Source: Chiloscyllium plagiosum
Taxonomy: Eukaryota
Direction of reading: 5' to 3'
Length of the DNA stretch: 64,000 nt
Assembly: GCF_004010195.1 (NCBI RefSeq)
Contig: NC_057719.1
Span: 47,741,808 to 47,805,807 of the forward strand
Below, piece by piece: positions 1-64,000 of the stretch (position 1 is its first letter; each line of letters starts with the position of its first letter). The notes beneath the pieces are model-generated. The model was not told the origin of the DNA. It ran no database searches and saw only the letters and a list, made by a program, of their open reading frames with translations. A program made the translations under genes and the position numbers.

Positions 1-195
1 ACACCTCATCTGTCAAGTGAAGTGTGCAAAATTTAAAGAGGAGCAGTGAGTTTTCCAAGTATACCAATTGACCTCATAGAAAACAGATTATCTTTCCTTC
101 AATTTATACCCATCTTTGGCCAATAACAATGTATGAACTTCAAAAAAATTCACTGACTTAAAAGGATAATGAACTATTGAACAATTAAGTAAATA

Positions 196-322
196 AAAGC
201 TGAAAGAACTGCGGATGCTGTAAATCAGAGACAAAATTGCTGGAAAAGCTCAGAAGGTCTGGCAGCATCTGTGAAGATAAATCAGAGTTAATGTTTCAGG
301 TCTGGTGACCCTTCCTCAGAAC
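196..322 (-). mobile_element. Penelope-derived short repeat (third family) with hammerhead-like core at 293-319
   Basis: CUGAGGA-A-GGGUC-ACCA-GACCU-GAAAC-AUU followed by the gatgctgcc...tttccagc tail. Confidence 0.6.
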
Positions 323-2359
323 AGGATTAAGTAAATAACATGAATATTGAAAATCAGACGTCAGTGGTTCCTGGGTTAAGTTTGTTTCCAGAGACCTGAG
401 CATATAACTTGGGCGTAGTATGCAGTGCACCACTGAAGATATGTTTCATTATTAGTGATGTGAGCTGAAATTTTCTCTCAGGTCAGGAATGTAAAAAAAA
501 TGCTTTATAATAACTTCATAAAATATTTAGAAATGCATTGATATTATGAAGAAAGCTTTGCTAGTTATAAAGTGTAGAACAGGTCTCTCCGGTTGCAAAG
601 AACATGTCTTTTGTACAGACATCCCTGATAAGGCTAGACCTCAAAACCCATTCAAAAACCAACCTAGAAAAGGTTAAAAACAGCCTCTCAAAAATGAATA
701 AATCATTAAGGACAGGAAAAGATTTTTTTGAAGTGATCCATGCTAGTCAGTCCTCATCAAACAAAAGACGATTGGGAAAGGATGCTTCCCAGGACCTCAG
801 CTTGAAAGGCATCGAACAGAAGAGGCGAAAGCTAAAAACTGATTAGAAATGTCTGCCACCCCCAGTGGCAGAAATTGGCTTCATCAGTCATCTGGGACAG
901 TAAACCATCCTTGCTTGTCATGGGTTATATGCTTCTCCTGCCTACTTACCTGATGCATTATTTTTAAAACTTTGATTCTTAATAAACTACTTAATGAACT
1001 GTTTTTAAATCACTTAGAACCTCAAACTTCTCTTTTGGTTGACTGTCACTCCCAGGATACAATCTTACATAAATTTGGTGGAGGGAGAATATCAAGTCAA
1101 GAAACCCTACCAGAGTTAGATTCCTGAAACGATCCTTCAGTGCCAGGCAAATTGGCATCCAGAAAGCCATTTCTCATCCAATTATGGATGGCTACCATTG
1201 CCAAAATGTGACAGGGTGGTGGTCTCCCTGCCTCTGGACCAGAAGGTCTGCGTTCAAGGCCAAACTAAGGATGTGACGACCATAGAGGTGTGTCATAACA
1301 TGACCAAACAGATTGATTAAAAATAAATTAAGGATAGCAGGCAGCCTCCAGAGGTCCTCCAGAAATTACACATCGGTAGACCTACAGATTGAGCTGGAGA
1401 TGTGAGAGAGAAAAAAAGAAAGTGAGAGAAAGGGAGAGAGGAGTGCCTGTATCTTGGGGAAACCCCCTGAACCATTTCTAAAGTTTAAGACTAGAGGCCA
1501 CAAGCAGTGTTGGAAATGAATGATCACATGACATTAATTTGAAAAGCTTTTTCATCTTGGCCAATATTTGTCCCTCAGACCCAGAGCAGTAACAGAAATA
1601 AATCTCTTATTGCTAATTGTGGGAACTTGCTGCAGTCAAATTAAATTTCACCTTTCTTATGATGTAAACATAATTTCACTTTTCACACTAATCTTGCTTT
1701 TAATGAAGGTGTTAACCTCTTTAAAGTAAATTATGTAATGCATAAAGAAATACAACTCATGTTTTCATTGAAAATGTAACTAACTATCTAATTTCAATCT
1801 AAACTAGGCTGTAGCTTTGAACCAAGTCCAAACTTAAGTCAATTTCTCCAACAGAAAAATGATACAAGGAGACATTAAGGAAAACAGAAAAAAAGAAAAA
1901 AGCAAATAAAACTGTTTGGTAATGGCTTTACATTTACGGCAACAGAAAATGTCAAAAAGAATAATTTTAGTAATTTTTATATAATTTAAATAATTTTTAT
2001 CATTCATTGTTCTTAGTAATAGTTACATGATGGAACAGGTAGAATAGGTGTTATTATTTTCTGGTGACTGGTTCACCATGAGCATCAACAACAAATTGGT
2101 CTATCCAGCTCATAAGAAAGTAGATTTTATGAGGTTATACTTCCAATGTAGAACTTTACTGTAGAGTGTTCAGCTAAATTGCTGGTCCTCTCAAAAGAAA
2201 ATTATTGGAGGGAAAACTAAAATTAAAATCAATTTTCAAATTCAAGGTAAAATTTACCCACTGAAATACATATTTAAACCTCCCAGAAAATAAATATTAG
2301 CATTTATTTTAGGCAATTAATAAATGAAAAGTTAACCAATCATAAGTAAACATATTTAC

Positions 2360-2518
2360 CTGTTTATCCTGACTTTTGGAAGACACATGCAGCAACAGCA
2401 ACAAGGCCCCACGTTCAATGAAGCGTCCACATACTGCAGCTTATCAATGGCTTCAGTTGCTCCACCAAGGTAACTTATTGCAAGATGGAAAAAAACAAAC
2501 AAAGCTACGCACGCATAA
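2360..2518 (-). CDS. SLC51A: OST-alpha-like coding exon 4: YACVALFVFFHLAISYLGGATEAIDKLQYVDASLNVGPCCCCCMCLPKVRIN; gene continues left of the window
   Basis: 159-nt exon between ttttatag and gtaaat, phases 2 to 2. Contains the diagnostic GPCCCCCxC cysteine cluster of OSTa. Confidence 0.93.
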
Positions 2519-2599
2519 CTATAAAATGGAGAAAATCATATCAGGTACTAAAATGAATTCACCATTCTTATACCAAAAGATTTCTTCAATGTTACTTAC

Positions 2600-2673
2600 A
2601 CTGCTGCCACAAAATCAACCAAAGTTCCAGCTCGTGGAACAAACATCCCCAATTGGTAGACAATAGTAGTTAC
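2600..2673 (-). CDS. SLC51A: OST-alpha-like coding exon 3: VTTIVYQLGMFVPRAGTLVDFVAA(V)
   Basis: 74-nt exon between ttctcttag and gtaagt, phases 0 to 2. LGMFVPRA corresponds to OSTa FGLWIPRS. Confidence 0.9.
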
Positions 2674-2851
2674 CTAAGAGAAAAAGAACATGATCTTTTG
2701 CACATGATTTACAGCTACTAAACTGTTTTATACATACGAAATGTTTTAAGATTGATAGGTTTAATGAGCATCCAGCTGTAATGAACATATCAATCTGAAC
2801 TCAATGCCATTTTTCATTCTATTAGTCATTTTTACATTGAGAGACTTCAAA

Positions 2852-4000
2852 GGACGAGGCATTCGACAAGGTTTCCCATGGGAGACTGATTAGCAAGGTT
2901 AGATCTCACGGAATACAGAGAGAACTAGCCATTTGGATACAGAACTGGCTCAAAGGTGGTGGTGGAGGGTTGTTTTTCAGACTGGGGGCCTGTGACCAGC
3001 GGAGTGTCACAAGGATCAGTGTTGGGTCCTCTACTTTTTCTCATTTACATAAATGATTTGGATGCGAACATCCAACTTACAGTTGGTAAGTTTGCAGATG
3101 ACACCAAAATTGGAGGTGTAGTGGACAGCGAAGAAGGCTGCCTCAGATTACAACAGGATCTTGACCAGATGGGCCAATAGGCTGAGAAGTGGCAGATGGA
3201 GTTTAATTCAGATAAATGTGAAGCGCTGCATTCTGGGAAAGCAAATCTGAGCAGGATTTCTACACTTAATGGTAAGGTCCTAGGGAGTGTTGCTGAACAA
3301 AGAGACCATGGAGTGCAGGTTCTTAGCTCCTTGAAAGTGGAGTCGCAGTAGATAGGATAGTGGTATGCTTTCCTTTATTGGTCAGAGTATTGAGTACAGG
3401 TGTTGGGAGGTCATGTTGCGGCTGTTGGTTAGGACATTGGTTTGGCCACCTTTGGAATGTTGCATGTAATTCTGGTCTCCTTATCGGAAAGATGTTGTGA
3501 AACTCGAAAGGGTTCAGAAGAGATTTACAAGGATGTTGCCAGGGTTGGAGGATTTGAGCTATAGGGAGAGGCTGAACAGACTGGGATGGTTTTCCCTGGA
3601 GCATCTGAGGCTGAGGGATGACCTTGTAGAGGTTTACAAAATTATGAGGGGCATGGATAGGGTAAATAGGCAAAGTATTTTCCCTGGGGTCAGGGAAGTC
3701 CAGAACTAGAGGGCATAGGTTTAGGGTGAGAGGGGAAAGATATAAAAGAGACCTACGGGCAACTTTTTCACACAGAGCATGGTACGGGTATGGAGTGAGC
3801 TACCAGAGGATATGGTGGAGGCTGGTACAATTGCTACATTTAAGAGGCATTTGGATGGGTTTTTGAATCGGAAGAGTTTGGAGGGATATGGGCTGGGTGC
3901 TGGCAGGTGAGACTAGATTGGGTTGGGATATCTAGTCGACATGGATGGTATGGACTGAAGGGTCTGTTTCCATGCTGTACATCTCTATGACCCTATGACA
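2852..4000 (+). mobile_element. CR1-clade LINE 3' fragment
   Basis: GVSQGSVLGPLLF, FADDTK, LERVQKRFTRMLPG; ctctatgac tail; frameshifted. Confidence 0.92.
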
Positions 4001-4886
4001 CTATATGTCATTATTAATACACAAATTGGCTAGCAAGTTCAAGGATTGAAAGATATTTATGAGATTTGAATCTCAAATTTGCCACCCTTCAGCTTACACA
4101 AATAACATTTTACATGTTGTTTTCAAGAACTTGTTGGATTTGTGCATTGATTGTCCAATAAACTCAAGACTGAAAATTAGGGCTGGATATAAGCAAGATT
4201 TTTGACATTGAAATAATAACTATTTCAATGACAATGATCCTCTCTGTCTCAGAAAGGTAACAATTTAAACTGTTCACTGTTGAGTAGTAAATTAGGTTTT
4301 TCGGATTGTATCCATTTTATGTTTTTATATTCATCTCAAAAGAATTAGCAAGCTAAAGAAACATTCAGTGTTCACACATAAAGAGCTGTCACTTGGGGCA
4401 GTGTTAAAACTGTTGGAACTGTACCCAACCACTTATCCCTTGCACCCTGTTTACCAGGAAATCCACCTGCCATCCTGCTCCAGAAATTCAAACTCTATCT
4501 ACAATCAAAACCAGTACTGTGAAAATCAAAGATTTTTGCAAACTATGTGGAAGATTGAGTTCTCCATTTTAACAGTGAACTTCTCTATCCAAAAATAAAC
4601 GTTAGAACCTAGTCTTAAACGTCAGAAATGACAGCAAGACATTTGAATAAAATTGTGGGAGAAGGAGGCAATTCATACATTATTTTACATAGTGAATTGT
4701 TTGAATCTTAATTTTAAAACTAAAGAACCAAATATTGTAGAGAGATTATTCTCTGTGAATGGTGCCTACTTGCAGTGTACTGAAACTTTATTAAGACCAG
4801 CCAAATCGTAACATACAAATATTACTACAAATACCTGTACCTGTGCAATACACCAGTATAGTAATGCACTAGAACTTGCTACTTAC

Positions 4887-5041
4887 AGGGAATATGCCAA
4901 GGACCAACAGCGTCTTCTCTCTGATTGAGTCACTTATAATATTATTGTGTAAATAGTTCCAAAGTTCAAAGAAGATAGCATATGTGGCAATTGCTATAAT
5001 ATTAAGGATCACCATAAGGGCAATTTCAGCATTACTGAGAC
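4887..5041 (-). CDS. SLC51A: OST-alpha-like coding exon 2: (G)LSNAEIALMVILNIIAIATYAIFFELWNYLHNNIISDSIREKTLLVLGIFP
   Basis: 155-nt exon between ttttttcaatag and gtaagt. Hydrophobic TM1 aligns by eye to human OSTa ALGPVELALTSILTLLALGSIAIFLEDAVYLYKN...RRTLLW. The symbol denotes family; this may be a paralog. Confidence 0.88.
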
Positions 5042-6769
5042 CTATTGAAAAAACAAAATAAGATTTACCTCAGTGCCTCAGTACATCAAATGCAAACAAA
5101 CAATTACTCAATGATATAATTTTCTTCCACTATATCTGCTTTAAACCAATATGTATAAAATGCTCTTGATATCATGGGGTAGTTGCCCCGTCAGCAGCAA
5201 GTGGAAACACCACCTGTCCATATGAGTCCACCAGTGACTTCTGATAATTTCACCCTGGAAGCATCATTTGATGCTGACAGCAGGTTTGGATTACAAATTG
5301 TTCTTGTAAAATGAGCACTCCAGAGAAGCCTAGAGTTATTACACATCTTCAGTTGTCTGCCTAAAGGTCGGGGGCATCACCTTCTTAAATCAGCGCAGTA
5401 CATATGGTGTAGCAGTTGAATACAACCCAGTGGCTCACTAGATCATTTCAGAGGACAGTGATCTGTCAACTACCTAGCTGTAGATCTGCAATCACATGAA
5501 GGCCAGACCAGAGTAGAACAGTAGATAAAGGCCACAAGTGAAATTGATTTTTTTTTCTTAAGTGGTAGTTTAATAGTTCTTTGATCATAATTAATGAGAG
5601 TAACATTGTCTTCCAGGTTTATTCCCTGCATTTAAATTCCCTCAACTGTCCTGGTGTCTGTGGAACATTAATCCAGTAATGTTACCAATATGTTACCCTC
5701 CCCAGTATCCTCTTCTTAGGTTTAATGCTGCTGAGAGGGCTGAAATAACAGTTCTGGTGAAACCTTTAAACGGCTGTGGCCAATCAAAATGTGCCGTAAC
5801 CATCTGTGTAGCAGTCCTGCTAAATAATAGCAGCAGCCTTTGTGACAGAAGAGAGGAAGCAGTTTGAATAGCTTCTCGATTTTTTGATAAACCTTTGGAA
5901 AGCAGTATTAAAAGCTGTCCCAATCGACATGCTTCTAGAAACTTTCAATCTCTTGTGAATAAACCAGCTAATATTGAGCTGAATCTTTCTGAAATATCTA
6001 GTGAAGATGTGGGATACTTCCAAGTTGTCAATCAAACTAGGTCTGTCAGGGACTAAACCAGAATGTGTGCTGAGGTCTGTCCTAGGGATCTTAAGCCCTT
6101 GAATCTAAAGGGATGAAATTTGTTTAACCTTCAACTGAGAAATGAGCCAACAATGCCAACCCACCAATGAGCTATATGGACAGAAAAAAAACATACACGC
6201 AAATAAACAGGACCTACTCCCCCCCCCACCACTCCCACCATAAACCACCACAACCATCACCACCACCATTTTTCTTTGAATTGAGATGCAAGAACCAAGA
6301 AAAAAGCTGGGCAGATACAGTGAGAATGAAAAAAAAAGATCCCCAACTTGAATAAAACTGTCTTATTTTTCATTAATGTTCAATGGCTAATGAGAACCTT
6401 GCTGGAAACAGCTGAGGAATCAATTTGCATGTATTAACATTTCATTATTACCTAATCTTACCTTATTTATATGCCAGTTGCTATTCTCCCAGGCAGTGGA
6501 GTGAAACTAGGTGGCGCTAATTCCCAACTTTAAAGTCAGAACACTGGCATCTTCTCCATGCATCTATCATGGTCAGCTTCCCCAACATCTTAGTGTTCAC
6601 TGCAAGGCAGTCACTGCCTCCATTTACAGATGTTGGCATCAGCAAAGTACCACTATCACCACATCATCATGGCATATCTTGGACCAACTCATGATACAGC
6701 TCAGCACTTCATTACTGTAGTTTGGAACTCACCCACACCTTTCATTGCAATTCCACTGCTAGGCCACTT

Positions 6770-7281
6770 AGGAACCGCCTAGGAACCCTCCAACCACAAG
6801 GGATGAACTCGGATTTCACCAGTTTCCTCATTCCCCCTCCCCCCACCTTGTCTCAGTCAAATCCATCGAATTCAGCACCGCCTTCCTAACCTGCAATCTT
6901 CTTCCCGACCTCTCCGCCCCCACCCCAGTCTGACCTATCACCCTCACCTTGACCTCTTTCCACCTATCACATTTCCGACGCCCCTCCCCCAAGTCCCACC
7001 TCCCGGTGGATGGGAGATCCCCCGAGGTGATGAGGTTATGGACGGTCTGGGAGATAATGGTTTGTTTGTTCCACCTATCACATTTCCGACGCCCCTCCCC
7101 CAAGTCCCTCCTCCCTACCTTTTATCTTAGCCTGCTGGACAAACTTTCCTCATTCCTGAAGAAGGGCTTATGCCCGAATCGTCGATTCTCCTGTTCCCTG
7201 GATGCTGCCTGACCTGCTGCGCTTTTCCAGCAACACATTTTCAGCTCTGATCTCCAGCAAGTGCAGACCTCACTTTCTCCC
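6770..7281 (+). mobile_element. Penelope-like (Neptune-type) 3' fragment with terminal hammerhead motif
   Basis: GIY-YIG C-terminal remnant, C-rich tract and conserved tail. 11-bp TSD ctaggccactt at 6759-6769 and 7282-7292. Confidence 0.8.
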
Positions 7282-7602
7282 CTAGGCCACTTTATGCACA
7301 GGTTTATGTATCCATCTCATGAACAGGGTGCATTTCAGAATTCTTAACTTGTGTTCTTCGTGCTCACTCACTTTGCACTTACTTGGATACAGACAACACC
7401 CTGTCTTGTCTTGCATTTTAGAGCAGTGAAAAGCTAGGCTGCTTGACAACTTCAGAATTGGCTGCCAATGTTTGACATGGTGTGCAGCTGAGGTTGAAAT
7501 ACTGCACCTACGATGCGGCTGCTGTCAGATTCCAGCACCAATGAGTATTTTCTCTAGAGCTAGAGGGCATAGTCTGAGAATTTGGGCCAGACCATTCAAG
7601 AA

Positions 7603-7948
7603 ATCAGTGGTTAGCACTGCTGCCTCACAGCACCAGGGTCCCAGATTCGATTCCAGCCTCGGGTGATTGTCTGTGTGGAGTTTGCATGTTCTCCCCGTGT
7701 CTGTGTGGGTTTTCTCCAGGTGCTCCAGATTCTTCCCACAGTCCAAAGATGTGCAGGTCAGGTGAATTGCCCACAGTCCAAAGATGTGCAGGTCAGGTGA
7801 ATTGGCCATGCTAAATTGCCCATAGCGATAGGTGAATTATCAGAGGGTAGTGGGTCTGGGTGGGTTACTCTTCGGAGGGTCGGTGTGGACTTGTTGGGCT
7901 GAAGGGCCTGTTTCCACACAGTAGGCAATCTAATCTAACCTAATCTAA
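7603..7948 (+). mobile_element. tRNA-derived SINE (HE1/V-SINE-like), 5' truncated, with a ~35-bp internal tandem duplication
   Basis: A/B-box-like head, central gtggagtttgca core and (aatct)n tail. Followed by a Penelope-tail piece at 7950-8076. Confidence 0.85.
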
Positions 7949-8548
7949 AAGGTGAAAGTGAGAACTGCAGGTGCTGGAGACTAGAGTCAAGAGTGTGGTG
8001 CTGGAAAAGCACAGCAGGTCAGGCAGCATCCGAGGAGCAGGAAAATCACTTTTGCCTGAAACGTAGATTTTCCTGCATTCAGGAAAAGGTTAGTAAGCAT
8101 TTCTATGCATGAAGCATTATAAATTTTTGGAATTCTGGATCAGTTGTCAACTTTAAATCCGAGATGGATAAATTTTGTTTAGCAAAATTATGAAAGGATA
8201 TGGACTAAAGGTAGGTAAATGGAATTAGGCCAAAGACCAGCCATGATCTCATTGAAGGGTGGACCAGGCTCAAGGGGCTGAATGGCCTCCTCCTGTTGTT
8301 ATGTTCTTCTGCTGTTGAATGCAAGATTATACAAGAATGGGGTCATGGAAGTGAGCCACATACTGCATGTGGCAAGCAGCAGAAAATTTGAGAAAAATTG
8401 TCAGGGCTCATGAAGAGAATGCCTCCATGAAACATCTTGAAGCTGACACAGCCAACATATGGAAAAGTTAGCCCATTGTTACTGGTTCTGGATTAGTGGT
8501 GCTGGAAGAGCACAGCAGTTCAGGCAACATCCGAGGAGCAGTAAAATC

Positions 8549-8576
8549 GACGTTTCAGGCAAAAGCCCTTCATCAG
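8549..8576 (-). ncRNA. Minimal type-I hammerhead ribozyme motif (intact core)
   Basis: CUGAUGA-A-GGGC-UUUU-GCCU-GAAAC-GUC on the minus strand. Confidence 0.7.
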
Positions 8577-8632
8577 GAATAAAGACAGAGAGCCTGAAGC
8601 ATGGAGAGATAAGCTAGAGGGGGGGGGGGGTG

Positions 8633-8938
8633 NNNNNNNNNNNNNNNNNNNNNNNNNNNNNNNNNNNNNNNNNNNNNNNNNNNNNNNNNNNNNNNNNNNN
8701 NNNNNNNNNNNNNNNNNNNNNNNNNNNNNNNNNNNNNNNNNNNNNNNNNNNNNNNNNNNNNNNNNNNNNNNNNNNNNNNNNNNNNNNNNNNNNNNNNNNN
8801 NNNNNNNNNNNNNNNNNNNNNNNNNNNNNNNNNNNNNNNNNNNNNNNNNNNNNNNNNNNNNNNNNNNNNNNNNNNNNNNNNNNNNNNNNNNNNNNNNNNN
8901 NNNNNNNNNNNNNNNNNNNNNNNNNNNNNNNNNNNNNN
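8633..8938. other. Assembly gap (306 N)
   Basis: Run of N inside a Penelope-like element, next to a poly-G tract. Confidence 1.
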
Positions 8939-10154
8939 GGGGTGGGGAGGGAAATATATCCCTGGTGGTGGAGTCTTTTTGGAGGTGGCAGAAATGTCGG
9001 CGGATAATTTGGTTGATGCGAAGTTTGGTAGGGTGGAAGGTGAGCACCAGGGGCGTTCTGTCCTTGTTACGGTTGGAGGGATGGGGTTTGAGAGCGGAGG
9101 TGCGGGATGTGGACGACATGCGTTGGAGGGCATCTTTAACCACGTGGGAAGGGAAATTGCGGTCTCTAAAGAAGGAGGCCATCTGGTGTGTTCTGTGGTG
9201 GAACTGGTCCTCCTGGGAGCAGATACGGCAGAGGCGGAGGAATTGGGAATACGGATGGCATTTTTGCAAGAGGTAGGGTGTTACTGGTGCCTTGTTTGCC
9301 TTAATTGTTTTCATTTAATTTGATCTTGATTGCTTTAAGAAACCTATTTTATGTATCTTGAGATTTAAAAAATGCTAATTATAAAGCCATACTTCATTGT
9401 TTTCATTTCAAATCCTTAATGGATCACTATTTGAAAAACATATGATACCATCTTTAACAATTCTGATCCAAATCATTGTGTATTTATGAGTGTATTAAGT
9501 CTGAATGAGTCGATATCTTTGGGGCAAAGGCAACAAAAGGGAAAATGATTATAATAAATGGGGTGGGGGGGGCAGCAACTGTATGTTACTTCATGGTAAA
9601 TATTTTATGTTGCATAAAGTGTTTAAGAAGATTTTCATCATTCAGTGAGGAGCAAATTGAGTCATGAAACAACTTAGCTTTCACCGGAAAAGCTCCCCAG
9701 CAACATTTGATGTGTTGGGAAGGCCTGTGTGCAAAATCCAAGTCAGATTTCCCATTGAGACGGCAATAGGAAAATTGTATTTCCTCCCCCTTTCCTCTTT
9801 GTGTGATCTAATGTGGGTTTTGAAAACCCGAAAAAAAAGTTCTTCCTCCTCAGAGAATTTGTGATCACTGGGGCAGTCTGCTATGGAGTCAAAAATGTTT
9901 TGAAAGGTAAATGCAAAATGACACCTTCAAATGTTAGTATTGTAGTCATGTTTTATCTTTTTTACAGTTCTAGGATGTCTGCCATCAGGACCTTAGTATT
10001 GTTAGCTTTTATACTCTTCAGATGAATTAGGATTCTAAGAGAATCAAAGGACATGGGTTTAATGCAGAAAGGTGAAACTGAAGTAGCTCGGTTATTGAAT
10101 GGCAAAGGGCTGAGTGGTGTACTCATATTCCGAGTGACATTTGGAAAGATTTGT

Positions 10155-11657
10155 AGCTCAGGTTGAGGTTCTGGATGTAAGTTTGCTCGCTGAGCTGGAA
10201 GGTTCGTTTTCAGATATTTCGTCATCATACTGGGTAACAGCATCAGTGAGCCTCCAGTGAAGCGCCAGTGGTATGTCCCGCTTTCTATTTATGTGTTTCA
10301 GCTTTGTTAGGTGGGTGATGTCATTTCCAGTTCTTTTTCTCAGAGGATGGTAGATGGGGTCCAAATAGATGGATTTATTGAAAGAGTTCCAGTTGGAATG
10401 CCATGATTCAAGGAATTCTCATGTGTGTCTCTGTTTGGCTTGTCCGAGGATAGCTGTGTTGTCCCAGTCAAAGTGGTGTCCTTCTTCATCTGTATGTAAG
10501 GATACTTGTGAGAGTGGATCATATCTTTTTGTGGTTAGTTGATGTTCATGTATCCTGGTGGCTAGTTTTCTACCTGTTTGTTCGATGTACTGACTGTTAC
10601 AGCCCTCCCAACCATCTAACCCAAACTTTGGGTCCGCTGCATAGATGACACCTTTGCCATCACCAAATGAAACAAATTAGAGGAAACCTACAACACCATC
10701 AATAATATGTTCACTGGCATAAAATTCACAAAAGAGGAAGAGAACAACAACAAACTGCCATTCCTACATGTAGAGCGAAAACGCAGTGGAGAACATCAAA
10801 CCTGCATCTACAGAAAAACAACACACATGGACCAAATACTTAACCAATCATCCCAACACCCACAAATGAAGCTGCATTAGGGCATTATTTCACCAAGCTA
10901 CCATACACTGCAGCACAGGGGAACTACAAAGAACAAAAGAGAAATACCTACACAGCATGTTCAAGAAGCATGGGTATCCAATAAACACAGTCAGCTAATT
11001 CCTCAGCAACAAACCCAAACAAGCAGACACAATGCACTCAGAAACCCTAGCCACTTTACCTGACATCAAAGACATCTCTGACATGAGCTCCAGACTACTC
11101 AGCCCTCTTAGCATCATGGTAGCCCACAAATCTACCAACACACTTAAACAGCAGCTAATGGACTTAAAATACCCTATACAATGAATGTATAGGGTATACT
11201 ATTTACAAAATACCTTGCAAGGACTGTACCAACACTACATCAAACAGGCAGAAAGCGAGCTCTACCAGGATACATAAACATCAGCTAGCCACAAAAAGAC
11301 TTAACCCACTATCACTGGTATCCTTTCATACAGACAAAAAAGGACACCACTTCGACTGGGACAACACATCTATCCTAGAACAAGCCAAACAGAGACATGC
11401 ACATAAATATCTAGATGCATGGCATTCCAACCGAAACTCTATCAATAAATATATCGACTTGGACCTCATCTACCATCCTCTGAGAAAAAGAACTGGAAAT
11501 GACATCACCCACCTAACAAAGCCGAAACACATAAATAGAAAGTGGAACATACCACCCGTGCTTCACCAGAGGCTCACTGATGATGTTACCTAGTAGGGTG
11601 ATGAAACGTTTGAAAACAAACCTTCCAGCTCAGTGAGCAACCTTACATCCAGAACTC
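10155..11657 (+). mobile_element. Penelope-like element (Poseidon-type): RT C-terminus and GIY-YIG remnant, with an inverted copy of its 3' end on the left
   Basis: PKLWVRxIDDTF, IYKIPCKDC and later endonuclease motifs in 10601-11655. About 10165-10600 is the reverse complement of about 11230-11655. Confidence 0.85.
11577..11613 (+). ncRNA. Minimal hammerhead motif of the Poseidon-type element
   Basis: UCA-CUGAUGA-UGUUACC-UAGUAG-GGUGAU-GAAAC-GUU-UGA. A degenerate inverted copy lies at 10213-10246. Confidence 0.65.
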
Positions 11658-11879
11658 ATGTTCCTCTTTCCTAGGTTCTTGGACTTTTAAAGAAGTAGCC
11701 AGCATTCTCATGACCACCATTTATCCTTTATCATAGTTGATCTTTGTTGTTTGTGGAACTACTGTCTGTGCAATTTAGCATTTGCTGACGTATTAACAAT
11801 GTTTATGCTTCAAATAAAATCATTAGTTCTGAAACATTCAGATCATTCTTAGGATATAAACAACACTGTATAAATTCGT

Positions 11880-14475
11880 AGTCGAGTCGTAGAGATCTAC
11901 AGCACAGAAAAAGATCCTTCAGCCCATCATTCTACACCAGTCAAAAACAACCATTACTCCATTTTCCATCATTTGGCCCATAGCCTTGTATGCCTTAGCA
12001 TCACAAATTCACATCTAAATACTTCTTAAATGCATTGAAGGTTTCAGCTTCTACTGTCCTTACAGGCACTGAATTCTAATTTCCCACAACCCTCTGGGTG
12101 AAAAACATTTTCCTCAAATTTCCTCTAAATCTCCTATCCCTTGCCTTAAACCTGTGCCCCTGATTATTGCACCCTCCACCAAGGGGAAAAGTTGCCTTCT
12201 ATATTTGATGAATCTATGTCCTTTATAATTTTATACATCTCAGTCATGTTCCTTCTCCATCTCCTCTCCTCTAAGGAAAACAGCCCCAAGTCTGTCCAAT
12301 CTCTCCACGTAAATGAAACTCTCCAGTTCAGGCAACATCCTGGTAAATCCCCTTTGCATCCTCTCCAGTGTTATCACATCCCTCCCATAATGTGGGTTCC
12401 GGAACTGCACACAATACTCTAGCTGAGACCTAACCAAAGATTTACACAGGTCCAGCATAACCTCTCTGCTCTTAAACTCTGTGCTTTGGCTAATAAAGCA
12501 AGTATACTATATGCCTTCATAACCACTTTTTCCACCTGTCCTGATACTTTAGGGGAATGATGTACATGCAAATCAAGGTCCTTTTGATTCTCTGTGTTTC
12601 CCAAGGTCCAACCATTCATTATGTATTCTATTGCCTTGTTTGTCCTGCTCAAGTACATCACCTCACATTCATCTGGATTGAATTCCATTTGTCACTGATC
12701 AACCCTTTATGGATATGGATATGGATATGGATCAGCCTATCTATATCCTCGTGTAATCTAAAACTATCCTTATTAATTAGCACCCCACCAATTTTTGTAT
12801 TATCTGCAAACTTACTGATAAACCCTCCTACATTCAAGTCTAAATCATTTATATAAACTACAATAGCAAGGGCCCTACCACTGACCCCTGTGGGGTACCA
12901 TTGGACACAGACTTCTGGTTGGAAAACATCTCTCAACCATCATCCTCTGTTTTTGCCACTTAGCCAATTGTGGATCCAATTAGCCAACTTTTCTTGAATT
13001 CTGTGCTCTCTTAATTTTGCTATCAGTTTCCCATGTGGGACTTTATCAAAAGCTTTGCTGAAGTGCAAGTAGATGACATCAAAAGAATTACTTCATCTAC
13101 ACACCTAATCACCTTTTCGAAAAATTCAGTCAAGTTGGTCAGACATGACCTGCCCTTAAAAAAACCCAGGATGACTGTCTTTATTTACTCCTTGCTTCCC
13201 CAAATGCAGATTAATCCTGTCCCCCACAACTGCTTCCATCACTGAGTTTAGATTAGATTGAACGGTCTTTAGTTTCCTGGTTTATCATTGCTTTCTTCTT
13301 GAATAATGATACCATGTTGGCATCCTCCAGTCTCTGGCACATCTCCTATGGTCAAAAGGGAATTTAAAAATGTTGCCAATGCCTCTGCTATTTCCTTCTT
13401 TGCATCATTCAAGGACAACTTCATCTGAACCTGGAAATTTAACTGCTTTTAAGTGTGCTAATCCACTCAGAATGTGTTCTTTATCCATGCTAATTTTATA
13501 AATTGTATTACAGACCTCCTCCCTGATTTCTATACCCAGCTTGTCCCTCTCAGCAGCGAACAACAAAAGTATTCATTTAGAACCCTACCACCGTGGGTGG
13601 CACGGTGGCACAGTGGTTAGCACTGCTGCCTCGCAGCGCCAGAGACCCGGGTTCAATTCCCGACTCAGGCAACTGACTGTGTGGAGTTTGCACGTTCTCC
13701 CCGTGTCTGTGTGGGTTTCCTCTGCATGCTCCGGTTTCCTCCCACAGTCCAGGTGAATTGGCCATGTGAAATTGCCCGTAGTGTTAGGTAAAGGGGTAAA
13801 TATAAGGGAATGGGTGGGTTGCGCTTCGGCGGGTCGGTGTGGACTTGTTGGGCCGAAGGGCCTGTTTCCACACTGTAAGTAATCTAATCTAATCTAATAC
13901 CTCCTCTGGCTCCACACAGAAATTATTGTGTGATCCTGAAGGGGCCCCACTCCTTCCCTCTTTGTCCTTTTACCCTTAATGCATTTTTAAAATAACTTAG
14001 TATTTTCTTTTATTTTACTTACCATGCTCCCTTTCAGCTCTCCTAATTTTTTTAAGTTCCCTCTTGCGCAGTCTACATTCCTCTTGGGCTCTTGCTGTTT
14101 TGAGATCTTAGTATCTGTTATAGCCTCTCTTTATCTCTTAATCCAATACTGTATATCTCTGGATATCCAGGGTTCACAGCACTTGATGCTCCCACCCTTT
14201 GTCTTCACTGGAACATGTTAACCCTGTACTCTCCAATTTTCCTTCTTGAATGCATTCTATTGTTCTGAGGAAGATTTACCTGAATCTACCTGCTCCCACT
14301 CTGTCCAAATCATGACTGATTTTCTTAAATTCAGCCTTTCGCCCAATTGAGAACCTAAAATTAAGCACAGGATCACCCCCTGTGTTGTAGGGACTTCTAT
14401 GTACGAGCTTAAAAAGTGCATTTTAAGCATTCCACTCCCTCTGAACCTTTCACACTATGACTATCCCAGTTACGT
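11880..14475 (-). mobile_element. CR1-clade LINE, decayed, interrupted by the SINE at 13595
   Basis: YINDLD/FADNTK and LERMQRGFTRMLP remnants on the minus strand. Confidence 0.85.
13595..13897 (+). mobile_element. tRNA-derived SINE (HE1/V-SINE-like), near full length
   Basis: ggcacggtggcacagtggttagcactgctgcc...gggttcaattcccg head and aatctaatct tail. Confidence 0.9.
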
Positions 14476-14481
14476 TGCAAA

Positions 14482-16050
14482 ATTATTAGTAAATTTGCAT
14501 ATTACACCAAAGTTGGTAGTGTAGTGGACAGTGAAGAAGGTTATCTCACAACAGGACCTTGATCAGATGAGCCAATGGGCCAAACGATCCAAAGATAGGT
14601 GGAGGAGCAGTAAGTATTGAGAGGCAGGAAAGCTGCAGAAGAGTTTAGACAGTTTAGGAGAGTGGGCAAAGAAATGGCAGATGAAATACAATATGGGAAA
14701 GTATGAGGGTATGCACTTTGGTAGGAGGAATAGAGGCATGGACTATTTTCTAAATGGGGAGAAAATTCAGAAACCTGAAGTGCAAAGGGACTTGGGAGTC
14801 CGAGTCCAGGTTTCTCCTAAGGTTTACTTGCAGGTTGAGTCAGTAGTTAGGAAGGCAAATATAATGTTGTCATTCATCTTGAAAGGACGAGAATATAAAA
14901 GCAGGTATGTACTTCTGAGACTTTGTAAGCCTCTGGTCAGACCACATTTAGAGTATTGTGAACAATTTTGGGCCTCAGGAAGGATGTGTTAGCCCTGGAG
15001 TAAGTCCAAAGAAGGTTCATGAGAATGATTCCAGGAATGAAAGGCTTAACATATGAGGAATGTTTGAATGGAACTATACTCGATGAAGATTGAGAAGGAT
15101 GAGGGAGGATCTGATTGAAACTTACAGAATACTGAACGGCCTGGACAGAGTGGACATTGGAAAGATGTTTCCATTGGCAGGAGAGAAGAGGATCCAAGGG
15201 CACAGCCTTAGAGTATAGGGAAGACCCTTTAGAACAGAGATAAAGAGAAACTTCATCAGCCAGAGAGTGGTGAATCTGTGGAATTTAATGCCATAGAAGG
15301 CTGTGGACGACAGGTCATTAAGTACATTTAAAACAGAGATAGGTAAGTTCTTGAATGCCAAGGAAATCAAAGGTTATGGGGTGAAAGCAGGAAAATGGGA
15401 TAGAAAAACTTATCAGCCATGATTAAATGGCGGAGCATACTTAATGTGCTGAATGGCCTAATTTCTGCTCCTATGTCTTATGGTCTTATGGATCGAGGAA
15501 TGACAGATGGCATTTAATTTAGATAAATGTGAGATGCTGCATTTTAGAAAGACAAATCAGAACAGGGCTTACACAGGGCTTAATGAGAAGGTCCTGGGGA
15601 ATGTTGCCGAACAAAGAATCCTTAGGGATGCAGGTTCATAGTTCCTTGAAGGTGGAGCCACAGGTAGACATGGTCGTGAAGAAGGCATTTGGATCACTTG
15701 CCTTTATTGGTCAGTACACTGAGCATAGGAGTTGAATGTCATGCTGAGGCTATACAGGACTTTGGTTAGGCCACTTTTGGAATACTGCATTCACTTCTGA
15801 GCTCCCTGCTTTAGGAAAGATGCTGTGAAACTTGAAAGTGTGCAGAAAAGATTTACAAGGATGTTGCCAAGGTTGGAGGGGTTAAGCTATAGGGAGAAGC
15901 TGAAAAAGCTGGGGCTATTTTCCTTGGAGCATCAGAGGCTGAGGTACGTGAACAGGAAGGGGACTAGATTAATTTAGGATATCTGGTCTGCATGAACAAG
16001 TTGAACCAAATGGTCTGTTTCTGTGCAGTACAATTCTACAACATATGACT
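14482..16050 (+). mobile_element. Nested CR1 fragments (one CR1 3' part at about 14581-15490 inserted into another)
   Basis: RT C-terminal motifs occur twice. The host copy resumes near 15491. Confidence 0.8.
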
Positions 16051-16172
16051 GTAAGTTGAAATCCCCCACTATCAGTACCTTATGACTTTTGACAGATTGT
16101 CTTTTTCAGAGATTGTACCTTATGTATAACACTGGATCACATTTAAACATTTAAAATAATAATCTGTCGTAC

Positions 16173-16221
16173 CTTTCATTTGATCTTCAGAACTTGGCAA
16201 ACTGTTGCTGCAGTTTAACAT
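16173..16221 (-). CDS. OST-alpha-like (SLC51A-like) coding exon 1: MLNCSNSLPSSEDQMK(G)
   Basis: ATG in acaatcATG context with an in-frame TGA upstream. Ends AAAG|gtacga (phase 1), which joins the next exon's GT to make Gly. C-x3-LP pattern resembles the OSTa N-terminus. Confidence 0.7.
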
Positions 16222-16299
16222 GATTGTTGTCGGTAAAGCTTCAATCAAAGCGTTGTTCAAGGAATTTCAGACAAGATTCTGTATTTCACTATAGTTGAA

Positions 16300-16490
16300 G
16301 ATTGCTATATATTCTTCCCAATAAATGTAATAATCCTTTCTGATACTTCTATGCAGAGAATGTTGTCAAAGGTGCTTATGTGTGATGCATCGTGTACACG
16401 GCAATAAGTACAGTACACTTTGTCTCCAATAAAATGCAACCAGAAATAATGTGAGAAAAATGAACTTTGTACCCTCTGTGTAAACACTAA
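16300..16490 (-). promoter_or_regulatory. Candidate proximal promoter of the OSTa-like gene
   Basis: TATATA at 16306-16311, about 85 bp upstream of the ATG. HNF4-like TGAACTTTGTACC at 16461-16473. Forkhead-like TGTAAACA near 16479-16486. Motif matches only. Confidence 0.35.
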
Positions 16491-17195
16491 TGACCTTTTT
16501 GATGTTTTTAAAGCACTGTACCTATAACGTGTTCTTCATACAACGTCTGAAACTACAGATACTTATCTATAATATTCCCTGAATCAAGTTAAAAAAATTA
16601 AAAGGAAATACTTAGGTCCAATATTTACCATCTACAAAGGGTTAAAGTATTATCAGTCAGAGACTGGTACCAGTCAGCAAAAGCAAACATTTTTATCATG
16701 CTGCAGGAATGTCATATGTACACAGTGAGTCTCAGAATTAAGAGAAATGGATTATTTCAAAATTTACTGTAAAGTTAGATCCCTGAAGTATCAAGATATT
16801 TAATCAGGACATAACAAATAAGGATTTCTTTGTAGTTCATAGCATAAAAGAAGTTTGCAATTTTAACATCTGGATTGTGAATTTTCATTTTAAATTTGAT
16901 TTCTGTTAGCTGCTTTCCTCACAATTTCAAATGTGGTCTGAAATACAAAGCTGGAAAGAAATTATTAAAAGCTGATTGTTTGAAGCAAATTAACTGAGTG
17001 CTGGGTAAAACTTGTAAATAGGGTAGAAGTGTAAATTTGGGTAAGTTCACATAATCATTATATTAATCAAGAGTAGTTATTTCAGTTTAGTAAACTTGGT
17101 CGAACAAGGATTTATATAATCAGGTTAATATACATGAAACAAAGTTCCTTGATTTTGCATGTTATAATAGAAAAAAAATCAAATGGGTTTCATTA

Positions 17196-19040
17196 TGTAG
17201 TGATTGTAATGAGGCCAGCCAGGTGGACATCATAGAATTTGAGTTCCTTGAGTGGGGCTGTAACCTGGTCCTATCAGGGAGCCCTGGCTCACAGAGAATT
17301 AGCTGTGAGAAGTCACACCAATGTTAAATAGATGGTGAGTTGGTGACAGTATACCAAGGGGTTATTTCAGAGGTGACAAGAGGAAAAAAATATGCTTTTG
17401 AAGAAATTTGCTCACAGCTGTCAGCTGTGAGAGGGTTAAGTATTTCTGGTATCATGCCATTATTTGGGAAGTTTGACTCATTTGATCCTACCATCCAAGA
17501 CTGATTCCAGTATGTGGAAAGAATGCTTTGTAGTAAAAGTCTCGGGCGTAAGCCTGATGGGATGAAATTGGTTGAGAAAGATTCATCTTGATTGGTTTAA
17601 CATTTTTCAATTAGAAAATGGCTGCCTGAGGGAACTACTAAGTAAGTACAGTTTATGGAATGGGCAGCCAATGATTATGCTAATTGGGAAGTCCGACTAG
17701 TCAGTTCACCTTTGTGGGTATTTTAAACAAACAGTAAACTGCTTCTCACAGCTGGCTAAATATCCAATCCCTCACATAGAAGAGTTATACGTAAAGCTGG
17801 CGGGGGAGGCTTGCCTTTCACAAAACTGGGCATGAGCCATGCGTGCCTGCAATTGTGGTTAGATGGAGATTCCCAGAATTATGCTACAATATAAGGGGTT
17901 GTATCAATATATAAGACCACCATGTGGAGTATCATCAGCATGTGCCATTTTTCAGGGATGATGGAGAGCATTTTCTAATGTCTACTCCAGGTTACCATTT
18001 ATCAGGATGATGTGCTAATAAAGAAACCTTAGTGAACTTGAACATCATCCTTAAATGTTTCTCCTAGGCGGGCATATGCCTTAAATGGGAAAATGTGTGT
18101 TCCAGGCATCCAACATACCTACTTGAGCTACAGAATTTACAAGACCAGGTTACACCCATTGGAAGATAAAGTGAGGCCAATCAAAGGTGACCCAGCTGAG
18201 AAAGGGTCAGCCTTGGAAATGGTCTTGCAGCCTAGTTGTAGCCTATAGGAAAGTGAAGAAGCAGCTCTCATTGCCTAAGGTGTTGGAACACTATGTTCCT
18301 GAGTCAGATCTGGTACTGACATGTGATGCCTCCCCATATGGTACTGGTAAATTTTGGCTCATAGATGGCTTAATGGAAAAGAATGCCCAATAGTGTATGC
18401 ATCCTGGGCTTTGGCTAATGCAGAGTGAAAATACACCCAGTTAGAGAAGGAAGGTTTTCTTAGGTGTGAGAATGTTCCAACAATACCTGTATGGATGTAA
18501 ATTTGTAACAGTAACAGACCACTACCCCTGCTGGGACTACTCAAAGAGGACAAGGCCATACCGCCCATAGCTTCAGGTCAAATTCAACAGTGGGCTGTCA
18601 TTCTAAATGCATACAATTACAAGTTGAAACACTATCCAGGTGGCTAAGTAACAAATGTGGCTGCCTTAAGTTGCCTCCTGCTAGCATTTACACCACTAGA
18701 GGTACTGCCAATGGAAGAGTCCACTTTCTGGACACCCTTCGGTGATGGCTGGCAATATTAGACTGTGGACACAAAAGGATCTGATCTTGGCAAACCTAAA
18801 ACAGCTGCTGGTGATGGGGGAAACTAAAGGGCCATCACAGCCAGAACTGAAACCTTTCTGGACTTGGCAAGACCAGATCACCATTGAGGATCGCACTTTA
18901 TTACGAGGAGCAAGAGTGATTGTCTGAGCAAAGGTCACTGCCAGGTACAAGCTGAACTCCACCAGGGTCATCCAAGGGTGTCCAAAATGAAGATATTGGT
19001 GAGAGCAGGTGGCCAGGACTGAATGCAACCATGGATACAA
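17196..19040 (+). mobile_element. Decayed, internally deleted Ty3/Gypsy LTR retrotransposon (element A)
   Basis: TG...CA LTR-like segment at about 17196-17369 and a PBS-like stretch. Gag start MPLFGKFDSFDP at 17454, RT remnants YPIP / YQDDVLI at 18000, RNase H LVLTCDASPYG, integrase zinc remnant ELHQGHP. Many stops and frameshifts. Confidence 0.8.
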
Positions 19041-19043
19041 CCA

Positions 19044-22000
19044 TGGAGAGAGAAATGGCTCTTAAAATTACTGAAGAGGTTCTGGAATTTGAAGGTGATT
19101 CTCAGATTTACCAAGAAAGTTTAAAAGGAAAGAAAAAGGCCATACTTTTAGAATTAGAAAATAAGTTAAATTTGGATTTAACCAAGGACAAAAGTAAAGC
19201 TGAAATTCTAAGGGAATTACTCAAACACTGAGGTGTGTCAGAAAAACAGACAAGTGCAGTAGAGGTAGAAAAATTTAAATTATAATTGAGGAAAATGGAG
19301 TTAGAAGGCAAACAAAGGGAGAGAGAGAAAAAGGAAAAAGAGAGAGAGGGGAAACAGAGAGAGAGAGAGAGAAGGTTCTTGGCAGACCAAAGAGAGAGAG
19401 AAGAGAGAATTTGAACTTGAGAAGTTGTGACTTAGCGAAGTCACGTTAACAGGATGGAGATTAAAAGAGAAGGTAGAGAAGGTATATATATATATATATC
19501 AAATCTCTGCCACATTTTGATGAGAAAGATGTTGAAGCATTCTTTATTTCATTCGAAAAATTGGCTAGGCAGATGGAGTGGTCTGAGGATTTTTGAGTAA
19601 TGCTAGTTCAGACTAAACTGGTAGGCACAGCAAGTGAGGTGTTTGCTGCACTGTCAGATGAGGTGTCAAGTGATTATGAAGAGGTTAAACAGGCTATTAT
19701 AAGTGTTTGTGAATTGGTACCAGAAGCATATAGACAGCAATACAAAAACGGAACTAGGTCAGCCTTCAGTTGAGTTTGAAAGAATTAAACACAGTAATTT
19801 TGATCAACGGGTGCGCGCTTTGAAAATAGATAGAACATTTGAGGCTCTAAGAGAGATTATTGTGCTGGAGGTGTTTAAAAACTCACTTCCAGAGATGGTA
19901 AGAATTCATGTGAGGAACAAAATGTTCAGGAAGTGAGAAGGGCAGCAGAATTAGCAGATGAATACTTACTGGTGCATATGACAAGCTTCCAGAATTTCAT
20001 CCTGTGAGGGATCCTACATTACTAAACCAAGAGTTGCAGGAGAGTGCACAGCCGAGGCAGGGGCTGGGTATGGAGTTAGTACCTGATCTCGACAAAGAAT
20101 TCACCTCTGTGGGTAAAGTTTACTCCAAAAGAACAGGGGGGTGAAGGACAAGTTATAATTTTGAGAGATACAGGATATAACCAGTTGCTGATAGTAAGGT
20201 ATGAAAGAATATGCACTCACTCTGATCTGTTACCCGTGAGTGTGGCAATTTGTAGGATAGATGCACAGACATTTAGCGTTCCTCTATGCAAGATCAGGTT
20301 GGAGTGCCAACTTAAGACTGGGGAAATTACAATGGGAGTGATTGACAGAGTGTCAGTTCCAAGAATTCAGTTTGTTCTTGGGAATGATTTGGCAGGATCC
20401 AAGGTGGGAGTGTTACCCCTTATTGTGGAGAAGCCCAAGGAAGACCAAGAAACTGAGGAGTTAAAACAGAAATATATCCTGGTATTTTCCCAGACTCTGT
20501 AGTAACCAGATCCCACTATCATCAGTCACTGCACGAAGTGAAAAGTAAAGAGAAAGATGAAGGAGTTGATGTTCAATTAGTGGACACCCTGTTTGACATA
20601 ATGGTGCAGGAAAATCCTGAACAGGCAGAGGGTCAGACAGAAGTGTTTAGTCCTGAAAGGCTAAGAAACTTGCAACAGCAAGACAAGACGATAAAGAATA
20701 CATATGTGGATACATACTTTGAAAAGGAGGCAGAGAATATTCTGAAAGGAGGGTTATTATCTGAAAGATAGAATTCTCAGACAGAAATGGAGTCCACAGC
20801 AGGTTAGTGCAGAGGAGAAATGGGCCGAACTACTTGTAGGAGGTCACCTAGGGGTACGAATGACTCAGGCTAAGGTACAAAAACATTTTTATTGGCCTGG
20901 AATGCACAAGGAAGTGGCTAACTATTGGCATACGTGTCATACATGCCAGATGTTAGGTAGGCCACAGGCGGTAATGGAACCCGCACATTTTGTTACCAAT
21001 TCCTGCATTCAAAGAGCCTTTTACCCAGGTTATAATTGATTGTTAGGTCCCCTCCTGAGAACTAAAAGTGGGAAACAGTACTTATTAACCATAATGGATG
21101 TGTCTACCAGATTTCCGGATGCAATTCCATTATGGAGTATCAGGGCAAAAAGGATAGTAGAGGGGTTAATAGCTTTCTTCACCGGTATGAGCTACCCAGA
21201 GAGATTCAGTCAGACCAAGGGTCAAAATTTACTGCTAGGCTGTTTAAGGAGGTTATGGATAGCTTAGGAATACAGCAATTTAAATTCAGCGTGTATCATC
21301 CTGAATCCCAGGGAACTTTAGAAAGGTGGCATCAGACCTTGAAGACCATGTTGAGAGCATACTGTCAGGATTACCTGAATGATTGGGATAAAGGTATCCC
21401 ATTCATATTGTTTGCCATTAGAACAAATCTACTCAGTTTACTCCCTTTGAGTTAATATTCGGTCATGAAGTGAGAGACCCTTTGAAATTAATTAAAGAAA
21501 AATTGGCAGGACCAAAGTCTGAGATCTCACACTTAGATTATGTATTGGAGGTGAGGGAGAGACTAAATTGAGTAGGTGAGTTAGCTAAACAGCACCTCAA
21601 GAGGGCACAGTATAGAATGAAACAGGTGGCAGATAAAAGATCTGAGACTCGGACGTTCTTCCAAGAGGATAATGTATTAGTTAGTACTGTTACTTCAAAG
21701 CCAGGTTTAGTGGTCCCTATCAAATTAAGAAAAAGTTGAGTCAGGTGAACTATCTAGTAAAGGTGGCAGATAGAAAAAAAGGTATCGGGTATGTCATGTG
21801 AATATGTTGACTCGGACGTTCTTCCAAGAGGATAATGTATTAGTTAGTACTGTTACTTCAAAGCCAGGTTTAGTGGTCCCTATCAAATTAAGAAAAAGTT
21901 GAGTTAGGTGAACTATCTAGTAAAGATGGCAGATAGAAAAAAAAGGTATCGGGTATGTCATGTGAATATGTTGAAACCATACTATAGGAGAGAGAAAGAA

Positions 22001-22640
22001 CTGGAGAAACAGGTGTTTGTTACTGCCCCGCAGATTGAGGGATCAAATCCAGACGATGTGGATTTTGATGTGCCTCAAAATAGTTTTTAAAAATGAAGAA
22101 GTCCTTGAGGCGTTGGATAGCTCAGTAAGTTATCTGTCTCAGGAACATAGAATGCAGTTGAAAGATTTGTTACTGCAGTACAAGGGCATATGTAAGAATC
22201 AGATGGGGAGAACTAATGCTATTGTACATGAAGTAGATGAAGGGAATACTGCTCTGATAAAACAACACCCCTATTGGCTTAATCCTTTCAAAGCCAGACA
22301 CGTCCAGATGGAAGTGGATACCATGGTCGACAAGAACATCGTCAAGCCAAACCAGAGTGAGTGGAGTTTGCCAATCGTCAAAGTTTCCAAACCGGACAGA
22401 GCTCAACCATTCTGTGTGGATTATCGGAAGGTCAACGTCGTTACAAAATCAGACTCCTATCCAATTCCTAGATTGGAGGACTCTTTCGAGAAAGTTGGAC
22501 AAGTTAGTTACATCACCAAGTTGGACTTAACGTGTGGTTACTGGCAAGTACTTTTAACAGAGACGGCGAAAAAGATTTCTGCATTTGTAACCCCAAATGC
22601 GCTATATCAGTTTAAAGTGATGCCCTTTGGAATGAAAAAC
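19044..22640 (+). mobile_element. Decayed Gmr1-like Ty3/Gypsy element (gag-PR-IN-RT order), 3' truncated (element B)
   Basis: Gag with a SCAN-like C-terminal segment (LREIIVLEVFKNSLP), protease remnant (LGNDLAG). Integrase (GGHLG, FYWPGM, CHTC, EIQSDQG, HPESQGTLERWHQTLK) at about 20830-21450 precedes RT (FCVDYRKVN, DSYPIPR, KLDLTCGYWQV, MPFGMKN) at about 22100-22640. Confidence 0.88.
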
Positions 22641-23079
22641 ACTTCAAATCATGTTGATCTTGTTGATGATGATCTTGCTTCATTGCACATCCTGTGCAGT
22701 GTAACCTGTATGCCTCACTCTATCTAAGCACCCTACATCGCTAAGTACTTGCTTACTATGATCTGCCTGTATCGCTCGCAAACAAAGCTTTTCATTGTAA
22801 TTCAGTACATGTGAGTACAATAAATCAAATCCAAGCGAATGATCAGTTCTTGGTGTTAGATTGAAAAGCCAATTGATGCCTGATTACAATTTATAGTCAC
22901 AGAATCATAGTAAAAACATATCTGCCAAAAGTGCTAAAGTTTTGAATCATTATATCTAGAAATTCTCATTGGTGGAATGGTAATGTTTGAATACAAGTTC
23001 CATTGCAATTTAATAAGGTTTAGTCCAGTAAAAGTCTGAGCAACAAGTACCATATTTATATTTTAAGAACAAGACAAGA

Positions 23080-25750
23080 CATAGAGTCATAGAGTCCTAC
23101 AGCTCAGAGACAGGTCCTTTGGCCCAAACTGGTCCATGCCAACCAAAATGTCCACCCACGCTAACCCTATTTCTCTGCACTTGGCCCATACTCTTCTAAT
23201 TCTGGATTAGTGGTGCTGGAAGAGCACAGCAGTTCAGGCAGCATCTGAGGAGCAGTAAAATCGACGTTTCGGGCAAAAGCCCTTCATTAGGAATACAGGC
23301 AGAGACCCTGAAGGGTGGAGAGATAAGTGAGAGGAGAAAGTAGCATAGAGTACAATAGGTAATTGGGGGAGGGGATGAAGGTGATAAGTCGGTGGGGGGG
23401 GATAGGTGGAAAAGAAGATAGGCAGGTAGGACAAGTCATGGGGACAGTGTTGAGCTGGAAGTTTGGAACTGGGGTGAGGTGGGGGAAGGGGAAATGAGGA
23501 AACTGTTGAAGTCCACATTGATGCCCTGGGGTTGAAGTGTTCTGAGGCGAAAGATGAGGCGTTCTTCCTCCAGGCGGTCTCGTGGTGAGGGAGTGGCGGT
23601 GAAGGGTCTAATCCTTTCCTATCCATGAATTTGTCCAAATGCCTTTTAAATATTGTTAATGTATCCCCCTCAACTACTTCCACTGGCAGCTCATTCCATA
23701 TGCGTACCACCCTCTGTGTAAAAAAGTTGTCCCTCAGGTTTTCTTTTATTCTTTCTCCTCTAACCTTAAATTCATGCCATCTAGTCCTCGATTCTCCTAC
23801 CCTGGGAAAAAGACTGAGTGCATTCACCCTATCCATGCCTCTCATGATCTTACACACCTCTATAAGATGTCCCCTCAGTCTCCTACGCTCTAAAGGAAAA
23901 AGTCCTAGCTTGTCCAACTTCTCTCTATAACTCCATTGAGTCCAGGCAACATCTTTGCAAATTTCTTCTGCACTCTTTCCAGTTTAATAACCCCCTTCCT
24001 ATAACAAGCTAACCAAAACTGAACACGATACACCAAATGTGACCTCACCAATGTCCTGTATAACTGAAACATAACCTCCCAATTCCTATACTCAATGCCC
24101 TGACTGATGAAGGCAAGTATGCTAAAAGCCTTCTTCACCGCCTCGTCAACCTGTGACTCCACTTTCAGAGAACTGTGAACCTGAACTCCAAGATCCCTCT
24201 GTTCGACTATACTCCTTAAGACCCTACTATCCACCGTGAAATTCCTGCTTTGATTTGACTTTCCAAAATGCAACACTTCACACTTATCTACATTAAACTC
24301 CGTTTGCCATTTCTCGGCCCACTTCTCCAGCTGATCCAAGTCCTGCTGCAATTTCTGATAACCTTCCTCATTGTCCATGAAACTGCCTATTTTAGTGTCA
24401 TCAGCAAACTTATTAATCATACCTTGTACATTGTCATCCAAATTATTGTGTAGATAACAAACACTAATGGGCCTGACACCTGAGGCTTTCCACTAATCAC
24501 ATGCCTCCAGTCTGACAAAAGCATCCTTCCACTATTACCCTCTGCTTCCAACCATTGAGCCAATTTTATATCCAATTTGCCAGCTCGCCAGCCATGTGGA
24601 ACCTTATTAAAGACCTTACGAAATCCATATAGACTACATCTACCGCCCTGCCCTCATCAACCTTCCAGTCACTTCATCGAAGAACTCTAACGAATTTGTA
24701 AGTCATGATCTCCCACTCACAAACCATGCTGACTACTCTTAATCAAACCCTGTTTTTCCAAATACATGTATGTCTCATTTCTGAAAATCTTCTCAAGTAA
24801 CTTACCTTCCACAGGTGTTAAGCTTACTGGTCTATAGTTCCCAGGCTTTTCTTTGCAGCCCTTCTTGAATAATGGCACAACATTCGATCCCTGCAGTCTT
24901 CCAGGACCTAATGATGATGCAAAAATCTCCGCCAGGACCCCTGCAAATTCTTCTCTAACCTCTTACAGTGTTGTTGGATTTTTCTGGTAAGGACCAGGAG
25001 ATTTATCCACCTTCATACATTCTAATACGTCCAACACCACCTCTACTGTGATATGGACTGTCCCCAAGATATCACCACTAACTTCCCTAAGTTCCCAAGA
25101 CTTCATGTCTTTCTCCGCGGTAAACACAGAAGAGAAATATTCATTGAGGACCTTACCCATCTCCTGCAGTTTTACACATACTGTCCACTTTAGTCCTTGA
25201 GGGGCCCTATTCTCTCTCTAGTCATTCTTTTTCCTTTAATATACTTAAAGTACCACTTTCGATTCACCCTAATCTTCTCAGCCAGCTCTATCTCGTGCCC
25301 CCTTTTTGCCCTCCTGATTTACTTCTTCATAAACTCCTGTATTCCCTGTATACCTTTAGGGATTCCCTTAGTCCCAGCTGTCTGTACCTGAGCCACGCCT
25401 CCTTTTTTCTGGTAAAAGCCTCAGGATCTCTTGTCATCAAGAGTCCCTAAGGCTGCCAACCATCCCTTTCTGATGAAGGGCTTTTGCCTGAAATATGGAT
25501 TTCTCCTGCTCCTCGGATGCTGCCTGGCCTGCTGTGCTTTCCCAGCACCACTCTAACCTTGAACCTTGCCTTTCACCCTCACAGGAACATACAGACCTTG
25601 AATTCTAGCTATTTCACTTTTAAAGGCCTCCCACTTACCAAAGGTCCCTTTGTCTGCAAACAAACTACTCCAAATCAACTCTAGCAAGCTCCTGTCTAAA
25701 TTCATCAAAATTCGCCTTGTCCCAATTTATAACTTGAACCTGTGGACCAG
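23080..25750 (-). mobile_element. CR1-clade LINE ORF2 fragment, interrupted by Penelope pieces at 23201 and 25463
   Basis: ORFs 23905-24441 (FADDTK) and 24963-25160 (LNEYFSSVFT, KSPGP). Confidence 0.9.
23201..23606 (-). mobile_element. Penelope-like 3' fragment inserted in a CR1 3' end
   Basis: Same tail as the 8487 copy. TSD tctaat at 23195-23200 and 23607-23612. Confidence 0.8.
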
Positions 25751-26069
25751 TGACATTGTGAAACTATTTCACTGAGGCTCCTTTGATGGGCGTCAAACAC
25801 AAATTCAGTACATTGTTGAAAGGATACAGTGTAACCAATTATCAGATTCTTTCTTAGACGTATTGACCTGAATATTTACAGAAAGCTGTAGGGGAAATGT
25901 AGAAGGTCTCTAAAATAACACTGTAATTTTTATCATTAGTTTCCAGTCTGGCTTGACAGACTGGCCTGCTTGTGCTGTTTACTGAGGTGATATATATGAA
26001 TATTATGAATTGCATTGTTGTTATCACAACCTCTACTTGGATAAGTATGATTAAAAGTCCATGAGATCT

Positions 26070-26995
26070 TTGTTCATAAAACGATCCCTCCATACCGTGG
26101 ATCATCCAAGAAAACCTTCTTTGAACTGCTACTGATGAAATGACATATTTCCTTAAATAAGGAGACCGAAACTGCTCACAGTAATCCAGGTGTGCTATCA
26201 CCAATACCTTGTACAGTTGCAATAAGACTTCCCTACTCTCATACTCCGACCCCCTCGGAAAAAAAGGCCAATGTTCTATTAGCATTCCTGAGTACCTGCT
26301 ACACCTATGTGCTAACTTTGAGTATTTCATGTAAAAATACCCTCATGTCCCTTTGTGTTGCAGCTTTCTTTAGTTTTTTCTCCATTTTAAATAACATTCT
26401 GCTTTTTTTTTCTCATTTTCAAAATAAACAACTTTGCATTTTTCCACATTAGATTCCATTTGCCAATTTCCTTAACTTTTCAATATCTTTCTGTAAACTG
26501 TTTGTACCCCTCTCACAACCTGCCTTTCCACCCATTTTTGTGTAGTCTCCAAGTTTAGCAACAGAACATTCATTTCCTTCCTCCAAATTATTTATATATA
26601 TTGTAAACAGTTGCAGAGTCATAGAATCATACAGCATGGAAACAGACCCTTCAATCCAACAGTCCACATCCTATACTAAACCAGTCCCACCTGTCTGCAC
26701 TTGCCCTCCATCTCTCCATGAACCTTTCCTGTTCATGAATTTATCCAAATGTCTTTTAATTTTAACTATACCTGCATCCACCACTTTCTCTGGCAAGTCA
26801 CATCAAACACGAACCACTCTCTGTGTGAAAAAGTTACCCCTGATAGCCTTTTTAAATCTTTCTCCTCTCACCTTAAAAATATGTCCCCTAGTGTTGAATC
26901 TATTCACCCTACGGAAAAGACTTTTGTCATTCGCTTTATCTATGCCCTCATGATTTTATACATCTCAATAAGGATACCCCTCAATCTCCTACACT
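26070..26995 (-). mobile_element. Two adjacent CR1 fragments
   Basis: RT C-terminal remnants and a 3' tail at 26613. Confidence 0.8.
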
Positions 26996-28485
26996 CATCT
27001 GCATTCTTGAACCACTGCAGTCCATTCAGAATGCCATTAGGGAGGGAATTCCAGGATTTTGACCTGGCAACACTGAAGGAACAATAATGTAGTTGCAAGT
27101 AAGGATGGCCAGTGGCCTGAAGGGGAACTTGCTGGCAATGGTGCTCCTATGTATCACTACCTTGAATTCTAGATGGTTGCAAGGTGGGGGGATGGAGGGG
27201 GGCAGAGGAGGGGAGGCACTTGTTCAGAAATATTAAGGACATCTGTTTTTAGTGTCGGTGTAAATAAAGTGATAACATTTGTGTAGCCGTATTTCCTTTT
27301 GACCCCAAGGCTGGAAGCTACACAAATTTTACAGCTGAATTTTGGATAACTGAATTTCTGGTTTATATTGAAGACTCTGAACAAAACTCATACTCAATAG
27401 GAAAAGAACTTATAATTTAATAAGCTGAGTGGAATATGCACATAACAGAACAACCGTGATACATTTTCATGTATTCCACACTGAGCAGATTTGAATTTAT
27501 GAAGCCCAGCTCTTTAATCTTAATCATTCTGGAATGCGAATGTCTCATAACCCTTACAGGCTAGGAAAACACAAAGACTGAAACTGAGATAGTAAGAAAG
27601 TTGGAAGATGTTCATACGCGTGAGAGAGAAAACGTTCTTCTGTAAATTACAATCACTGACCTAAGGGTTCAAGGGACACGAGCTGAGAGAGAGAGAGAGA
27701 GAGAGAGACAGGACAGAAGCTGGTGAAAAGGTTAACTCTTTGTGATCTGTTTTGAGTGGACACTTGCTTGTCATGGAATGAATGTTTGTGTGTTGTTCCC
27801 TGGAGCTTGAGATCTGGGAAGGTTATGAATTTAGTTTGCATTTTGGGAATCTTAGATGATTTTAAAAGAAAAAGCCATTTTATAGGACAATGATACTGGG
27901 CATGTTAGCTGAGTGAGGTTATCTCATCACCTTTTCCACATAGTTTAGACTAGTCTCTCATTATGATGCACTGGTAAAAGGGAAGCTTATCTAGGCAAGG
28001 CAACTGGCCATTTGACCTGGCTTGAACAGGGTTTCCCACTTTGATGTGCATGTAGCTTAATTAGTCAAGCGTACTCAGACCTGTCAATAAGTTTCTCTTC
28101 CTCGAAAAACTTTTGCCATTTTATTACTGCTTCCTCTCTGATTAAGGACATGTGGCGTTTTGGTAATTTTAGTACTAATTTCTGTGTAAAGACATCTTGT
28201 TTGCAGCAATAAGGGGAGTAGCCTGAGAGATCTTAGGGGTAAGAGCAGGCACTGCTACTCTGCTAATGGTTTTAAAATCTTACTCAAACCAGGTTTGTAA
28301 GTATCTATGTTATAGTGTAACATTGATGCCATTGGTAAATAAAGGTAATAATTTAGACTAAACTGTCTGTAAGAGTTTTGTATTCCATACTGCCACAGAG
28401 TATGATCTCCAGGATGAACCAAGAGAGGCTTACAGGTCGAGTCCGTTAGGAATTCCCTGAGCTGTCTCGAATCGATACTTTAACA

Positions 28486-29925
28486 TGGATGGTACCAAAC
28501 TTCTTGAGTGTTGGTAGAGCTGCACCCATCCAGGCAAACAGTGAACACTCAATCACACTCCTGACCCATGTGCCATTGATTGTGAACAGGTCTTGAGAGA
28601 CTCAGGATGCAAGTTACAAGCTGCAGTATTCCCAGCCTCTGAGCCGCTTCCAAAAACACAGTATTCACAAGACGAAAGTGGGGACTGCATATGCTGGAAA
28701 TTAGAGTGGAGAGTGTGGTTCTGGAAAAGCACAGGCGGTTCGGAGCATCTGAGGAGCAGGAGAATCAATATTTCAGGCAAAAGCTCTTCATCAAGAACCA
28801 TCTCCACAAGGCTAGACCAGGTCAGTTTCTGGTCAATGGTAACCCCCAGGATGTTGATAGCAGGGGATTCAGCAATGGCAGTATCATCAAATGCTATGAG
28901 GCAAAGGCCAGATTGTCTCTTATTAAAGATAGCTGTTGCCCAGCATTTCTGTGGAACAAATATTATTTGGAACCTCTCAGCGTGAACTGGAATGTACATT
29001 TGCTGCAATTGGATAATAACAACACTGGCATCTGAAGAGCCATGAATGGTGCTGAACATTGATGATTGCACAATGACCATTCCCACTTCTGACCTTATAA
29101 TGAAGAGCAGGTCATTGATGAAGTAGCTGAAGATAGTTGGGCCTAGGACACCATCCTGAGGAACTCGTGTAGAGACATCCTGGAGCTGAGACTCATAAAA
29201 TCAGAAGTGAAGATCTTCACTAATTACTGCTCAATGTTCATCACTGTTCCTGATTCCCAGTGACTGAAGCATGCCCACATGCAGCAAGACTTGGCCAACA
29301 TCCTGTTTGGGCTGACAGTTGACAATTAACACTAACACCGCATATGACAGGCAATGACAACTCCAAAAAGAGAGAACCTAACCATCACCCCACAACAACC
29401 AATGGCACTAGATGACAGAATCCCCCGCTATCAAAATTGTGGGAGCTACCATTTAGCCTTATACATATTGCAACAAGAGCAGACTAGATGACAGGACACC
29501 TGCAGCAACTCACCTCTTGATTCCCTACAGCCTGTCCACCATTTACAATTTACAAGAGTGTGATGGAACACTCCCGACTTGCTTCAATGAGTGCAACCCC
29601 AAACAACACTCATTTGACAACCGTACAGGACAAATCTGCCCTCCTGACTAGCACTATATTCACAAAGATCACATTTCTCCCCCACCACACATGCTCAGTA
29701 GCAGCAGTGTGCCCCACCCACAAACTGTACTGCACAAATTCACCAACCCTCCCCAGCCAGCACCTTCCGAACCCATGACCTTCTGAACCCATGACCAATT
29801 ACAATCTTAAAGGACACATACAGCGGCTATGTGGAAACACCACTATCTACAAGCTCCCCCCACCCAGGCTTTTGTCCATCTTGACCTGGAAATACATCGC
29901 TGTTCCCTCAGGGTCACTAGGTTAC
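28486..29925. mobile_element. Two divergently oriented fragments of a second non-LTR (CR1/L2-group) family, with a Penelope tail inserted near 28675-28795
   Basis: AESPAINILGVTIDQKLTW remnant on minus, and the same motif in plus orientation near 29415. Related pieces at about 26996-27220, 56600-57130 and 60480-61680. Confidence 0.6.
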
Positions 29926-30249
29926 CACTTCAGGCTGTCTCAGAGCTGTCCTTCCCACAGTTCCAATTCATTCTCAGACCGTTCAACGTTCGAACAAGAA
30001 ACATTTTCACTTCCTTTTGGGCATTAAAAACGCAAACTGAATAACTGCATTCGTCTGGAATCTTTATTTCCTTCCCTTCCCTCTGACTCCATTCTTTCTT
30101 CGACCCCTGTCGAGTATTTATTATCCCTTTTGACTTTCCAGTCTTTGATGCTGAACATTCTGTACTTCGCAACATTTTTAGTTTTATCCTCTGCAGCTCA
30201 ATAAATTTCAGTCAAGACATGACGTTGAACTCTTCTTCCTCCGCATCCA

Positions 30250-31100
30250 CCTCCTTGCTCATTGCTTGGATAGGAGTGCTCTCACCACCCATGGACACCT
30301 TTACCCACTCCTAATACTGTCCCTCCAATCTCTCCCTGTGGTCTTTTATCTTGACTTGATCATTGAAAAATGTGAACGTGATATCAGTCACCTTAATTTC
30401 TCTGCGCCCTCACCCATTTGAACCAATCTTCCTCTGAACTGGCTGCTCTCAGATTCAATCCTGACTTTGTCATTAAGCCTTCCAACAAGGGTGGTGCTGT
30501 TGTTGTCTGGCGTACTGACCTCTAGATTATGAAGACTGAGCACCAACTCTCAGATATCACCTCCCCTGGACCATGATGCCAGCATCGAGCATCTGGCCAT
30601 TATGACCATGACTCTCAACAATCTCACCTCATCTGGGGATCTCCCGCCAAAAGCCCACCAGCCAGTAGACCCCCATTCTGTATAGCCCTCTTCTACCTTC
30701 TCCCCAAAATCCACAAAGCAATATTGCCCAGGCAGACTCATTGTTTCTGCCTGTTCCTGCCACATGGAACTTATTTCTTCCCATCTCTGCTCGATTTTTC
30801 TGTGGCTTTGTCCAATTTCACTCCACTTACATTCACAATGCAACTGACACTTTATGTCAGTTTCAAAATTTCAAGTTCATGTTCTCTAGCCACCTTTTCT
30901 TCACCATGAATGTGCAATCCCTTTACACATCCATGCTCCATCAGGATGGTCCTAGGGCTCTTCCTGAAAGAAGGCTTGAACCATTTCCATCCACTACCAC
31001 CCTCCTCTGCCTGGCTGAGTTCATCCTCACTTTGAGGACGAACTTTTCCTTCAATTCCTCTCACTTTATTCAGATCAATGTTGTGGCCATGGCAACATGC
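30250..31100 (+). mobile_element. Penelope-like (Neptune-type) RT fragment, decayed
   Basis: IKPSNKGGAVVVW, FYLLPKIHK, TMNVQSLYTS and NFSFNSSHF motifs across frames. Confidence 0.8.
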
Positions 31101-32309
31101 TGCGATGATGTAAGAGACTGATCTTTCACCCTTGCCTACTTTTAATCTTAACATATGCATTTTAGCTGAAAATGTTATCTCTTTTACTGAAGTAACCTTC
31201 AACACTGTAATAAAATAACCTTTATCATGTGCAAAGTTGAAGATCCAGGTACTCACTGAAAGAATAAAGCCAGAGGATTCCACAGTTTTGGATAAATAGA
31301 AATGAACTGCACTATGTAAAGCTACAACAGTAATATAGTCTATTATATTATTCACAATGTATATTCTTGCAGCCAGGATTAACATGTGATTAATATGACT
31401 AATAAATAAATTGAATAAGCATCCTACAAAGCATATCAAATAGCAAATGTGGTCAAGATAGATTTCACAGTTTACCCAGCAATGACACCCAGGTGTCTGT
31501 GACAGAGTGGATCATCAAATCTGATTAAGCTTCACAACAGACTTCAATTTCTTCTCTTTCGATGACCTAGCTTTAGAACTCCCTTAAAACGGAATTTTAG
31601 CACTTACCAGAACAACTAGTGAATTGTGTGGCGTGAGCGAGAAGGCCTAAAATTTAACAAACAACTGGGACAAAATCTCAGAGTTCTGAGGCAAGCCTTT
31701 TAGCCAACTCACCTCATCACTCAGTCACTATCTCTAATTTGCTTCTGGGAGTGACAGGTATAATTCTATCCTGCACTACCCTCCCAAGAGGACTGATAAC
31801 ATACCTTTTCACAGGATGGGTTTGGTGACAGTCATTTACGTACAGTGGTCCCTTAACTCTTGTTGTCCACGACATCTTTGTTGACAAGTAGAGCTTATGC
31901 ATCTGGGGTATAAACAAGTTTTGTCTCACAAAAAATTCTTACTTGAGCATCTCTTCCTGATTTTGTTTCATTTTTACAATTAACAGATTTTATACAGTTA
32001 ACTGTCACTAACAGAGAGCTTCAGAGCTAATTACAAATACAAAGATCATGTTGGATATATTGGTCAAGGCTATTTGTGAAAAACTGAAAAAAAATTCAAA
32101 GCTTCACAGCATGTGACAAATATCAGCAAAGACCTAAGGAAATATTGAATTTTCAAATTCAATGAAACAAATTTTCAGTTTAATTCCATCCATTATTTCT
32201 TCGTGCTAATATTACAATGAAACATGGATTATTTATTCTGGATCAATACATCTACAAAAAAAAACAATAATAGGGTGGCTCAGTGGCTCAGTGTTTAGCA
32301 TTGCTATCT

Positions 32310-32880
32310 CACAGCTCTCGATGTGGTCTCCTCTACACTGGGGAGACAAGACGCCAACTCATGGAACTTTTCAAGGAACATCTCTGGGACACATGCACCA
32401 AACAACCCCACTGCCTTGTGGCAAACCACGTCAACTCACTCTCCCACTCTGCCAAAGACATGCAAGTTCTGGGCCTCCTCCATTGCCAAATCCAAGCTTG
32501 TAGGAAGAATGCCTCATCTTCCATCTTGGGATCCTTTGACCACACAACATCAACATCAACTTCACTAGTTTCCTAATCTCCCCTCTCTCCACCTCAACCT
32601 CCAACTCAGCACCACCCTCTTGAACTGTCCATCTACCTTCCCATCTATCCGCTCCACCCTCCCCTCCGACCTATCACTATCACCCCGTAACTGCATCTAC
32701 CTCTCACCTTCCTAGCTACCTTCCCCCCACTCCTACCCTCCTATTTATCTCTCAGCCTTCTTCCTCCCCACACCCTCCCTCACATTCCTGATGAAGGGCT
32801 TAAGAGCTAAAAATCAACTCTCCTGCTCTTCAGATACTGTCTGATGTGCTGTGCTTTTCCAGCGCCACACTTTTTCAACT
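32310..32880 (+). mobile_element. Penelope-like GIY-YIG/3' fragment preceded by a SINE head (32273-32310)
   Basis: CGLLYTGETRRQL...EHL...VANH endonuclease remnant. Degenerate hammerhead at 32788. Confidence 0.8.
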
Positions 32881-33213
32881 CTGTCTGCCAGGATTCACAC
32901 TTAAAACATGAAAGAAGCAAGAATACTCAGCAGCTCACGTACCATCAGCCCACAAACCTTTCTTCACAACTATGCTATAACGTAAAATGGATGGTAGTTA
33001 ATCACAGCCTCTTGTAAATCTCTCCCAGTTTTCATTTTCATTGAAGATAATAATTGAAGGATCATACTGGAGAGAAGTTGTGCATATTTTTAAACTTTCT
33101 TCTTTCAACTATACATTCACTAAACAAACTATCAAAGTTTCAGTTGTGACTAAGCTCAAGTGAATCCAGTTAACAATCCTGGAGCAAAATTCATAAGTAT
33201 TTACCTACAAAAG

Positions 33214-33485
33214 GGATTTCAAGTGAGAGGAGAGAGATTTTTTAAAAAAGACATGAGAGGCAGGTATTTTACACAGGGGATGGTTTCTATGTGGAATGAC
33301 CGTCCTGAGGAAGTAGTGGATGTGGGTACAATTACGTTTAAAAGACATTTGGATAAAAACATGAATAGGAAAGGTTTGTAGGGATATGAGTCAGGAGCAG
33401 GCAGGTGGGACTAGTTTAGTTTGGGGTTATGTTCGGCATGGACTGGTTGGATCCAAGGGTCTGTTTTTGTGCTGTATAACTCTCT
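33214..33485 (+). mobile_element. CR1 3' end fragment
   Basis: FTQGMVSMWNDRPEEVV remnant and 3' UTR. Confidence 0.85.
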
Positions 33486-34057
33486 AAAAGGGGAGGACAA
33501 GGAAATGGAGCAGAGCAGATTTCGGAGTTTCAGAGGTTGCATCTGTGCTGTACATAACAGTATGTAACTCAAACTTTGAGTAAAAAACAACTTTTCTGCT
33601 GTTTTCTAAACAAAGCTTACAGTGTTAGGTTAGCTTTAATGTAAAGAATGCAAAACAAATATTGATGGAAGGAGGTAATATTACGAGCGCAATATGTTGG
33701 CCACTTCCAAAATTCGATCGCACCGTTCTATGGAGTACGTAGCGACTCTCCACTTCCTGCTTCCAGTTCGCGGCCACATTTTATTCCAAGTTATACACTT
33801 CACAAAATATTGAAAATATCAATTAATATATAATGATATGAATTTCTGCAGGTTATTTCATTTGTTTCAAAGGCTTCAGCAACCATTCTGCGCGGTTTAA
33901 TTCCAAAATAGGGGCATGTCTGAACTGGGTTGTGTAGCCACACCCGGGGAAAGGCAACGCAGTGAAACTCCCAGGGCGTTGGCAGAGCATGAAAAAATCT
34001 CACATCACAGAGTGCAGTTTAAATCAGGATTCAGGTCAGCTGTCAGCATAGCTTCTC

Positions 34058-34257
34058 GGGCCGGGTATTGGGGTCACTAGGGGTGGGAATCAGGCCGGGT
34101 ATTAGGGTCATTCGGGGTGACGATTGGGCCAGGTATGAGGGTCACTAGGAGTGGGGATCGGGCCGGATATTAGGGTTTTCTGGGGTGAGGGGGACTGTGG
34201 CCGGATATTAGGGTTTTCTAGGGTGAGGGGGGTTGTGGCCGGGTATTAGGGTTTTCT
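34058..34257. repeat. Degenerate copies of the same G-rich minisatellite
   Basis: About six diverged ggccgggtattagggt... units. Confidence 0.85.
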
Positions 34258-35141
34258 TAGAGTAGGTGTGTGACTGGTATCACCATAAATGTCAACAAAG
34301 CCCAGTAAAACTGCATTGCACCTGGTAGTTTGTAGCTACTGTTCTCAGAATGAAAATTATTATTATTAGCAACTGTGCTAAGAATATGGTTTCTACAGAA
34401 ACAGAAACAGAGCTACAATTACCTACAATGGCAACAGGTTTAACAGAAGCAACTCCCTGAACTCCAAAACCCTTATGATAAAACAAGAGTACACTTAGTT
34501 TCAGCAGTATGAGTAAACTGGGATATGAAAAGGTAACTTCAAAATGATAGTTTGTGGCATTTGTTCAAGCATAGATATGAATGGTAATAATGCAGATGTC
34601 TTTTGTATAGTACTTGTTGTTCTGCTTGAAAACAAATAAAACATGGTGAAAACGTATGTATTTCTGTCGAGGGGAGAGTATCAGAATTCATCTGCACCGT
34701 TCTCTAAGCTTGTATTTTAAAGATATCTTGGTGGATAAATCCCTATGAAACTATGGCTCTAGATCACCCATGTAGATCTCACTTAAAGCCAATGATTTAG
34801 AGAACAACCATCAGCTTATAGCACGAAGACAGTGGTAATTTTTTAAAAAATTCTCCTGTGAACAATTAACGAACTGATCCAACATCAGTCCCAGGCTTTA
34901 AACATGAATTAACTTGCCTGGTTTCCTCACGGATGCCGCCTGAATGTTGTCAGCATTTTCTACCTTTTTGTTTAAAGAAAGTCACATCTCTAGTAGTTAA
35001 CTTATTTTGTTTTTGTGGTCTTCCCACGAAATGCCAATCTTCAGTCTACAGTGAGGGGGGCTGTGGCCAGGTATTAGGGGTTTTTGGGGTGAGGGGGGCT
35101 GTGGCCGGGTATTAGGGGTTTTTGGGGTGAGGGGGGCTGTG
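34258..35141. repeat. Left arm of a ~0.9-kb inverted duplication (partner 36409-37304)
   Basis: Reverse complement of 36409-37304 apart from a 12-bp indel and one substitution. Mirror-image ORFs appear in the ORF track. Confidence 0.95.
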
Positions 35142-35720
35142 GCCGGGTATTAGGGGTTTTTGGGGTGAGGGGGGCTGTGGCCGGGTATTAGGGGTTTTTG
35201 GGGTGAGGGGGGCTGTGGCCGGGTATTAGGGGTTTTTGGGGTGAGGGGGGCTGTGGCCGGGTATTAGGGGTTTTTGGGGTGAGGGGGGCTGTGGCCGGGT
35301 ATTAGGGGTTTTTGGGGTGAGGGGGGCTGTGGCCGGGTATTAGGGGTTTTTGGGGTGAGGGGGGCTGTGGCCGGGTATTAGGGGTTTTTGGGGTGAGGGG
35401 GGCTGTGGCCGGGTATTAGGGGTTTTTGGGGTGAGGGGGGCTGTGGCCGGGTATTAGGGGTTTTTGGGGTGAGGGGGGCTGTGGCCGGGTATTAGGGGTT
35501 TTTGGGGTGAGGGGGGCTGTGGCCGGGTATTAGGGGTTTTTGGGGTGAGGGGGGCTGTGGCCGGGTATTAGGGGTTTTTGGGGTGAGGGGGGCTGTGGCC
35601 AGGTATTAGGGGTTTTTGGGGTGAGGGGGGCTGTGGCCGGGTATTAGGGGTTTTTGGGGTGAGGGGGGCTGTGACTGGGTATTAGAGATTTTTGGGGTGT
35701 GGAGTCTTGGGGTATTAGGG
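35051..35720. repeat. 38-bp G-rich minisatellite, about 17 near-identical units
   Basis: Unit ggggtttttggggtgaggggggctgtggccgggtatta, period 38 read directly. Degenerate relatives lie at 34058-34257. Confidence 0.97.
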
Positions 35721-35962
35721 TCTCTGAGGAGAGACCTTGGCTCTCTGTTGAAGCTTTGGATGACTGAGGTTGATGTGGGGGAAAGTTGAGCAGCAAGCAG
35801 TGTGTCCCGATTATCCGGACCTCAGGCTTCCTGTCGTTTTCACGCAGATAGAAACCTGTTTGTCCAGGTTTTGCTGCTGTTCCTGGGCGGGCGCTCCCTC
35901 AGTCGCCATTTGTTAAACCCATCTTATTCTCGTTTCAGAGTCGTTTCTCCTTCAACAGATTC

Positions 35963-35965
35963 ATG
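35963..35965 (+). CDS. LGALS3: Galectin-3-like start codon at the 3' end of an exon (ATG|gtaag)
   Basis: ttcATG|gtaagaa donor in CpG-containing unique sequence. Phase-0 joining gives M-DELA-LEDALG, resembling galectin-3 N-termini (MADNFSLHDAL). Confidence 0.6.
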
Positions 35966-36408
35966 GTAAGAAATGTCAGAATTTTGTTGTGTAAATTGCA
36001 TTGCACTGCCATGTAGGTTTTTAAGCGTTTGATGAACGATCTCTGGTGCTGGACTATAGTACTGCCTTCACTCCCAACCCGCGGGGGTTTTTTCCCCCTT
36101 GTGTTTGGGGTTAACCTCTACATTGAAAAGTTTTTATTAGCACTGTTCATAATATTACGATGTTTCAGACCACTCGACGTCTATTTGAGTTATTTCAGAG
36201 CGCAGTCACTGTTGAAAACGACAGGAAGCCTGAGGTCCGGATAATCGGGACACACTGCTTTTATTAGCACTGTTCATAATATTACGATGTTTCAGACCAC
36301 TCGACGTCTATTTGAGTTATTTCAGAGCGCAGTCACTGTTGAAGTTTTCACATTGATAAACTGTAGACTGAAGATTGGCATTTCGTGGGAAGACCACAAA
36401 AACAAAAT

Positions 36409-37304
36409 CACAGCCCCCCTCACCCCAAAAACCCCTAATACCCGGCCACAGCCCCCCTCACCCCAAAAACCCCTAATACCTGGCCACAGCCCCCCTCACT
36501 GTAGACTGAAGATTGGCATTTCGTGGGAAGACCACAAAAACAAAATAAGTTAACTACTAGAGATGTGACTTTCTTTAAACAAAAAGGTAGAAAATGCTGA
36601 CAACATTCAGGCGGCATCCGTGAGGAAACCAGGCAAGTTAATTCATGTTTAAAGCCTGGGACTGATGTTGGATCAGTTCGTTAATTGTTCACAGGAGAAT
36701 TTTTTTAAAAATTACCACTGTCTTCGTGCTATAAGCTGATGGTTGTTCTCTAAATCATTGGCTTTAAGTGAGATCTACATGGGTGATCTAGAGCCATAGT
36801 TTCATAGGGATTTATCCACCAAGATATCTTTAAAATACAAGCTTAGAGAACGGTGCAGATGAATTCTGATACTCTCCCCTCGACAGAAATACATACGTTT
36901 TCACCATGTTTTATTTGTTTTCAAGCAACTGTGCAAGCAGAACAACAAGTACTATACAAAAGACATCTGCATTATTACCATTCATATCTATGCTTGAACA
37001 AATGCCACAAACTATCATTTTGAAGTTACCTTTTCATATCCCAGTTTACTCATACTGCTGAAACTAAGTGTACTCTTGTTTTATCATAAGGGTTTTGGAG
37101 TTCAGGGAGTTGCTTCTGTTAAACCTGTTGCCATTGTAGGTAATTGTAGCTCTGTTTCTGTTTCTGTAGAAACCATATTCTTAGCACAGTTGCTAATAAT
37201 AATAATTTTCATTCTGAGAACAGTAGCTACAAACTACCAGGTGCAATGCAGTTTTACTGGGCTTTGTTGACATTTATGGTGATACCAGTCACACACCTAC
37301 TCTA
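36409..37304. repeat. Right arm of the inverted duplication
   Basis: See left arm. Carries the extra 12 bp near 36925-36938. Confidence 0.95.
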
Positions 37305-37539
37305 GCTATCTAGGACTGTCTGCATTCCAGCAGTGTTAAAAGCATTTGATTTGTGAATATCTCTTCTTGAGTACTAGTTAGAACTTCATATTCTCCAGGA
37401 CTGTTTGACTTCTGCGATCTGTTTAGTTAAATTTGATTTTATATCATTTCCTGCAACAAACTTGCATGGCAGGCAGTGCCTTGTAGTACAAAAATGTTTC
37501 ATAGAATTGTACAAACTTATAGTCCATTTGGATGGAAAG

Positions 37540-39110
37540 ATAGAAAATAGGTGTGGGAGGAGCCTGTTCAGCCCTTTGAGTCTGCACCACCATTCAATAC
37601 GATCACAGCTGATCACGCGACTTCAGTGTCCCACTCCCGCTTTCTCTCCATACCCCTTGATCCTTTAGCTGCAAGGGAATGTCCAGCTCCCTCTTGAATA
37701 TATCTAATGAACTAGCCCCAACAGCTTTCTGTGGTAGAGAATTCCACAGGTTCACTACTCTGAGTAAAGAAATTCTTCCTCATCTCAGTTCTGCATGGCT
37801 TATCCCTGTGATCCCTGTTCTGGATTTCCCCAATATCAGCAACATTCTTCCCACATCCAGCCTGTCCAGTCACATCAGGATTTTATATGTTTCTATGAAG
37901 TCATCCCTCATTCTTCTAAATTCTAGTGAGTACAAGCTTAGTCATCCAGTCTTTCTTTATATGTCAGTGCTGCGATCCCGGGAATCAGTCTGGCGAACCT
38001 TTGTTGCTATTGAGGGAGTCCAGCAATGTCCTTCCTCAGACTACGAGACCAAAACTACACACAATACTCGAGGTGTGGCCTCACCAAGGTCCTGTGTCTA
38101 TGCAGCAAGGCATCACTACTCCTATACTCAAATCCTCTCGTTATGAAGAACCAACCTTCCACCAAGACACCCAGGGCTCAAGCACCTCGCCTTTTCCTAA
38201 ACTACCACCATTCAGATAATAATCTGCCTTCCTGATTTTGCCACCAAAGGGGATAGCCTCACATTTAACCACTTTATGTTGCATTTGCCAAGTATGTGCT
38301 CACTCAGCCAGCCTGTCAGAGTCACTCTGCAGCCTCTTAACATCCTCTTCACAGCACACATTGCTACCCAGCCTAATGTTATCTGCAAATTTGGAGATAT
38401 TACAATCAATTCCTTAGTCCACATTGTTAATGTGAACAGCTGTAGTCCTGCAGTAACCCACTCGCCAGTGCCTGCCAGACTGAAAAGGACCCGCTTATTC
38501 TAACTTATTGCCTCCTATCTGCCAACCAGTTCCCTATCCCCATCAATATATTACCTCTGGTACCATGAGCTTTAATTTTGCTTACTAATCACTTGTGTGG
38601 GACCTTGTCAAAAGCCTTTCGAAAGGCTAGATACACAACATCCACTGATTCACCCTTGTCCACTCTCCTGGTCACATCCTCAAAAAATTCCAGAATATGT
38701 CCAGGATGATTTCCCTTTAGTGAATCCATACTACTTTGACCAATCCTGTCACTGCTTGCTCAGCTATTGCATCCTTATTGACTTTACCATTTTCCCCACC
38801 ACCAATGTCAGGCTAAACGGCCTATAAATCCCTGTTTTTTTCCCTCTCCCTCCTTTTTAAAAAAGTGGGGTTACATTAACTACTCTATTTCAATGGAATT
38901 CTTCCAGATTTTATGGAATGCTGGAAAGTGATCACCAATGCATCCACTATTTCTAGGGCCACTTCCTTAAGTAATCTTGGATGCAGAGCATCAGACCCTG
39001 GGCCCTTATCAAGTTTTAAACCCATTAATTTGCCCAGTACTATCTCCTGACTAATAAAGATTTCCTTCAGTTCATCCTTCATGTTTGACCCTCTGTCCCC
39101 TAGCATTTCC
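37540..39110 (-). mobile_element. CR1-clade LINE fragment in galectin intron 1
   Basis: GPGSDALHPRLLKEVA and RT remnants. Confidence 0.85.
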
Positions 39111-39383
39111 AGTTTGACTCATCATGTCAGTGTTGGCCTTAAGAGTGGTTGTGCTTAGTTCTACATCCTGCTACTTATTTGTGACCCTGATAGTTCTTCA
39201 TGTTTAGGTACCTTTTTTAAAGTGTTTGTAAAATCATCTTCCAGCTCATTTTCCAGAGACAGCATTCCCAATCTCAACAAGGCTATGTGAAAGTAATCTC
39301 CTGTTTACCCCTCCACACATTTTCTCAATGATTTTGAATCTAGAACTTGTACTTATTGCTTCCCTCAGCAGAGAAATTTCCCC

Positions 39384-39514
39384 TCATTCCTGATGAAGGG
39401 CTTATGCTGAAACGTCAATTCTCCTGCTCCTCGGATGCTGCCTGACCAGCTGTGTTTTTCCAGCACCACACTCTTGACTCTGATCTCCAGTATCTGCAGT
39501 TCTTACTTTCTCCT
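39384..39514 (+). mobile_element. 131-bp non-autonomous Penelope-derived unit: hammerhead motif (39390-39416) plus tail
   Basis: CTGATGA-agggcttatgct-GAAAC-GTC. 14-bp TSD agagaaat(t/c)tcccc at 39370-39383 and 39515-39528. Confidence 0.8.
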
Positions 39515-41314
39515 AGAGAAATCTCCCCACCGAGCTTTTGAGTATCTCAAGCTCCTGAGCATCAGACTCCTACTTATATCAGCATCTAACTTTTTGTGTT
39601 TCCAGGAATAAAGTCCTAACTTCTACAAACCCTCAATCTCAGTAGCATCCGAGTAAATTTCCTTTATATCTATCGGCTTTCTGAAGTGTGTTGCCTGGAA
39701 TTGCTACTATTCTATAGTGGAGGCTTAACCTAACTTATTGAAATGTACAAGGTTCTGAAGGGGCCTGCCAGAGTAGACTCTGTGAGGTTATTTCCTTTGG
39801 TTGGGGAATGTGGAACAGAGGGATACAATTCCATCTTTGTATTTTCCACATTTTAAGCTTTAGTTGAAATCTTATTACTTGTTTCTTTTTCTTTTCATGT
39901 ATTGCTCCTTTTCTCTTTCACTCATTCTCTTTCTCTCTCCCTCTCCCTTTAGCCATGTCCTAGAAAATAGAATATTTACAAATAAAAAATTATTGCTGAC
40001 TGTTAAATTCCTTCTTGCTCCACACCCCCTTCCTGATGAAGGGCTTATACCCAAAACATCGATGCTCCTGCTCCGCGGATGCTGCCTGACCGGCTGTGCT
40101 TTTCCAGCGCCACACTCTTTGACTCTGATCTACAGCATCAGCAGTCCTCACATTCTCCTCTCTGCAACCATTCATGCTTTGTAATGTAATGAAAATGCAG
40201 ATGTTAATGATACAATGATTTAACACTGAAGTTGGTAATCATGTGCTTTTGAATCACTGAGAAGAGAGGATGGAATAACCTGGAATGGAGAGGTGTGCTA
40301 TAGAGATCAGTACCATATGTAATGGTGCACAAAGAACAATTTATTGGAACTCCTGGAAGTCAGACAGTACAAACATTAAGATTAGAATTCTACCATTCAG
40401 TAAGAAAACGGTTGGTCTGTTTGTTTCAAATTCCACATTCGCAATTATTCCTATAACCCTTAAATGCATTGCCTGAAAAAAATCTATCTCTGGCTTAAAA
40501 ATATTCAAGCAGCCCACTTCCACTACCTTCTGAGGCAGAGAGTTATAAAATCATACAGCCTTCTGGGAGACAAAGATTCTCCTCTTCTCTATCCAAAAAA
40601 AGATGACCTCTGATTTTTAAATCCAAGGTCCCCGCCCCACCCCACATTGTTGGATTCACCCGTAAGAGGAAACATAACTTCCATGTCCACCTTGTTAAGA
40701 CCATTCAGGATTTTAAATACTTCAATTAAGTCACATTCTGCTGTCCGAAACTTCAGTAGAGACCTGCCCATTCTGTCCAACAATATTTCACTATTGGTTA
40801 AACCAGGGACCTGGATGTTCACACCATGTAGAATCAGTACAGTTTAAGGGAGCGATCTGTCAGCAATGCAGGATAGAATCTCCAAGTTCCAGACTTTATT
40901 TCAGCCTAATGCATAAGGTCTGATAAAGTGAGGATGGTATCTGTAAAGTTAGTCAAGATTGTCCTACTGGACCATTGGTACTTTCTCATGAGAGAGAAAT
41001 GACTGATGGTGGTTTAATCTGAGGGCTACCATGTCTCAGGTTAAGGGAGAGATTGAGACGGTGAGTCTATCAGTAAAGACAGATCAAATTAACTTGCATA
41101 TTTATTATGTTTGGAAGTTGTGAGCTTATTTATGTTATAATTCAGTTCTAAAATTTAGAATTTATTTCTTAGTGACAAAAATTAATTTTGATTTGGTTTA
41201 TTATTGTCACGTGTACTGAGGCACAGTGAAAAATGTTGTCTTGTGTGCTTTACAGGCAGATCGTACTATACAAGTGCATTAGAGTAATTTTAACTTGTCA
41301 CCTTTGTTTTTCAG

Positions 41315-41326
41315 GATGAATTAGCT
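41315..41326 (+). CDS. LGALS3: Galectin-3-like 12-nt microexon (DELA)
   Basis: cctttgtttttcag|GATGAATTAGCT|gtaagt: strong acceptor and donor, phase 0/0. Equivalent in position to the short N-terminal exon of LGALS3. Confidence 0.72.
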
Positions 41327-42934
41327 GTAAGTATATATGTGTAAATTTCTGCCAAGTCAAAGAACAGGTAAAACTTCAAAAGACAATGCCTTAACAATTG
41401 ATATTCATGCAGACTTCGTGGAAATAATACTTTATAAGTACTTTGAAAATGTGTGCAATTTTAGTGATTTAATTTTTGTCTTTTCTCCTCTAATTTTGTG
41501 CTGATTCTCTCTCTCTTCCTGCCTTCCATGTGTGGTTCATCATGGCAATTACAGCTGTGAGTATTGGCAGGCGACATCTTGCATGAGTCTTTTTTCGCCT
41601 CTCCACATTTCCACCCACCCCTACCTGACTTACAAAAAATTAGAGAAAACTATGATCCACTGAGCAGATGACCCACTGTTCATCAAATGGTTAATTTGAC
41701 AGAAATAAAACCTGTTCTGCCAGAGGATTTTGGGAGCAAGAATTGATCAGCAATGCACATTCCAGAATATGCAGAAATGTGAGGTGTGGCGAGGAGCCAG
41801 TGAGTATGTTGACTAGAATGAGCTACAGAAGAGTGGCGAATCAGACCTGTGTCACATTAGCAAGTAGATTCCACGTTAGGTAATGCTCAGGTCACAAGGA
41901 GACCTTATCTGGTTGTTATGGCATTTTTTTGTCAAATTCTGCTTTGATATCCTGAGAATTTAAGGTCTTTACCTATGTTTTTCAGTTCCTATTATTGATT
42001 CAGTCATTTTTTTTCAATGAAAAACAAACTATTCAACATTTTTGTAATTACATCGATTTAATTCAGCATGTTCAGAGACATTGGAGCATAGAATTTTGGT
42101 CATTACATGCATGTAAGTTTTTGCCGCCACCACCACCCCCACCCCCAATCTGTGTCTCTTTTAATTGCTTGTACAGACATCATTCATCTTTCACTGAGAC
42201 AGGCTCTAATCTTTCTTTCTCATTTAGGTTGCTTCAGTGTCATCTGGTCATTCAATCCTTGATGAAAGTCTTTGCTTCTACATCGTCATTTGTGAAGTTC
42301 ATTTGTCATTCACCCTCACCACTCCTCCACACTCCTTTTTCACTGCTCTCCTTTCAAAATTGAAAGCTTTGTTTTGTTAAGAACTTATTAGTCATTGAGG
42401 CTCCACAAGAGTGAAAGGGCAACACTTCGGGGGTTTTGGTGGAGTGATAAATGCCAGTCTGCTGAGTTCTTGCTCCCTGAGCTAACTCATGGAGATTTTA
42501 TTTTTTTTTCCAATTCTCAGAGAGTGGAGTTGCTCAGATGATTGATTTTGTATGACTGAGAATATTCTGATTGACAAAGCTCCATTTAAGAAGTGCTTCA
42601 GACTCATTCGTGTGATTGCCTTAACAACAAAGCTATGGTCAAACTTTGAGGGATAAAAATTGTGGTATGTAAGTTATATGGTCACCAAAAATAGCCAAGG
42701 ACAAAGCTGAATCCCATTCTTGCCCAATATCGAGATACATTCCCTTGCCACTTTTGGGGAAGCAGGAAAGTTAGTTGTTCTTCTTAGTTCATTCACATTT
42801 AAGATGGAAAAGTGATGTGGCTTGATGTTATCCAGATGAGATGAAGTCTGTTCTCTGAAAAAGATTAAATAGAGGATCTTGCTCCATGCACTAATAAATG
42901 AGCTATTGGTCAACTATTTTACTTTATCTTTTAG

Positions 42935-43168
42935 TTGGAAGATGCTTTGGGTCCTGATTTTTCAAATGCTAACAAACTCCAGTCTGGTGGTGTGAGCCCA
43001 CAGCCTGGATGGCCGAGCCCACAGCCTGGATGGCCGGGCCCACAGCCTGGATGGCCGGGCCCACAGCCTGGATGGCCGAGCCCACAGACTGGACCGGGAG
43101 GCCAAATGCCTCCTGCTTCTGGTTCACCTGGAGCCCCTAATCAGCCTGGGCAAGGATATGCCACATTG
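42935..43168 (+). CDS. LGALS3: Galectin-3-like Pro/Gly-rich N-terminal tail exon: LEDALGPDFSNANK...(PQPGWP[S/G])x4...GYATL
   Basis: 234 nt, between tcttttag and gtaggt. LxDAL start and a PG-rich repeat typical of chimera-type galectin-3. Confidence 0.9.
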
Positions 43169-45075
43169 GTAGGTATTGATCTTTTGAATTAAATAAATAG
43201 TGCATATTATGATTTCAAGAAGTGGTAAAACTTGTTTTCAGTGTAAGTGATCTGCAACTGAAATTGAGAATCTTCAAATCTCTAGTGTTTGAGACTTGTG
43301 TGCTTATTTTCAGCCACGTTTTGAATATGGATCAAATTATTTCATTTGATTCTCTTGATCTTACAACAGACTAGAAAACTTTACAAGAAACTTCACACAG
43401 CTGCTGAGGGAAGTAAATAGGTAAATAACTATTGTAGAAGAGTTAGGAAAAGAGGCTTAAGCTGATTGTCAATTATGTATTTTAAGAAGACTTTAAATGA
43501 CATGGCAAAGTGATTGTAGAATTGAAATGTGACAACATATGAGGAGGAGAATGAATACTTGCACTTCCCCACAGACTTTCTTTGATTTTTATTTTCACTA
43601 GAACTTACTTTAACTGAAGAATTAGTTCACCACAAAACTCTCCCAGAGAGTCTGAGGACTGTGTGAACAGAATTTGTCCTTAAGTTATCAAATTGTAGAT
43701 TTGTTAAGTGAACAGCTAACAGTTCGAACCAGAAATAGGCAGAATAGTGAATTCAATATCAAATCATCTTTAGAAAGTAAGAGGAGGAGAAAGATTGGAT
43801 GAAGACAAATACAAATTAAAACACTGTTTTGAAATCTAACAATAATTATGATCTAAAAAAAACATAAGGTATATATTGCAGAAGCAGACCATTCAGCCTA
43901 ATCAGTCTATGTGGTCGTTCATTCTCCAAGTAATTCTTCTCTCTCTTCTCCAAATGCTTGTCTACTTTCTTCTTAAATGCATCCATACTATCAACGCCAA
44001 CTACTCCCTTAGTGTAAATAAGTCTGATGAAAGTTCTGAAGGATACTCCAAACTTCTAAAAGTTCATTTTTAACACTAAAGGGAAGAAAAGGCTTGCATT
44101 TCTATAGCATCTTATAATCAATTAAATACTTGCAAAGTATCTTAATAAACAGTTGTTTAACAGTAATTAAGACTTTTTTAGATCCCAACTTTTTACTTGT
44201 ATTGAAATAGTCAAGCCCTAATTTCTGTGAGTTTAATGGATGTGCATAACACCCATAGCAAATTCGCACTTGCATTTATTTCAATGACAAGTGTCTCAGC
44301 AAGATAGCAGTATGGTGAACTTTCTGGAGAAACAGGGAAACTTATGGCAACTTCCCAATTTCAATGTTTAACTGAGCACATGCATCACTGTTAGCTGCAG
44401 TCTAATTTGTACTTCAATAATGATGAATGTTGTTATCCTCACTATTAATTGTACAAAGCAATCTAGCTCATTAAGAATGTACTACATAGATTCATCCAGA
44501 ATACAATCAGGAATGGAAACTATAGTTATAAGAAACCCTTCAAGGTAATGAAACTAATTTTGTTGGACCTCTCTTGTGATGGAAGTGCTAGTCAGTGCTA
44601 TACAATATTCTCCTGTACTTAATAGCCCTCTGGCTATCCAAATTTAGACATGAATTATGGTCACAAAGGTGTGGTATTGAATGATGAACAAAGCAATACA
44701 GGAGTGATGAATCATCTTATTATTGGAAAGGGAAGAGAGAATTCTGCTTGCAGCTGGATTTATCATTTCATTTTGGATCAGTAACACACTGGGACAATTT
44801 GCATTGCCCACTCATTGGACATTTTCTAAATTTAATTGATGTGTATGTATCTTCCTTCAATTTAAAGGAAATTGAGAACCCAATCTGATTTAAAAACTCC
44901 AACATGTACTGCCATTTGTTAGTGTCTGAATGCAGCCTGGCACATAAATGGAATGCATTTAGCACAGCGTAAAACTAGAAATTCTGTAGAGTAAATGGAA
45001 TATTGATAGAATTGTAAATCTTGAATCTTTCTATTTCCGATTTCATATTTTTTTCTTTTCATTTGATATTTCCAG

Positions 45076-45164
45076 CCAGTACCTTATGACCTTCCTATCC
45101 CAGGAGGTTGGCAGCCAGGGAGAATGGTCAAGGTAGTTGGAACTGTCAAAATGAATGCTGAAAA
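45076..45164 (+). CDS. LGALS3: Galectin CRD exon 1: PVPYDLPIPGGWQPGRMVKVVGTVKMNAE(K)
   Basis: 89-nt exon between tttccag and gtaagt. VPYxLPxPGG and GTVK motifs of galectin-3. Confidence 0.93.
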
Positions 45165-46099
45165 GTAAGTTTTTTTAAAATATGGATGAAACCTTTTTAA
45201 CGTTTACTTAATATTACACCAATAGTATCCTTCCAGCTTATGTGAGAGTACAGTACTAGCCAATTGTTTGTTACCCACATGATATTAGAAATATGAGGAC
45301 CACACCCTCTGCAGGTATTGTTATTAGAACGCATTTGTATAGCTTTTGTCATTCTTCATTCACATGGCCATTCTTGATATTTGAATTTGACTATTAGTTT
45401 TGAAGTTCATTTTGGTCCCTTGGAAAGACTGGTTGGATCTTCAGCTGCAGGACCAGGAAATCATTTCGAAGCTGAATTCTGCCACTTTTTCTGACTTACC
45501 ATTTCAAGAGGAGTGACTCCGAGTGAATTGGAACTCATGTGAGGCACAAAGAAAGGCATAATTGTCAAAGGCCTTCAAACCTTGAAAAACCTCACAATAA
45601 AATTCCTTACTGATCCCTGCAGATTGACTGACAGATTGAACAGTGGCTTGTATTCCATTAGGCCTTATTTTTGCCTTCCCTCCATTGTTCATTTGCATGG
45701 CAACACTTAGTATTCTGAGCCTTGATCAGGAAAAATCCACTTTGTAGACGCAATGGTACAATGTGTTTTGCCTAACATCGAAATTACCCAGCCTTTGCAA
45801 AGAGAACAGCACCGGCACCTAGAGCAATTTGGAAATTTTAGTCTGCCACACTTTGATGGTGGAGCAAGAACTCTGGAACTTTTAGCTCTAGATTTATGTC
45901 TGCATTGATCAATGGAACAGTAGGCTTTTCAGTGGCTGACAGATGCTGAAGGTTATATGAGAGACAGCAGCACAAATAGTGAAGCTACTCCACTTTTCAA
46001 TAAACATATGTAGAATAGTGTCAGATATTACTTATTTTTTAACTGCCTTCCAATATATAAGATTCATATTTTGCCTTTTGCATGTTTTTCTTCTACAAT

Positions 46100-48910
46100 C
46101 ATTACTGAAGCAAGGATGAAAGATCGGGTAGGTTTGGATTGGATTCTTTGCAGTAGCAAAGCTTGAGAGAGGACCTGATGAGATGTATAAGATTGAGAGT
46201 AGCATTAATAGGGTGGATAGGAATGTATTTCTTCCATTTGTACAAAGGTCAATAACTGAGAGATGTAGGTTTAAGATAAGTGGTAGAAAGCGAAGAAGAG
46301 AGTTCAAGAAAATTATTTTCACTGAGGGTGGTAGTCAAGAACTTACTGCCTGAAAGAATAGTTAAATCAGAAACTCTTGTCACATTTAAGCAACATTTAT
46401 ATCTTCATTTACATGGCCATGGCCTCCATTGCTTTGAGCCAAAAGCTGAAAGATGAGATTAGTATCATCAGATCAGTGATCAGCATGGAAAATGTGGGTT
46501 GAATAGCCTCCTTGGATGCGATAAATATAGGGGTGTGATCCAGTTGTTGTCTAAATTGGAAACCAAGGACACGAGTAGGTGAAATTACCCAGAGTGAGAC
46601 ATGAAGGGACAGAGTGTCCAAACATATAGCAGCTAATATCAAATGAGAAAACATAGTTAAAAAGGCAAAATTAGTATTTGGAACAAATCAATGGTGCAAA
46701 TAGAGGTTCTGAATCCAGAAGTCAATACATCTGCATGCTGACCATTTGAGCTGCCACACTGAAGCAGCATCAATCATAAGATCTAGGAGCAGAATTAGTC
46801 CATTTGGCCATCAAGTCTGCTCTACCATTCAATCATGGCTAAAATTTTCCAGGCTGCTCTCCGTACTCCTTGATCACCTTACTAATCAAGAACGTATCCA
46901 TCTCTGTGTCTTAAGTAGGTGACACAGATTAACCACCCTCTTGCTGAAGAAATTCCTCATCTCAGTTGTAAAGTGTCGCCCCTTGACTCTCAGGCTGTAC
47001 CTTTGGATTCTAGTCTCTCCTACCAGTGGAAACATCTTCCCCACATTCATTCTATCCAGGCCTCTCAGTATTCTGTGGCTTTCAATGAGATTCCCCCAAA
47101 CCTTGTAAATTCCATCAAGTCCATCCTGTTCCTGTAGTCCTACTTTTCAGATAATTGTCCATGTTTCCTTTTGAAGGTCTGCATTGAATTTGTCTCTGTT
47201 GCTTTCTCTGGCAATGCATTTCAGGATTTAAATTTTCTTTTAATATTCTTTTCTCTCCTGTTGCCTTAGATTATTTTGCCATGAATCTGAAATGGTCCTC
47301 TGTAGTTCTTGACCAATCTGCCAATTGGAACTGTTTTCTTTCTCTCTCAATTTGACCTGGATCTGATGATTTTTAAGCACCTCTATCGAATTTCCTCTCC
47401 ACCTTCAATGATGAGATCAGCCCCAAGTTTGCTACTCTGTCCAGATGTCTGGTTCCGAGGATTCTCAATCTTTCCTGCAACCTCTCCAATGTCTTCATCC
47501 TTCCTTCGCGCGTCGTACCCAGAATTGGGCACAACAGTTCAATTGAGGCCATACCTATGTTATATAAAGGTGGTTGATAACTCACTTTTGTACTCTGCCT
47601 CTAATAAATTTTTTTTTTTTTTAAATCTGTTTCTTAATGTGTCCTGCCAACTTCAAAGATCCATGCACATACAGTCCCATCTCCTGTGCCCTTTTCAGAA
47701 ATATATCCTAATGTTTTGGTTGGAAGAACAAGGATAGGTATCACTTTACAATTCTTTGTATTGAATTTCATCTGCCGTGTATCTTGAAGTCCTATCACCA
47801 TCCTCCTGTCAGTTCACTATACTTGTAGCTTATACTATCTGCAAATTTAGAAATTGTGCTTCATCACCTTCCTCTGCATGAGTGGGGGTATGATTTAGAG
47901 AAAGGCACTTACTATACAGTCCAATGCCCTGTAAATTTAAGTGCAGGTGTAAGACAATGCCTACCCTTGGTGTACACTGCTTGTGAAAAAGTGCTGCTTG
48001 TTTGCTTCCAGCAAAAATGTTTTACGCCAGTGGAAAGAAGGCTTATTTCTTATTGAAGGTGCTCATTCTAAGGGGTATGGATAAGCTGGAGTCTGACTGT
48101 GGCACATACTTCAGCTCAGAGTGAGGTAGATATCTGGCATAAACTCCCTAAAGGAAGTAGTTTGGGTTTGGAGGGATATGGGCCAGTGCTGGCAGGTGAG
48201 ACTAGATTGGGTTGGGATATCTGGTTGGACAGGTTGGACCGAAGGATCTGTTTCCATGCTGTATATCTCTGACTCTTAAGTAGAGACCCAGTAGGACCAC
48301 TCCTCCTATGAGACCTTCTTTTACAAGATCATTTTTGTGAACCTCTTCTGGACCATTTCCAAGGCCAGCTCATCCTTTCTTAGATACAGGGCCTAAACTG
48401 CTCACAATATTCTAAATGTATACAACCTTAGTAGTATATCTCTGCTCTTGTATCAGCCCTCTTGAAATGAAAGTTAACATTGCATTTGCCTTCTGAACTG
48501 CCATCTGAATCTGCATATTAACCTGAAGAGAATCCTGAACTCAAATTCCCAAGTCCCTTTGTGCTTCAGATTGCTGAAGACTTTCCCTATTTCGAATATG
48601 GTATACACCTCAATTCTTCCTATCAAAGTGCGTGACATCACACATTCCCACATTGTATTCCACCTGCAACCTCTTTGTCCATTCTCCTGATATGTTTATG
48701 TCCTTCTGCAACCTTGCCACTTCCTCAACACTACTTGCCATACCACCTATCTTGGTGTCATCTGTAAATTTAGCAACAGTGCCCTCAAGATTGTTAATGT
48801 ATTATATGAATAGTGTTGGTTCTAGCACTGACCCCTGTGAAACTCCACCAGTCACCACCTGTCATCCTGAAGAAAAATCCCGTTATTCCTATTCTCTGCC
48901 TTCTGCAAGC
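46100..48910. mobile_element. Cluster of old CR1 fragments in mixed orientation
   Basis: Degenerate RT C-terminal and 3' UTR sequence. Confidence 0.7.
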
Positions 48911-51359
48911 GAGCCAGGTGAGGAGTGAGGAACGATAGCACCTTCTTTATTCAGCCCCTCGCAGCTGGCCACAAGAAGGTTCATCTAAAAAAGGAGGATC
49001 CTTTCCCTCATGGATACCTTTCTCAATTCCATTGTACTCATGCTGTTTGAGAAGTAGACTTCCTTAAGTTAATCAAAGAGTGAGTCTATTAGTTTAAAAA
49101 TGCAAGAGAATTTAAAATACCACAATATGCACGTAAGATTAGAAATGAGAAATGAATAAAAATATAACAGTTAAAAAGGACGTACAAATTGGTATTTTTT
49201 TAATTCTTGGGGAGTAGTGGTGAATTGTAGTGGCTGTTAAGTTGGGTGATTATGGTGGAGTTGGCTCTGGAAGTTGAACAATTGATTTGAAGATTCTGGG
49301 TTTTGCAGGTTTGCCAAGAGGAGTTGTCCTGCTTCCGATTTGGCAGCCATCTTTGATGATAACTTGTGTGTGAGAGAGAAAGCGTTTCCACTGTTTCCTT
49401 TATGACCAATGTTCTCCAGCTGTAGCCTTTGCAGTATACTCTAACCCAGTAGCACTAGAAAATTAAACTAGTTCAAATACACCAATGGTGCTTTTGGTTT
49501 TCAACTCCTCTTGTGTATTCCCAGATGGTGCGTAGGGGCCTGATTGGATAGGCTGGAGGAGCAAGCGTGAGGGAGTTGAGAGAATTAAAAGCAAAAATAA
49601 CTTTTCTGTGTATTAAAGAGAGAGAGAGGAAATAATTTCCTTGCTTTGGGATTAGTTTAAAAGAAAATCTTTTTGGAGTTGCGTTTCTTTTCCTGTTTCC
49701 AGCAGAAAAAGAAAGTACGAGAAATGATTCTGGAGATGAGGGAAATGGCGGGGGAGTGGGATTAGCTGAGTCATAATTGCAGAGAGCCTGCACAGACAAA
49801 GAAGCTGAATGACTGCTCTCTGTGCTGTTTCTATTCTAGGAATAGGATCTTTTGTCCAATGTAGAGCTGCCTTTAGAACTTACAAGGAGGTGAAGTAATG
49901 AAGTAACCAATTCCACAGCACTTTTTTGTGGTGGTCTTCTATAGCTCCAATGAAGTTATCATTTGCTCTATTAGTATCCCACATACAAAAAGTTTAGATA
50001 CTGCCAAAAATGTACATTGTACATTCGAGAGAATGACAGCTGACAGTTGCTGCGTATCCTTGGATACTGACCTCAGAGCAATACATGTTGGTACAATGCT
50101 CCTCAATTAGAAACTCTCTTATATTTAGGGTCTCATGACAACAAAGCTGTGGGCAGTTTTCTCCTCTGCTTGGACATTAGTACAGCTGTGCCTACATGCC
50201 ACTCCTAACTTCTTGTATTTTGTTGCATCACATCCTTCCTGATGCTGTCTAATTTTGTCTCAGTAAAAGCCTGATCGGTGTGTGGGTGCAATAAAGCAGC
50301 TGATGCAGAAAATGGCATTCAAGACTTTGGAAAATAGGTAGGACCAGGCCCCAGGGGTTCCTTCATCCTCCTCCTCATGATTGTCAGAGTCAACAAGGAA
50401 GAAATTTGTGTCTTATTCTCTTGTTGCTGTTCCACTTCTTTTCCCTGTTGTGTATGGTAAATTTATAGGCGAGTTCAAGCTCAGAATGAATTATTACTGT
50501 CTGATTGGGAGTCAGGGGACAAAGAAAGGGTCGAAGTTTGTAACAGTTATTCACAGGAATCCTGCGGTAATAGTAGAAGTTTGTAATCTGATGTCGGCAA
50601 TATTTCTGTAATCTCACCATATCAGATATGAAGGTCAACATGGAGATCCTTTGATCTCCATGATCACCTCCCTGTAAACTATGGGTTGCTTCAGGTTGGT
50701 GGCCCGCCTCCCTCACGTTATACGATACTTCTTCCAGAAATTATTAAGTGCAAGTACATGTTCAGCTGTTACACATGTAGCTGGTGTGGGAATGGATTTG
50801 AGAAATGTGGTGGTACCTTAACTGGAGGAAGGGATTTTAAGATTATGTTTTTCAGGTAATTGATGTTTGATTCTTGAAGGAGTCTGTGGTGATAGTGGGC
50901 ACTTCGATAACCATAATCTAGGATCTTTAGTTAACATGTTAATTATTTGAGTACATAACAGAAGTTTAGTCATTTAACTCTTCCTTTGAGCCTGAAGGGT
51001 ATGCTGGTCAGAAGGAAGATGGAGCAAGTGCAATAATTTGTACTCCTCAATCATGTCGATGAATTTTTGTGCCACTGGTTTGCAGTCCCAGGAGTGAGGA
51101 ATTGGCACTTCCTGCTAGTGCTACTTTCACCACATGGCACAACCTGTATTTTTGTGGTCACCTGGCATGGACATCCCAGTAGTCTGTGTTGCTTGAGCTT
51201 AACTTTATTCAGGAGGGTTTGCAAGTCTGTGTTCAAGAAATTGCAGCCATTTTTTTTCCTTTACCTCTGTTTTGCCCGATTCAGCTAAGTTAGCCAATCA
51301 TAGTTCCTTAATTAGATGCTGATTACCCCATGCACTTCTCCAATCTTCAGCTAGAATTT

Positions 51360-52670
51360 GGCAGTAATCCTGAGGGACAGGACTTACATGTATTTGGAAA
51401 GGCAAGAACTGATTAGGGATAGTCAACATGGCTTTGTGTGTGGGAAATCATGTCTCACAAACTTGATTGAGTTCTGTGAAGAATTAACAGAGAAGATCAA
51501 TGAGGGCAGAGCGGTGGACGTGATCTATATGGACTTCAGTAAGATGTTCAACAAAGTTTCCCATTGGAGATTGGTTAACAAGGTTAGATCTCATGGTATA
51601 GAGGGAGAACTAGCCATTTGGATACAGAACTGACTCGAAGGTAGAAGACAGAGGATGGTGATTCAGGGTTGCTTTTCAGACTGGAGGCCTGTGACCAGTG
51701 GAATACCACAAGGATTGGTGCTGGGTCCACTACTTTTCATCATTTATATAAATGATTTGGAAGTGAATATAGGAGGTATAGTTAGTAAGTTTGTAGATGA
51801 GACCAAAATTGGAGATGTAGTGGACAGCGAAGAAGGTTACCTCAGAGTACAATGGAATTTTGATCCAATGGGCTGAGGAGTGGCAGATGGAGTTTAATTT
51901 AAATAAATGTCAGGTGCTGCATTTTGGGAAAGCAAATCTTAGCAGGACTTATACACATAATGGTAAGATCCTAAGGAGTGTTGCTGAACAAAGAGATTTT
52001 GGAGTGCATGTTCATAGTTCCTTGAAAGTAGACTTGCAAGTAGATAGGATAGTGAAGAAGGCATTGGTCAGAGCATTGAGTATAGGAGTTGGGAGGTCAT
52101 GTTGTGGCTGTACAGGACATTGGTTAGGCCCCCTTTGGAATATTGCATGCAATTCTGGTCTCCATCCTATCAGAAGGATGTTCTGAAACTTGAAAGTGTT
52201 CAGAAAATATTTACAAGGATGTTACCAGGTTTGGAGGATTTGAGCTATAGGGAGAGGCTGAACAGGCTGGGGCTGTTTTCCCTCGACTGTCGGAGGCTGA
52301 GGGGTGACCTTATTGAGGTTTATAAAATCATGAGGGGCATGGATAAGATAAATAGATAAGGTCTCTTTTTTTTGGGTTGGGGGAATCCAGAACTAGACTT
52401 TAGGGTGAGAGGGGAAAGATATAAAAGGGACCTAAGGGGCAACTTCTACACACAGAGGGTGGTACATGTATGGAATGAGCTGCCAGAGGAAGTGGTGGAG
52501 GCTAGTACATTTGCAGCATTTGAAAGGCAATTTAATGGGTATATGAATAGGAAGGGTTTAGAGGGATATGGGCCAAGTGCTGGCAAATGGGGCTAGGTTA
52601 GGTTAGAATATCTGGTTGGCATGGACGAATTGGACTGAAGGGTCTGTTTCTATGCTGTACTTTTCTATAA
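51360..52670 (+). mobile_element. CR1-clade LINE 3' fragment
   Basis: SQHGF..GKSCLTNL, YMDFSK, GIPQGLVLGP and LESVQKIFTRMLPG motifs. Confidence 0.92.
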
Positions 52671-54577
52671 AGGCTGTATATTAATTTCCATACAGCCATG
52701 CACAATTCTTCTGTTTTTTGTGAATCACTGCAACAGTGGATTTGCTAATGAACATTCCAAGGAAGTTCTTATGTAAATGCCCCTTAAGAATATCTTGAGG
52801 CTACAATATCTTCTGCAGAGAAGTGTCGACATGCAATCCAGGTCTGCCTGTTCCTGTGCAGTGTGCTATCTTTGTGGTGTATTCTGTTGCTTTTGTTTCT
52901 GTTCTGTAAAGGCATTACCTCCTACTTTTCTGAATTGAATTCCATTTGCCACGTTTCTGCCCATCAGACCAGCCCACAGATAGCCTCCTGCAGCTTGCAG
53001 CTTTCTTCCTTACAGCCAGTCTCATGCCATCTACAAACATCTTCAATCATCTTCTTCTTAAATGGAGCATCATTGAGTCTTAATCATTGATATATCGTGC
53101 AATGCCTCTGTCCCTGTTCCTGGGCCAACCTTCTCAGATGTGTGTCCTAGCATGTCTGAACAGGTTAAGTTTTAAAAAATCGATGTCATGCTGAACCCTG
53201 CGGAATGCTTCTCAAGGTATTTTTAATCACTTACTTACACATTTCTGGTGCAGGTGGAACTTTAAACTGGGCCTAGGTTAGGGACAGTATCACTGTGCCA
53301 CAAGAACCCCCAGAATGTCCCTAGAAGTGGTCTTCCAGTCACAGAAACACCTGTCAACCATTATCATTTGCTTCCTGCAACTGAGCTGATTTTGAATCCA
53401 ATTTGTGACTTGCCCACGCATCTAAGTTTTTAATATCCTGAGTAATTTGCCATGTGCAATCTTCTCAAAAGCTTTGCTAAAGTCCATGTACACTATATCA
53501 AACATACTGTCCTCATTGACACTTCTTATTACCACCTCAAAAAAAATGCAAATGCAAGTGAAACATGACCTTAGTAAATCCATTTAAATGTCCCTGAATT
53601 ATTAATGCCTTTCCAAATATTTCCTCTTATGTTAATCCCATCCAATATTTCAGACTCAACCTGATTGATTATGCATCATTCCCCTCATCAATAAAGGCCA
53701 ACACATTGAGAACCATACCCTATGTTTTTCGCTTCTCCATGCAGGTGCCTTTTTTTTGGTCTTTACTTGGTCCTCATCTTTCTTTTGATATCCTGTTCTT
53801 CTTTGTGTATTTTCACAAGCTCTGAGACTTTGCCTTTGCCTTTTGTTTTTTCGCCAGTGCCTTTTCAGGACATCATGAAAACTGCCCAGCTTTCACTTTT
53901 TTTAACCGAGCAATTTTACACTTCAAGCTGAAAGATGAACCATTTTGACTTTACCGAGAGGGATTGCATTATTTTGTTCTCCCTCAGATATGTAAATCGA
54001 GTGAAAGATGTATTCGTTCATTAAATAGGCAAATTTAGAAGTTTAAAGATAGTATTAGATGCAAAAAAAGGCATAAAAATCGGTAAGAGCAAACAATGGA
54101 CCTGAGGATTGGGAACAGTTTAAAAGTCAGCACAGGAGGATCAAGGGATTGATTAAGAAGCAGTAAATAGAGTATGAGAGTAGGTTTGCAGGGAACATAA
54201 GAACTGATTGTAAAAGTTTCTATAGGTATGTGAAGAGAAAAAGGTTGGTGAAAACGAATGTAGGTGCCTTGTAAATGTCAATATGAAAGTAGTAGGGTAT
54301 TTTTTTTTGCCATTAATGCTTTGATCCTAATGGGGAGCACTGGTGGGAGATAAAAGCTAAGGTAGATTTCTGCTGTCAGGGTTGGGACTAATGGTGGAAT
54401 TGGTGTCCTTGATGTCAGGGAAGAGGTATAGGTTCATGATATGCCACCTTTTACAGGACAGTAACTAAATTGCAACACTCTCTGCATTCAATATTAGTAA
54501 GAAAATTTGAGCTAGTTTCCCAGTTGAATGAAAAATGATGTAAGGTTTTTCTGATCAGGTTAGATGAAAATCAGTAA

Positions 54578-55710
54578 TAGAGTCATAGAGATGTACAGCA
54601 TGGAAACAGACCCTTCAGTCCAACCCGTCCATGCTGACCAGATATCCCAACCCAATCTAGTCCCATCTGCCAGCACCCGGCCCATATCTCTCCAAATCCT
54701 TCCTATTCATATACCCATGCAGATGCCTTTTAAACGTTGCAATTGTACCAGCCTCCACTCTTCCTCTGGTAGTTCATTCCACACATGTACCACCCTCTGC
54801 GTGAAAACGTTGCCCATAAGGTCTCTTTTATATCTTTCCCCTCTCACTCTAAACCTATGCCCTCTAGTTCTGGATTCCCCGACCCCAGGGAAAAGACTTT
54901 TTCTATTTATCCTATCCATGCCCCTCATGGGTTTATAAACCTCTATAAGGTCACCCCTCAGCCTCCGACGTTCCAGGGACAACAGCCTCAGCCTGTTTAA
55001 TTTCTCCCTATAGCTCAAATTCTCCAATCCTGGCAACATCCTTGTAAATCTTTTCTGAACGCTTTCAAGTTTCACAACATCTTTCCTATAGGAAGGAGAC
55101 CAGAATTGCACACAATATTCCAACAGTGGCCAAACCAGTGTCCTGTACAACCGCAACATGACCTCCTAACTCCTGTACTCAATACTCTGACCAACAAAAG
55201 AAAGCATACCAAACACCTTCTTCACTATCCTATCTACCTGCATGCAATTAAGTGTAGAAATCCTGCTAAGATTTGCTTTCCCAAAATGCAACACTTTGCA
55301 TTTATCTGAATTAAACTCCATCTGCCACTTCTCAGCCCATTGGCCCATCTGATTAAGATCCCAATGTAATCTGGGGTAACCTTCGCTGTCCACTACACCT
55401 CCAATTTTGGTGTCAACTGAAAACTCACTAACTATACCACTTACGCTCACATCCAAATCATTTGTATAAATGGTGAAAAGTAGTGGATCCAGCACCAATC
55501 CTTGTGGCACGCCACTGGTCACAGGTCTCCAGTCTGAAATGCAACCTTCCATCAACACCCTCTGTCTTCTACCTTTTGAGTCAGTTCTATATCCAAATGG
55601 CTAGTTCTCCCTGTATTCCGTGAGATCTCACCTTGCTAACCAGTGTCCCATGGGGAACCTAGTTGAATGCCTTACTGAAGTCCATATTGATCACTTATAC
55701 TGCTCTGCAG
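54578..55710 (-). mobile_element. CR1-clade LINE 3' fragment just upstream of the W-exon
   Basis: ORFs 54707-55159 and 55166-55558. Confidence 0.92.
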
Positions 55711-55818
55711 CCAGAGGTGGCTTACATGGAGAATAGGTACTGGAATGATTTCTTCAGATGAAGAAGCTGTTTCTGTGGTATAAGTTTCACTTAATGTTGG
55801 CTAATTTTATTTTCACAG

Positions 55819-55990
55819 ATTTGTCATCGACGTGTGCTCTGGCCAGGATATTGTGTTTCATTTCAGTGCTCGTTTTAGGGAGGCTGGCTTTAATCAAGTA
55901 ATGGTTCGTAATTCCAGAATCAGTAATGATTGGGGTACAGAAGAAAGGGATGCACCAAGGTTTCCATTTAAATATGGAGAACGATTTGAA
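55819..55990 (+). CDS. LGALS3: Galectin CRD exon 2 (W-exon): FVIDVCSGQDIVFHFSARFREAGFNQVMVRNSRISNDWGTEERDAPRFPFKYGERFE
   Basis: 172 nt, between tttcacag and gtaagt, phases 2 to 0. Carries H-x-x-x-R, V-x-N and WGxEER sugar-binding motifs. Confidence 0.95.
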
Positions 55991-56284
55991 GTAAGTGAAA
56001 TACCCCTATTCCTGATGGCAGCTTTTTTTCTATTGAGTCCTAATGATATGCAAAACAATCTTTGAAGAAATGTTAGAAATGTGGCTTGAATTTATTTTAA
56101 ATTCGTACAGATAAAAGAAATAAACTGTGCAAAATAATTTGAATTTGTCAATTCTGGGGATTTTCTAGGACCTAGTGTTGTGCAACTTTGCCCATTTTTT
56201 TTTTGTTGGAATCATTCCACATTTATGCCAGCCCCTTAGGGGAGATTCTGTTATGGCTAAACATCCAAAGAGGCAATAGCCACA

Positions 56285-56599
56285 TTAGATTAGATCAGAT
56301 TACTTTACAGTGTGGAAACAGGCCCTTCGGCCCAACAAGTCCACACCGACCCACCGAAGCGCAAACCACCCATACCCTGACATTTACCCCTTACCTAACA
56401 CTACGGGCAATTTAGCATGGCCAATTCACCTGACCTGCACATCTTTGGACTGTGGGAGGAAACCGGAGCACCCGGAGGAAACCCACGCAGACACGGGGAG
56501 AATGTGCAAACTCCACACAGTCAGTCGCCTGAGGCGGGAATTGAACCCGGGTCTCTGGCGCTGTGAGGCAGCAGTGCTAACCACTGTGCCACCGTGCCG
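56285..56599 (-). mobile_element. tRNA-derived SINE (HE1/V-SINE-like), full length
   Basis: Reverse complement of the same family as 13595. Confidence 0.9.
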
Positions 56600-57228
56600 C
56601 TCAATTGAAACGGCCATGGCTCTTGCATGGTACAGAAGCTCTTACCCGACATGAAGGTGAAGGCTGAATGTTGTCGAGGTCTTGGTGCATTTGGATATGG
56701 ACTACTTCAGTCATGGAGGAGTTGGCCTTGTGCAGTAATCAGCAATCATCCTCACTTTAGACCCTCTGAAAGAAGGAATGTCATCAATGAGGAGTTGAGA
56801 TGTTTTCGTCCTGAATCCCACTGACTCCAGTTTTGCTGGGACTCCTTGATGCCAAATTCAGCCAATTGCTGCCTTCGTCATGGACAGTCACTCTTGCCTC
56901 ACTACTAGGATTCGGCCCCTTTGATCATGTTTTGGACAAAAGCTGTAATGAGGTCAGGAGCTGAGTGGCTCTGGAGGAACTCAAACTATATAGCAGGTTT
57001 TTGCTGAGCAGATGCTTAATAGCACTGACTACAACCTTCCTTCACGTTGTTGATCATTGAGAATAAACTGATAGGAGGTATCAGATTTGTTCGGCTTTTC
57101 ATGGGCAGCATCTACTTGGGCTATTATCCACATTGCTGGATACTTTAAATGGAAGTTTGGAAGTATCTAAATTTGTTGGCACTTTAACACAGCAAATAGA
57201 AATAAAATTGAATTCAGTAACTGTTGGT

Positions 57229-58228
57229 CATAGAGTCATAGAGATGTACAGCACAGAAACAGACCCTTCGGTACAACCCGTCCATGCTGACCAAATATCC
57301 CAACCCAATCTAGTCCCACCTGCCAGCACTCAGTCCATATCCCTCCAAACCATTCCTATTCATATACCCATCCAAATGCCTCTTAAATGTTGCAATTGTA
57401 CCAGCCTCCACCACTTCCTCTGGCAGCTCATTCCATACATGTACCACCGTCTGTATGAAAAGGTTGCCCCGTAGGTCTTTTTTATCTTTCCCCTCTCGCC
57501 CTAAATCTATGCCCTCTAGTTCTAGACTCCCCCACCCCAGGGAAAAGACTTTGTCTATTTATCCTATTCATGCCCCTCATGGGTTTATAAACCTCTATAA
57601 GGTCACCCATCAGCCTCCGACGTTCCAGGGACAACAGCCTCAGCCTGTTTAACTTCTCCCTATAGCTCAAATTCTCCAACCCTGGCAATATCCTTGTAAA
57701 TCTTTTCTGAACGCTTTCAAGTTTCACAACATCTTTCCGATAGGAAGGAGACCAGAATTGCACACAATATTCCAACAGTGGCCTAACCAATGTCCTGTAC
57801 AGCTGCAACATGACCTCTCGACTCCTGTACTCAATACTCTGACCAATAAAGGAAAGCATACCAAACGCCACCTTCACTATCATATCTACCTGCGACTCCA
57901 CTTTCAAGGAGCTGTGAACAAGGATCGGTGCTGGGTCCACTACTTTTTATCATTTGTATAAATGATTTGGATGTGAACATAGCAGGTATAGTTAGTAAAT
58001 TTGCAGGTGACACCAAAATTGGAGGTGTATTGGACAGCTAAGAAGGTTACCTCAGATTACGACGGGATCTTGATCAGATGGGCCAATGGCTGAGAAGTGG
58101 TACATGGAGTTTAATTAAGATAAATGGAAGGTGCTGCATTTTGGGAAAGCAAATCTTAGCAGGACTTATTCATTTAATGGTAAGATCCTAAGGAGTGTTG
58201 TTGAACAAAGAGACCTTGGAGTGCAGGT
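57229..58228 (-). mobile_element. CR1 insertion with inverted 5' part (57919-58228 on +)
   Basis: The plus piece ends ...ggagtgcaggt exactly where the minus piece begins tcacagctccttg... in family coordinates. Confidence 0.88.
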
Positions 58229-58277
58229 GGTAAACATAGAGTAGTTATGTATGTAAACTTACTTTCATTTTCTCCAG

Positions 58278-58427
58278 GTTCTGATTCTTGGTGAACCAAA
58301 CCAATACAAGTTGGCTGCAAACAATCAACATTTGTTGGAGTTCAAACGTCGTTACAAAACTTTGCAAGATGTTACAAAGGTTTCCACCTACGGTGAAATT
58401 GATCTACATGCAATGTTAATGATATAA
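58278..58427 (+). CDS. LGALS3: Galectin CRD last exon: VLILGEPNQYKLAANNQHLLEFKRRYKTLQDVTKVSTYGEIDLHAMLMI*
   Basis: ttttctccag acceptor, phase 0. KxAxNxxHLLxF and GxIDL motifs, TAA stop. Full protein about 219 aa. Confidence 0.92.
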   Translation, partial: VLILGEPNQYKLAANNQHLLEFKRRYKTLQDVTKVSTYGEIDLHAMLMI

Positions 58428-58914
58428 ACACCAAAAAAATTATTTGAATGTTATCTCCAGCACTTACTGAATATACATACATATATATTTTTCTGTTCAT
58501 TATTTTCTATCCAAACTAATGGCTGATTTGGATTGATTAAAAAGCTGTAACATAATTGAGTATTCCGACAGATTCCCAAACTTAGAATGAAGACTTTTAT
58601 TAATTGCATTTACTTTACAATTCTGCTATCATTGAATCTGTCTGAGAAAACCAGAGAGTTATTATAACAGGCCATTCAGACCATTGAGTCTATGGGAGTA
58701 TTTTCCCCAAATAAAATGGCTTGCTTTTCCTGCTTCTTGCTTGTTTTATTACTCTTTAATACTCCCCCTTCTCAGACAATATCTAATTGCTTTCAAAATG
58801 ACTCAAAGTTTTCTTCATGATTGAGGAAGTCACATTTCACACAGTACTTTTTTTTCCAATCCCTAATTTTCTTGTGTTTGTATTTGACCCTGTCTGCTCA
58901 AGTAATTCAACAGA

Positions 58915-59098
58915 GACAAAAAAAAACTGTAGATGCTGGAATCCAAAATAGACAGGCAAGCGGCTGGAAGAACACAGAAAGGCAGGCAACATCAGGAGGT
59001 GGAGAAGTCAACGTTGGTTACTCCCAAAATGTTGACTTCTCCACCTCCTGATGCTGTCTATCTTTGTGTGTTCTTCCAGCCTCCTGCCTGTCTATCTT
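58915..59098. repeat. Fold-back Penelope-tail derivative (arms 58948-59015 and 59028-59095)
   Basis: Imperfect ~68-bp inverted repeat of the gatgctg...ttccagc tail family. Confidence 0.75.
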
Positions 59099-59904
59099 AA
59101 TAATTCATCAACCAATACAACCAATTTGTTTTTACATATCTTTATTGTTAACCCTATAAGACTGTGAACACCTTTTATTAGGCCATTTCATAAGCTTCTC
59201 AACTACAAGGTGTAAAATGCTAAATTCTCAAGAATTATATCTTCATAATTGGAATTGAAACCTAGCATCATTTCAGTGAATTTATGTTGCATATCTTCCC
59301 TTATTCCCATTTCTTTATATCTTTGCAACTATACACGGTACACCACCTACAGCTTATATATTTATTCATCCAAATCCTCAGATTGGAGCTGGAGCTGACT
59401 CCAAAACAGCTATTCCTTTCTAAAATGTGTGAAGCTTTGTAGCTTTGTGTAGTCCATCATATACCCACTAATCACCCTGACGGATGACCACCTCCCACCC
59501 CACCCCACCCCACCCCCATACACCAAGCACTCTCATTTTTAGGTACCCCACTCACTTCCCCATCTGTCCCATCACTCCCCCCGCTCACTCCCCAGGGCCT
59601 TCGGATGAATCCTTCCTGACATACGGCAGTAAGTACAAGAACAAACGTGTAAGTTTTGGCCTACCAGGTTGCTCCTCTGCTAAGTGGACCCTCTCCCCAG
59701 TTTTCACTGATGCATGCATTTGGGAGTGGCCAGACTCTGAAATTAGCCAGATAAACCATTAAAAGGTAAATGGGTGACAAATAGAGAATTATTGTCAATC
59801 AAACCTGCTCCAACTCTAATCTGAAAATCTGGGCCAATACTGTGATTTAAAATTGAGGAATTGATTATGTGTGTAATTTGACCAAACTTTATATTTACTG
59901 ATGC

Positions 59905-59944
59905 AATAAATAAAACTGAACAAATTATTTTGTGTGTATGTGTT
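59905..59944 (+). terminator. Candidate distal polyadenylation signal for the galectin gene
   Basis: Overlapping AATAAATAAA followed about 20 nt later by a T/GT-rich tract. Weaker proximal candidates are ATTAAA at 58536 and AATAAA at 58710. Confidence 0.4.
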
Positions 59945-62039
59945 AGAACCTTTGTAGGAGGATTACACTGTCACTGTAATCTCATGATTGCATGGGTCAC
60001 ATTACAAAACAAAAATACTTTATCAAATAATCAAGCTGACCAATGAAATATCTTCTCTGGTTTTAAACAATAAAATCTATTAACCAAATTTCTTAAACAT
60101 AATTATTTGTAATAAACCAAACGGAAGTTGTTTAATGAAGGTACAATAATTGGGTAATGTACATAGTTTGTAATACAGTAATTGAAATACATTTCCCTTC
60201 TAAATATTTCCAAAATACAAACAAACCACACACTTTTCAAGGGAAAAAACGTTTTTCCACAGAGACCGGCCCATGTGTTTTTCAGTAAAGCCAATGGTTT
60301 ATCGTCCTTGAAGACAAAAGGATAAAGCAGAGAATATTACAGATCCTGTTGCTGTGATGTTTTGACATATGGCAAAATCACTAATTATGCACTGAGCTCA
60401 ACAAGGCTGGTAGTATCTGTGACAAGAGAAAGAAAGTTAATGCTTCAAATCCATAAGACTCAGCTTTATAGCTGAGAATTGACTGTCCACAGTATCCATT
60501 GCCTTCAGTTGTATTTTGATATCACATGGAGTGAATTGAATGGGCTCAAGACTGGGCATCTGTCATGCTGGAGGAGGCTAAGGTGTTGCAAATACTTCAG
60601 CCTCATCATTTGCAGTGATGCTTTGGATGCTTCCATCATTGAGAATGTGGATATTTGTGGAGCATCTTCCAATGAGTTGTTTAATTGTCCAAAACCATTC
60701 ATTAGAGAATATGGCAGAACTATAGCTCTTATATCTGACATATTCATTGTGAAATCCCTTAGTTCTATTTAATATTTGCTGCTTATGCTCTCTGGTATGC
60801 ACATAGTCCTGCTTTGTAGCTTTACAGTAATCCCTCCTGCACTTTTCAATGAACCAGTGTTGATCCTGTGGCTTGATCATAATGATGGAATGGGGGATTT
60901 GTGGGGCTATAAGTTTGCAGATTGTGTTGAGTATGCTGCTGTTGTTGATGACTCACAGCATCTCATGGATGCCTAATCTTGAGTTGCTCGATTTCTTCTG
61001 AATTTGTCTAATTTAGCATAGTGGAGGGTATGCTCAATGTGAAGGAATGACTGTTTCCACGAAAACTATGTAGCGGTTACTCTTACCAGTACTTTCATGG
61101 ACAGATGCATCTGCAGCTGGCAGATTGGTGAGGGTGAGGTTAAGGATGTCTAACCCTCTTGTTGATTCCTTCACCTCCTGCCGACCAGTCTAGCAGCTGT
61201 GTCCTCTAGGATTTGACAAGTTCAATCGGTAGTGCTGCTGGTGGCGGACATTGAAGTACCCCACCTAGAGTACATTCTGCGTCCTTGCCATCTCCTCTGT
61301 TTTTCCTGTAGATAGTAGTCAACATGAAGCAATACTGATTCATCACCCAAGGGAAGACACTGCATGGTAACAGCAGGAGATTTTCTTGCCCGTGTTTGAC
61401 TTGATGGTCTGAATCAATCACAGGGTAACGTCTCTCTATCTTTTGTGCTACTACTGCTGGGTCTGTCCTGCTGTTTGGAAGGGCTGGCAGTATTGGTATC
61501 TGAGACATTGTAAGGTATGATTCCATTGGTATGACTGTGTCTTACCCTTACGTGATGAGTCTATGAGAAACAGCTCTCTCAAAACTTGGTACAACCACCC
61601 CCTACCCTCCAAAAGCATTGGTAAGGAAGACTTTACAGGATCAGCAGGGCTGAATTTACAGTTGCTGTTCCTGGTACCTTGGTTGATGCCAAGTGGTCCA
61701 CCGAAATACTTTTTAACAGTTGGGTGAAATTGAAAGGCTTATTAGATCATCTGAGAGTCAACCAGTCAATATCAATAGGTGGGTTTTCACGGTCATCATT
61801 AAACTTGAATTCCAGATTTTTAAAAAAGAATTATCGTTCTCAATCTGCTGTAGTAGGATCCGTGCCAGGTTCCCAGGTCATTACCTGGATCTCTAGATTC
61901 CTTGACCAACGACAATACCATGACAACAACATTGCTGATATCTGCCACCTCCTTCCAGAAGAGCAGGGAGCCTGCATAACTAGTGCTACTCAAGACCAGC
62001 ACAGACCAGAATCTCTTCTTTGGCTCCTCCCAAGAATTT

Positions 62040-63665
62040 AGATAAGTCCCCAAGGCCAAAGTTACAATGCGAAGTGAGGAATGAGATTGCTGTGCCTCTG
62101 GTGATGATCTTTGCATCCTCACTCTCCACGGGAGTAGTGCTGGATGATGGAGAATGGCAATTGTTCCTCTGTTCAAGAAAGGGGATTAGGGAAATCCCTG
62201 AGAATTACAGACCAGTCAGTTGTACATCTGTGGTAAGCAAGGTACTGGAAAGGATTCTGAGAGATAGGGTTCATGACTATTTGGAAAAACATAGTTAATT
62301 AAAGGTAGTCAGCATGGTTTTGTGAGGGGCAGGTCATGCCTCACAAGCTTTATCAAGAGACGGGACAAGTTGACGAAGATTGAGCAGTGGATGTGGTGTA
62401 TATGGATTTCAGTAAGCGTACTTGATAAGGTCCCCCACAGTAGGCTCATTCAGAAAGTTAGAAGTTATGGGATACAGGAAAATTGGCTGGCCAAAAGAAG
62501 ATAGCAAGTGGTAGTGGAAGGAAAGCATTTGCCTGGATGTTGGTGACCAGTGGTATACGCAGTGATCTGTTCTTGAGCCTCTGCTCTTTGTAGTTTTTAT
62601 AAATGACTTGGATGAAGAAGTGGAAGGGTGGGTTAGTAAGTTTGCTGATGATGCAAAGGTCGGTGGTGTTGTAGATAGTGTTGAGGGTTGTTGCAGGCTA
62701 AAACAAGACATTAACAGGATGCAGAACTGGGCTGAGAAGTGGTAGATGGAGTTCAACCTGGATAAATGTGAAGTGATTAATTTTGGAAGGTCAAACTCGA
62801 ATGCTGAATGCAGGGTTAAAGATAGGTTTCTTCATCGTGTGGAGGAACAGCAGGATCTTGGAGTCCACGTACATAGATGCATCAAAGTTCCCACCCACGT
62901 CGATAGGGTTGTTAAGAAGGCATATGGTGTTTTGGCTTTCATTAACAGGGGGATTGAGTTTAAGAGCCGCAAGGTTTTGCTGCAGCTCTATAAAACCTGG
63001 TCAGACCACACTTGGAATATTGTTTCCAGTTCTCGTCGCCTCATTACAGGAAGGATGTAGATGCTTTAGAGACGGTGCAGAGGAGATTTACCACTATGCT
63101 GTCTAGATTGGAGGGCATCCTTATGTAGAGAGGTTGAGTGAGCTAGGGCATTTCACACTGGAGTAAAGAAGGAAGAGAGGTGACTTGATAGAGGTGTACA
63201 AAGTAATGAGAGGCATAGACAGTGTAGATAGCCAGACATTTTTCTCCAATACAGAAATGGCTGTCACAAAGGGTCATAATTTTAAGATGATTGGAGGAAT
63301 GTTTAGATGAGATGTCAGAGGTAGGTTTTTTATGCAGAGAGTGTGGCTGCATGGAATACACTGCCAGCGGCGGTGGTAGAGTCAGAGACATTTAAGCGAC
63401 TGCTGGTCCAGCACATAGGGGGCAGGAAATTGACAGGTGTGTAGATTAGGGGGGAAAGTGAGGACTGCAGATGCTGGAGATCAGAGCTGAAAATGTGTTG
63501 CTGGAAAAGCGCAGCAGGTCAGGCAGCATCCAAGGAGCAGGAGAATCGACGTTTCGGGCATGAGCCCTTCTTCAGGTGTGTAGGTTCGGTTGATTTTAGA
63601 TAAAGATAAATGCTTAGCACAACATGATGGGCCGAAGAGCCTGTACTGTGCTGTCCTGTTCTATG
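62040..63665 (+). mobile_element. CR1-clade LINE fragment interrupted by a hammerhead-bearing unit
   Basis: PENYRPVS, GRSCLT and FADDAK motifs; 3' tail. Confidence 0.88.
63548..63575 (-). ncRNA. Minimal type-I hammerhead ribozyme motif (intact core) in a ~125-bp insertion (63451-63575)
   Basis: CUGAAGA-A-GGGC-UCAU-GCCC-GAAAC-GUC. Imperfect TSD caggtgtgtag(a/g)tt(a/c)gg. Confidence 0.7.
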
Positions 63666-64000
63666 TAATTTACTGTATGCGGGATTTCAAAATACGCTGT
63701 TCACAGATCTGGATGGGATTCTGAATGGAGTGTCAGTGTGGACTCAATGGGCCAAATGGCCTTTTTCCACATTGTAGAAATTCTATGAAAAAGTGCATCT
63801 CCCAAATGACTATGCCATATTTGCCAGATTCACTTTATAACTGAAGAGACCACTCAGATTGAGAGAGTCCTTGGATTTTTTTGCTCTGGCTGGTCAAACC
63901 TCCCACAGATTGGGCTCGATGAAGAGACTTTGCAGACAAGTTGTAATGTTTAAACATCCCCTTCCAAATCCATTTTAATTTAGATTCCTCCTCTCTCCCT

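Follow-up and report, generated by a model that had tools for sequence, protein, structure and literature searches.

Short, TSD-flanked units that carry a minimal hammerhead ribozyme probably came about as dead-end products when the 5' leader of their own element's mRNA, capped and uncut, was copied into DNA, as judged from the ends and flanks of copies in the 64-kb window (the whole stretch of DNA that was analysed) and in a random sample of the 3.56-Gb assembly. Most short copies start just ahead of the ribozyme rather than at its site of cleavage, often with an extra G, and hence are likely copies of the front of a capped, uncut RNA. The ribozyme motifs themselves are of a known kind, namely the minimal hammerheads of pLTRs (pseudo-LTRs) in endonuclease-coding retrotransposons of the Penelope-like elements (PLEs).

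Hammerhead motifs of the window and their elements

All coordinates, strands and letters of the twelve motifs listed in the initial annotation matched the window on re-reading. An intact core together with the cleavage triplet is found in four of them, designated intact in Table 1, and the remaining eight are decayed. In the window, the bare pattern CTGANGA-N8-26-GAAA was found seven times versus 5.0 expected, a number reached by 21 of 100 shuffles and thus not above chance; its matches at 20453 and 26132 were taken as chance. The window motifs are nevertheless considered real, because they lie in dispersed repeat families and because a strict core pattern is far above shuffles, with 57 matches in 1.16 Mb of sampled genome versus 0-1 in five mononucleotide shuffles. 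In an Rfam scan at E<=10, the hammerhead models were without any match.

Short solo copies account for six of the twelve motifs, three with clear TSDs and three (25470, 28794, 40033) with none that is clear; four others (7156, 8576, 23290, 32788) terminate fragments of 0.4-0.8 kb reaching into the ORF, and those at 10213 and 11577 are the two arms of a single inverted insertion of 1.5 kb. The description as tiny TSD-flanked units, which start at the ribozyme and carry their own TSDs, was confirmed for several short units, that is for three motifs (197-325, 39384-39514, 63448-63576), and does not apply to the other nine. The density of about one copy per 5 kb is correct as such, yet it is no local feature but the genome average (242 arms in 1,159,236 non-N bases). 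Two related copies, at 7950-8076 and about 58912-59100, were absent from the earlier list.

Table 1. PLE-derived copies in the window, with their hammerheads and ends.
Copy	Position	Strand	Content	Ends and TSD
Family B short solo pLTR/leader copy	197..325	-	hammerhead 293-319 with ATT as decayed triplet	starts 6 nt upstream of CTGA core; perfect 13-bp TSD, 184-196 and 326-338
Family A long 3' fragment	6770..7281	+	GIY-YIG domain end, 3' UTR, hammerhead 7156-7183 (GAATC defect), tail; short foreign insert inside	11-bp TSD
Family A fold-back copy	7950..8076	-	short inverted hammerhead piece before forward arm	forward arm from about the cleavage site (q29-30); clear TSD not found
Family A long fragment	8486..9254	-	coding DNA of the RT thumb 8940-9254, gap of Ns 8633-8938, intact hammerhead 8549-8576; taken to be one copy, continuous through the gap	stops at inner 3' end, ~q93
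Family C insertion, probably Penelope/Poseidon-type	10132..11653	+	inverted 3' arm 10132-10606 (hammerhead 10213-10246, ~36-38 nt tail) and forward RT-thumb-GIY-YIG fragment (intact hammerhead 11577-11610)	11-bp TSD, one mismatch
Family A long 3' fragment	23200..23606	-	GIY-YIG end, 3' UTR, hammerhead 23263-23290 (G5 -> A)	stops at inner 3' end
Family A short solo	25467..25556	+	decayed hammerhead 25470-25494	inner 3' end; TSD not found
Family A short solo with tail	28670..28797	-	decayed hammerhead 28770-28794	clear TSD not found
Older family A long 3' fragment	32311..32900	+	GIY-YIG-coding stretch 32316-32620, hammerhead at 32788 decayed	
Family A short solo with tail	39384..39514	+	hammerhead 39390-39416 with intact core, stem II lacking one base	starts 6 nt upstream of CTGA; 14-bp TSD, one mismatch
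Family A short solo with tail	40030..40159	+	decayed hammerhead at 40033	clear TSD not found
Old head-to-head pair, related family	58912..59100 (ends approximate)	.	junction within hammerhead remains	
Young family A short solo with tail	63448..63576	-	intact hammerhead 63548-63575; 97-100% identity to 39 other copies in genome	11-14 bp TSD

The identity as minimal type I hammerheads of PLEs was borne out. The type I order of the core elements CUGANGA, GAAA and NUH is present, and all three families (A, B and C) possess an extra base before stem II, a G10.1-C11.1 pair and the palindrome ACGT (15.2-16.2). Pairing of stem II is preserved across the three, as had been claimed (GGGC/GCCC, GGGTC/GACCY and GTYACC/GGTGAY), and stem I reads ATTC/GAAT or GATT in family A and AGTT/AACT in family B. 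By inspection, helices display compensatory changes across families; inside family A, of which five loop variants are represented by 15-46 distinct intact-pattern copies apiece, variation is confined to the loop. The active fold was not obtained by unconstrained cofolding of the hammerheads; cleavage of hammerheads as dimers has been described (Lunse et al., via the review PMC6765202).

To judge by their sequences, families A and B would be Neptune-type and family C Penelope/Poseidon-type PLEs, the ORF being shown for A. The unit of family A is joined on the same strand to RT and GIY-YIG domains (Pfam RVT_1, E 6e-8; GIY-YIG, E 4e-4, just under the cutoff), with a single ORF for RT and C-terminal GIY-YIG at locus L143 and a Cys-rich linker (CxxxxCxxC) ahead of GIY-YIG in L011 and L143; Nematis also has a Cys-rich linker between RT and endonuclease (PMC8557442). 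Family C, read by eye in a three-frame translation of the decayed window copy, has the RT motif, thumb and GIY-YIG without this linker. Location in the pLTR follows from linkage to RT-GIY-YIG in families A and C, and in family B, for which an ORF was not found, only from similarity to A downstream of the motif. Insertions of EN+ PLEs are known to have an inverted 5' pLTR, a tail of 30-40 bp and a TSD (PMC8557442, PMC3846280), and the layout found here comprises an inverted pLTR, a 30-40 bp tail on one arm and a TSD. Walks upstream from RT recovered no intact full-length pLTR-ORF-pLTR copy in one piece, and the 5' end of the element was afterwards located via the ORF start.

The fixed 5' edge, the extra G and the leader

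From the random genome sample of 242 arms, 234 were scored and eight dropped (N or edge). Starts relative to the core fell at -10..+10 in 126 arms, at +27..+34, where the cleavage site lies, in nine, at -39..-11 in five and further upstream in 50, the bin of paired arms being partly given by construction, as their upstream extension was limited by the script. Hence 5' ends plotted against the motif, as proposed in the initial annotation, are not scattered at random. Old subfamilies that lack a long reference may be miscalled short. A manual count of the first 100 exact-core matches of contig 1 revealed 61 that lose similarity at most ~6 nt upstream of the core, one that does so at -8 and 38 that continue. 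The edge formerly called ribozyme-bounded is indeed fixed in short copies, at the first base of stem I, but lies ~30 nt upstream of the cleavage site and was therefore not made by ribozyme cutting. In family C, which has the same kind of ribozyme, there is no pile-up: 24 of 26 rows (manual count) extend well upstream, most of these through a TATA-like box. Candidate origins of the edge that were rejected are an RT stop at the 3' side of the ribozyme structure, as ends cluster at the 5' edge and not at +35..45, and cleavage in another register at a CUC just upstream, where by inspection stems I and III would be unpaired and other subfamilies lack the triplet.

An extra G was present in 18 of 25 arms starting at ATTC, a set with baited loci and, for some pairs, both arms in it, versus 16 of 64 arms that start elsewhere (Fisher p 7e-5). 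Counted manually among 100 matches listed for each of two subfamilies, the preceding base was G, A or T in 69, 18 and 13 cases in the first and in 47, 42 and 11 in the second, with G making up 26% of non-C bases. A almost equals G in number in the second subfamily, where 12 of the 42 A stem from six palindromic joins. The possibility that the G derives from a jump onto the cleaved product as template is weakened by this second subfamily. The G is also present in a subfamily whose post-cut-site sequence cannot template it, where it stands clean between TSD and element in L331 and between the arms in L313, L334 and L338. In full-length L1 insertions an extra G marks the cap (PMC11702581); as an alternative, RT can add C without any cap.

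The same 128-nt unit forms both the 5' leader of the element, with the ATG at unit position 164, and the 3' end of long copies. Position 128 continues into the ORF at 22 of 30 loci, which were baited on the ORF start, and copies running from leader to ORF share the 5' start of the short ones. Continuation upstream into the 3' UTR was seen at none of seven loci whose leader reaches the core, these being drawn from 12 printed loci with masked leaders or an immediate inverted arm upstream left out. The 3' ends lie at two sites, ~90-100 and 128, in short and long copies alike; since 5' and 3' pLTR sequences are identical, either may have been the template of a given copy. Close head-to-head pairs comprise 100 of the 242 arms, mostly with one arm to 122-128 and the other to 82-107, and both arms can bear the extra G (L270). 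TSDs were detected at 32 of 49 pairs versus 0 of 959 mismatched controls, and by the same rule at only 10 of 34 short solos (control 4 of 660).

Origin of short and paired copies

We propose that transcription by Pol II would begin within an initiator-like motif, TCATTC in family A and TCAGTT in family B, on the A that opens stem I 4 nt ahead of the CUGA core; an internal PLE promoter with its start site within the pLTR has been described (PMC2377424). RT would prime at either of two internal leader sites, run off the cap and add a C opposite it, with the ribozyme copied uncut and its cleavage in vivo putative. A solo would result if one strand is primed; if both nicked strands are primed, at the two sites, the product would be a head-to-head pair whose arms, only one of them tailed, are joined at microhomology. 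Ordinary long copies with variable truncation would come from priming in the 3' pLTR. In an anole element, two internal RT start sites, nicking and extension of both strands and a template of uncut RNA were reported (PMC11167929). RNA reads of one poly(A) single-cell library (run X19) contained no site where many molecules begin, and most continue into unlike flanks; their loose ends at the same edge mirror the DNA copies and are uninformative on transcription start. Run X20 gave zero reads. A wider model is offered tentatively, as a possibility held with less than even confidence: in a Neptune-type PLE the hammerhead might lie at +1 of the capped mRNA and RT might routinely prime in the 5' leader on both nicked strands, with a strong-stop-like leader copy as the dominant product (several hundred thousand arms); pLTRs, tails and inverted arms might stem from two-ended leader priming and template jumps, and the ribozyme might be a dimer- or protein-gated decapping switch on its own mRNA.

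In the standard reading (PMC4209133, PMC8557442), the short copies would be ordinary 5'-truncated copies of the 3' pLTR, with RT stalling or joining by microhomology at the ribozyme as a hot spot and adding a non-templated base. The two 3' ends common to short and long copies and the AT shared with the TSD at many solo junctions (6 of 30 loci) fit this, yet it is unlikely, as RT would meet the 3' side of the structure (+35..45) first, family C with its longer stem II shows no pile-up, G is enriched at one start position only, and leader-to-ORF copies begin at the same place. A little less probable still is the SINE-like, ribozyme-bounded non-autonomous family of the initial annotation, whose own master copies PLE RT would mobilise in trans, despite the small size, fixed edge, own TSDs and very high copy number, a possible transcription of solos from an internal promoter and the proposal of pLTR-derived retrozymes (bioRxiv 10.64898/2026.07.22.740005). 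On a tree with limited resolution, built from 89 columns of 86 arms, short and long labels show weak clustering, as low a value being reached by 12-14 of 500 shuffles, and five rows, all short, form one supported clade, but the labels change 21 times, at least six changes being forced by well-supported branches, and a single origin of short copies occurred in 0% of 200 bootstrap trees. The all-short clade appears to be a subfamily with loop CTGT, of which the sample also contains long copies (L031, L032, L271), and the youngest subfamily (97-100%) holds long, solo and paired forms all together. Neither a lineage apart from the partner element nor a head unrelated to it, by which a SINE would be recognised, was found: the unit is the pLTR and 5' leader of the autonomous element, its head being entirely the PLE's own leader. 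Moreover, the priming RNA of the anole element extends past the start sites (PMC11167929), a part that solos lack.

That ribozyme cleavage, by a retrozyme or circular RNA route as proposed in PMC4209133, makes the RNA ends defining the units is very improbable. Intact cores are abundant at the density given above and the copy at 7950-8076 in the window begins close to the cut site, but the +27..+34 bin is small against that at -10..+10, tandem arrays of at least two hammerheads are absent from the window, and anole PLE insertion in vitro does not require cleavage (PMC11167929). Same-strand neighbour pairs closer than 500 bp number ten in the sample. As regards the head-to-head pairs only, palindromic junctions are common and fold-back self-priming on an antisense template was proposed for rotifer Penelope palindromes (PMC3846280); it is hardly to be expected here, where the arms end at two sense-strand start sites, an extra G is possible on both arms (L270), and solos have the same ends as pairs.

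Significance and relation to known systems

The fixed edge bears on the origin of PLE pLTRs, tails and inverted arms and on the role of the hammerhead. Should it be a capped start, annotations would have to list such repeats under PLE by-products instead of SINEs or retrozymes, the genome would preserve, on a very large scale, where RT started and stopped and thereby map the promoter, uncut RNA would be the template in vivo, and TPRT products in vitro would be predictable. Copying of the capped leader, if right, would provide a testable clue to the route of PLE insertion. In the literature outside subscription journals, Repbase and closed supplements, we found no 5'-end mapping of PLEs or cap-derived G at the ribozyme.

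The min-HHRs of metazoan PLE pLTRs (PMC4209133; Cervera and De la Pena 2014) have the same core with the extra base before stem II and G10.1-C11.1, and, as here, a short stem I, a palindromic stem III remnant and copies that are dispersed and mostly single; in some cases, as here, two on opposite strands lie 100-700 bp from each other, and these were interpreted there as truncated PLEs. Copy counts were ~4,000 in coelacanth and ~9,000 in Xenopus, versus ~175,000 strict cores here, extrapolated from 57 per 1.16 Mb of large contigs only, and the accessible part of that paper contains, unlike the present analysis, no 5'-end mapping or extra G. The EN+ PLEs of PMC8557442 and PMC3846280 share the inverted arm, the tail on one arm, the TSD round the whole and solo pLTRs; there, palindromes were ascribed to antisense self-priming and solos to deletion, whereas the commonest product here is an ORF-less solo or pair with fixed start. 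Animal non-LTR retrozymes (Li et al. 2026, bioRxiv 10.64898/2026.07.22.740005) are likewise non-coding, hammerhead-bearing, pLTR-related and dispersed as monomers, but their definition asks for tandem repeats that hold two or more hammerheads, which the window lacks; one chondrichthyan was sampled there, and the supplement may include the families described here.

The anole Poseidon element PAc in TPRT in vitro (Frangieh et al. 2024, PMC11167929) has, as in the model proposed here, two internal RT starts bounding the tail and extension of both strands on an uncut RNA template. PAc is of the Poseidon clade with an ORF starting inside the ribozyme, unlike family A with its Cys-rich linker and ATG at 164, and the available text of that study holds no cap or TSS analysis. 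Full-length L1 insertions (PMC11702581) resemble the copies described here in the extra 5' G and in twin priming, by which an inversion arises from two primed ends; however, L1 primes at the poly(A) end and its two cDNAs cover adjacent parts, whereas here the 5' leader is copied by both arms.

Hammerhead motifs and the unit that carries them

All twelve hammerhead motifs listed in the initial annotation were found in place (12/12), core and triplet being intact in four, and the window copies are members of dispersed repeat families. The bare motif was not enriched in the window alone (seven seen, 5.0 expected). In 1.16 Mb of genome, sampled from large contigs at round-number positions, the strict core pattern gave 57 matches against 0-1 in five shuffles, and a unit profile search recovered 242 arms (single copies of the unit). 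The resulting rate of one arm per 4.8 kb matches the proposed one copy per 5 kb; hence the density of the window is typical of the genome and not specific to this stretch. Six of the twelve motifs are short solos (lone ORF-less arms), and the description as tiny units flanked by TSDs applied to the three of these with clear TSDs; of the others, four lie at the ends of longer fragments that retain pieces of the ORF, and two are arms of one inverted insertion.

In family A the unit was numbered from q1, the C directly before the CTGA core (window position 63576), with the core from q2, the predicted cut after q29 and the unit end at q128. Among the best 30 genome matches to 63447-63576, 11 run upstream into the element body, eight begin within ~17 nt of the core, ten lie behind an inverted copy and one is masked. 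On the strand of the unit, the body codes for RT and GIY-YIG with a CxxxxCxxC linker between them, and it ends ~170 nt before the ribozyme; judged by its linker, family A is a predicted Neptune-type Penelope-like element (PLE). In 22 of 30 loci retrieved with the ORF start as bait, the sequence carries on past q128 to an ATG at q164. Since the unit continues both upstream into the body and downstream to the ORF start, it is the pseudo-LTR (pLTR), serving as element 3' end and 5' leader alike. The Penelope-related origin assumed for all three families held for A and C by their coding remnants, C being present in the window as a Penelope/Poseidon-type fragment with inverted arm, a tail (extra 3' stretch on one arm) of ~36-38 nt and a TSD; family B, for which no ORF was found, is tentatively placed by its similarity to A downstream of the motif.

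Close to its N-terminus the ORF of family A carries a stretch of Pro/Thr-rich repeats (loci L143, L149, L171, L186-L190, L205-L219); elsewhere in the genome, at several sites, pieces of this 5' part of the ORF are expanded as tandem arrays (72-bp and 213-bp).

Features of the window
Feature	Window position	Remarks
Hammerhead motifs, core and triplet intact	8549; 11577; 39390; 63548	
Neptune-type RT fragment	30194-31097	old, decayed; 30-48% identity to L143 protein; 1.2 kb unrelated DNA between it and the next fragment
Further fragment	32311-32900	
Inverted duplication, ~900 bp	34258-37304 (arms 34258-35160, 36390-37304)	98-100% identical; resembles either a fold-back artefact of the assembly or a duplication of very recent origin
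38-bp minisatellite, 17 copies	35051-35699	enclosed by the inverted duplication; short rearranged pieces at 36160-36500
Abundant LINE-like repeat family, many copies	2955-3999; 14486-16042; 23607-24447; 51638-52668; 54569-55575; 57222-58255; 62633-62897	presumably CR1-type, from its look
Tandem repeat, two 163-bp copies	21646-21974	98% identity

Ends of the copies and the extra G

In the random genome sample 234 arms were scored (242 minus eight with N or edge). In agreement with the earlier statement that units begin almost exactly at the ribozyme, 126 start at -10..+10; 23 start at +11..+26, nine at +27..+34, 21 downstream of +34, five at -39..-11 and 50 still further upstream, the upstream extension of paired arms being limited by the scoring script. 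Across the whole genome, 46,440 sites matched an 18-nt core pattern exactly, its first position being restricted to non-C, and 17,752 reach exactly q-5; among the first 100 listed, by hand count, 61 end within ~6 nt, one at -8 and 38 run on. The 3' ends of the sampled arms clustered at ~85-100 and 120-128. Close head-to-head pairs (two inverted arms) contain 100/242 arms, mostly one tailed and one tail-less. A TSD of 10-21 bp was found at 32/49 pairs versus 0/959 controls, and a TSD at 10/34 short solos versus 4/660.

In family A, q-2 is the first base of the 4-bp stem I and the A of an initiator-like TCATTC. Family B has TCAGTT at the equivalent place, with compensating stem I, and family C a TATA-like box further upstream of the ribozyme. 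Family C showed no pile-up at its ribozyme (24/26 rows extend upstream, hand count), which argues that the edge position is not set by the ribozyme itself.

Of 91 young arms of the short type, which were drawn from all loci collected and are not fully independent, 25 start exactly at q-2; a G precedes the start in 18 of these 25 versus 16/64 arms with other starts (p 7e-5). In long copies q-3 is C (61/62). For two subfamilies, whole-genome patterns with non-C at q-3 matched 4,987 and 2,067 times, with G/A/T at 69/18/13 in the first and 47/42/11 in the second (hand counts, first 100 listed each). A jump to the sequence behind the cut site could not supply a G in the second subfamily; G nonetheless occurred there in 12/30 loci, sometimes cleanly untemplated and sometimes common to the TSD or partner arm.

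Origin of solos and pairs

The short units had been read as a SINE-like, ribozyme-bounded non-autonomous family mobilised by Penelope RT. A tree was built from 86 arms, 31 of them long and 55 short, over 89 columns, and many of its forks stayed unresolved. On it the long/short label changed 21 times versus a shuffled mean of 25.8 (12/500 shuffles as low), at least six changes were forced, and a single origin was absent from every bootstrap tree. A separate SINE-like family is not supported. Weak clustering of the label is left, which would allow for occasional re-mobilisation of solos.

Beside the directly observed unit identity, unit ends, G bias and pair geometry, a capped-leader run-off model for solos and pairs is rather probable. 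A capped transcript would begin at q-2; RT would prime inside the 5' leader, reach the cap and run off after ~95 or 130 nt, one primed strand giving a solo and two a head-to-head pair. PMC11167929 describes two internal RT start sites that bound the tail, extension of both strands and uncut RNA as template; an internal promoter and TSS within the pLTR are given in PMC2377424, and for L1 an extra G derived from the cap in PMC11702581.

At L223, L224, L226, L229, L231-L233, L244 and L249, loci from a bait selected for the ORF start, chimeric insertions join the leader and 90-200 nt from the beginning of the ORF straight to a second unit, which begins at the fixed edge (q-2), a pLTR-ORF-pLTR layout minus most of the ORF; they fit template jumps following run-off. 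Short tandem duplications of ~29-38 nt within the leader (L081, L092, L231, L237), some doubling the hammerhead core, suggest repeated re-priming.

Relation to published elements

In the literature searched, neither a fixed start at stem I nor an extra G was found reported for PLEs. The end pattern is the informative part and renders the PLE insertion mechanism testable. The hammerhead motifs are real and of an already known kind. PMC4209133 describes minimal hammerheads in the pLTRs of PLEs, together with massive numbers of single copies dispersed through genomes and pairs on opposite strands; the inverted pLTR, tail and TSD are described in PMC8557442 and PMC3846280, dimer cleavage in the review PMC6765202, and retrozymes derived from pLTRs, one chondrichthyan included, in a preprint (bioRxiv 10.64898/2026.07.22.740005) whose supplements may bear on the comparison.
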